Source of the DNA: the human T2T-CHM13v2.0 reference genome, Homo sapiens
Assembly (NCBI GenBank): GCA_009914755.4
Contig: CP086569.2
Coordinates: forward strand, 61,664,001-61,728,000
Direction: 5' to 3'
DNA length: 64,000 nt
Shown: piece by piece, positions 1 to 64,000 of the stretch
How positions within the stretch are numbered: position 1 is the stretch's first letter
Layout: each line of letters begins with the position of its first letter
The notes under the pieces: model-generated
Database searches by the model: none
What the model saw: only the letters and a program-made list of their open reading frames with translations
Told to the model about the DNA's origin: nothing
Made by a program: the position numbers and the translations under genes

Positions 1-3000
1 CAATGCAATCAAATGGCATGGAATAAAATAGAATGAAAGAGAATCAAACGGAATTGAATCGAATGGAATCGAATGGATTGGAAAGGAATAGAATGGAATG
101 GAATGGAATTGACTCAAATGGAATGGACTAGAATGGAATGGATTCGAATGGAAGGCAAAGGAATGGAATCTATTGGAATGGACTGTAATGGAATGGAATG
201 GAAGGGATTGGAATGGACTCGAATGGAATGGACTGCAATAGAAAGGATTCGAATGGAATGAAAAAGAATTGAATGGAATAGAACAGAATGGAATCAAATC
301 GAATGAAATGGAATGGAATAGAAAGGAATGGAATGAAATGGAATGGAAAGGATTCGAATGGAATGCAATCGAATGGAATGGAATCGAACGGAATGTAATA
401 AAATGGAAGAAAACTGGCAAGAAATGGAATCGAAATGAATGGAGTGTTATGGAACGGACTCAAAAGGAATTGAATGTAATAGAATGGAGTGGAGTGGACT
501 CGAATATAATGGACTGGAATGGAATGAAATCACATGGAATGGGAACGAATGGAATGGAATGGAAAGGAATGGAATGGAATGGAAAGGAATCGAATGGAAG
601 GGAATGAAATTGAATCAACAGGAATGGAAGGGAGTAGAATAGACGGTAATGGAATGGACTCGAATAGAATGCACACGAATGCTCAAATTGAATGGACTCG
701 AATGGAATGGAAACGAAAGGAATGTCATCGAATGGAATTGAATCGATTGGAATGAAATCGCATAGAATGCAGTGGAATCAAATGGAATTGAATCGAAAGG
801 AAAGGAAGGGAATGGACTGAAATGAAATGGAATGGAATTGAATGGAAAGTAATGCAATGGAATAGAATGGAACGAAATTTCACGGAATGGAATCAAACTG
901 AATGGAATCAAATCAATGGAATATAATCAAATGGAATGGAAAGGAATTGAATGGAGTAGATTGGATTGGATGGGATTGGAATGAAATTTACTGGAAAGGA
1001 CTCGAATTTCATGAAACGGAATGGAATGAATTGGAACGGAATGGACTCGAATGGAATGGAATGTCATGGAATGGCATCAAACGGAATGCCATCAAATGGA
1101 ATGGAATCGAATGCAATGGAATGCTATGGAATGGAATGGAATGCATTGGAATGGAATGTCCTCTAACGGAATGGATTCGGGTGGAATGGAATCGAATATA
1201 ATGGAGTCGAATGAAATGGAATTGAAAGGAATGGGATCGAATACAATGGAACATACTGGAATGTAACGTAATGAACTCGAATGTAATTGACTGGAATGGA
1301 ATGTACATGAATGGAATGTAATCGAATGGAAAGTAATCCAATGGAATAGAATCTAATGCAATAAAATCGACTGTAATAGAATAGAATGTAATGGAATGGA
1401 GAGCAGTGCAATGGAATGGAATGGAACGGAATGCAATGGAATGGAATGGAATGGAATGGAATGCAATGGGATGGAATGGTATGGAATGGATAGTAATGGA
1501 CTGGAGTGAAATGGACTGGAAAGGAATGGACTCAAATTGAAAGGGCTCGAAAGGAATGGAGTCAAATGGAATGGTCTGGAATGGAATGAACACGAATGTA
1601 ATGCAATCCAATAGAATGGAATCGAATGGCATGGAATATAAAGAAATGGAATCGAAGAGAATGGAAACAAATGGAATGGAATTGAATGGAATGGGAACGA
1701 ATGGAGTGAAATTGTATGCAGTAGAAGAGAATAGAATGGAATGCAAGCGAAAGGAAAGGAATGGATTGGAATGGAATGGAATTCATTGGAATGGAAGGGA
1801 ATGTAGTGTAATGGACAGGCCTGGAATAAAGTGGAATGCTACGGTCTCGAATGGAATAAAAATGTATGGAATGGAATGCAATGAAACGGAATCGAATGTC
1901 ATAGAATGTAATGGAATGCAAAAAAATGGACACCAAAATCATTGACTGGAAAGGCTGGGTGTCGAAAGGAATTGACTCCAATGGAATGGAATCGAATGGA
2001 ATGGAAGTGAATAGAATCGAACTAAATCGAATGGAATGGAATTGATAGGAACGGAATAGAAAGGAATGCAATGATTTGGCATGGAATGGAATCGAATGGC
2101 ATCGAATGGAATGGAATGGAATGCAATGGAATGGAATGTATTAGAATGTAATGAACTTTAATGGAATGTACTCGAATGGATTCGACTGGAATGGAATGTT
2201 CTGGAAGTGAATGGACTCCAATGGAATGGATTCGAAAGGAATGGAATCGTACGGAATGGTAACCAATGGAATGGAATTAAATGGAAATGAATCAAATTGA
2301 ATAGAACGGAATTGAATTGAATGGAATCGAATGCAATGGAATCTAATGAAACGGAAAGGAAAGGAATGGAATGGAATGGAATGGGCTGGAATGGAATGGA
2401 ATCGAAACGAATGGAATGGAATCGAACTGAAGAGACTGGAATGGAATGCACTGGAATGGAAGGGAGTGTAATGGAAGGTTCTCGAAAAAAATGGAAACGA
2501 ATGGAATGGAATTGAATGGAACGGAATAGAGTCGAATGGAATTGAATGGAATGGAATGGACTAGAGTGAAATGGAATCGAACCACAAGGAATGGACAGGA
2601 ATAGAATGGTCTCGAATTGAATGGAATCGTATGGAATGGCATCAAACGGAATGGAATGGACAGCCACGGAATGGAATGTACTCGAATGCAATGGAGTCGA
2701 AACTAATGGACTGGAATAGAATGGACTCGACTGGTACGGACTCCAATGGAATGGAATCGAATGGAAGGGAATCGAACGGAATGGACTCGAAGGGAAAAGA
2801 CTGCAATGGAAAGGTCTCGAATGGAATGGAAATTAATGGAATGGAATGGAATCGAATGAAATGGAGTCAAAAGGAATGGAATCGAATGGCAAGAAATCGA
2901 ATGTAATGGAATCGCAAGGAATTGATGTGAACGGAACGGAATGGAATGGAATCCAAAGGAATGGAATAGAATGGAATGGAATCGAATGGAAAGGACTCGA

Positions 3001-3524
3001 ATGGAAATCACTCGAATAGAATGCAATTTAATAAAATAGGATCAAATGTAATGGAATGGAATGGAAAGGAATCGAAACGAAAGGAATGGAGACAGATGGA
3101 ATGGAATGGAACAGAGAGCAATGGTATAGAATGGAATGGAATCATCTGGAATGGAATTGAATGGAATGGAATAACATGAAATGGAATGGAATGCCCTTGA
3201 ATTAAATGGACTGGAATGGAGTGGACTCGAACAGAGTGGAATGGAAAGTGTTGAAATAGAATGGAATGGACTCCTTTGGAATGGTCTAGTATGCAATGCA
3301 ATCGACTGGCAGGGAATCAAAAGGAATGTAATCGAATGGATTGGACTGGAATGCAATGGACTCGAATAGATTGGAAACGGAATGCAAAGGAATGGAATGG
3401 AATAGTATGGAATGGAATGGAAAGGAATGGAGTGGAATAGACTAGAGTGGAATGGAATGGACTCAAAAGCAATGGACTGGAATGGAACTTTCTTGAATGG
3501 ACTGGAATCAAACGGAATGGAATG
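1..3524. repeat. DYZ1/HSat3 HOR copy 1 (3524 bp; phase arbitrarily started at caatgcaatcaaatggcatgg)
   Basis: The window start string recurs at 3525. The copy is 25 bp shorter than the modal unit. It lacks 15 bp (3 pentamers) near 1690 and 10 bp (2 pentamers) near 3170 relative to copy 2. Confidence 0.85.
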
Positions 3525-6500
3525 CAATGCAATCAAATGGCATGGAATAAAATAGAATGAAAGAGAATCAAACGGAATTGAATCGAATGGAATCGAATGG
3601 ATTGGAAAGGAATAGAATGGAATGGAATGGAATTGACTCAAATGGAATGGACTAGAATGGAATGGATTCGAATGGAAGGCAAAGGAATGGAATCTATTGG
3701 AATGGACTGTAATGGAATGGAATGGAAGGGATTGGAATGGACTCGAATGGAATGGACTGCAATAGAAAGGATTCGAATGGAATGAAAAAGAATTGAATGG
3801 AATAGAACTGAATGGAATCAAATCGAATGAAATGGAATGGAATAGAAAGGAATGGAATGAAATGGAATGGAAAGGATTCGAATGGAATGCAATCGAATGG
3901 AATGGAATCGAACAGAATGTAATAAAATGGAAGAAAACTGGCAAGAAATGGAATCGAAATGAATGGAGTGTTATGGAACGGACTCAAAAGGAATTGAATG
4001 TAATAGAATGGAGTGGAGTGGACTCGAATATAATGGACTGGAATGGAATGAAATCACATGGAATGGGAACGAATGGAATGGAATGGAAAGGAATGGAATC
4101 AAATGGAAAGGAATCGAATGGAAGGGAATGAAATTGAATCAACAGGAATGGAAGGGAATAGAATAGACGGTAATGGAATGGACTCGAATAGAATGCACAC
4201 GAATGCTCAAATTGAATGGACTCGAATGGAATGGAAACGAAAGGAATGTCATCGAATGGAATTGAATCGATTGGAATGAAATCGCATAGAATGCAGTGGA
4301 ATCAAATGGAATTGAATCGAAAGGAAAGGAAGCGAATGGACTGAAATGAAATGGAATGGAATTGAATGGAAAGTAATGCAATGGAATAGAATGGAACGAA
4401 ATTTCACGGAATGGAATCAAACTGAATGGAATCAAATCAATGGAATATAATCAAATGGAATGGAAAGGAATTGAATGGAGTAGATTGGATTGGATGGGAT
4501 TGGAATGAAATTTACTGGAAAGGACTCGAATTTCATGAAACGGAATGGAATGAATTGGAACGGAATGGACTCGAATGGAATGGAATGTCATGGAATGGCA
4601 TCAAACGGAATGGCATCAAATGGGATGGAATCGAATGCAATGGAATGCTATGGAATGGAATGGAATGCATTGGAATGGAATGTCCTCTAATGGAATGGAT
4701 TCGGGTGGAATGGAATCGAATATAATGGAGTCGAATGAAATGGAATTGAAAGGAATGGGATCGAATACAATGGAATATACTGGAATGTAACGTAATGAAC
4801 TCGAATGTAATTAACTGGAATGGAATGTACATGAACGGAATGTAATGGAATGGAAAGTAATCCAATGGAATAGAATCTAATGCAATAAAATTGACTGTAA
4901 TAGAATAGAATGTAATGGAATGGAGTGCAGTGCAATGGAATGGAATGGAATGGAATGCAATGGAATGGAATGGAATGGAATGGAATGCAATGGGATGGAA
5001 TGGTATGGAATGGATAGTAATGGACTGGAGTGAAATGGACTGGAAAGGAATGGACTCAAATTGAAAGGGCTCGAAAGGAATGGAGTCAAATGGAATGGTC
5101 TGGAATGGAATGAACACGAATGTAATGCAATCCAATAGAATGGAATCGAATGGCAAGGAATATAAAGAAATGGAATCGAAGAGAATGGAAACAAATGGAA
5201 TGGAATTGAATGGAATGGAATTGAATGGAATGGGAACGAATGGAGTGAAATTGTATGCAGTAGAAGAGAATAGAATGGAATGCAAGCGAAAGGAAAGGAA
5301 TGGATTGGAATGGAATGGAATTCATTGGAATGGAAGGGAATGTAGTGTAATGGACAGGCCTGGAATAAAGTGGAATGCTACGGTCTCGAATGGAATAAAA
5401 ATGTATGGAATGGAATGCAATGAAACGGAATCGAATGTCATAGAATGTAATGGAATGCAAAAAAATGGACTCCAAAATCATTGACTGGAAAGGCTGGGTG
5501 TCGAAAGGAATTGACTCCAATGGAATGGAATCGAATGGAATGGAAGTGAATAGAATCGAACTAAATCGAATGGAATGGAATTGATAGGAACGGAATGGAA
5601 AGGAATGCAATGATTTGGCATGGAATGGAATCGAATGGCATAGAATGGAATGGAATGGAATGCAATGGAATGGAATGTATTAGAATGTAATGAACTTTAA
5701 TGGAATGTACTCGAATGGATTCGACTGGAATGGAATGTTCTGGAAGTGAATGGACTCCAATGGAATGGATTCGAAAGGAATGGAATCGTACGGAATGGTA
5801 TCCAATGGAATGGAATTAAATGGAAATGAATCAAATTGAATAGCACGGAATTGAATTGAATGGAATCGAATGCAATGGAATCTAATGAAACGGAAAGGAA
5901 AGGAATGGAATGGAATGGAATGGGCTGGAATGGAATGGAATCGAAACGAATGGAATGGAATCGAACTGAAGAGACTGGAATGGAATGCACTGGAATGGAA
6001 GGGAGTGTAATGGAAGGTTCTCGAAAAAAATGGAATCGAATGGAATGGAATTGAATGGAACGGAATAGAGTCGAATGGAATTGAATGGAATGGAATGGAC
6101 TAGAGTGAAATGGAATCGAACCACAAGGAATGGACAGGAATAGAATGGTCTCGAATTGAATGGAATCGTATGGAATGGCATCAAACGGAATGGAATGGAC
6201 AGCCACGGAATGGAATGCACTCGAATGCAATGGAGTCGAAACTAATGGACTGGAATAGAATGGACTCGACTGGTACGGACTCCAATGGAATGGAATCGAA
6301 TGCAAGGGAATCGAACGGAATGGACTCGAAGGGAAAAGACTGCAATGGAAAGGTCTCGAATGGAATGGAAATTAATGGAATGGAATGGAATCGAATGAAA
6401 TGGAGTCAAAAGGAAGGGAATCGAATGGCAAGAAATCGAATGTAATGGAATCGCAAGGAATTGATGTGAAAGGAACGGAATGGAATGGAATCCAAAGGAA

Positions 6501-7073
6501 TGGAATAGAATGGAATGGAATCGAATGGAAAGGACTCGAATGGAAATCACTCGAATAGAATGCAATTTAATAAAATAGGATCAAATGTAATGGAATGGAA
6601 TGCAAAGGAATCGAAACGAAAGGAATGGAGACAGATGGAATGGAATGGAACAGAGAGCAATGGTATAGAATGGAATGGAATCATCTGGAATGGAATTGAA
6701 TGGAATGGAATAACATGAAATGGAATGGAATGGAATGGAATGCCCTTGAATTAAATGGACTGGAATGGAATGGACTCGAACAGAGTGGAATGGAAAGTGT
6801 TGAAATAGAATGGAATGGACTCCTTTGGAATGGTCTAGTATGCAATGCAATCGACTGGCAGGGAATCAAAAGGAATGTAATCGAATGGATTGGACTGGAA
6901 TGCAATGGACTCGAATAGATTGGAAACGGAATGCAAAGGAATGGAATGGAATAGTATGGAATGGAATGGAAAGGAATGGAGTGGAATAGACTACAGTGGA
7001 ATGGAATGGACTCAAAAGCAATGGACTGGAATGGAACTTTCTTGAATGGACTGGAATCAAACGGAATGGAATG
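3525..7073. repeat. DYZ1/HSat3 HOR copy 2 (3549 bp)
   Basis: Anchor ORF recurs at 3597 and 7146 (offset 3549). Confidence 0.85.
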
Positions 7074-10000
7074 CAATGCAATCAAATGGCATGGAATAAA
7101 ATAGAATGAAAGAGAATCAAACGGAATTGAATCGAATGGAATCGAATGGATTGGAAAGGAATAGAATGGAATGGAATGGAATTGACTCAAATGGAATGGA
7201 CTAGAATGGAATGGATTCGAATGGAAGGCAAAGGAATGGAATCTATTGGAATGGACTGTAATGGAATGGAATGGAAGGGATTGGAATGGACTCGAATGGA
7301 ATGGACTGCAATAGAAAGGATTCGAATGGAATGAAAAAGAATTGAATGGAATAGAACAGAATGGAATCAAATCGAATGAAATGGAATGGAATAGAAAGGA
7401 ATGGAATGAAATGGAATGGAAAGGATTCGAATGGAATGCAATCGAATGGAATGGAATCGAACGGAATGTAATAAAATGGAAGAAAACTGGCAAGAAATGG
7501 AATCGAAATGAATGGAGTGTTATGGAACGGACTCAAAAGGAATTGAATGTAATAGAATGGAGTGGAGTGGACTCGAATATAATGGACTGGAATGGAATGA
7601 AATCACATGGAATGGGAACGAATGGAATGGAATGGAAAGGAATGGAATGGAATGGAAAGGAATCGAATGGAAGGGAATGAAATTGAATCAACAGGAATGG
7701 AAGGGAGTAGAATAGACGGTAATGGAATGGACTCGAATAGAATGCACACGAATGCTCAAATTGAATGGACTCGAATGGAATGGAAACGAAAGGAATGTCA
7801 TCGAATGGAATTGAATCGATTGGAATGAAATCGCATAGAATGCAGTGGAATCAAATGGAATTGAATCGAAAGGAAAGGAAGCGAATGGACTGAAATGAAA
7901 TGGAATGGAATTGAATGGAAAGTAATGCAATGGAATAGAATGGAACGAAATTTCACGGAATGGAATCAAACTGAATGGAATCAAATCAATGGAATATAAT
8001 CAAATGGAATGGAAAGGAATTGAATGGAGTAGATTGGATTGGATGGGATTGGAATGAAATTTACTGGAAAGGACTCGAATTTCATGAAACGGAATGGAAT
8101 GAATTGGAACGGAATGGACTCGAATGGAATGGAATGTCATGGAATGGCATCAAACGGAATGGCATCAAATGGGATGCAATCGAATGCAATGGAATGCTAT
8201 GGAATGGAATGGAATGCATTGGAATGGAATGTCCTCTAATGGAATGGATTCGGGTGGAATGGAATCGAATATAATGGAGTCGAATGAAATGGAATTGAAA
8301 GGAATGGGATCGAATACAATGGAATATACTGGAATGTAACGTAATGAACTCGAATGTAATTAACTGGAATGGAATGTACATGAACGGAATGTAATCGAAT
8401 GGAAAGTAATCCAATGGAATAGAATCTAATGCAATAAAATTGACTGTAATAGAATAGAATGTAATGGAATGGAGTGCAGTGCAATGGAATGGAATGGAAT
8501 GGAATGCAATGGAATGGAATGGAATGGAATGGAATGCAATGGGATGGAATGGTATGGAATGGATAGTAATGGACTGGAGTGAAATGGACTGGAAAGGAAT
8601 GGACTCAAATTGAAAGGGCTCGAAAGGAATGGAGTCAAATGGAATGGTCTGGAATGGAATGAACACGAATGTAATGCAATCCAATAGAATGGAATCGAAT
8701 GGCAAGGAATATAAAGAAATGGAATCGAAGAGAATGGAAACAAATGGAATGGAATTGAATGGAATGGAATTGAATGGAATGGGAACGAATGGAGTGAAAT
8801 TGTATGCAGTAGAAGAGAATAGAATGGAATGCAAGCGAAAGGAAAGGAATGGATTGGAATGGAATGGAATTCATTGGAATGGAAGGGAATGTAGTGTAAT
8901 GGACAGGCCTGGAATAAAGTGGAATGCTACGGTCTCGAATGGAATAAAAATGTATGGAATGGAATGCAATGAAACGGAATCGAATGTCATAGAATGTAAT
9001 GGAATGCAAAAAAATGGACTCCAAAATCATTGACTGGAAAGGCTGGGTGTCGAAAGGAATTGACTCCAATGGAATGGAATCGAATGGAATGGAAGTGAAT
9101 AGAATCGAACTAAATCGAATGGAATGGAATTGATAGGAACGGAATGGAAAGGAATGCAATGATTTGGCATGGAATGGAATCGAATGGCATCGAATGGAAT
9201 GGAATGGAATGCAATGGAATGGAATGTATTAGAATGTAATGAACTTTAATGGAATGTACTCGAATGGATTCGACTGGAATGGAATGTTCTGGAAGTGAAT
9301 GGACTCCAATGGAATGGATTCGAAAGGAATGGAATCGTACGGAATGGTATCCAATGGAATGGAATTAAATGGAAATGAATCAAATTGAATAGCACGGAAT
9401 TGAATTGAATGGAATCGAATGCAATGGAATCTAATGAAACGGAAAGGAAAGGAATGGAATGGAATGGAATGGGCTGGAATGGAATGGAATCGAAACGAAT
9501 GGAATGGAATCGAACTGAAGAGACTGGAATGGAATGCACTGGAATGGAAGGGAGTGTAATGGAAGGTTCTCGAAAAAAATGGAATCGAATGGAATGGAAT
9601 TGAATGGAACGGAATAGAGTCGAATGGAATTGAATGGAATGGAATGGACTAGAGTGAAATGGAATCGAACCACAAGGAATGGACAGGAATAGAATGGTCT
9701 CGAATTGAATGGAATCGTATGGAATGGCATCAAACGGAATGGAATGGACAGCCACGGAATGGAATGCACTCGAATGCAATGGAGTCGAAACTAATGGACT
9801 GGAATAGAATGGACTCGACTGGTACGGACTCCAATGGAATGGAATCGAATGCAAGGGAATCGAACGGAATGGACTCGAAGGGAAAAGACTGCAATGGAAA
9901 GGTCTCGAATGGAATGGAAATTAATGGAATGGAATGGAATCGAATGAAATGGAGTCAAAAGGAATGGAATCGAATGGCAAGAAATCGAATGTAATGGAAT

Positions 10001-10622
10001 CGCAAGGAATTGATGTGAACGGAACGGAATGGAATGGAATCCAAAGGAATGGAATAGAATGGAATGGAATCGAATGGAAAGGACTCGAATGGAAATCACT
10101 CGAATAGAATGCAATTTAATAAAATAGGATCAAATGTAATGGAATGGAATGGAAAGGAATCGAAACGAAAGGAATGGAGACAGATGGAATGGAATGGAAC
10201 AGAGAACAATGGTATAGAATGGAATGGAATCATCTGGAATGGAATTGAATGGAATGGAATAACATGAAATGGAATGGAATGGAATGGAATGCCCTTGAAT
10301 TAAATGGACTGGAATGGAATGGACTCGAACAGAGTGGAAAGGAAAGTGTTGAAATAGAATGGAATGGACTCCTTTGGAATGGTCTAGTATGCAATGCAAT
10401 CGACTGGCAGGGAATCAAAAGGAATGTAATCGAATGGATTGGACTGGAATGCAATGGACTCGAATAGATTGGAAACGGAATGCAAAGGAATGGAATGGAA
10501 TAGTATGGAATGGAATGGAAAGGAATGGAGTGGAATAGACTAGAGTGGAATGGAATGGACTCAAAAGCAATGGACTGGAATGGAACTTTCTTGAATGGAC
10601 TGGAATCAAACGGAATGGAATG
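7074..10622. repeat. DYZ1/HSat3 HOR copy 3 (3549 bp)
   Basis: Anchor ORF recurs at 7146 and 10695. Confidence 0.85.
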
Positions 10623-13600
10623 CAATGCAATCAAATGGCATGGAATAAAATAGAATGAAAGAGAATCAAACGGAATTGAATCGAATGGAATCGAATGGAT
10701 TGGAAAGGAATAGAATGGAATGGAATGGAATTGACTCAAATGGAATGGACTAGAATGGAATGGATTCGAATGGAAGGCAAAGGAATGGAATCTATTGGAA
10801 TGGACTGTAATGGAATGGAATGGAAGGGATTGGAATGGACTCGAATGGAATGGACTGCAATAGAAAGGATTCGAATGGAATGAAAAAGAATTGAATGGAA
10901 TAGAACAGAATGGAATCAAATCGAATGAAATGGAATGGAATAGAAAGGAATGGAATGAAATGGAATGGAAAGGATTCGAATGGAATGCAATCGAATGGAA
11001 TGGAATCGAACGGAATGTAATAAAATGGAAGAAAACTGGCAAGAAATGGAATCGAAATGAATGGAGTGTTATGGAACGGACTCAAAAGGAATTGAATGTA
11101 ATAGAATGGAGTGGAGTGGACTCGAATATAATGGACTGGAATGGAATGAAATCACATGGAATGGGAACGAATGGAATGGAATGGAAAGGAATGGAATGGA
11201 ATGGAAAGGAATCGAATGGAAGGGAATGAAATTGAATCAACAGGAATGGAAGGGAGTAGAATAGACGGTAATGGAATGGACTCGAATAGAATGCACACGA
11301 ATGCTCAAATTGAATGGACTCGAATGGAATGGAAACGAAAGGAATGTCATCGAATGGAATTGAATCGATTGGAATGAAATCGCATAGAATGCAGTGGAAT
11401 CAAATGGAATTGAATCGAAAGGAAAGGAAGGGAATGGACTGAAATGAAATGGAATGGAATTGAATGGAAAGTAATGCAATGGAATAGAATGGAACGAAAT
11501 TTCACGGAATGGAATCAAACTGAATGGAATCAAATCAATGGAATATAATCAAATGGAATGGAAAGGAATTGAATGGAGTAGATTGGATTGGATGGGATTG
11601 GAATGAAATTTACTGGAAAGGACTCGAATTTCATGAAACGGAATGGAATGAATTGGAACGGAATGGACTCGAATGGAATGGAATGTCATGGAATGGCATC
11701 AAACGGAATGCCATCAAATGGGATGGAATCGAATGCAATGGAATGCTATGGAATGGAATGGAATGCATTGGAATGGAATGTCCTCTAACGGAATGGATTC
11801 GGGTGGAATGGAATCGAATATAATGGAGTCGAATGAAATGGAATTGAAAGGAATGGGATCGAATACAATGGAATATACTGGAATGTAACGTAATGAACTC
11901 GAATGTAATTGACTGGAATAGAATGTACATGAATGGAATGTAATCGAATGGAAAGTAATCCAATGGAATAGAATCTAATGCAATAAAATCGACTGTAATA
12001 GAATAGAATGTAATGGAATGGAGTGCAGTGCAATGGAATGGAATGGAACGGAATGCAATGGAATGGAATGGAATGGAATGGAATGCAATGGGATGGAATG
12101 GTATGGAATGGATAGTAATGGACTGGAGTGAAATGGACTGGAAAGGAATGGACTCAAATTGAAAGGGCTCGAAAGGAATGGAGTCAAATGGAATGGTCTG
12201 GAATGGAATGAACACGAATGTAATGCAATCCAATAGAATGGAATCGAATGGCATGGAATATAAAGAAATGGAATCGAAGAGAATGGAAACAAATGGAATG
12301 GAATTGAATGGAATGGAATTGAATGGAATGGGAACGAATGGAGTGAAATTGTATGCAGTAGAAGAGAATAGAATGAATGCAAGCGAAAGGAAAGGAATGG
12401 ATTGGAATGGAATGGAATTCATTGGAATGGAAGGGAATGTAGTGTAATGGACAGGCCTGGAATAAAGTGGAATGCTACGGTCTCGAATGGAATAAAAATG
12501 TATGGAATGGAATGCAATGAAACGCAATCGAATGTCATAGAATGTAATGGAATGCAAAAAAATGGACTCCAAAATCATTGACTGGAAAGGCTGGGTGTCG
12601 AAAGGAATTGACTCCAATGGAATGGAATCGAATGGAATGGAAGTGAATAGAATCGAACTAAATCGAATGGAATGGAATTGATAGGAACGGAATGGAAAGG
12701 AATGCAATGATTTGGCATGGAATGGAATCGAATGGCATCGAATGGAATGGAATGGAATGCAATGGAATGGAATGTATTAGAATGTAATGAACTTTAATGG
12801 AATGTACTCGAATGGATTCGACTATAATGGAATGTTCTGGAAGTGAATGGACTCCCATGGAATGGATTCGAAAGGAATGGAATCGTACGGAATGGTATCC
12901 AATGGAATGGAATTAAATGGAAATGAATCAAATTGAATAGCACGGAATTGAATTGAATGGAATCGAATGCAATGGAATCTAATGAAACGGAAAGGAAAGG
13001 AATGGAATGGAATGGAATGGGCTGGAATGGAATGGAATCGAAACGAATGGAATGGAATCGAACTGAAGAGACTGGAATGGAATGCACTGGAATGGAAGGG
13101 AGTGTAATGGAAGGTTCTCGAAAAAAATGGAATCGAATGGAATGGAATTGAATGGAACGGAATAGAGTCGAATGGAATTGAATGGAATGGAATGGACTAG
13201 AGTGAAATGGAATCGAACCACAAGGAATGGACAGGAATAGAATGGTCTCGAATTGAATGGAATCGTATGGAATGGCATCAAACGGAATGGAATGGACAGC
13301 CACGGAATGGAATGCACTCGAATGCAATGGAGTCGAAACTAATGGACTGGAATAGAATGGACTCGACTGGTACGGACTCCAATGGAATGGAATCGAATGG
13401 AAGGGAATCGAACGGAATGGACTCGAAGGGAAAAGACTGCAATGGAAAGGTCTCGAATGGAATGGAAATTAATGGAATGGAATGGAATCGAATGAAATGG
13501 AGTCAAAAGGAATGGAATCGAATGGCAAGAAATCGAATGTAATGGAATCGCAAGGAATTGATGTGAACGGAACGGAATGGAATGGAATCCAAAAGAATGG

Positions 13601-14170
13601 AATAGAATGGAATGGAATCGAATGGAAAGGACTCGAATGGAAATCACTCGAATAGAATGCAATTTAATAAAATAGGATCAAATGTAATGGAATGGAATGG
13701 AAAGGAATCGAAACGAAAGGAATGGAGACAGATGGAATGGAATGGAACAGAGAGCAATGGTATAGAATGGAATGGAATCATCTGGAATGGAATTGAATGG
13801 AATGGAATAACATGAAATGGAATGGAATGGAATGGAATGCCCTTGAATTAAATGGACTGGAATGGAATGGACTCGAACAGAGTGGAATGGAAAGTGTTGA
13901 AATAGAATGGAATGGACTCCTTTGGAATGGTCTAGTATGCAATGCAATCGACTGGCAGGGAATCAAAAGGAATGTAATCGAATGGATTGGACTGGAATGC
14001 AATGGACTCGAATAGATTGGAAATGGAATGCAAAGGAATGGAATGGAATAGTATGGAATGGAATGGAAAGGAATGGAGTGGAATAGACTAGAGTGGAATG
14101 GAATGGACTCAAAAGCAATGGACTGGAATGGAACTTTCTTGAATGGACTGGAATCAAACGGAATGGAATG
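10623..14170. repeat. DYZ1/HSat3 HOR copy 4 (3548 bp; carries 1-bp deletion near 12377)
   Basis: Anchor ORF recurs at 10695 and 14243 (offset 3548). The string gaatagaatgaatgcaagcg replaces gaatagaatggaatgcaagcg, and this fuses two artefactual ORFs into a 358-aa one. Confidence 0.85.
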
Positions 14171-17100
14171 CAATGCAATCAAATGGCATGGAATAAAATA
14201 GAATGAAAGAGAATCAAACGGAATTGAATCGAATGGAATCGAATGGATTGGAAAGGAATAGAATGGAATGGAATGGAATTGACTCAAATGGAATGGACTA
14301 GAATGGAATGGATTCGAATGGAAGGCAAAGGAATGGAATCTATTGGAATGGACTGTAATGGAATGGAATGGAAGGGATTGGAATGGACTCGAATGGAATG
14401 GACTGCAATAGAAAGGATTCGAATGGAATGAAAAAGAATTGAATGGAATAGAACAGAATGGAATCAAATCGAATGAAATGGAATGGAATAGAAAGGAATG
14501 GAATGAAATGGAATGGAAAGGATTCGAATGGAATGCAATCGAATGGAATGGAATCGAACGGAATGTAATAAAATGGAAGAAAACTGGCAAGAAATGGAAT
14601 CGAAATGAATGGAGTGTTATGGAACGGACTCAAAAGGAATTGAATGTAATAGAATGGAGTGGAGTGGACTCGAATATAATGGACTGGAATGGAATGAAAT
14701 CACATGGAATGGGAACGAATGGAATGGAATGGAAAGGAATGGAATCAAATGGAAAGGAATCGAATGGAAGGGAATGAAATTGAATCAACAGGAATGGAAG
14801 GGAATAGAATAGACGGTAATGGAATGGACTCGAATAGAATGCACACGAATGCTCAAATTGAATGGACTCGAATGGAATGGAAACGAAAGGAATGTCATCG
14901 AATGGAATTGAATCGATTGGAATGAAATCGCATAGAATGCAGTGGAATCAAATGGAATTGAATCGAAAGGAAAGGAAGCGAATGGACTGAAATGAAATGG
15001 AATGGAATTGAATGGAAAGTAATGCAATGGAATAGAATGGAACGAAATTTCACGGAATGGAATCAAACTGAATGGAATCAAATCAATGGAATATAATCAA
15101 ATGGAATGGAAAGGAATTGAATGGAGTAGATTGGATTGGATGGGATTGGAATGAAATTTACTGGAAAGGACTCGAATTTCATGAAACGGAATGGAATGAA
15201 TTGGAACGGAATGGACTCGAATGGAATGGAATGTCATGGAATGGCATCAAACGGAATGGCATCAAATGGGATGGAATCGAATGCAATGGAATGCTATGGA
15301 ATGGAATGGAATGCATTGGAATGGAATGTCCTCTAATGGAATGGATTCGGGTGGAATGGAATCGAATATAATGGAGTCGAATGAAATGGAATTGAAAGGA
15401 ATGGGATCGAATACAATGGAATATACTGGAATGTAACGTAATGAACTCGAATGTAATTGACTGGAATGGAATGTACATGAACGGAATGTAATCGAATTGA
15501 AAGTAATCCAATGGAATAGAATCTAATGCAATAAAATTGACTGTAATAGAATAGAATGTAATGGAATGGAGTGCAGTGCAATGGAATGGAATGGAATGGA
15601 ATGCAATGGAATGGAATGGAATGGAATGGAATGCAATGGGATGGAATGGTATGGAATGGATAGTAATGGACTGGAGTGAAATGGACTGGAAAGGAATGGA
15701 CTCAAATTGAAAGGGCTCGAAAGGAATGGAGTCAAATGGAATGGTCTGGAATGGAATGAACACGAATGTAATGCAATCCAATAGAATGGAATCGAATGGC
15801 ATGGAATATAAAGAAATGGAATCGAAGAGAATGGAAACAAATGGAATGGAATTGAATGGAATGGAATTGAATGGAATGGGAACGAATGGAGTGAAATTGT
15901 ATGCAGTAGAAGAGAATAGAATGGAATGCAAGCGAAAGGAAAGGAATGGATTGGAATGGAATGGAATTCATTGGAATGGAAGGGAATGTAGTGTAATGGA
16001 CAGGCCTGGAATAAAGTGGAATGCTACGGTCTCGAATGGAATAAAAATGTATGGAATGGAATGCAATGAAACGGAATCGAATGTCATAGAATGTAATGGA
16101 ATGCAAAAAAATGGACTCCAAAATCATTGACTGGAAAGGCTGGGTGTCGAAAGGAATTGACTCCAATGGAATGGAATCGAATGGAATGGAAGTGAATAGA
16201 ATCGAACTAAATCGAATGGAATGGAATTGATAGGAACGGAATGGAAAGGAATGCAATGATTTGGCATGGAATGGAATCGAATGGCATCGAATGGAATGGA
16301 ATGGAATGCAATGGAATGGAATGTATTAGAATGTAATGAACTTTAATGGAATGTACTCGAATGGATTCGACTGGAATGGAATGTTCTGGAAGTGAATGGA
16401 CTCCAATGGAATGGATTCGAAAGGAATGGAATCGTACGGAATGGTATCCAATGGAATGGAATTAAATGGAAATGAATCAAATTGAATAGCACGGAATTGA
16501 ATTGAATGGAATCGAATGCAATGGAATCTAATGAAACGGAAAGGAAAGGAATGGAATGGAATGGAATGGGCTGGAATGGAATGGAATCGAAACGAATGGA
16601 ATGGAATCGAACTGAAGAGACTGGAATGGAATGCACTGGAATGGAAGGGAGTGTAATGGAAGGTTCTCGAAAAAAATGGAATCGAATGGAATGGAATTGA
16701 ATGGAACGGAATAGAGTCGAATGGAATTGAATGGAATGGAATGGACTAGAGTGAAATGGAATCGAACCACAAGGAATGGACAGGAATAGAATGGTCTCGA
16801 ATTGAATGGAATCGTATGGAATGGCATCAAACGGAATGGAATGGACAGCCACGGAATGGAATGCACTCGAATGCAATGGAGTCGAAACTAATGGACTGGA
16901 ATAGAATGGACTCGACTGGTACGGACTCCAATGGAATGGAATCGAATGCAAGGGAATCGAACGGAATGGACTCGAAGGGAAAAGACTGCAATGGAAAGGT
17001 CTCGAATGGAATGGAAATTAATGGAATGGAATGGAATCGAAGGAAATGGAGTCAAAAGGAATGGAATCGAATGGCAAGAAATCGAATGTAATGGAATCGC

Positions 17101-17719
17101 AAGGAATTGATGTGAACGGAACGGAATGGAATGGAATCCAAAGGAATGGAATAGAATGGAATGGAATCGAATGGAAAGGACTCGAATGGAAATCACTCGA
17201 ATAGAATGCAATTTAATAAAATAGGATCAAATGTAATGGAATGGAATGGAAAGGAATCGAAACGAAAGGAATGGAGACAGATGGAATGGAATGGAACAGA
17301 GAGCAATGGTATAGAATGGAATGGAATCATCTGGAATGGAATTGAATGGAATGGAATAACATGAAATGGACTGGAATGGAATGGAATGCCCTTGAATTAA
17401 ATGGACTGGAATGGAATAGACTCGAACAGAGTGGAAAGGAAAGTGTTGAAATAGAATGGAATGGACTCCTTTGGAATGGTCTAGTATGCAATGCAATCGA
17501 CTGGCAGGGAATCAAAAGGAATGTAATCGAATGGATTGGACTGGAATGCAATGGACTCGAATAGATTGGAAACGGAATGCAAAGGAATGGAATGGAATAG
17601 TATGGAATGGAATGGAAAGGAATGGAGTGGAATAGACTAGAGTGGAATGGAATGGACTCAAAAGCAATGGACTGGAATGGAACATTCTTGAATGGACTGG
17701 AATCAAACGGAATGGAATG
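14171..17719. repeat. DYZ1/HSat3 HOR copy 5 (3549 bp)
   Basis: Anchor ORF recurs at 14243 and 17792. Confidence 0.85.
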
Positions 17720-20700
17720 CAATGCAATCAAATGGCATGGAATAAAATAGAATGAAAGAGAATCAAACGGAATTGAATCGAATGGAATCGAATGGATTGG
17801 AAAGGAATAGAATGGAATGGAATGGAATTGACTCAAATGGAATGGACTAGAATGGAATGGATTCGAATGGAAGGCAAAGGAATGGAATCTATTGGAATGG
17901 ACTGTAATGGAATGGAATGGAAGGGATTGGAATGGACTCGAATGGAATGGACTGCAATAGAAAGGATTCGAATGGAATGAAAAAGAATTGAATGGAATAG
18001 AACAGAATGGAATCAAATCGAATGAAATGGAATGGAATAGAAAGGAATGGAATGAAATGGAATGGAAAGGATTCGAATGGAATGCAATCGAATGGAATGG
18101 AATCGAACGGAATGTAATAAAATGGAAGAAAACTGGCAAGAAATGGAATCGAAATGAATGGAGTGTTATGGAACGGACTCAAAAGGAATTGAATGTAATA
18201 GAATGGAGTGGAGTGGACTCGAATATAATGGACTGGAATGGAATGAAATCACATGGAATGGGAACGAATGGAATGGAATGGAAAGGAATGGAATCAAATG
18301 GAAAGGAATCGAATGGAAGGGAATGAAATTGAATCAACAGGAATGGAAGGGAATAGAATAGACGGTAATGGAATGGACTCGAATAGAATGCACACGAATG
18401 CTCAAATTGAATGGACTCGAATGGAATGGAAACGAAAGGAATGTCATCGAATGGAATTGAATCGATTGGAATGAAATCGCATAGAATGGAGTGGAATCAA
18501 ATGGAATTGAATCGAAAGGAAAGGAAGGGAATGGACTGAAATGAAATGGAATGGAATTGAATGGAAAGTAATGCAATGGAATAGAATGGAACGAAATTTC
18601 ACGGAATGGAATCAAACAGAATGGAATCAAATCAATGGAATCAAATCAAATGGAATGGAAAGGAATTGAATGGAGTAGATTGGATTGGATGGGATTGGAA
18701 TGAAATGTACTGGAAAGGACTCGAATTTCATGAAACGGAATGGAATGAATTGGAATGGAATGGACTCGAATGGAATGGAATGTCATGGAATGGCATCAAA
18801 CGGAATGGCATCAAATGGGATGGAATCGAATGCAATGGAATGCTATGGAATGGAATGGAATGCATTGGAATGGAATGTCCTCTAATGGAATGGATTCGGG
18901 TGGAATGGAATCGAATATAATGGAGTCGAATGAAATGGAATTGAAAGGAATGGGATCGAATACAATGGAATATACTGGAATGTAACGTAATGAACTCGAA
19001 TGTAATTGACTGGAATGGAATGTACATGAATGGAATGTAATCGAATGGAAAGCAATCCAATGGAATAGAATCTAATGCAATAAAATCGACTCAGATAGAG
19101 TAGAATGTAATGGAATGGAGTGCAGTGCAATGGAATGGAATGGAATGGAATGCAATGGAATGGAATGCAATGGAATGGAATGGAATGCAATGGGATGGAA
19201 TGGTATGGAATGGATAGTAATGGACTGGAGTGAAATGGACTGGAAAGGAATGGACTCAAATTGAAAGGGCTCGAAAGGAATGGAGTCAAGTGGAATGGTC
19301 TGGAATGGAATGAACACGAATGTAATGCAATCCAATAGAATGGAATCGAATGGCATGGAATATAAAGAAATGGAATCGAAGAGAATGGAAACAAATGGAA
19401 TGGAATTGAATGGAATGGAATTGAATGGAATGGGAACGAATGGAGTGAAATTGTATGCAGTAGAAGAGAATAGAATGGAATGCAAGCGAAAGGAAAGGAA
19501 TGGATTGGAATGGAATGGAATTCATTGGAATGGAAGGGAATGTAGTGTAATGGACAGGCCTGGAATAAAGTGGAATGCTACGGTCTCGAATGGAATAAAA
19601 ATGTATGGAATGGAATGCAATGAAACGGAATCGAAAGTCATAGAATGTAATGGAATGCAAAAAAATGGACTCCAAAATCATTGACTGGAAAGGCTGGGTG
19701 TCGAAAGGAATTGACTCCAATGGAATGGAATCGAATGGAATGGAAGTGAATAGAATCGAACTAAATCGAATGGAATGGAATTGATAGGAACGGAATGGAA
19801 AGGAATGCAATGATTTGGCATGGAATGGAATCGAATGGCATCGAATGGAATGGAATGGAATGCAATGGAATGGAATGTATTAGAATGTAATGAACTTTAA
19901 TGGAATGTACTCGAATGGATTCGACTGGAATGGAATGTTCTGGAAGTGAATGGACTCCAATGGAATGGATTCGAAAGGAATGGAATCGTACGGAATGGTA
20001 TCCAATGGAATGGAATTAAATGGAAATGAATCAAATTGAATAGCACGGAATTGAATTGAATGGAATCGAATGCAATGGAATCTAATGAAACGGAAAGGAA
20101 AGGAATGGAATGGAATGGAATGGGCTGGAATGGAATGGAATCGAAACGAATGGAATGGAATCGAACTGAAGAGACTGGAATGGAATGCACTGGAATGGAA
20201 GGGAGTGTAATGGAAGGTTCTCGAAAAAAATGGAATCGAATGGAATGGAATTGAATGGAACGGAATAGAGTCGAATGGAATTGAATGGAATGGAATGGAC
20301 TAGAGTGAAATGGAATCGAACCACAAGGAATGGACAGGAATAGAATGGTCTCGAATTGAATGGAATCGTATGGAATGGCATCAAACGGAATGGAATGGAC
20401 AGCCACGGAATGGAATGCACTCGAATGCAATGGAGTCGAAACTAATGGACTGGAATAGAATGGACTCGACTGGTACGGACTCCAATGGAATGGAATCGAA
20501 TGCAAGGGAATCGAACGGAATGGACTCGAAGGGAAAAGACTGCAATGGAAAGGTCTCGAATGGAATGGAAATTAATGGAATGGAATGGAATCGAAGGAAA
20601 TGGAGTCAAAAGGAATGGAATCGAATGGCAAGAAATCGAATGTAATGGAATCGCAAGGAATTGATGTGAACGGAACGGAATGGAATGGAATCCAAAGGAA

Positions 20701-21273
20701 TGGAATAGAATGGAATGGAATCGAATGGAAAGGACTCGAATGGAAATCACTTGAATAGAATGCAATTTAATAAAATAGGATCAAATGTAATGGAATGGAA
20801 TGGAAACGAATCGAAACGAAAGGAATGGAGACAGATGGAATGGAATGGAATAGAGAGCAATGGTATAGAATGGAATGGAATCATCTGGAATGGAATTGAA
20901 TGGAATGGAATAACATGAAATGGAATGGAATGGAATGGAATGCCCTTGAATTAAATGGACTGGAATGGAATGGACTCGAACAGAGTGGAATGGAAAGTGT
21001 TGAAATAGAATGGAATGGACTCCTTTGGAATGGTCTAGTATGCAATGCAGTCGACTGGCAGGGAATCAAAAGGAGTATAATGGAATGGATTGGACTGGAA
21101 TGCAATGGACTCGAATAGATTGGAAACGGAATGCAAAGGAATGGAATGGAATAGTATGGAATGGAATGGAAAGGAATGGAGTGGAATAGACTAGAGTGGA
21201 ATGGAATGGACTCAAAAGCAATGGACTGGAATGGAACTTTCTTGAATGGACTGGAATCAAACGGAATGGAATG
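17720..21273. repeat. DYZ1/HSat3 HOR copy 6 (3554 bp variant)
   Basis: Anchor ORF recurs at 17792 and 21346. There is an extra pentamer-scale indel between ~18770 and 19280 relative to copy 5. Confidence 0.85.
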
Positions 21274-24200
21274 CAATGCAATCAAATGGCATGGAATAAA
21301 ATAGAATGAAAGAGAATCAAACGGAATTGAATCGAATGGAATCGAATGGATTGGAAAGGAATAGAATGGAATGGAATGGAATTGACTCAAATGGAATGGA
21401 CTAGAATGGAATGGATTCGAATGGAAGGCAAAGGAATGGAATCTATTGGAATGGACTGTAATGGAATGGAATGGAAGGGATTGGAATGGACTCGAATGGA
21501 ATGGACTGCAATAGAAAGGATTCGAATGGAATGAAAAAGAATTGAATGGAATAGAACAGAATGGAATCAAATCGAATGAAATGGAATGGAATAGAAAGGA
21601 ATGGAATGAAATGGAATGGAAAGGATTCGAATGGAATGCAATCGAATGGAATGCAATCGAATGGAATGGAATCGAACGGAATGGAATAAAATGGAAGAAA
21701 ACTGGCAAGAAATGGAATCGAAATGAATGGAGTGTTATGGAACGGACTCAAAAGGAATTGAATGTAATAGAATGGAGTGGAGTGGACTCGAATATAATGG
21801 ACTGGAATGGAATGAAATCACATGGAATGGGAACGAATGGAATGGAATGGAAAGGAATGGAATCGAATGGAATCGAATGTAAAGGAATCGAATGGAAGGG
21901 AATGAAATTGAATCAACAGGAATGGAAGGGAATAGAATAGAAGGTAATGGAATGGACTCGAATAGAATGGACACGAATGCTCAAATTGAATGGACTCGAA
22001 TGGAATGGAAACGAAAGGAATGTCATTGAATGGAATTGAATCGATTGGAATGAAATCGCATAGAATGGAGTGGAATCAAATGGAATTGAATCGAAAGGAA
22101 AGGAAGCGAATGGACTGAAATGAAATGGAATGGAATTGAATGGAAAGTAATGCAATGGAATAGAATGGAACGAAATTTCACGGAATGGAATCAAACTGAA
22201 TGGAATCAAATCAATGGAATATAATCAAATGGAATGGAAAGGAATTGAATGGAGTAGATTGGATTGGATGGGATTGGAATGAAATGTACTGGAAAGGACT
22301 CGAATTTCATGAAACGGAATGGAATGAATTGGAACGGAATGGACTCGAATGGAATAGAATGTCATGGAATGGCATCAAATGGAATGGCATCAAATGGAAT
22401 GGAATCGAATGCAATGGAATGCTATGGAATAGAATGGAATGCATTGGAATGGAATGTCCCCTAATGGAATGGATTCGAGTGGAATGGAATCGAATATAAT
22501 GGAGTCGAATGAAATGGAATTGAAAGGAATGGGAGCGAATACAATGGAATATACTGGAATGTAATGGAATGAACTCGAATGTAATTGACTGGAATGGAAT
22601 GTACATGAATGGAATGTAATCGAATGGAAAGCAATCCAATGGAATAGAATCTAATGCAATAAAATCGACTCAAATAGAGTAGAATGTAATGGAATGGAGT
22701 GCAGTGCAATGGAATGGAATGGAATGGAATGCAATGGAATGGAATGGAATGGAATGGAATGGGATGGAATGGTATGGAATGGATAGTAATGGACTGGAGT
22801 GAAATGGACTGGAAAAGAATGGACTCAAATTGAAAGGGCTCGAAAGGAATGGAGTCAAATGGAATGGTCTGGAATGGAATGAACACGAATGTAATGCAAT
22901 CCAATAGAATGGAATCGAATGGCATGGAATATAAAGAAATGGAATCGAAGAGAATGGAAACAAATGGAATGGAATTGAATGGAATGGAATTGAATGGAAT
23001 GGGAACGAATGGAGTGAAATTGTATGCAGTAGAAGAGAATAGAATGGAATGCAAGCGAAAGGAAAGGAATGGATTGGAATGGAATGGAATTCATTGGAAT
23101 GGAAGTGAATGTAGTGTAATGGACAGGCCTGGAATAAAGTGGAATGCTACGGTCTCGAATGGAATAAAAATGTATGGAATGGAATGCAATGAAACGGAAT
23201 CGAATGTCATAGAATGTAATGGAATGCAAAAAAATGGACTCCAAAATCATTGACTGGAAAGGCTGGGTGTCGAAAGGAATTGACTCCAATGGAATGGAAT
23301 CGAATGGAATGGAAGTGAATAGAATCGAACTAAATCGAATGGAATGGAATTGATAGGAACGGAATGGAAAGGAATGCAATGATTTGGCATGGAATGGAAT
23401 CGAATGGCATCGAATGGAATGGAATGGAATGCAATGGAATGGAATGTATTAGAATGTAATGAACTTTAATGGAATGAACTCGAATGGATTCGACTGGAAT
23501 GGAATGTTCTCCAAGTGAATGGACTCCAATGGAATGGATTCGAAAGGAATGGAATCAAATGGAATGGAATTAAATGGAAATGAATCAAATTGAATAGCAC
23601 GGAATTGAATTGAATGGAATCGAATGCAATGGAATCTAATGAAACGGAAAGGAAAGGAATGGAAAGGAATGTAATGGGCTGGGATGGAATGGAATCGAAA
23701 CGAATGGAATGGAATCGAACTGAAGAGACTGGAATGGAATGCACTGGAATGGAAGGGAGTGTAATGGAAGGTTCTCGAAAAAAATGGAATCGAAAGGAAT
23801 GGAATTGAATGGAACGGAATAGAGTCGAATGGAATTGAATGGAATGGAATGGACTAGAGTGAAATGGAATCGAACCGCAAGGAATGGACAGGAATAGAAT
23901 GGTCTCGAATTGAATTGGATCGTATGGAATGGCATCAAACGGAATGGAATGGACAGCCACGGAATGGAATGCACTCGAATGCAATGGAGTCGAAACTAAT
24001 GGACTGGAATAGAATGGACTCGACTGGTACGGACTCCAATGGAATGGAATCGAATGGAAGGGAATCGAACGGAATGGACTCGAAGGGAAAAGACTGCAAT
24101 GGAAAGGTCTCGAATGGAATGGAAATTAATGGAATGGAATGGAATCGAATGAAATGGAGTCAAAAGGAATGGAATGGAATGGCAAGAAATCGAATGTAAT

Positions 24201-24827
24201 GGAATCGCAAGGAATTGATGTGAATGGAACGGAATGGAATGGAATCCAAAGGAATGGAATAGAATGGAATGGAATCGAATTGAAAGGACTCGAATGGAAA
24301 TCACTCGAATAGAATGCAATTTAATAAAATAGGATCAAATGTAATGGAATGGAATGGAAAGGAATCGAAACGAAAGGAATGGAGACAGATGGAATGGAAT
24401 GGAACAGAGAGCAATGGTATAGAATGGAATGGAATCATCTGGAATGGAATTGAATGGAATGGAATAACATGAAATGGACTGGAATGGAATGGAATGCCCT
24501 TGAATTAAATGGACTGGAATGGAATGGACTCGAACAGAGTGGAATGGAAAGTGTTGAAATAGAATGGAATGGACTCCTTTGGAATGGTCTAGTATGCAAT
24601 GCAATCGACTGGCAGGGAATCAAAAGGAATGTAATCGAATGGATTGGACTGGAATGCAATGGACTCGAATAGATTGGAAACGGAATGCAAAGGAATGGAA
24701 TGGAATAGTATGGAATGGAATGGAAAGGAATGGAGTGGAATAGACTAGAGTGGAATGGAATGGACTCAAAAGCAATGGACTGGAATGGAACATTCTTGAA
24801 TGGACTGGAATCAAACGGAATGGAATG
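21274..24827. repeat. DYZ1/HSat3 HOR copy 7 (3554 bp variant)
   Basis: Anchor ORF recurs at 21346 and 24900. It has a 15-bp duplication (gaatgcaatcgaatg x2) near 21640-21670 and a compensating ~10-bp deletion near 21690 (ORF 21542 reads GIERNGIKW where other copies read GIERNVIKW). Confidence 0.85.
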
Positions 24828-26795
24828 CAATGCAATCAAATGGCATGGAATAAAATAGAATGAAAGAGAATCAAACGGAATTGAATCGAATGGAATCGAA
24901 TGGATTGGAAAGGAATAGAATGGAATGGAATGGAATTGACTCAAATGGAATGGACTAGAATGGAATGGATTCGAATGGAAGGCAAAGGAATGGAATCTAT
25001 TGGAATGGACTGTAATGGAATGGAATGGAAGGGATTGGAATGGACTCGAATGGAATGGACTGCAATAGAAAGGATTCGAACGGAATGAAAAAGAATTGAA
25101 TGGAATAGAACAGAATGGAATCAAATCGAATGAAATGGAATGGAATAGAAAGGAATGGAATGAAATGGAATGGAAAGGATTCGAATGGAATGTAATAGAA
25201 TGGAATGGAATCAAAAGGAATGGAATAAAATGGAAGAAAACTGGCAAGAAATGGAATCGAAATGAATGGAGTGTTATGGAACGGACTCAAAAGGAATTGA
25301 ATGTAATAGAATGGAGTGGAGTGGACTCGAATATAATGGACTGGAATGGAATGAAATCACATGGAATGGGAACGAATGGAATGGAATGGAAAGGAATGGA
25401 ATCGAATGGAAAGGAATCGAATGGAAGGGAATGAAATTGAATCAACAGGAATGGAAGGAAGTAGAATAGACGGTAATGGAATGGACTCGAATAGAATGGA
25501 CAGGAATGCTCAAATTGAATGGACTCGAATGGAATGGAAACGAAAGGAATGTCATCGAATGGAATTGAATCGATTGGAATGAAATCGCATAGAATGGAGT
25601 GGAATCAAATGGAATTGAATCGAAAGGAAAGGAAGCGAATGGACTGAAATGAAATGGAATGGAATTGAATGGAAAGTAACGCAATGGAATAGAATGGGAT
25701 GAAATTTCACGGAATGGAATCAAATAGAATGGAATCAAATCAATGGAATATAATCAAATGGAATGGAAAGGAATTGAATGGAGTAGATTGGATTGGATGG
25801 GATTGGAATGAAATGGAATGGAAAGGACTCGAAGTTCATGAAACGGAATGGAATGAATTGGAATGGAATGGACTCGAATGGAATGGAATATCATGGAATG
25901 GCATCAAATGGAATGGAATCGAATGGAATGGAATCGAATGCATTGGAATGTTATGAAAAAGGAATGGAATGTATTCGAATGAAAAGTCCTCTAATGGAAT
26001 GGATTCGAGTGGAATGGAATCGAATATAATGGAGTCGAATGAAATGGAATTGAAAGGAATGGGATCGAATAGAATGGAATATACTGGAATGTAATGTAAT
26101 GAAGTCGAATGTAATTGACTGGAATGGAATGTACATGAATGGAATGTAATCGAATGGAAAGTAATCCAATGGAATAGAATCTAATGCAATAAAATCGACT
26201 CAAATGGAATAGAATGTAATAGAATGGAATGCAGTGCAATGGAACGGAATGGAATGCAATGCAATGGAGTGGAATGGAAGGGAATGGAATGGGATGGAAT
26301 GGTATGTAATGGATAGGAATGGACTGGAGTGAAATGGACTGGAAAGGAATGGACTCAAATTGAAAGGGCTCGAAAGGAATGGAGTCAAATGGAATGGTCT
26401 GGAATGGAATGAACTCGAATGTAATGCAGTCCAATAGAATGGAATCGAATGGCATGGAATATAAAGAAATGGAATCGAAGAGAACGGAAACAAATGGAAT
26501 GGAATTGAATGGAATGGGAACGAATGGAGTGAAATTGTATGGAATAGAAGAGAATAGAATGGAATGCAAGCGAAAGGAAAGGTATGGATTGGAATGGAAT
26601 GGAATTCATTGGAATGGAAGGGAATGTAGAGTAATGGACAGGCCTGGAAAAAACTGGAATGCTACGGTCTCGAATGGAATAAAAATGTATGGAATGCAAT
26701 GCAATGAAACGGAATCAAATGTCATAGAATGTAATGGAATGCAAAAAAATGGACTCCGAAGTCATTGACTGGAAAGGCTGGGTGTCGAAAGGAAT
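24828..26795. repeat. DYZ1/HSat3 HOR copy 8, truncated at HOR phase ~1970 by the DYZ2 junction
   Basis: This copy follows the copy-7 phase. It ends inside the string gtcattgactggaaaggctgggtgtcgaaaggaat, which in full copies continues tgactccaatgg. Confidence 0.85.
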
Positions 26796-28361
<1,566 letters not shown>

Positions 28362-28925
28362 ATATTTTTCAAATGAAAAAAAATTTCAAAGCTACTCTGC
28401 TTGGTACAATAATCAAATGTATAAACTGAGGAATAAAACATAACCATGAAACATACTTATAACTGCATATGGAAAATACAGAGGATAATTTTTTAAATAA
28501 CATATTTTGAAAGCCTTAACTAGTAATTGAAAGAGTTGGCATTTGAAAGGCCAGTATGAATATACCTTCAAAGCAGCAACACAGGTTCCCCATGAGAAAA
28601 ATCAAACTCAGGGAAAATGAAACCACAAAGGTTCAATCTCTTCTGACCTTTGAAAGACACAGCACAGACAGTGGCCCTTAGGACCAAGAGCAGGAGACCC
28701 CTAATCCCGTCACCATGGCGATAGGGCATAAACATTGCTGGGTGAGGGCACAATCCACATTGAGGGGTCCAAATGCTGCCAGGAAGACAGAAGTGCTTCT
28801 ACATAGACCGAAAGGTCACTGAAGGCTCAGAGTTTTGATTCAAAAACTGAATCCCAAGCCCACACGTTATTGTGCTGCGCTTCTTAAAACAAGTTATGAG
28901 ATGGGAAATAGGGCACCCACAAACA
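28362..28925. other. Non-satellite, non-Alu ~565-bp segment of DYZ2 unit (moderate GC, origin unknown); recurs once per unit (~30775, 33182, 35589, 38004, 40413, 42826, 45239, 47654, 50038)
   Basis: The segment runs from catatttttcaaatgaaaaaaaatttcaaagctactctgcttggtac... to ...gggaaatagggcacccacaaacatacgtatac, and lies between the Alu and the AT-rich core. I do not recognise it as a named repeat family. Confidence 0.6.
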
Positions 28926-37705
<8,780 letters not shown>

Positions 37706-38003
37706 TTTTTTTTTAGAGAGGGTCTTGCCCTGTTGCACAGGGTGGACTACAATGGCGTCATCTTTGCTCACTGCAACATCTGCCTCACGGGTCCAAGCGA
37801 TTGTCCTCCCTCAGCCTCCCAGGTAGCTGGGACTACACCACACTGGGACTACACCAGCTGCCACCGTGCCTAGCTAATTTTTTGGATTTTTCGTAGTGAC
37901 AGCGTTTCACTGTATTGGCCAGGATGGTCTTGATCTGTTCACCTTGTGATCCCCTTGCCTTGGCCTCCAAATTTGCTGGGACTACAGGCCTGAGCCAAGA
38001 TAC
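37706..38003 (-). mobile_element. Alu SINE copy within DYZ2 unit 5
   Basis: Same Alu as at 28064. It carries private variants (gggtcttgccctg, ggactacaatggcgtc). Confidence 0.95.
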
Positions 38004-40114
38004 ATATTTTTCAAATGAAAAAAAATTTCAAAGCTACTCTGCTTGGTACAATAATCAAATGTATAAACTGAGGAATAAAACATAACCATGAAACATACTT
38101 ATAACTGCATATGGAAAATACAGAGGATAATTTTTTGAATAACATATTTTGAAAGCCTTAACTAGTAATTGAAAGAGTTGGCATTTGAAAGGCCAGTATG
38201 AATATACCTTCAAAGCAGCAACACAGGTTCCCCATGAGAAAAATCAAACTCAGGGAAAATGAAACCACAAAGGTTCAATCTCTTCTGACCTTTGAAAGAC
38301 ACAGCACAGACAGTGGTCCTTAGGACCAAGAGCAGGAGACCCCTAATCCCGTCACCATGGCGATAGGGCATAAACATTGCTGGGTGAGGGCACAATCCAC
38401 ATTGAGAGGTCCAACTGCTGCCAGGAAGACAGGAGTGCTTTTACATAGACCGAAAGGTCATTGAAGGCTCAGAGTTTTGTTTGAAAAACTGAATCCCAAG
38501 CCCACAGGTTATTGTGCTGCGCTTCTTAAAACAAGTTATGAGATGGGAAATAGGGCACCCACAAACATACGTATATATTATGTATATAATAATATACAGT
38601 ATCATATATATAATATGTATAACCTATGTAAAATATTGTTTTACATCCTGCATCTTATATTATATATATTGTATATAATATAATAATTGATAATATATAA
38701 GATTATATTTATACATTATGACATATAATATATATTATACTTTATGACATATATAATATATATTATATATCATATATAGAATATATTATATGGTTAATAT
38801 ACGTATTATATATAACTATACATTATATATATTATTTGTAATATATCTGTTATATATAATATGCATTATATATAATATATATATTATGTCTATGTTATAT
38901 ATAGTATAAAACAACATATAATTATATATAATTGTATACATAAAATATGACATATAATATATATTTTATTTTATGACATATAATATATATTATATATAAT
39001 ACGTTGTATGTATGATACCTATATTAAATATATATTATAAGACTATGCTATTAAATACATGTCATATATGTTATCTATTATATATTTTACATAGAATATA
39101 CTGGTTACTTATAATATGTTCTATGTTACCTATAATGTATAATTTATTACATATAATAGGATGAATGTCATATATTATATATAATTTATAATATACAATA
39201 TGTGGAATGTGATATATATAAGGTAAAATATATGATATATGATATACAGTATATGATATATAACATACAATATATGATACACAATATATATGGTATACAA
39301 TATATATTTTATGATATGTATTCTATATGTTTTACATTCTCTTATATATACCTATTTGAAATTATATATAACTGTATAATATTTTATGTAAATATGTAAT
39401 ATAATATGTAAAACTATGTAATATATTATATATAACTATATATTATGTTATCTATAGTTTTAGTACATAATTTACATAAAATATCATAATATAATATTTA
39501 TTATATTATTTTTTATTACAAAATATATATTATATATCACAGAATATAAGTTACATACATAATATTAAAATATAGATTATATGATGATTTATTAAATACC
39601 ATATATATCATGTATCATATATCGTATAATATATATTATGCATTATATAATATGCATGTTGTCTGTTATGTGATACATATAACTATATATATAATTATAT
39701 TATTACATGTATAACTACATAAACATGTAATTCTATATATTTTCATTTATAACATATATAATTATATAATCATATATAATTATTTATATTCTATAAAAAA
39801 TTATATCATTGTATATATTATAATATATATCAATTATAATATGTACTAAAAATATATATATTATATATCATATATGATATAGTATATATGTTATATATCA
39901 TATTACATATAACTATGTATTATGTTATCTATAATTATATATTTTCCTACATAAGATGTATAATATGTATTATATATTATATATGTTATGTAACCTATAT
40001 AGTATAGATAAGATGACACAGGGTAAATATTATATACTATGACGTATAAAATATATGAGGTTATATGTTAGATATAAAGCATATTACATAACATATAATA
40101 TATATCATATATAA
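37706..40114. repeat. DYZ2 unit 5 (~2409 bp)
   Basis: Alu starts at 37706 and the ORF anchor sits at 38210. Confidence 0.85.
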
Positions 40115-40412
40115 TTTTTCTTTAGAGAGAGTCTTGACCTGTTGCACAGGGTGGACTACAATGGCGCCATGTTTGCTCACTGCAACATCTGCCTCACGGG
40201 TCCAAGCGATTGTCCTCCCTCAGCCTCCAAGGTAGCAGGGACTACACCACCCTGGGACTACACCAGCTGCCACCGTGCCTAGCTAATTTTTTGGATTTTT
40301 CGTAGTGACAGCGTTTCACTGTATTGGCCAGGATGGTCTTGATCTCTTCACCTTGTGATCCCCTTGCCTTGGCCTCCAAATTTGCTGGGATTACAGGCCT
40401 GAGCCAAGATAC
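40115..40412 (-). mobile_element. Alu SINE copy within DYZ2 unit 6
   Basis: Same Alu as at 28064. Its poly-T is interrupted (tttttcttt). Confidence 0.95.
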
Positions 40413-42527
40413 ATATTTTTCAAATGAAAAAAAATTTCAAAGCTACTCTGCTTGGTACAATAATCAAATGTATAAACTGAGGAATAAAACATAACCATGA
40501 AACATACTTATAACTGCATATGGAAAATACAGAGGATAATTTTTTAAATAACATATTTTGAAAGCCTTAACTAGTAATTGAAAGAGTTGGCATTTGAAAG
40601 GCCAGTATGAATATACCTTCAAAGCAGCAACACAGGTTCCCCGTGAGAAAAATCAAACTCAGGGAAAATGAAACCACAAAGGTTCAATCTCTTCTGACCT
40701 TTGAAAGACACAGCACAGACAGTGGTCCTTAGGACCAAGAGCAGGAGACCCCTAATCCTGTCACCATGGCGATAGGGCATAAACATTGCTGGGTGAGGGC
40801 ACAATCAACATTGAGAGGTCCAACTGCTGCCAGGAAGACAGGAGTGCTTTTACATAGACCGAAAGGTCATTGAAGGCTCAGAGTTCTGTTTCAAAACCTG
40901 AATCCCAAGCCCACACGTTATTGTGCTGCCCTTCTTAAAACAAGTTATGAGATGGGAAATAAGGTACCCACAAACATACGTATAGATTATGTATATAACA
41001 ATATACAGTATCATATATATAATATATATAACCTATATATAATATTGTTTTACATCCTGCATCTTATATTATATATATTGTATATAATATAATAATTGAT
41101 AATATATAAGATTATATTTATACAATATGACATATACTATATATTTTACTTTATGACATATATAATATATATTATATATCATATATAGAATATATTATAT
41201 GGGTAATATACGTTTTATATATAACTATACATTATATATATTTTTTGTAATACATCTGTTATATATAATATACATTATATATAATATATATATTATGTCT
41301 ATGTTATATATAGTATAAAACAACATATAATAATATATAATTGTATACATAAAATATGACATATAATATATATTTTATTTTATGACGTATAATATATATT
41401 ATATATTATATATAATACGTTCTATGTATGATACCTATATTAAATATATATTATATGACTATGCTATTAAATACATGTCATATTTGTTATATATTATATA
41501 TTTTACATAGAATATACTGGTTATATATAATATATTCTATGTTACCTATAATGTATAATTTATTACATATAATATAATGAATGTCATATATTATATATAG
41601 TTTATAATACAATATGTGGAATGTGATATATATAACATAAAATATATGATATATGATATACAATATATGATATATAACATACAATATATGATACACAATA
41701 TATATGGTATACAATATATATTTTATGATATGTATTCTATATGTTTTATATTCTGTTATATATACCTATTTGAAATTATATATAACTGTATAATATTTTA
41801 TGTAAATATGTAATATAATATAAATAACTATGTATTATATTATATATACTATATATTGTGCTATCTATAGTTTTATTACATAATTTACATAAAATATCAT
41901 AATATAAAATTTATTATATTATTTTATATTACATAATATATATTATATATAACACAATATAAGCTACATACATAATATTAAAATATAGATTATATGATGA
42001 TATATTAAATATCATATATATCATGTATCATATATTGTATATTATATATTATACATTATATAATATGCATGTTGTCTGTTATGTGATATATATAACTATA
42101 TATATAATTATATTATTATATGTATAACTACATAAACATGTAATTCTATATATTTTCATTTATAATATATATAATTATATAATCATATATAATTATTTAT
42201 ATTCTATAAAAAATTATATCATTATATAAATTATAATATATATAAATTATAATATGTACTAAAAATATATATATTATATATCATATATGATATAGTATAT
42301 ATGTTATATATCATATTACATATAACAATGTATTATGTTATCTCTAATTATATATTTTCCTATATAAGATGTATAATATGTATTATATATTATATATGTT
42401 ATGTAACCTATATAGTATATATAAGATGACACAGGGTAAATATTATATACTATGACGTATAAAATATATGAGGATATATGTTAGATATAAAGCATATTAC
42501 ATAACATATAATATATATCATATATAA
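40115..42527. repeat. DYZ2 unit 6 (~2413 bp)
   Basis: Alu starts at 40115 and the ORF anchor sits at 40619. Confidence 0.85.
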
Positions 42528-44940
<2,413 letters not shown>

Positions 44941-45238
44941 TTTTTTTTTAGAGAGGGTCTTGACCTGTTGCACAGTGTGGAGTACAATGGCGCCATCTTT
45001 GCTCACTGCAACATCTGCCTCACGGGTCCAAGCGATTGTCCTCCATCAGCCTCCCAGGTAGCTGGGACTACACCACACTGGGACTACACCAGCTGCCACC
45101 GTGCCTAGCTAATTTTTTGGATTTTTCGTAGTGACAGCGTTTCACTGTATTGGCCAGGATGGTCTTGATCTGTTCACCTTGTGATCCCCTTGCCTTGGCC
45201 TCCAAATTTGCTGGGATTACAGGCCTGAGCCAAGATAC
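44941..45238 (-). mobile_element. Alu SINE copy within DYZ2 unit 8
   Basis: Same Alu as at 28064. Confidence 0.95.
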
Positions 45239-47355
45239 ATATTTTTCAAATGAAAAAAAATTTCGAAGCTACTCTGCTTGGTACAATAATCAAATGTATA
45301 AACTGAGGAATAAAACATAACCATGAAACATACTTATAACTCCATATGGAAAATACAGAAGATAATTTTTTAAATAACATATTTTGAAAGCCTTAACTAG
45401 TAATTGAAAGAGTTGGCATTTGAAAGGCCAGTATGAATATACCTTCAAAGCAGCAACACAGGTTCCCCATGAGAAAAATCAAACTCAGGGAAAATGAAAC
45501 CACAAAGGTTCAATCTCTTCTGACCTTTGAAAGACACAGCACAGACAGTGGTCCTTAGGACCAAGAGCAGGAGACCCCTAATCCCGTCACCATGGCGATA
45601 GGGCATAAACATTGCTGGGTGTGGGCACAGTCCACATTGAGAGGTCCAACTGCTGCCAGGAAGACAGGAGTGCTTTTACATAGACCGAAAGGTCATTGAA
45701 GGCTCAGAGTTCTGTTTCAAAACCTGAATCCCAAGCCCACAAGTTATTGTGCTGCGCTTCTTAAAACAAGTTATGAGATGGGAAATAGGGCACCCACAAA
45801 CATACGTATACATTATGTGTATAACAATATACAGTATCATATATATAATATATATAACCTATGTATAATATTGTTTTACATCCTGCAACCTATATTATAT
45901 ATATTGTTTATAATATAATAATTGATAATATATAAGATTATATTTATACAATATGACATATACTATATATTATACTTTATGACATATATAATATATATTA
46001 TATATCATATATAGAATATATTATATGGTTAATATACGTATTATATATAACTATACATTATATATATTATTTGTAATACATCTGTTATATATAATATACA
46101 TTATATATAATATATATATTATGTCTATGTTATATATAGTATAAAACAACATATAATAATATATAATTGTATACATAAAATATGACATATAATATATATT
46201 TTATTTTATGACATATAATATATATTTTATATTATATATAATACGTTGTATGTATCATACCTATATTAAATATATATTATATGACTATGCTATTAAATAC
46301 ATGTCATATATGTTATATATTATATATTTTACATAGAATATACTGGTTATATATAATATATTCTATGTTACCTATAATGTAGAATTTATTACATATAATA
46401 TAATGAATGTCATATATTCTATATAATTTATAATATACAATATGTGGAATGTGATATATATAACATAAAATATATGATATATGATATACAATATATGATA
46501 TATAACATACAATATATGATACACAATATATATGGTATACAATATATATTTTATGATATGTATTATATATGTTTTACATTCTGTTATATATACCTATTTG
46601 AAATTATATATAACTGTATAATATTTTATGTAAATATGTAATATAATATAAATAACTATGTAATATATTATATATACTATATATTGTGTTATCTATAGTT
46701 TTATTACCTAATTTACATAAAATATCATAATATAATTTTTATTATATTATTTTATATTACATAATATATATTATATATCACACAATATAAGTTACATACA
46801 TAACACTAAAATATAGATTATATGATGATATATTAAATATCATATATATCATGTATCATATATTGTATATTATATATTATACATTATATAATATGCATGT
46901 TGTCTATTATGAGATATATATAACTATATATATAATTATATTATTATATGTATAACTACATAAACATGTAATTCTATATGTTTTCATTTATAATATATAT
47001 AATTATATAATCATATATAATTATTTATATTCTATAAAAAATTATATCATTATATAAATTATAATATATATAAATTATAATATGTACTAAAAATATATAT
47101 ATTATATATCATATATGATATAGTATATATGTTATATATCATATTACATATAACAATGTATTATGTTTTCTCTAATTATATATTTTCCTATATAAGATGT
47201 ATAATATGTATTATATATTATATATGTTATGTAACCTATATAGTATATATAAGATGACACAGGGTAAATATTATATACTATGACGTATAAAATATATGAG
47301 GTTATATGTTAGATATAAAGCATATTACATAACATATAATATATATCATATATAA
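44941..47355. repeat. DYZ2 unit 8 (~2415 bp)
   Basis: Alu starts at 44941. The anchor ORF is disrupted here, but the underlying sequence is present at ~45445. Confidence 0.85.
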
Positions 47356-49741
<2,386 letters not shown>

Positions 49742-50037
49742 TTTTTTTTTAGACAGAGTTTTGTCCTGTTGCACAGGTTGCAGTACAATGGCGCCATCTT
49801 TGCTCACTGCAACATCTGCCTCACGGGTTCAAGCGATTGTGCCCCCTCAGACTCGCAGGTAGCTGGGAGTACACCACACTGGGGCTACACCAGCTGCCAC
49901 CATGCCTAGCTAATGTTTTGGATTTTTAGTAGTGACAGCGTTTCATTGTATTGGCCAGGATGGTCTTGATCTCTTCACCTTGTGATCCCCTTGCCTTGGC
50001 CTCCAAATTTGCTGGGATTACAGGCCTGAGCCAAGAT
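49742..50037 (-). mobile_element. Alu SINE copy within DYZ2 unit 10 (most diverged copy)
   Basis: Same Alu with more substitutions (agacagagttttgtcctg, caggttgcagtac, gttcaagcgattgtgccccctcagactcgcagg). Confidence 0.9.
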
Positions 50038-51507
50038 ATATATTTTTTAAATGAAAAAATATTTCAAAGGTATTCTGCTTGGTACAATAATCAAATATAT
50101 AAATTGAGGGATAAAACATAACCATGGAACATATTTATAACTGCATATGGAAAATACAGAGGATAATTTTTTAAATAACATATTTTGAAAGCATTAACTG
50201 GTAATTTGAAGAGTTGGCATTTGAAAGGCCAGTATGAATATACCTTCAAAGCAGCAACACAGGTTCCCCATGGGGAAAATCCAACTCAGGGAAAATAAAA
50301 CCACAAAGGTTCACTCTGTTCTGACCTTTGAAAAACACAGCACAGACAGTGGCCCTTAGGACCAAGAGGAGGAGATCCCTAATCCCGTCACCATGGCGAT
50401 AGGGCATAAACATTGCAGGATGAGGGCACAAAACACATTGAGAGGTCCAACTGCTGCCAGGAAGACAGGAGTGCTTTTACATAGACCCAAAGGTCATTGA
50501 AGGCTCAGTGTTTTGTTTCAAAAACTGAATCCCAAGCCCACACATAATTATGCTGCGCTTCTTAAAAAAAGTTATGACATGGGAAATAGGGCACCCACGA
50601 TTACATCTACACATTATGTATATAATAATATATAGAATCTTATATATAATATATGTAACATATATATATAATACTGTTTTACATCTTGCATTTATATTAT
50701 ATATATTATATGTATTATAATAACTGGTAATGTATAAGTATTATATTTATACACTATGATATATAATAATTATATTTTATGACATATATAATATATTTTA
50801 TATATCATATACAAAATATATTATATGGTTAATATACGTTTTAAATATATAATATACATTATATATATTATATCTACGTTATATGTAACATTCACTATAG
50901 ATAATATATATATTATATCTAGCTTATATATAATATAAAATAAAATATAATAATATATAATTGTATATACAAAATATGACATATAATATATATTATATAT
51001 TATGACATATATATGATATATATTATATATCATATATAATATGTTGTATGTATAATACATATATTAAATATATATTATATGTCTATGTTATTTATTATAT
51101 GTAATATATGTTATATATTACATATTTGACATAGAATACATGTGTTACATAGAATATATTCTATGTTACATATAACGTAGAATTTATTATATGTAGTATA
51201 ATGTATGTCATATATTATAAATACTTTATAATATACAATATGTGGAATGTGATATATATAACATGTAATATATGATATATGATATACAATATAAGATATA
51301 TAACATACAATATATGATACATAATATATATGGTATACAATATATATTTTATGTTATATATTATATAAGTTTTATATTTTATTATATATAACTATTTAAA
51401 ATTATATATAACTGTATAATATTATACGTAAATATAAAATATAATATATATAACCATATATTATGTTATATATTATTTTATTACATACTTTCCATAATAT
51501 ATCATAT
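49742..51507. repeat. DYZ2 unit 10, partial (diverged edge variant; truncated at unit phase ~1765 by the DYZ1 junction)
   Basis: Alu starts at 49742 and the ORF anchor sits at 50246. The AT-rich core ends at ...ccataatatatcatat|ggactctttggaatgg. Confidence 0.8.
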
Positions 51508-54422
51508 GGACTCTTTGGAATGGTCTAGTATGCAATGCAATCGACTGGCAGGGAATCAAATGGAATGTAATCGAATGGATTGGACTGGAATGCAATGGAC
51601 TCGAATAGATAGGAAACGGAATGCAAAGGAATGGAATGAAATAGTATGGAATGGAATGGAAAGGAATGGAGTGCAATAGACTAGAGTGGAATGGAATGGA
51701 CTCGAAAGCAATGGACTGGAATGGAACTTTCTTGAATGGGCTGGAATCAAACGGAATGGAATGCCATGCAATCAAATAGAATGAAAGAGAATCAAATCCA
51801 ATCGAATGGATTGGAAAGTAATTGACTCAAATGGAATGGATTAGAATGGAAGGCAAAGGAAAGGAATCTATTGGATTGGACTGTAATGGAATGGAATAGA
51901 AGGGATTGGAATGGAATCGAATGGAATGGACTGCAATGGAAAGGATTCGAATGGAATGAAAAAGAATTGAATGGAATAGAACAGAATGGAATCTAATCGA
52001 ATGAAATGGAATGGAATAGAAAGGATTCGATTGGAATGCAATCGAAAGGAATGGAATCGAATGGAATGGAATAAAATGGAAGAAAACTGGCAAGAAATTT
52101 AATCGAAATGAATGGAGTGTTATGGAACGGACTCAAAAGGAATTGAATGTAATAGAATGGAGTGGAGTGGACTCGAATATAATGGACTGGAGTGGAATGA
52201 AATCACAAGGAATGGGAACGAATGGAATGGAATGGAAAGGAATGGAATCGAATGGAAAGGAATCGAATGGAAGGGAATGAAATTGAATCAACAGGAATGG
52301 AAGGGATTAGAATAGACTGTAATGGAATGGACTCGAATAGAATGGACACGAATGCTCAAATTGAATGGACTTGAATAGAATGGAAACGAAAGGAATGTCA
52401 TCGAATGGAATTGAATCGATTGGAATGATATCGCATAGAATGGAGTGGAATCAAATGGAATTGAATCAAAAGTAAAGGAAGCGAATGGACTGAAATGAAA
52501 TGGAATGGAATTGAATGGAAAGTAATGCAATGGAATAGAATGGAACGAAATTTCACGGAATGGAATCAAACAGAATGGAATCAAATCAATGGAATCAAAT
52601 CAAATGGAATGGAATGGAATGGAATGGAATAGATTGGATTGGAAGGGATTGGAATGCAATGGAATGGAAAGGACTCGAATTTCATGAAACGGAATGGAAT
52701 GAATTGGAACGGAATGGACTCGAATGGAATGGAATGTCATGGAATGACATCAAATGGAATGGAATCAAATGGAATGGCATCGAATGCAATGGAATGTTAT
52801 GGAATGGAATGTCCTCTAATGGAATGGATTCGATTGGAATGGAATCAAATATAATGGAGTCGAATGAAATGGAATTGAAAGGAATGGGATCGAATAGAAT
52901 GGAATATACTGGAATGTAATGTAATGAAGTCGAATGTAATTGACTGGATTGGAATGTACATGAATATAATGTAATCGAATGGAAAGTAATCCAATGGAAT
53001 AGAATCTAATGCAATAAAACTGACTCAAATGGAATAGAATGTAATGGAATGCACTGCAGTGCAATGGAATGGATTGGAATGGAATGAAATGCAATGGAGT
53101 GGAATGGAATGGGATGGAATGGTATGGAATGGATTGTAATGGTCTGGAGTGAAATGGACTGGAAAGGAATGGACTCAAATTGAAAGGGATCGAAAGGAAT
53201 GGAGTCAAATGGAATGTTCTGGAATGGAATGAACTCGAATGTAATGCAATCCAATAGAATGGAATCGAATGGAATGGAATATAAAGAAATGGAACCGAAG
53301 AGAATGGAAACAAATGGAATGGAATTGCACGGAATTGAATCGAATCGAATCTAATGTAATTGAACGGAAAAAATGGAACTGAATAGAATGGAAAACAATG
53401 GATTCGACTGGCATCTAATAGAATGAAATGGAATGCAGTGAGTTGGAGTGGATTGTAATGGAGTTGAATGGAATGGGGTGTATTTGAATTGAATGGAGTG
53501 GAGTGGAGTAAACTGGAGTGGAATGGAATAGAATGGGCAGGCATGGAATTGAAAGGCGTGGAGTGGAGTGGAATTGAGAGGAGTGGAATGGAGTAGGGTG
53601 GATTGTAGTGGAGAGTATTGGAAAAGAGTGGACTGGAATGGAATGGAATGGAATGGAGTGGAATGGAATGGAATTGAGTGAAGTGGAGTGGAGTGGAATG
53701 GAGAGTAATGGAGTGGAGTGGACTTGATTGGAGTAGATAGCAGTACATTGGACTGTACGGGATAGAAGTGGCTTGGAGTGCAATGGAGCTGAGTGGAATG
53801 GAATGGAATGGATTGGAATGGACTGGAAAGGAATGGAATGGAATGGATTTAAATGGCAGGGAATCAAATCGAATTGAATCATATTGAAAGAAGTCAAATC
53901 GACTGGAGGAAAGAAATCGAATGAAATCGAATGGAATGAATGGAAGAGAGTGCAATGTTATAGAATGGAATGGAGACAGATGGAATGGAATGGAACAGAG
54001 AGCAATGGTATAGAATGCAATGGAATCATATGGAATAGAATTGAATGGAATGGAATAACATGAAATGGAATGGAATGGAATGGAAGGATCTTGAATTAAA
54101 TGGACTGGAATGGAATGGACTCGAACGGAGTGGAATGGAAAGGATTGAAATAGAATGGAATGGACTCCTTTGGAATGGTCTAGTATGGATGCAATCGACT
54201 GGCAGGGAATCAAAAGGAATGTAATCGAATGGATTGGACTAGAATGCAATGGACTCGAATAGATTGCAAACGGAATGCAATGGAATGGAATGGAATAGTA
54301 TGGAATAGAATGGAGAGGAATGGAGTGGAATAGACTAGAGTGGAATGGAATGGACTCGAAAGCAATGGACTGGAATGAAACGGTCTTGAATGGAATGGAA
54401 TCAAACGGAATGGAATGGAATG
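51508..54422. repeat. Rearranged HSat3/DYZ1-type unit (~2915 bp): ~110 bp of deletions near the start and a middle section replaced by a divergent block
   Basis: By comparison with the left HOR, 51508-52100 covers phase 3270 to 440 with deletions and 52100-53330 covers phase 440 to 1680. The stretch 53330-53950 is non-canonical, and 53950-54422 covers phase 3060 to 3524. Confidence 0.7.
53330..53950. repeat. Divergent GGAGT/GTGGA-rich pentameric block inside an HSat3 unit (unknown sub-family)
   Basis: The block carries gagtggagtggaatggagtagggtggattgtagtggagag and tggagtggacttgattggagtagatagcagtacattggactgtacggg. It replaces ~1.4 kb of canonical HOR sequence, and nothing similar occurs in the 8 left copies. 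Confidence 0.7.
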
Positions 54423-57400
54423 CAATGCAATCAAACGGAATGGAATAAAATAGAATGAAAGAGAATCAAATGGCATTGAATCGAAAGGAATCGAACGGAT
54501 TGGAAAGGAATAGAATGGAATGGAATGGAATTGACTCAAATGGAATGGAATAGAATGGAATGGAGTCGAATGGAAGGCAAAGGAATGGAATCTATTGAAA
54601 TGGGCTGTAATGGAATGGAATGGAAGGGATTGGAATGGACTCGAATGGAATAGACTACAATAGAAAGGATTCGAATGGAATGAAAAAGAATTGAATGGAA
54701 TAGAACAGAATGCAATCAAATCGAATGAAATGGAATGGAATAGAAAGGAATGGAATGAAATGGAATGGAAAGGATTCGAATGGAATGCAATCGAACGGAA
54801 TGTAATCGAACGCTATGAAATAAAATGGAAGAAAACTGGCAAGAAATGGAATCGAAATGAATGGACTGTTATGGAATGGACACAAAGGGAATTGAATGTA
54901 ATGGAATGGAGTGGAGTGGACTCGAATATAATGGACTGGGATGGAATGGAATCACATGGAATGGGAACGAATGGAATGGAATGAAAAGGAATGGAATCGA
55001 ATGGAAAGAAATCGAATGAAACGGAATGAAATTGAATCAACAGGAATGGAAGGGATTAGAATAGAGTGGAATGGAATGAACTCGAATAGAAAGACACGAA
55101 TGCTCAAATTGAATGGACTCGAATGGAATGGAAACGAAAGGAATGTCATCGAATGGAATTGAATCGATTGGAATGAAATTGCATAGAATGGAGTGGAATC
55201 AAATGGAATTGAATCGAATAGAAAGGAAGCGAATGGACTGAAATGAAATGGAATGGAACTGAATGGAAAGTAATGCAATGGAATAGAATGGAACGAAATT
55301 TCACGGAATGAAATCAAACAGAATGGAATCAAATCAATGGAATATAATCAAATGGAATGGAATGGAATGGAAAGGAATGGAATGGAATACATTGGATTGG
55401 AAGGGATTGGAATGAAATGGAATGGAAAGGACACGAATTTCGTGAAACGGAATGGAATGAATTGGAATGGAATGGACTCGAATGGAATGGAATGTCATGG
55501 AATGGCATCAAATGGAATGGAATCAAATGGAATGGAATCGAATGCAATGGAATGTTATGGAATGGAATGGAATGTATTGGAATGGAATGTCCTCTAATGG
55601 AATGGATTCGAGTGGAATGGAATCGAACATAATGGAGTTGAATGAAATGGAATTGAAAAGAACGGGATCGAATAGAATGGAATATACTGGAATGTAATGT
55701 AATGAAGTCGAATATAATTGACTGGAATGGAATGTACATGAATGGAATGTAATCGAATGGAAAGTAATCCAAAGCAATAGAATCTAATGCAATAAAATCG
55801 ACTGAAATGAAATAGAATGCAATGGAATGGAGTGCAGTGCAATGGAAAGGAAAGGAATGGAATGCAATGGATTGGAATGGAATGGAATGGAATGGAATGG
55901 AAAGGAATGTAATGGAATGGAATGCAATGGAATAGGATGGAATGGAATGGATAGTAATGGACTGGAGTGAAATGGACTGGAAAGGAATAGACTCAAATCG
56001 AAAGGGCTCGAAAGGAATGGAGTCAAATGAAATGGTCTGGAATGGAATGAACTCGAATATAATGCAATCCAATAGAATGGAATCGAATGGAATGGAATAT
56101 AAAGAAATGGAATCGACGAGAATGGAAACAGATGGAATGGAATTGAATGGAATGGAATTGAATGGAATGGGCAGGAATGGAATGAAATTGTATGGAATAG
56201 AAGAGAATAGAATGGAAAGCAATGGATAAGAAAGGAATGGATTGGAATGGAAGGGAATGTAGTGTAATGGACTGGCATGGAATAAACTGGAATGCTACGG
56301 TCTCGAATGGAATAAAAATGTATGGAAAGGAATGCAATGAAACGGAATCGAATGTCATAGAATGTAATGGAATGCAAAAAAATGGAGTCCAAAATCATTG
56401 ACTGGAAAGGCTGGGTGTCGAAAGGAATTGACTCCAATGGAATGGAATCAAATGGAATGGAAGTGAATAGAATCGAACTAAATCGAATGGAATGGAATTG
56501 ATAGGAAGGGAATGGAAAGGAATGGAATGATTTGGCATGGAATGGAATCGAATGGACTCGAATGGAATGGAATGGAATGCAATGGAATGGAATGTATTAG
56601 AATGTAATGAACTTTAATGGAATGCACTCGAATGGATTAGACTGGAACGGAATGTTCTGGAAGTGAATGGACTCCAATGGAATGGATTCAAAAGGAATGG
56701 AAACGAACGGAATGGAATCTAATGAAATGGAATTAAATGTAAAGGAATCAAATCGAATAGCACAGAATTGAATTGAATGGAATCGAATGCAATGGAATCT
56801 AATGAAACGGAAAGGAAAGGAATGGAATGGAATGGAATGGGCTGGAATGGAATGGAATCGAAACGAATGGAACGGAATAGAACTGAAGAGACTTGAATGG
56901 AATGCACAGGAATGGAAGGGAGTGTAATTGAAGGTTCTCGAAAAGACTGGAATCGAATGGAATGGAATTGAATGGAACGGAATAGAGTCGAATGGAATTG
57001 AATGGAATGGAATGGAGTAGAGTGAAATGGAATCGAGTCACAAGGAATGGACAGGAATAGAACGGTCTCGAATTGAATGGAATCATATGGAATGGAATCC
57101 AACGGAATGGAATGGACAGCAACGGAATGGAATGCACTCGAATGCAATGGAGTCGAAACTATTGGAATGGAATAGAATGGACTCGACTGGTACGGACTCC
57201 AATGGAATGGAATCGAAGGGAATGGAATCGAAAGGAATGGACTCGAAGTGAAAAGACTGCAATAGAAAGGTCTCGAATGGAATGGAAATTAATGGAATGG
57301 AATGGAATCGAATGACATGGAGTCAAAAGGAATGGAATCGAATGGCAAGAAAACGAATGTAATGGAATCGCAAGGAATGGATGTGAACGGAACGGAATGG

Positions 57401-57995
57401 AATGAAATCAAAAGGAATGGAATAGAATGGAATGGAAACGAATGGAATGGACTAGAATGGAAATGACTCGAATAGAATGGAATTTAACAAAATAGAATCA
57501 TATGTAAAGGAATGGAATGGAAAGGAATCGAAACGAAAGGAATGGAGACAGATGGAATGGAATGGAACAGAGAGCAATGGTATATAATGGAATGGAATCA
57601 TATGGAATGGAATTGAATGGAATGGAATAATATGAAATGGAACGGAAAGGAATGGAATGCACTTGAATTAAAGGGACTGGAATGGAATGGACTCGAACGG
57701 AGTGGAATGGAAAGGATTGAAATAGAATGGAAAGGACTCCTTTGGAATGGTCTAGTATGCAATGCAAACGACTGGCAGGGAATCAAAAGGAATGTAATCG
57801 AATGGATTGGACTGGAACACAATGGACTCGAATACATTGGAAACAGAATGCAATGGAATGGAATGGAATAGTATGGAATGGAACGGAAAGGAATGAAGTA
57901 GAATGGACTAGAGTGGAATGGAATGGACTCGAAAGCAATGGACTGGAATGGAACGATCTTGAATGGACCGAAATCAAACGGAACGGAATGCAATG
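54423..57995. repeat. HSat3/DYZ1-type HOR copy, right array (3573 bp variant)
   Basis: The phase-start string caatgcaatcaaacggaatggaataaaatagaatgaaagagaatc sits at 54423. The next phase start is at 57996. Confidence 0.75.
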
Positions 57996-60900
57996 CAAGG
58001 CAATCAAATGGAATGGAATAAAAGAGAATGAAAGAGAATCAAATGCAATTGAATCGAATGGAATCGAATGGATTGGAAAGGAATAGAATGGAATGGAATG
58101 GAATTGACTCAAATGGAATGGACTAGAACGGAATGGAGTCGAATGGAAGGCAAAGGAATGGAATCTATTGGAATGGACTGTAATGGAATGGCATGGAAGG
58201 GATTGGAATGGACTCGAATGGAAAGGACTGCAATAGAAAGGATTCGAATGGAATGAAAAAGAATTGAATGGAATAGAACAGAATGGAATCAAATCGAATG
58301 AAATGGAATGGAATAGAAAGGAATGGAATTAAATGGAATGGAAAGGATTCAAATGGAATGCAATCGAACGGAATGCAATCGAATGGAATGGAATCGAACG
58401 GAATGGAATAAAATGGAAGGAAACTGGCAAGAAATGGAATCGAAATGAATGGAGTGTTATGGAACGGACTCAAAAGGAATTGAATGTAATAGAATGGAGT
58501 GGAGTGGACTCGAATATAATGGACTGGAATGGAATGGAATCACATGGAATGGGAACGAATGGAATGGAATGGAAAGGAATGGAATCGAATGGAAAGGAAT
58601 CAAATGGAAGGGAATGAAATTGAATCAACAGGAATGGAAGGGAATAGAATAGAGTGTAATGGAATGGACTCGAATAGAATGGACACGAATGCTCAAATTG
58701 GATGGACTCGAATGGAATGGAAACGAAAGGAATGTCATCGAATGGAATTGAATCGATTGGAATGAAATGGCATAGAATGGAGTGGAATGAAATGGAATTG
58801 AATCGAAAGGAAAGGAAGCGAATGGACTGAAATGAAATGGAATGGAATTGAATGGAAAGTAATGCAATGGAATAGAATGGAACGAAATTTCACGGAATGG
58901 AATCAAACAGAATGGAATCAAATCAATGGAATATAATCAAATGGAATGGAATGGAATGGAAAGGAATTGAATGGAATAGATTGGATAGGAAGGGATTGGA
59001 ATGCAATGGAATGGAAAGGACTCGAATTTCATGAAACGGAATGGAATGAATTGGAATGGAATGGACTCGAATGGAATGGAATGTCATGGAATGGCATCAA
59101 ATGGAATGGCATCGAATGCAATGGAATGTTATGGAATGGAATGGAATGTATTGGAATGGAATGTCCTCTAATGGAATGGATTCGAGTGGAATGGAATCGA
59201 ATATAATGGAGTCGAATGAAATGGAATTGAAAGGAATGGGATCGAATAGAATGGAATATACTGGAATGTAATGTAATGAAGTCGAATGTAATTGACTGGA
59301 ATGGAATGTACATGAATGGAATGTAATCGAATGGAAAGTAATCCAATGAAATAGAATCTAATGCAATAAAACCGACTCAAATGGAATAGAATGTAATGGA
59401 ATGGAGTGCAGTGCAATGGAATGGAATGGAATGGAATGGAATGGAGTGGAATGGAATGGAATGGGATGGAATGGTATGGAATGGATAGTAAAGGACTGGA
59501 GTGAAATGGACTGTAAAGGAATGGACTCCAATTGAAAGGGCTCGAAAGGAATGGAGTCAAATGGAATGGTCTGGAATGGAATGAACTCGAATGTAATGCA
59601 ATCCAATAGAATGGAATCGAATGGAATGGAATATAAAGAAATGGAATCGACGAGAATGGAAACAGATGGAATGGAATTGAAAGGAATGGAATTGAATGGA
59701 ATGGGCATGAATGGAATGAAATTGTATGGAATAGAAGAGAATAGAATGGAATGCAATGGATAAGAAAGGAATGGATTGGAATGGAAGGGAATGTAGTGTA
59801 ATGGACTGGCATGGAATAAACTGCAATGCTACGGACTCAAATGGAATAAAAATGTATGGAATGGAATGCCATGAAACGGAATCGAATGTCATAGAATGTA
59901 ATGGAATGCAAAAAAATGGACTCCAAAATCATTGACTGGAAAGGCTGGGTGTCGAAAGGAATTGACTCCAATGGAATGGAATCGAATGGAACGGAAGTGA
60001 ATAGAATCGAACTAAATCGAATGGAATGGAATTGATAGGAACGGAATGGAAAGGAATGGAATGATTTGGCATGGAATGGAATCGAATGGACTCGAATGGA
60101 ATGGAATGGAATGCAATGCAATGGAATGTATTAGAATGTAGTGAACTTTAATGGAATGAACTCGAATGGATTCGACTGGAATGGAATGTTCTGGAAGTGA
60201 ATGGACTCCAATGGAATGGATTCAAAAGGAATGGAATCGAAGGGAATGGAATCTAATGGAATGGAATGAAATGGAAAGGAATCAAATCGAATAGCACGGA
60301 ATTGAACTGAATGGAATCGAATGCAATGGAATCTAATGAAACGGAAAGGAAAGGAATGGAATGGCATGGAATGGGCTGGAATGGAATGGAATCGAAACGA
60401 ATGGAAAGGAATCGAACTGAAGAGACTGGAATGGAATGCACTGGCATGGAAGGGAGTTTAATGGAAGGTTCTCGAAAAGACTGGAATCGAATGCAATGGA
60501 ATTGAATGGAACGGATATAGAGTCAAATGGAATTGAATGGAATGGAATGGAGTAGAGTGAAATGGAATCGAGTCACAAGGAATGGACAGGAATAGAACGG
60601 TCTCGAATTGAATGGAATCGTATGGAATGGAATTCAACGGAATGGAATGGACAGCCACGGAATGGAATGCACTCGAATGCAATGGACTCGAAACTAATGG
60701 ACTGGAATCGAATGGACTCGACTGGTACGGACTCCAATGGAATGGAATCGAATGGAATGGAATCGAACGGAATGGACTCGAAGTGAAAAGAGTGCAATGG
60801 AAAGGTCTCGAATGGAATGGAAATTAATGCAATGGAATGGAATCGAATGAAATGGAGTCAAAAGGAATGGAATCGAATGGCAAGAAATCGAATGTAATGG

Positions 60901-61514
60901 AATCACAAGGAATGGATGTGAACGGAACGGAATGGAATGGAATCAAAAGGAATGGAATCGAATGGAATGGACTCGAATGGAAATGACTCGAATAGAATGG
61001 AATTCAACAAAATAGAATCAAATGAAATGGAATGGAATGGAAAGGAATCGAAACGAAAGGAATGGAGACAGATGGAATGGAATGGAACAGAGAACAATGG
61101 TATATAATGGAATGGAATCATATGGAATGGAATTGAATGGAATGGAATAATATAAAATGGAATGGAAAGGAATGGAATGCACTTGAATTAAATGGACTGG
61201 AATGGAATGGACTCGAACGGAGTGGAATGGAAAGGATTGAAATAGAATGGAATGGACTCCTTTGGAATGGTCTAGTATGCAATGCAAACGACTGGCAGGG
61301 AATCAAAAGGAATGTAATCGAATGGATTGGCCTGGAATCAATGGACTCGAATACATTGGAAACGGAATGCAATGGAATGGAATGGAATAGTATGGAATGG
61401 AACGGAAAGGAATGAAGTAAAATGGACTAGAGTGGAATGTAATGGACTCGAAAGCAATGGACTGGAATGGAACGATCTTGAATGGACCGGAATCAAACGG
61501 AAAGGAATGCAATG
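57996..61514. repeat. HSat3/DYZ1-type HOR copy, right array (3519 bp)
   Basis: The phase-start string caaggcaatcaaatggaatggaataaaagagaatg occurs at 57996 and 61515. Confidence 0.8.
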
Positions 61515-64000
61515 CAAGGCAATCAAATGGAATGGAATAAAAGAGAATGAAAGAGAATCAAATGCAATTGAATCGAATGGAATCGAATGGATTGGAAAGG
61601 AATAGAATGGAATGGAATGGAATTGACTCAAATGGAATGGACTAGAACGGGATGGAGTCGAATGGAAGGCAAAGGAATGGAATCTATTGGAATGGACTGT
61701 AATGGAATGGCATGGAAGGAATTGGAATGGACTCGAATGGAAAGGACTGCAATAGAAAGGATTCGAATGGAATGAAAAAGAATTGAATGGAATAGAACAG
61801 AATGGAATCAAATCGAATGAAATGGAATGGAATAGAAAGGAATGGAATGAAACGGAATGGAAAGGATTCAAATGGAATGCAATCGAATGGAATGCAATCG
61901 AATGGAATGGAATCGAACGGAATGGAATAAAATGGAAGGAAACTGGCAAGAAATGGAATCGAAATGAATGGAGTGTTATGGAACGGACTCCAAAGGAATT
62001 GAATGTAATAGAATGGAGTGGAGTGGACGCGAACATAATGGACTGGAATGGAATGGAATCACATGGAATGGGAACGAATGGAATGGAATGGAAAGGAATG
62101 GAATCGAATGGATAGGAATCAAATGGAAGGGAATGAAATTGAATCAACAGGAATGGAAGGGAATAGAATAGACTGTAATGGAATGGACTCGAATAGAATG
62201 GACACGAATGCTCAAATTGGATGGACTCGAATGGAATGGAAACGAAAGGAATGTCATCGAATGGAATTGAATCGATTGGAATGAAATGGCATAGAATGGA
62301 TTGGAATGAAATGGAATTGAATCGAAAGGAAAGGAAGCGAATGGACTGAAATGAAATGGAATGGAATTAAATGGAAAGTAATGCAATGGAATAGAATGGA
62401 ACGAAATTTCACGGAATGGAATCAAACAGAATGGAATCAAATCAATGGAATATAATCAAATGGAATGGAATGGAATGGAAAGGAATTGAATGGAATAGAT
62501 TGGATAGGAAGGGATTGGAATGCAATGGAATGGAAAGGACTCGAATTTCATGAAACGGAATGGAATGAATTGGAATGGAATGGACTCGAATGGAATGGAA
62601 TGTCATGGAATGGCATCAAATGGAATGGAATCAAATGGAATGGCATCGAATGCAATGGAATGTTATGGAATGGAATGGAATGTATTGGAATGGAATGTCC
62701 TCTAATGGAATGGATTCGAGTGGAATGGAATCAAATATAATGGAGTCGAATGAAATGGAATTGAAAGGAATGGGATCGAATAGAATGGAATATACTGGAA
62801 TGTAATGTAATGAAGTCGAATGTAATTGACTGGAATGGAATGTACATGAATGGAATGTAATCGAATAGAAAGTAATCCAATGAAATAGAATCTAATGCAA
62901 TAAAACCGACTCAAATGGAATAGAATGTAATGGAATGGAGTGCAGTGCAATGGAATGGAATGGAATGGAATGCAATGGAGTGGAATGGAATGGAATGGGA
63001 TGGAATGGTATGGAATGGATAGTAAAGGACTGGAGTGAAATGGACTGTAAAGGAATGGACTCCAATTGAAAGGGCTCGAAAGGAATGGAGTCAAATGGAA
63101 TGGTCTGGAATGGAATGAACTCGAATGTAATGCAATCCAATAGAATGGAATCGAATGGAATGGAATATAAAGAAATGGAATCGACGAGAATGGAAACAGA
63201 TGGAATGGAATTGAAAGGAATGGAATTGAATGGAATGGGCACGAATGGAATGAAATTGTATGGAATAGAAGAGAATAGAATGGAATGCAATGGATAAGAA
63301 AGGAATGGATTGGAATGGAAGGGAATGTAGTGTAATGGACTGGCATGGAATAAACTGGAATGCTACGGTCTCAAATGGAATAAAAATGTATGGAATGGAA
63401 TGCCATGAAACGGAATCGAATGTCATAGAATGTAATGGAATGCAAAAAAATGGACTCCAAAATCATTGACTGGAAAGGCTGGGTGTCGAAAGGAATTGAC
63501 TCCAATGGAATGGAATCGAACGGAATGGAAGTGAATAGAATCGAACTAAATCGAATGGAATGGAATTGATAGGAACGGAATGGAAAGGAATGGAATGATT
63601 TGGCATGGAATGGAATCGAATGGACTCGAATGGAATGGAATGGAATGCAATGCAATGGAATGTATTAGAATGTAGTGAACTTTAATGGAATGAACTCGAA
63701 TGGATTCGACTGGAATGGAATGTTCTGGAAGTGAATGGACTCCAATGGAATGGATTCAAAAGGAATGGAATCGAAGGGAATGGAATCTAATGGAATGGAA
63801 TGAAATGGAAAGGAATCCAATCGAATAGCACGGAATTGAATTGAATGGAATCGAATGCAATGGAATCTAATGAAACGGAAAGGAAAGGAACGGAATGGCA
63901 TGGAATGGGCTGGAATGGAATGGAATCGAAACGAATGGAATGGAATCGAACTGAAGAGACTGGAATGGAATGCACTGGCATGGAAGGGAGTTTAATGGAA
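61515..64000. repeat. HSat3/DYZ1-type HOR copy, right array (partial, runs off window)
   Basis: This copy is near-identical to 57996-60480. Its ORF pairs are offset by 3519 or 3534. Confidence 0.8.

What the first reader, a model, noticed from the sequence alone, without database searches (positions are those of the whole stretch)
1..64000. Two distinct DYZ1 sub-families flank the DYZ2 block
The left copies (period 3549) are near-identical to each other. The right copies (periods 3519 and 3573) differ from the left type by roughly 3-5% on a sampled segment, for example 4 aa-level differences across a 186-bp anchor. They carry distinct indels but are near-identical to each other (57996-61514 vs 61515-64000). 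Orientation is the same on both sides, so the block is not at an inversion breakpoint. Adjacent DYZ1 blocks belonging to different sub-families implies that homogenisation acts within blocks, and that DYZ2 blocks act as barriers to it.
Basis: seen in the sequence. Interest (0 to 1): 0.55.

Follow-up and report, generated by a model that had tools for sequence, protein, structure and literature searches.

The report
Divergent DYZ1 repeats around small DYZ2 block
This is ordinary human Y-chromosome long-arm heterochromatin: a young, uniform DYZ1 satellite array meets an older, poorly homogenised zone (a small DYZ2 block plus variant DYZ1 copies), the centre-uniform, edge-diverged pattern already described from complete Y assemblies.

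Summary
The measurements largely hold. Left DYZ1 units L1-L7 differ from each other by 0.3-1.5% (substitutions). Right units differ from them by 4.2-5.9%, or 6-7% with indels. All units have the same orientation. R2 and R3p differ by 0.97%.

"Two sub-families separated by DYZ2" is too simple, for four reasons.
- **The right flank is not uniform.** R1 is 4.1-4.8% from R2/R3p. The unit next to DYZ2 is degenerate, with a ~670 bp deletion and a second half only 76% identical to the consensus.
- **The type switch is not at the DYZ2 block.** The last 1.07 kb of left-side DYZ1 (25726-26795) carries 16 of 33 right-type diagnostic substitutions and groups with the right units at 100% bootstrap.
- **The left type is the common one.** It lies ~1% from a consensus built from independent human-contaminant contigs. 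The right type lies 3.7-5.1% away, lacks the unit-defining HaeIII site, and appeared in 0 of 45 external copies.
- **The DYZ2 block is itself old.** It is 24.7 kb, its units differ by 1-4%, and its right-edge units by 9-13%.

Nested private variants in the left array support local homogenisation. Hallast et al. 2023 and Rhie et al. 2023 already report arrays that are uniform in the middle and diverged at the ends. Verdict: real, ordinary, already known.

The parts
1..25725 (+). Left DYZ1 (HSat3A6-type) array: units L1-L7 plus the first 898 bp of L8p. This is the near-canonical, recently homogenised type.
   Evidence: Periods are 3524-3554 bp. L1-L7 differ by 0.34-1.45% pairwise and lie 1.0-1.3% from an external consensus of human-contaminant DYZ1 contigs. 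Each unit has one HaeIII site, giving 3515-3569 bp fragments, and an exact 154-bp primer-pair site. Private variants are nested by position.
25726..26795 (+). Junction-proximal 1.07 kb of DYZ1 (unit positions 899-1992 of L8p). It is an older variant related to the right-flank type.
   Evidence: It is 4.0% from the consensus, against 1.4% for the first 898 bp of the same unit (p=6e-4). It carries 16 of 33 right-type fixed substitutions, all at window 25726-26654. Bootstrap support for grouping with R1-R3p is 100%. It lacks both right-type diagnostic indels.
26796..51505 (+). DYZ2 (HSat1B-type) block of 24,710 bp, about 10.2 units of 2407-2415 bp, all in one orientation.
   Evidence: Searches give the period and strand. 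GC is 0.20-0.27. Each unit has a ~0.9 kb GC-richer part (0.24-0.58 GC) and a ~1.5 kb part at 4-20% GC. Units D1-D8 differ by 1.0-4.2% and the left partial unit by 3.8-5.7%. Junction sequences were read.
47293..51505 (+). The two right-edge DYZ2 units (D9 and D10p), strongly diverged.
   Evidence: They are 8.6-13% from the other DYZ2 units and 7.7% from each other. BLAST identity is about 89%. D9 contains a degenerate TA-rich tract at 48304-49637.
51506..51763 (+). A 258-bp tail of a DYZ1 unit (consensus positions 3301-3559) directly after the DYZ2-to-DYZ1 junction.
   Evidence: It is 97.3% identical to the external consensus and 92% to R1/R2.
51764..54422 (+). R0p, a degenerate and internally deleted DYZ1 unit of about 2.7 kb.
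   Evidence: Window 51744-53350 matches consensus 41-1712 at 91%. Window 53302-54417 matches consensus 2384-3559 at only 76%, against an out-of-register background of about 68%. This implies a deletion of about 670 bp.
54423..57995 (+). R1, a variant DYZ1 unit of 3573 bp.
   Evidence: It is 5.0-5.2% from the consensus, 5.5-5.9% from the left units and 4.1-4.8% from R2/R3p. It has 64-65 private substitutions in the R3p span, or 83 over the full unit. It has no HaeIII site.
57996..64000 (+). R2 (3519 bp) and R3p (partial, cut by the window end), a near-identical pair of variant DYZ1 units.
   Evidence: They differ from each other by 0.97%. They are 3.6-4.0% from the consensus and 4.2-4.6% from the left units. 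They share 27 substitutions not found in R1. The canonical HaeIII site is absent; R2 has one GGCC elsewhere, at 61329.

Best explanation
The window is human Yq12 heterochromatin. A small, old DYZ2 (HSat1B) block sits between two DYZ1 (HSat3A6) arrays in the same orientation.

The left 25.7 kb is the interior-type part of a DYZ1 array. It has been recently homogenised, by inference through unequal sister-chromatid exchange, local tandem duplication or gene conversion. Its units are about 99% alike and close to the pan-individual DYZ1 consensus.

Everything from about 25.7 kb rightwards is older sequence that this homogenisation has not overwritten:
- the last 1.07 kb of left DYZ1;
- the DYZ2 block;
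- a degenerate DYZ1 unit;
- three variant DYZ1 units.

The variant DYZ1 on both sides of the DYZ2 block shares diagnostic substitutions. The DYZ2 block therefore lies within one old DYZ1 variant context, and the young array ends at a fairly sharp switch inside DYZ1. R2 and R3p are a recent local duplication within the old lineage.

**Shown:** the divergence values, the shared variants, the position of the switch and the nesting of private variants. **Inferred:** the exchange mechanism and the relative ages.
For: **Identity**
- A ~3.55 kb GGAAT-based unit at 38-40% GC alternates with a 2.41 kb unit at 20-27% GC.
- This matches the published descriptions: DYZ1 about 3.5 kb and 38% GC, DYZ2 about 2.4 kb and 24% GC, in alternating arrays (Hallast et al., 10.1101/2022.12.01.518658; Rhie et al., 10.1101/2022.12.01.518724).
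- HaeIII fragments of 3515-3569 bp occur in the left array.
- Thirty-nine external contigs match. They are contaminants in bacterial assemblies and metagenomes, one of them a contig labelled human gut metagenome. Every contig that aligned to the DYZ1 units is closer to the left type than to the right type.

**Young against old**
- L1-L7 lie 1.0-1.3% from the external consensus. L8p is 1.4% away, then 4.0% after unit position 899. R3p is 3.7%, R2 3.9% and R1 5.1% away. R0p is 91% identical in its first half and 76% in its second.
- DYZ2 units differ by 1-4% from each other, and by 9-13% at the right edge.

**Shared old lineage across the block**
- L8p carries 16 of 33 right-type fixed sites, against 2 of 33 in L7.
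- Bootstrap support for {L8p,R1,R2,R3p} is 100% in unit positions 899-1992 and 0% in positions 1-898.

**Local homogenisation**
- Private variants are nested: L1-L7 share 8 sites, L1-L6 share 4, L1-L5 share 5.
- Indels are nearly all multiples of 5 bp, which fits pentamer slippage rather than sequencing error.

**Prior literature**
- Hallast section 14 says that units near the middle of an array are more alike than those at its ends, for both DYZ1 and DYZ2, and attributes this to expansion and contraction in array interiors.
- Rhie attributes Yq12 structure to unequal exchange and reports sister-chromatid exchanges there.
Against: - Only about 12.5 kb of the right array is visible. I cannot tell whether it later becomes canonical or stays the variant type.
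- L8p lacks both right-type indels. Its raw distance to R2 in the distal part (5.3%) exceeds its distance to the consensus (4.1%). The relationship is deep, and some shared states could be retained ancestral states rather than shared derived ones.
- The right units are not CpG-depleted relative to the consensus, at 104-105 against 101 CpGs. One simple signature of greater age is therefore absent.
- The external "consensus" comes mainly from collapsed short-read contigs and is biased towards the majority type.
- No complete Y assembly was available, so the window could not be placed on the chromosome.
Confidence: 0.8

Rival explanations
1. Two discrete, separately homogenised DYZ1 sub-families occupy the two arrays, and the DYZ2 block is the barrier that stops exchange between them.
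For: - Inter-flank divergence is 4.2-5.9%, against 0.3-1.5% within the left array and 0.97% for R2/R3p.
- Thirty-five to forty substitutions and two indels are fixed in all right units and absent from L1-L7.
- Bootstrap support for the right clade is 100%.
- The right units lack the canonical HaeIII site and both primer sites.
Against: - R1 is 4.1-4.8% from R2/R3p and R0p is degenerate, so the visible right flank is not a homogenised family.
- The type switch lies 1.07 kb left of the DYZ2 junction, and L8p's distal part groups with the right units.
- No right-type copy appeared among 45 external matches to the diagnostic 26-mer.
- The DYZ2 block is itself diverged.
Confidence: 0.15
2. The two flanks were brought together by a larger rearrangement, such as a multi-block segmental duplication, deletion or insertion of a DYZ1-DYZ2 composite. 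On this view the difference reflects different places of origin and not in-situ evolution at this junction.
For: - Rhie et al. report iterative tandem duplications of up to 5 Mb spanning several DYZ1/DYZ2 blocks.
- A 2026 preprint (PMC13252187) finds that Yq12 size changes mainly by gain and loss of whole arrays.
- The two junctions fall at unrelated unit phases: DYZ1 position ~1992 into DYZ2, and DYZ2 into DYZ1 position 3301.
- An independent external contig (L019) has a DYZ1-to-DYZ2 junction at a different position.
Against: - L8p's distal part shares variants with the right flank. This suggests that both sides of the DYZ2 block belong to one old context rather than to unrelated sources.
- No breakpoint signature was seen other than the switch near 25.7 kb.
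- This rival is compatible with the best explanation if the rearrangement is old.
Confidence: 0.05

Closest known systems
Human Yq12 DYZ1 (HSat3A6) / DYZ2 (HSat1B) alternating arrays, as described in T2T-Y (Rhie et al. 2023) and in 43 Y assemblies (Hallast et al. 2023)
   Same: - Unit sizes of about 3.55 kb and 2.41 kb, GC of 38-40% and 20-27%, and a pentamer-derived DYZ1 all match.
- DYZ2 has the AT-rich plus GC-richer layout.
- Arrays alternate in one orientation.
- Units are more alike away from array ends and more diverged at the ends.
- The left units are about 99% identical to an independent DYZ1 consensus.
   Different: - The DYZ2 block is only 24.7 kb. This is near the bottom of the published ranges of 11 kb-2.2 Mb (Hallast) and 20-1,200 kb (T2T-Y).
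- Its units are less alike (1-4%, edges 9-13%) than the "over 98% identical" reported for most units.
- The right-hand DYZ1 units are 3.7-5.1% from the consensus and lack the HaeIII site used to define the unit.
Centromeric alpha-satellite HOR arrays, with a homogeneous core and divergent monomeric or old layers at the periphery
   Same: Both show a gradient or step from near-identical interior repeats to diverged edge repeats, explained by exchange acting in array interiors. Hallast et al. draw this parallel themselves.
   Different: - The satellite family is different.
- The neighbour here is another satellite array and not monomeric layers.
- No kinetochore function is involved.
The 2.7 kb DYZ1/DYZ18-derived repeat at the Yq11/Yq12 boundary (Hallast et al. 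2023)
   Same: R0p is about 2.7 kb long and partly DYZ1-like.
   Different: - R0p is a single unit and not an array.
- Only about 61% of it is clearly DYZ1-like, at 91% identity. The published repeat is 77% DYZ1-like at 97%.
- The rest of R0p aligns weakly (76%) to the in-register DYZ1 tail.
- No DYZ18 sequence was available for testing. I treat the resemblance as coincidence of length.

Membership tests
DYZ1 / HSat3A6 | Tandem unit of about 3.5-3.6 kb built from diverged GGAAT/CATTC pentamers | tested here: met
   TRF finds the pentamer-based arrays. Periods are 3519-3579 bp, on both flanks.
DYZ1 / HSat3A6 | One HaeIII (GGCC) site per unit, giving fragments of about 3.56 kb. Hallast et al. 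define units by virtual HaeIII digestion. | tested here: inconclusive
   Met in the left array, with fragments of 3515-3569 bp. Not met on the right: R0p, R1 and R3p have no GGCC, and R2 has one at a different position, 61329.
DYZ1 / HSat3A6 | High identity (published as mostly >98%) to the DYZ1 consensus | tested here: inconclusive
   The comparison used an external consensus from five independent contaminant contigs. Left units lie 1.0-1.3% from it and meet the criterion. L8p (2.9%), R2/R3p (3.7-3.9%) and R1 (5.1%) are below the typical range.
DYZ1 / HSat3A6 | Location in Yq12 of the human Y chromosome | not testable with these tools
   No human assembly is searchable. Indirect support: contigs about 99% identical occur as contaminants in bacterial assemblies and in a human gut metagenome.
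DYZ2 / HSat1B | Tandem unit of about 2.4 kb at about 24% GC, with an extremely AT-rich part and a GC-richer part | tested here: met
   Periods are 2407-2415 bp. GC is 0.20-0.27. Within a unit, about 0.9 kb runs at 0.24-0.58 GC and about 1.5 kb at 0.04-0.20 GC.
DYZ2 / HSat1B | Contains an ancient truncated AluY fragment | tested here: inconclusive
   There is only a weak Rfam hit to mir-1268 at 28168-28234 on the minus strand (30.9 bits, E=0.0036, below the gathering score). From my own knowledge mir-1268 is Alu-derived. There is no SRP/Alu hit at gathering threshold.
   Thirty-five to forty substitutions are fixed in R1, R2 and R3p and absent from L1-L7. So are a 10-bp insertion at unit position 933 and a 20-bp deletion at 1790. 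Bootstrap support is 100%.
   R2 and R3p differ by 0.97%, but R1 differs from R2/R3p by 4.1-4.8% and R0p from all units by about 12%.
   L8p at unit positions 899-1992 (window 25726-26795), left of DYZ2, carries 16 of 33 right-type sites. It groups with the right units at 100% bootstrap.
   None of 45 external matches to the diagnostic 26-mer carries the right-type state, and a right-type-specific scan of viral contigs found nothing. The sample is biased towards collapsed majority-type contigs, so this is weak evidence.

The most novel reading that the evidence does not exclude
DYZ2 blocks in Yq12 may be embedded in an ancient DYZ1 variant lineage that survives only as thin rinds on both sides of each block. 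On this reading, the canonical DYZ1 type is a later expansion that has overwritten array interiors up to sharp conversion or exchange breakpoints about 1 kb from the junctions. Junction-proximal units across the chromosome would then form their own clade. They would record the original DYZ1/DYZ2 juxtaposition events and could be used to reconstruct the order in which the blocks (86 in T2T-Y) were duplicated.
Probability: 0.2. Interest if true: 0.35.

Novelty: already known. Interest (0 to 1): 0.15.

Why it matters
The finding matters little beyond confirming a published pattern. Satellite arrays on Yq12 are homogenised in their interiors and diverge at their edges, and arrays differ from one another.

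There are two small practical points:
- Variant DYZ1 units such as R1-R3p lack the HaeIII site and both sites of the classic 154-bp primer pair. Classical DYZ1 assays would not count them.
- Junction-proximal units share variants across a DYZ2 block. If that holds generally, they could serve as markers for reconstructing Yq12 block history in complete assemblies.

Tried and rejected
1. **Rfam on the whole window at gathering threshold.** No hit. At E<=1 on one DYZ2 unit there was only a weak mir-1268 hit, so the Alu fragment of DYZ2 could not be confirmed.
2. **Literature search for the two classical DYZ1 primer sequences.** No papers in the held library. The primer identity (Y1.1/Y1.2, 154 bp) therefore rests on my memory. 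What is shown here is only that both 23-mers occur exactly once per left unit, 154 bp apart outer edge to outer edge, and not at all on the right.
3. **CpG-decay test for greater age of the right units.** Null result. The right units have 104-105 CpGs against 101 in the consensus, and transitions are only 35-44% of changes.
4. **First NJ tree.** It grouped external contig x016 (L016) with L8p. This was an artefact of partial overlap. The first 1968 bp of x016 are canonical (0.1-0.2% from the consensus) and its second part is 14.6% diverged, probably chimeric. I excluded it.
5. **Same junction in another contig?** External contig L019 (BNJU01004413.1) does not carry the window's left junction or the L8p/right-type variants. 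Its DYZ1 ends near unit position 1200-1300, against 1992 here, and it joins a different DYZ2 phase. Only one reliably aligned shared site was found.
6. **Mosaic break in L8p from right-type fixed sites alone.** Not significant (0 of 4 before position 899, 16 of 29 after; p=0.10), because the right lineage has few fixed sites in the first 898 bp. The break rests instead on the divergence step (p=6e-4) and on region-wise bootstrap.
7. **R0p as the published 2.7 kb repeat.** Considered and set aside, because its composition does not match and it is a single unit. No DYZ18 sequence was available to test it.
8. **One BLAST script timed out.** I reran it with a larger word size.

Full report
**What is in the window**

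Base composition splits the window into three parts. Positions 1 to about 26.8 kb and about 51.5-64 kb have 38-40% GC and a strong positive GC skew. The middle part has 20-27% GC and no skew.

Tandem Repeats Finder reports GGAAT-pentamer arrays at 12-26626 and 51516-64000. A 24-mer recurrence analysis gives periods of 3519-3579 bp in the outer parts and 2407-2415 bp in the middle.

In-register BLAST hits define the DYZ1-type units:

| Unit | Window coordinates | Note |
|---|---|---|
| L1 | 1-3524 | |
| L2 | 3525-7073 | |
| L3 | 7074-10622 | |
| L4 | 10623-14170 | |
| L5 | 14171-17719 | |
| L6 | 17720-21273 | |
| L7 | 21274-24827 | |
| L8p | 24828-26795 | partial |
| R0p | 51534-54422 | degenerate |
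| R1 | 54423-57995 | |
| R2 | 57996-61514 | |
| R3p | 61515-64000 | cut by the window end |

The middle part holds 9 full and 2 partial units of 2.41 kb at 26796-51505. All hits are on the plus strand. The junctions can be read directly at 26795/26796 and 51505/51506.

**Identity**

- The unit sizes, GC contents and alternation match published descriptions of human Yq12. DYZ1/HSat3A6 is about 3.5 kb, pentamer-derived and 38% GC. DYZ2/HSat1B is about 2.4 kb and 24% GC, with an AT-rich part, an Alu fragment and an HSATI part (Hallast et al., 10.1101/2022.12.01.518658; Rhie et al., 10.1101/2022.12.01.518724).
- A virtual HaeIII digest gives one site per left unit, with fragments of 3515-3569 bp. 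HaeIII is the enzyme Hallast et al. use to define DYZ1 units.
- Scans of public bacterial genome assemblies and metagenomes with a 26-37 nt DYZ1 pattern returned 39 contigs. They are evidently human contamination, and one is a contig labelled human gut metagenome.
- Five contigs that contain a complete DYZ1 unit, four of them unit-length and all from different samples, are 0.1-0.3% apart. I used them as an independent DYZ1 consensus of 3559 bp.

Substitution-only divergence from a MAFFT alignment:

| Comparison | Divergence |
|---|---|
| L1-L6 against each other | 0.34-1.08% |
| L7 against L1-L6 | 1.25-1.45% |
| L8p against the other left units | 3.2-3.6% |
| R2 against R3p | 0.97% |
| R1 against R2/R3p | 4.1-4.8% |
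| Left units against R2/R3p | 4.2-4.6% |
| Left units against R1 | 5.5-5.9% |
| R0p against all | about 12% |

With gaps, the left reference unit is 92.9-93.8% identical to the right units.

The periods, the common orientation, the R2/R3p near-identity and a clear inter-flank difference are all confirmed. Two things are not confirmed: the right copies are not uniformly alike, and the left flank is not uniform up to the junction. NJ bootstrap is 100% for {R1,R2,R3p} and for {L1-L6}, and 80% for {L1-L7}.

**Which type is the common one**

- Every external contig that aligned is closer to the left type (mostly 96-99% where the contig is of good quality) than to the right type (mostly 90-95%).
- Distances from the external consensus are: L1-L7 1.0-1.3%, L8p 2.9%, R3p 3.7%, R2 3.9%, R1 5.1%.
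- All 45 external matches to a diagnostic 26-mer that allowed either type carry the canonical state. None carries the right-type state. A right-type-specific scan of viral contigs found nothing.
- The right units lack the canonical HaeIII site. They also lack both 23-mers of what I recall as the classical 154-bp DYZ1 PCR assay. Those 23-mers occur exactly once in each of L1-L7.

The left array is therefore ordinary bulk DYZ1, and the right units are a minority variant. One caveat applies: collapsed short-read contigs are biased towards the majority type.

**Where the switch lies**

- L8p is a mosaic relative to the consensus. It has 13 substitutions in unit positions 1-898 (1.4%) and 44 in positions 899-1992 (4.0%; Fisher p=6e-4).
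- Thirty-three sites in the L8p span are fixed in R1, R2 and R3p and differ from the consensus. L8p carries the right-type state at 16 of them, all at window 25726-26654. L7 carries it at 2 (p=2e-4).
- Region-wise NJ bootstrap for {L8p,R1,R2,R3p} is 100% in positions 899-1992 and 0% in positions 1-898.
- L8p lacks the two right-type indels, a 10-bp insertion at 933 and a 20-bp deletion at 1790. It also has about 30 private changes. It is therefore a deep relative of the right type and not a copy of it.

The change from canonical to old-variant DYZ1 thus lies about 1.07 kb to the left of the DYZ2 block. Variant DYZ1 on both sides of the block is related.

**The right junction and the DYZ2 block are old too**

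- After the DYZ2-to-DYZ1 junction comes a 258-bp unit tail (consensus 3301-3559) at 97.3% identity.
- R0p follows. Its first half is 91% identical to the consensus. It has an internal deletion of about 670 bp. Its second half is only 76% identical, against an out-of-register background of about 68%.
- DYZ2 units D1-D8 differ by 1.0-4.2%. The left partial unit differs by 3.8-5.7%. The two right-edge units differ by 8.6-13% from the rest.
- These values are well above the "over 98% identical" reported for most Yq12 units.

**Evidence for local homogenisation**

- Substitutions that distinguish the left units from the external consensus are nested by position. Eight are shared by L1-L7, four by L1-L6 and five by L1-L5. 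There are also 59 singletons. This is the pattern expected if variants spread by local duplication or exchange within an array interior.
- Indels are almost all multiples of 5 bp, as expected for pentamer slippage and not for sequencing error.

**Interpretation**

The best reading is a young, homogenised array interior (1 to about 25.7 kb) abutting an old edge zone that was never overwritten. That zone comprises the distal part of L8p, the small DYZ2 block, R0p and R1-R3p. R2/R3p are a recent local duplication within it.

The inference that the DYZ2 block is the barrier between two discrete sub-families is not:
- the switch lies inside DYZ1;
- the visible right flank is heterogeneous;
- the DYZ2 block is as diverged as its neighbours.

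The window ends 12.5 kb into the right array. I cannot say whether that array becomes canonical further on or is a long variant array.

**Comparison with what is known**

Hallast et al. state that in both DYZ1 and DYZ2 arrays, units near the middle are more similar to each other than to units at the ends. They attribute this to expansion and contraction in array interiors. They add that arrays in the middle of Yq12 are more alike than peripheral arrays. Rhie et al. report slightly higher divergence in peripheral blocks and evolution by unequal exchange. A 2026 preprint (PMC13252187) adds that Yq12 changes mainly by gain and loss of whole arrays and shows gene-conversion-like de novo events. 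The finding is a local instance of this published pattern.

**Verdict**

The feature is real. The phenomenon is already known, and interest is low. The only mildly new detail is that junction-proximal DYZ1 on both sides of one small DYZ2 block shares variants. Testing whether that is general needs a complete Y assembly.

Noticed in passing
L001-L006 (genome-contig scan), e.g. BMRF01000076.1, BNBB01000077.1, BMTN01000077.1, NZ_JBFAJD010000109.1, CALPCJ010000043.1, CAYVXY010000078.1: Species-representative bacterial assemblies contain contigs that are 97-99% identical to human DYZ1. They include Actinomadura cremea JCM 3308, Streptosporangium violaceochromogenes JCM 3281, Streptomyces kurssanovii JCM 4388, a Streptomyces sp., a Senimuribacter sp. 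and a Polyangiaceae MAG. This is human male DNA contamination in public genomes. Two of the contigs are about one DYZ1 unit long (3604 and 3637 bp), as expected from a collapsed repeat.
   Followed up: partly
window 1682-23143 (each of L1-L7) versus 51506-64000: Two 23-mers that I recall as the classical 154-bp DYZ1 PCR primers occur exactly once in each of L1-L7, 154 bp apart outer edge to outer edge. In L8p one of the two is still exact (at 26505); the other is mutated there. Neither occurs in any right unit, where the second site has 3 mismatches. The unit-defining HaeIII site is lost in the same stretch of the right units. Classical assays would not detect the right-type units. The primer identity could not be confirmed in the held literature.
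   Followed up: partly
window 1-17719 (L1-L5): Non-adjacent left units are the closest pairs: L1-L4 at 0.48% (98% bootstrap) and L2-L5 at 0.45%. Some 24-mers recur at 10,622 bp, which is three units. This hints at a three-unit (about 10.6 kb) duplication step within the array.
   Followed up: no
L019 (BNJU01004413.1) about 4200-4400: An independent long contig from a metagenome assembly has a DYZ1-to-DYZ2 junction at a different place in both repeats. DYZ1 ends near unit position 1200-1300, against 1992 in the window. Its DYZ1 is canonical to within a few hundred bp of the junction. DYZ1/DYZ2 junctions are therefore not all copies of one event.
   Followed up: partly
L013, L027 (BNJU01001848.1): A 52-kb metagenome contig carries DYZ1-like units that are 4.4%, 7.5% and 11.4% from the consensus. 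They are not related to the window's right type. Other divergent DYZ1 lineages therefore exist, though some of the difference may be long-read error.
   Followed up: no
window 28275-50351 (DYZ2 HaeIII sites): DYZ2 units fall into HaeIII variants. D1-D3 and D10p have five GGCC sites, including one 124 bp after the 204-bp fragment. D4-D8 have four, and D9 has three. Sub-blocks within the small DYZ2 array thus share variants, which matches the distance clusters D1-D3, D4-D5 and D6-D8.
   Followed up: no
window 38656-38881 and 45891-46116; 48304-49637: TRF reports a 103-bp internal tandem duplication (2.2 copies) in the AT-rich part of two DYZ2 units three units apart. It also reports a degenerate TTATATA/TA tract of about 1.3 kb in the diverged unit D9.
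   Followed up: no
window 28168-28234 (minus strand): There is a weak Rfam match to mir-1268 (30.9 bits, E=0.0036, below the gathering score of 83) in the GC-richer part of a DYZ2 unit. It is probably the ancient Alu fragment described for HSat1B and not a miRNA gene.
   Followed up: no
window 51764-54422: The degenerate unit R0p is about 2.7 kb long, the same length as the DYZ1/DYZ18-derived 2.7 kb repeat reported at the Yq11/Yq12 boundary. Its composition does not match well, and no DYZ18 sequence was available for testing.
   Followed up: no

What the first reader, a model, noticed from the sequence alone, without database searches (positions are those of the whole stretch)
51470..51560. 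DYZ2 to DYZ1 junction resumes HSat3 at a different HOR phase (~3270), so ~1.3 kb of HOR phase is skipped across the DYZ2 block
The left DYZ1 is cut at phase ~1970 and the right DYZ1 restarts at ggactc(c)tttggaatggtctagtatgc, which lies at phase ~3270. DYZ2 enters at unit phase ~1150 and leaves at ~1765 after a whole number of units plus ~615 bp. The DYZ2 block is therefore not a simple insertion into one DYZ1 unit. The flanks come from different array registers, or the event deleted HSat3 sequence. The first right-hand unit is also internally rearranged.
Basis: seen in the sequence. Interest (0 to 1): 0.55.

Follow-up and report, generated by a model that had tools for sequence, protein, structure and literature searches.

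The report
Y-chromosome satellite block junction, out of phase
It looks like an old, blunt, copied breakpoint scar inside the already known alternating satellite architecture of human Yq12, so it is real but ordinary.

Summary
Phase is counted from window position 1 in a 3,549-bp DYZ1 unit.

- **Left junction (J1):** the left DYZ1 array ends at window 26795, phase 1972. DYZ2 homology begins at 26794.
- **Right junction (J2):** DYZ2 ends at 51506 and DYZ1 resumes there at phase 3266/3267. About 1,293 bp of DYZ1 phase is skipped.
- **DYZ2 block:** it runs for 10 units plus 621 bp, entering at phase ~1147 and leaving at ~1768, counted from the Alu edge.
- **Junction type:** both junctions are blunt, with 1-2 bp of ambiguous overlap, no filler and no target-site duplication.
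- **First right-hand unit:** it is rearranged. It carries about 65 bp of small deletions, and ~640 bp of foreign GGAGT-rich satellite replaces phases ~1683-3078.

The new evidence is an independent metagenome contig, L001. It carries the same DYZ2-to-DYZ1 breakpoint and is collinear with the window over 1,841 bp at 95.2% identity. It shares the junction-specific deletions and 117 derived states of the last DYZ2 unit. J2 is therefore an old module that was copied as a block, not an assembly artefact or a private event.

My best reading is that J1 and J2 are independent non-homologous joins, later spread by unequal exchange, so contiguous phase was never expected. This fits the published Yq12 picture. 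Interest is low to moderate.

The parts
1..26795 (+). Left DYZ1 (HSat3) array, about 7.55 units of ~3,549 bp, GGAAT-rich strand on +. It has one HaeIII (GGCC) site per unit at phase 1818 and ends at phase 1972.
   Evidence: Period, GGCC sites, end phase. Units L1-L5 are 99.1-99.6% alike, L6 98.5% and the junction-proximal L7 ~96.9%.
26794..26795 (.). J1, the DYZ1-to-DYZ2 junction: ...GTCGAAAGGA[AT]AAATAATATACATT. The 2 bp 'AT' could belong to either side. There is no filler.
   Evidence: In-register comparison with seven left DYZ1 units, three right DYZ1 units and nine DYZ2 units. Blast ends overlap by 2 bp.
26794..51506 (-). DYZ2 (HSat1B) block of 24,713 bp: ten units of 2,391-2,416 bp plus a 621-bp partial unit. 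Each full unit has a ~290-bp diverged Alu in minus orientation, a GC-richer part and a long AT-rich part. Both junctions lie in the AT-rich part.
   Evidence: Period, ten Alu hits at ~76-77% identity and the GC profile, unit table and identities.
48495..51506 (-). The diverged last DYZ2 units, U10 and partial U11. They are 87-90% identical to U1-U9 and 92.8% to each other, and form the DYZ2 side of the J2 module.
   Evidence: L001 shares 117 derived states with U11, 29 of them not shared with U10.
51506..51507 (.). J2, the DYZ2-to-DYZ1 junction that is the finding: ...AATATATCAT[A]TGGACTC-TTTGGAATGG. One bp ('A') is ambiguous. DYZ1 resumes at phase 3266/3267.
   Evidence: The breakpoint is identical in metagenome contig L001.
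51506..54159 (+). R1, the first right-hand DYZ1 unit, rearranged and 2,654 bp long. It covers phases 3266-3549 and 1-~1682 with four small deletions (15, 15, 20 and 15 bp), then the foreign segment X, then phases ~3079-3265.
   Evidence: Tile mapping, pairwise alignments. The four deletions are shared with L001 and absent from R2, R3 and the left units.
53328..53967 (+). X, ~640 bp of GGAGT-rich HSat-like sequence with no close copy elsewhere in the window. It replaces DYZ1 phases ~1683-3078. Its boundaries are fuzzy to about 20 bp.
   Evidence: (best other hits 73-87% over short stretches).
54160..64000 (+). Right DYZ1 array: units R2 (3,572 bp), R3 (3,520 bp) and partial R4. It is a variant subtype without the canonical HaeIII site and contains the full phase range, including 1973-3265.
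   Evidence: R3 and R4 are 98.8% alike and ~95.5% identical to left units; R2 is ~94.6-95.4% to all other full-length units.

Best explanation
J2 is a fossil non-homologous join between the AT-rich part of a DYZ2 unit (phase ~1768) and DYZ1 phase 3266. It was made once, by end-joining or illegitimate unequal exchange with at most 1 bp of microhomology. J1 (DYZ1 phase 1972 joined to DYZ2 phase ~1147) is a second, independent join, or the original boundary between two adjacent arrays. One illegitimate exchange across such a boundary creates a DYZ1-DYZ2-DYZ1-DYZ2 arrangement. Ordinary homologous unequal exchange and large duplications then multiply the blocks and carry both junction modules along. 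Under this history the phases on the two sides of a DYZ2 block were never contiguous, so the ~1.3 kb 'skip' is a by-product and not a deletion inside one unit. Units next to the junctions escape homogenisation and decay, which explains the diverged U10/U11, the rearranged R1 and the divergence gradient.

Shown: the phases, the blunt junctions, the second diverged copy of J2 and the edge gradient. Inferred: the single origin of J2, the independence of J1 and J2, and the order of events.
For: - Phases are non-contiguous in both satellites, with unambiguous placement.
- Both junctions are blunt, with 1-2 bp of ambiguous bases, no filler and no target-site duplication.
- Contig L001 has exactly the same J2 breakpoint and is collinear with window 50348-52187 over 1,841 bp at 95.2% identity, with 87 evenly spread substitutions and 1 indel.
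- L001 shares R1's four 15-20 bp deletions.
- L001 shares 117 derived states of the last DYZ2 unit, 29 of them exclusive to the pair. The whole module was therefore copied after it had already diverged.
- Identity falls toward both block edges: L1-L5 are 99.1-99.6% alike, L6 98.5%, L7 96.9%. U1-U9 are 95-98% alike, against 87-90% for U10/U11. R1 and R2 are more diverged than R3/R4.
- The left and right arrays are distinct DYZ1 subtypes.
- Literature: Yq12 is 86 alternating blocks shaped by iterative duplications spanning several blocks and by unequal exchange (Rhie et al., 10.1101/2022.12.01.518724). Array edges are more diverged than centres (Hallast et al., 10.1101/2022.12.01.518658).
Against: - Only one extra copy of J2 was recovered and none of J1, so 'all junctions fall in two classes' is untested.
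- The provenance of L001 is unknown (a metagenome contig, presumably human contamination). It could be a short-read consensus of several paralogues, or come from an acrocentric short arm.
- The two DYZ1 break phases lie at the only two GGAAT(T/G)GACTCC motifs of the unit. Fully independent breakpoints do not predict this.
- A single event with a deletion would leave the same present-day picture.
Confidence: 0.6

Rival explanations
1. One-step insertion with loss. A multi-unit DYZ2 fragment was captured at a double-strand break in a DYZ1 unit, and 1,293 bp (or 1,293 bp plus whole units) of DYZ1 was lost at the same time. The resulting D1-D2-D1 structure was later amplified.
For: It gives the same present-day anatomy: blunt ends, 1-2 bp microhomology, both DYZ2 ends in the AT-rich, palindrome-rich part. 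It is compatible with L001. The similar 12-nt motif at both DYZ1 break phases could reflect a single local event.
Against: - The flanking arrays are different subtypes (~95.5% identity, different periods, HaeIII site lost on the right), although independent homogenisation after insertion could produce that.
- The J2 side is far more decayed than the J1 side, which is not expected if both ends date from one event.
- T2T-Y has an even number of blocks, 86. That fits an amplified (D1-D2)n better than an insert flanked by DYZ1 on both sides. This is weak evidence, because inversions at the ends complicate the count.
Confidence: 0.2
2. Simple in-phase insertion at phase 1972|1973, followed by a secondary microhomology-mediated deletion. 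That deletion ran between TGACTCC (phase 1973, then next to DYZ2) and TGGACTCC (phase 3267) and removed 1,294 bp.
For: GACTCC occurs only 4 times per 3,549-bp unit, and GGAAT(T/G)GACTCC only at phases 1968 and 3263, which are exactly the two break phases. An anchored 13-nt similarity test gives P about 0.002.
Against: - The similarity is confined to ~12 nt. Wider windows are not significant (P = 0.09-0.47) and the window size was chosen after seeing the data.
- A 200-bp local alignment around the two phases scores below the unit-wide average (81 against a mean of 89.5).
- The deletion would have to start within a few bases of the junction.
- The junction carries the two-G form (TGGACTC) of the downstream motif, so no hybrid signature remains.
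Confidence: 0.13
3. Assembly artefact or a very recent private rearrangement: a mis-join of DYZ2 and DYZ1 reads, or a somatic or cell-line event.
For: Satellite arrays are error-prone in assembly, and the 24.7-kb DYZ2 block is unusually small for Yq12 (published minima are 11-20 kb).
Against: An independent contig from another data set has the identical breakpoint plus 1.16 kb and 0.68 kb of collinear flanks. It is 4.8% diverged from the window and shares module-specific variants with it. A mis-join or a recent event cannot produce that.
Confidence: 0.02

Closest known systems
Alternating DYZ1 (HSat3A6) / DYZ2 (HSat1B) blocks of human Yq12, as described in T2T-Y (Rhie et al. 2023) and in 43 Y assemblies (Hallast et al. 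2023)
   Same: The unit sizes agree: ~3.55 kb, and 2,413 bp as the modal DYZ2 length. DYZ2 has the tripartite structure with a ~290-bp diverged Alu. Both arrays have the same orientation, the edges are more diverged than the centres, and the small block size lies within the published range.
   Different: The papers I could read give block numbers, sizes and divergence but no base-level junction phases. Rhie et al. say only that boundaries were 'manually refined', and Hallast et al. describe inversion breakpoints. The phase pair 1972|3266, the blunt joins and the conserved J2 module are extra detail, not a different kind of object.
Layered or edge-decayed satellite arrays, for example centromeric alpha-satellite arrays with homogeneous cores and diverged flanks
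   Same: Identity declines toward the array ends, and rearranged or foreign pieces occur in the outermost units.
   Different: Here the edge abuts a second, unrelated satellite rather than monomeric or unique sequence. The edge module itself has been copied (L001).
Tandem or segmental duplication junctions made by non-homologous end joining or microhomology-mediated repair
   Same: The joins are blunt with 0-2 bp of microhomology, and the phases on the two sides are arbitrary.
   Different: The partners are two satellite arrays, so the junction then rides along in later homologous unequal exchanges. The mechanism itself is inferred and was not observed.

Membership tests
DYZ1 / HSat3A6 (human Yq12 3.5-kb repeat) | ~3.5-3.6 kb nested tandem repeat built from diverged GGAAT/CATTC pentamers | tested here: met
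   Modal k-mer spacing is 3549 on the left and ~3534 on the right. The TRF consensus is AATGG-based.
DYZ1 / HSat3A6 (human Yq12 3.5-kb repeat) | One HaeIII (GGCC) site per unit, the classical 3.56-kb HaeIII fragment (from my own knowledge of the literature) | tested here: inconclusive
   Met in all 8 left units, at phase 1818. Not met in the right array, which has only one GGCC, at 61329 and at a different phase. The right array is a diverged variant.
DYZ2 / HSat1B (2.4-kb repeat) | ~2.41-2.42 kb unit made of an AT-rich simple repeat, a ~290-bp diverged 5'-truncated Alu and a GC-richer HSATI part | tested here: met
   The modal period is 2413, the same as Hallast's modal 2,413.
Yq12 alternating block architecture | DYZ1 and DYZ2 arrays directly abut, in the same orientation, with no other sequence between them | tested here: met
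   The two junctions are resolved to 1-2 bp with no filler. Chromosomal location (Y versus acrocentric short arm) cannot be tested with these tools.
Simple insertion of DYZ2 into one DYZ1 unit | DYZ1 phase contiguous across the insert (x | x+1), optionally with a target-site duplication | tested here: not met
   The phases are 1972 on the left and 3266/3267 on the right, and there is no duplicated target.
Retrotransposon or mobile-element insertion | Discrete element ends, poly-A tail and target-site duplication | tested here: not met
   The insert is 10.26 tandem satellite units that begin and end inside the AT-rich part of the unit. It has no target-site duplication.
Recurrent (single-origin, copied) junction module | Identical breakpoint plus shared flank-specific variants in an independent, diverged copy | tested here: met
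   Met for J2: L001 has the same breakpoint, 95.2% identity over 1,841 bp, the shared deletions and 117 shared derived states. For J1 it is inconclusive: there were no hits in two genome-contig scans or in viral contigs, and viral contigs hold no DYZ1 at all.

The most novel reading that the evidence does not exclude
Every DYZ1-to-DYZ2 junction in Yq12 shares one breakpoint pair (DYZ1 1972 | DYZ2 ~1147), and every DYZ2-to-DYZ1 junction shares another (DYZ2 ~1768 | DYZ1 3266, with the decayed U10-U11-R1-X module). The whole >30-Mb alternating heterochromatin would then descend from a single founder DYZ1-DYZ2 'super-unit' made by just two illegitimate joins. The slowly evolving junction modules could serve as phylogenetic markers to reconstruct the order and age of block duplications. 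A further, less likely twist is that the shared GGAAT(T/G)GACTCC motif at both DYZ1 breakpoints marks a preferred breakage or repair site.
Probability: 0.45. Interest if true: 0.45.

Novelty: already known. Interest (0 to 1): 0.25.

Why it matters
This matters only modestly. The alternating DYZ1/DYZ2 architecture, and its evolution by unequal exchange, is published. The junction detail adds three things:

- It shows at base level that DYZ2 blocks are not clean insertions.
- It shows that at least the DYZ2-to-DYZ1 junction is an old module copied with its flanks.
- It offers a practical handle: junction modules could act as markers for reconstructing how Yq12 blocks multiplied, and perhaps how Y-derived HSat1B reached acrocentric short arms.

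No function is implied.

Tried and rejected
- **Left junction (J1) in other collections.** Two patterns in genome contigs found nothing, and one in viral contigs found nothing.
- **Right junction (J2) in viral contigs.** No hit. A control with native DYZ1 sequence also found nothing, so the viral negatives are uninformative.
- **Plasmid collection.** Megablast of both junctions found no match.
- **Protein route.** A search with the 100-aa junction-spanning ORF (window 51473-51775, minus strand), meant to fish out spurious ORFs from other junction copies, gave 9 word-sharing candidates and none significant. I did not pursue it further.
- **Provenance of L001.** A literature search for PKQM01 found nothing relevant.
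- **Internal DYZ1 sub-repeat.** I tested whether phases 1972 and 3266 are 'homologous' through an ancient sub-repeat. The 200-bp alignment scores below the unit-wide mean, so I rejected the idea. Only a ~12-nt motif is shared.
- **Inverted repeats at the junctions.** They are numerous but generic for AT-rich DYZ2, and nothing is specific to the breakpoints.
- **First 270 bp after J2.** It is 97% identical to left units but 92% to right units, which looked like evidence for a left-array origin. Diagnostic-site analysis shows instead that edge units (L7, R1, R2, L001) are mosaics, in my reading retaining ancestral states. I rejected it as evidence of exchange between the two flanks.
Full report
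**What the window is**

Base composition, tandem-repeat and k-mer spacing analyses divide the 64 kb into three parts:
- a GGAAT-rich array with a modal period of 3,549 bp, at 1-26795
- an AT-rich array with a modal period of 2,413 bp, at 26794-51506
- a second GGAAT-rich array with a period of about 3,534 bp, at 51506-64000

The 2.4-kb unit has a ~290-bp Alu fragment in minus orientation. The unit also has a GC-richer part and a long AT-rich part. The left 3.5-kb unit has one HaeIII site. These are the classical DYZ1 (HSat3A6) and DYZ2 (HSat1B) repeats of human Yq12. Their alternating blocks are described in Rhie et al. (10.1101/2022.12.01.518724) and Hallast et al. (10.1101/2022.12.01.518658).

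**Checking the observation**

- The 298 bp before the left junction match phases 1675-1972 of all seven other left units at 96-97%. The next-best placements reach ~74%.
- The 270 bp after the right junction match phases 3269-3538 at 96-97%, with next-best placements at ~77%.
- Comparison in register with ten DYZ1 units and nine or ten DYZ2 units fixes both joins.
- J1 reads ...GTCGAAAGGA[AT]AAATAATATACATT. DYZ1 ends at 26795 (phase 1972) and DYZ2 starts at 26794.
- J2 reads ...AATATATCAT[A]TGGACTC-TTTGG. DYZ2 ends at 51506 and DYZ1 resumes at 51506/7 (phase 3266/7).
- The bracketed bases could belong to either side. There is no filler and no target-site duplication.
- The skipped DYZ1 phase is 1,293-1,294 bp.
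- With the + strand start of the Alu (28065) as origin, DYZ2 enters at ~1147 and leaves at ~1768. That is ten units of 2,391-2,416 bp plus 621 bp.

**The first right-hand unit**

Tile mapping and pairwise alignment show how unit R1 (51506-54159) is built:
- It runs through phases 3266-3549 and then 1 to ~1682.
- In that stretch it carries four small deletions of 15, 15, 20 and 15 bp near phases 3535, 22-40, 60-80 and 92-120.
- It then contains ~640 bp (about 53328-53967) of GGAGT-rich satellite with no close relative elsewhere in the window.
- It then resumes at phase ~3079.

From R2 onward the right array contains the full phase range.

**The surroundings**

Identity falls toward the block edges:
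- Left units L1-L5 are 99.1-99.6% alike, L6 is 98.5% and the junction-proximal L7 is 96.9%.
- DYZ2 units U1-U9 are 95-98% alike. There is then a sharp step at 48495, and U10 and U11 are only 87-90% identical to the rest.
- On the right, R3 and R4 are 98.8% alike and R2 is ~95% identical to them. R1 is rearranged and only ~85-87% identical to the other right-hand units and to most left units.

The interior right units (R3, R4) are only ~95.5% identical to the left units. The right array has different unit lengths and has lost the canonical HaeIII site.

At the 86 sites that distinguish the left consensus from R3/R4, the edge units L7, R1, R2 and L001 are mosaics. I read this as retention of ancestral states at unhomogenised edges. 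It also explains why the first 270 bp after J2 look 'left-like' (97% against 92%). This gradient is the published behaviour of Yq12 arrays.

**Related sequence elsewhere**

An exact-pattern scan of metagenome contigs with the J2 sequence returned one contig, L001 (PKQM01000722.1, 1,841 bp).
- It is collinear with window 50348-52187 over its full length at 95.2% identity, with 87 substitutions and 1 indel.
- The differences are spread evenly: 5.0% in the DYZ2 part and 4.4% in the DYZ1 part.
- The breakpoint is identical. L001 keeps the C that the window copy has lost.
- L001 shares all four R1-specific deletions.
- L001 shares 117 derived states of the last DYZ2 unit relative to the interior consensus, and 29 of them are exclusive to the pair.

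Divergence of 4.8% is far beyond allelic variation between human Y chromosomes, so L001 is a paralogous copy of the same junction module. J2 is real, old and has been copied together with its already-decayed flanks.

For a rough age I used two literature figures. One is five SNVs in 2.23 Mb of DYZ2 between Y chromosomes separated by ~200 years. The other is 40 de novo SNVs in Yq12 over six transmissions (PMC13252187). Both imply about 1.5-2.5e-7 substitutions per bp per generation. On that rate, 4.8% pairwise divergence corresponds to a few million years. This is my inference and it is crude.

**What could not be found**

J1 patterns found nothing in the bacterial/archaeal genome collection. 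Viral contigs contain no DYZ1 at all, so their negatives mean nothing. Plasmid records had no match. A protein search with the junction-spanning ORF found nothing. The recurrence of J1 is therefore untested.

**Mechanism**

A clean insertion predicts contiguous phase, and that is refuted. The simplest history consistent with all the evidence has three steps:
1. There are two independent non-homologous joins, or an original DYZ1|DYZ2 boundary plus one illegitimate exchange joining DYZ2 phase ~1768 to DYZ1 phase 3266. That exchange immediately creates a D1-D2-D1-D2 pattern.
2. Homologous unequal exchange and the multi-block duplications documented in T2T-Y copy both junction modules.
3. Units next to the junctions escape homogenisation and decay.

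The even block count in T2T-Y (86) fits an amplified (D1-D2)n, but this is weak support. I put this explanation at about 0.6.

**A loose end**

The two DYZ1 break phases lie at the only two occurrences of GGAAT(T/G)GACTCC in the unit, at phases 1968 and 3263. GACTCC occurs just four times per unit. An anchored 13-nt similarity test gives P about 0.002. Wider windows are not significant (P = 0.09-0.47), and the window size was chosen after seeing the sequences. A 200-bp alignment around the two phases is below average for the unit.

This keeps two rivals alive:
- a single insertion event with simultaneous loss of 1.3 kb (about 0.2)
- an in-phase insertion followed by a microhomology-mediated deletion (about 0.13)

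An assembly artefact is essentially excluded by L001 (about 0.02).

**Comparison with what is known, and verdict**

The object is a block boundary inside a published architecture. The papers I could read give no base-level junction phases, so the phase pair and the conserved J2 module are new descriptive detail rather than a new kind of thing. The finding is correct and its interpretation is supported. It would not much surprise a specialist. Its main use would be as a marker system for reconstructing Yq12 block history, which requires mapping all junctions in complete Y assemblies. I could not do that here.

Noticed in passing
window 54160-64000 (for example 56151-56428, 59685-59962, 63219-63496): The right DYZ1 array is a distinct subtype. 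It has no GGCC/HaeIII site at the canonical phase 1818, a 20-bp deletion just upstream of phase 1972, and unit lengths of 3,572 and 3,520 bp. Its interior units (R3, R4) are only ~95.5% identical to the left units.
   Followed up: partly
window ~53328-53967: About 640 bp of GGAGT-rich HSat-like sequence, unique in the window, replaces DYZ1 phases ~1683-3078 in the first right-hand unit. Its origin is unknown. The phases it removes overlap heavily with those skipped across the DYZ2 block (1973-3265).
   Followed up: partly
DYZ1 phases 1968-1979 and 3263-3274 (for example window 1968-1979, 3263-3274, 26791-26795, 51506-51514): Both DYZ1 breakpoints fall at the only two GGAAT(T/G)GACTCC motifs of the 3,549-bp unit. 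The local test gives P about 0.002 but the window size was chosen post hoc, and wider windows are not significant.
   Followed up: yes
window 48495 (boundary between DYZ2 units U9 and U10): There is a sharp step in DYZ2 identity. U1-U9 are 95-98% alike, while U10 and U11 are 87-90% identical to them and 92.8% to each other. They also have a ~15-17 bp deletion near 51473 relative to the other units.
   Followed up: partly
window 24569-26795 (unit L7), phases ~887-1441: The last left unit carries right-array character states at 12 of 19 diagnostic sites in this stretch. Edge units look like mosaics or keep ancestral states.
   Followed up: partly
L001 1-1841 (PKQM01000722.1): A contig deposited as metagenome sequence is evidently human Yq12-type satellite (a DYZ2/DYZ1 junction). 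It is an example of human satellite contamination in microbial data, as the T2T-Y paper discusses.
   Followed up: partly
window 26755-26762 and 51513-51514: Each junction-proximal copy has private changes. Next to J1 the window has CCGAAGTC where all other units have CCAAAATC, which creates a CpG. Next to J2 there is a 1-bp C deletion that L001 lacks.
   Followed up: no
window 26794-51506: The k-mer spacing histogram also shows peaks at ~4,822-4,828 bp. Neighbouring units also pair up in identity (U2-U4 97.4-98.4%, U7-U8 98.0%). This hints at local two-unit or short-range duplications within the DYZ2 block.
   Followed up: no
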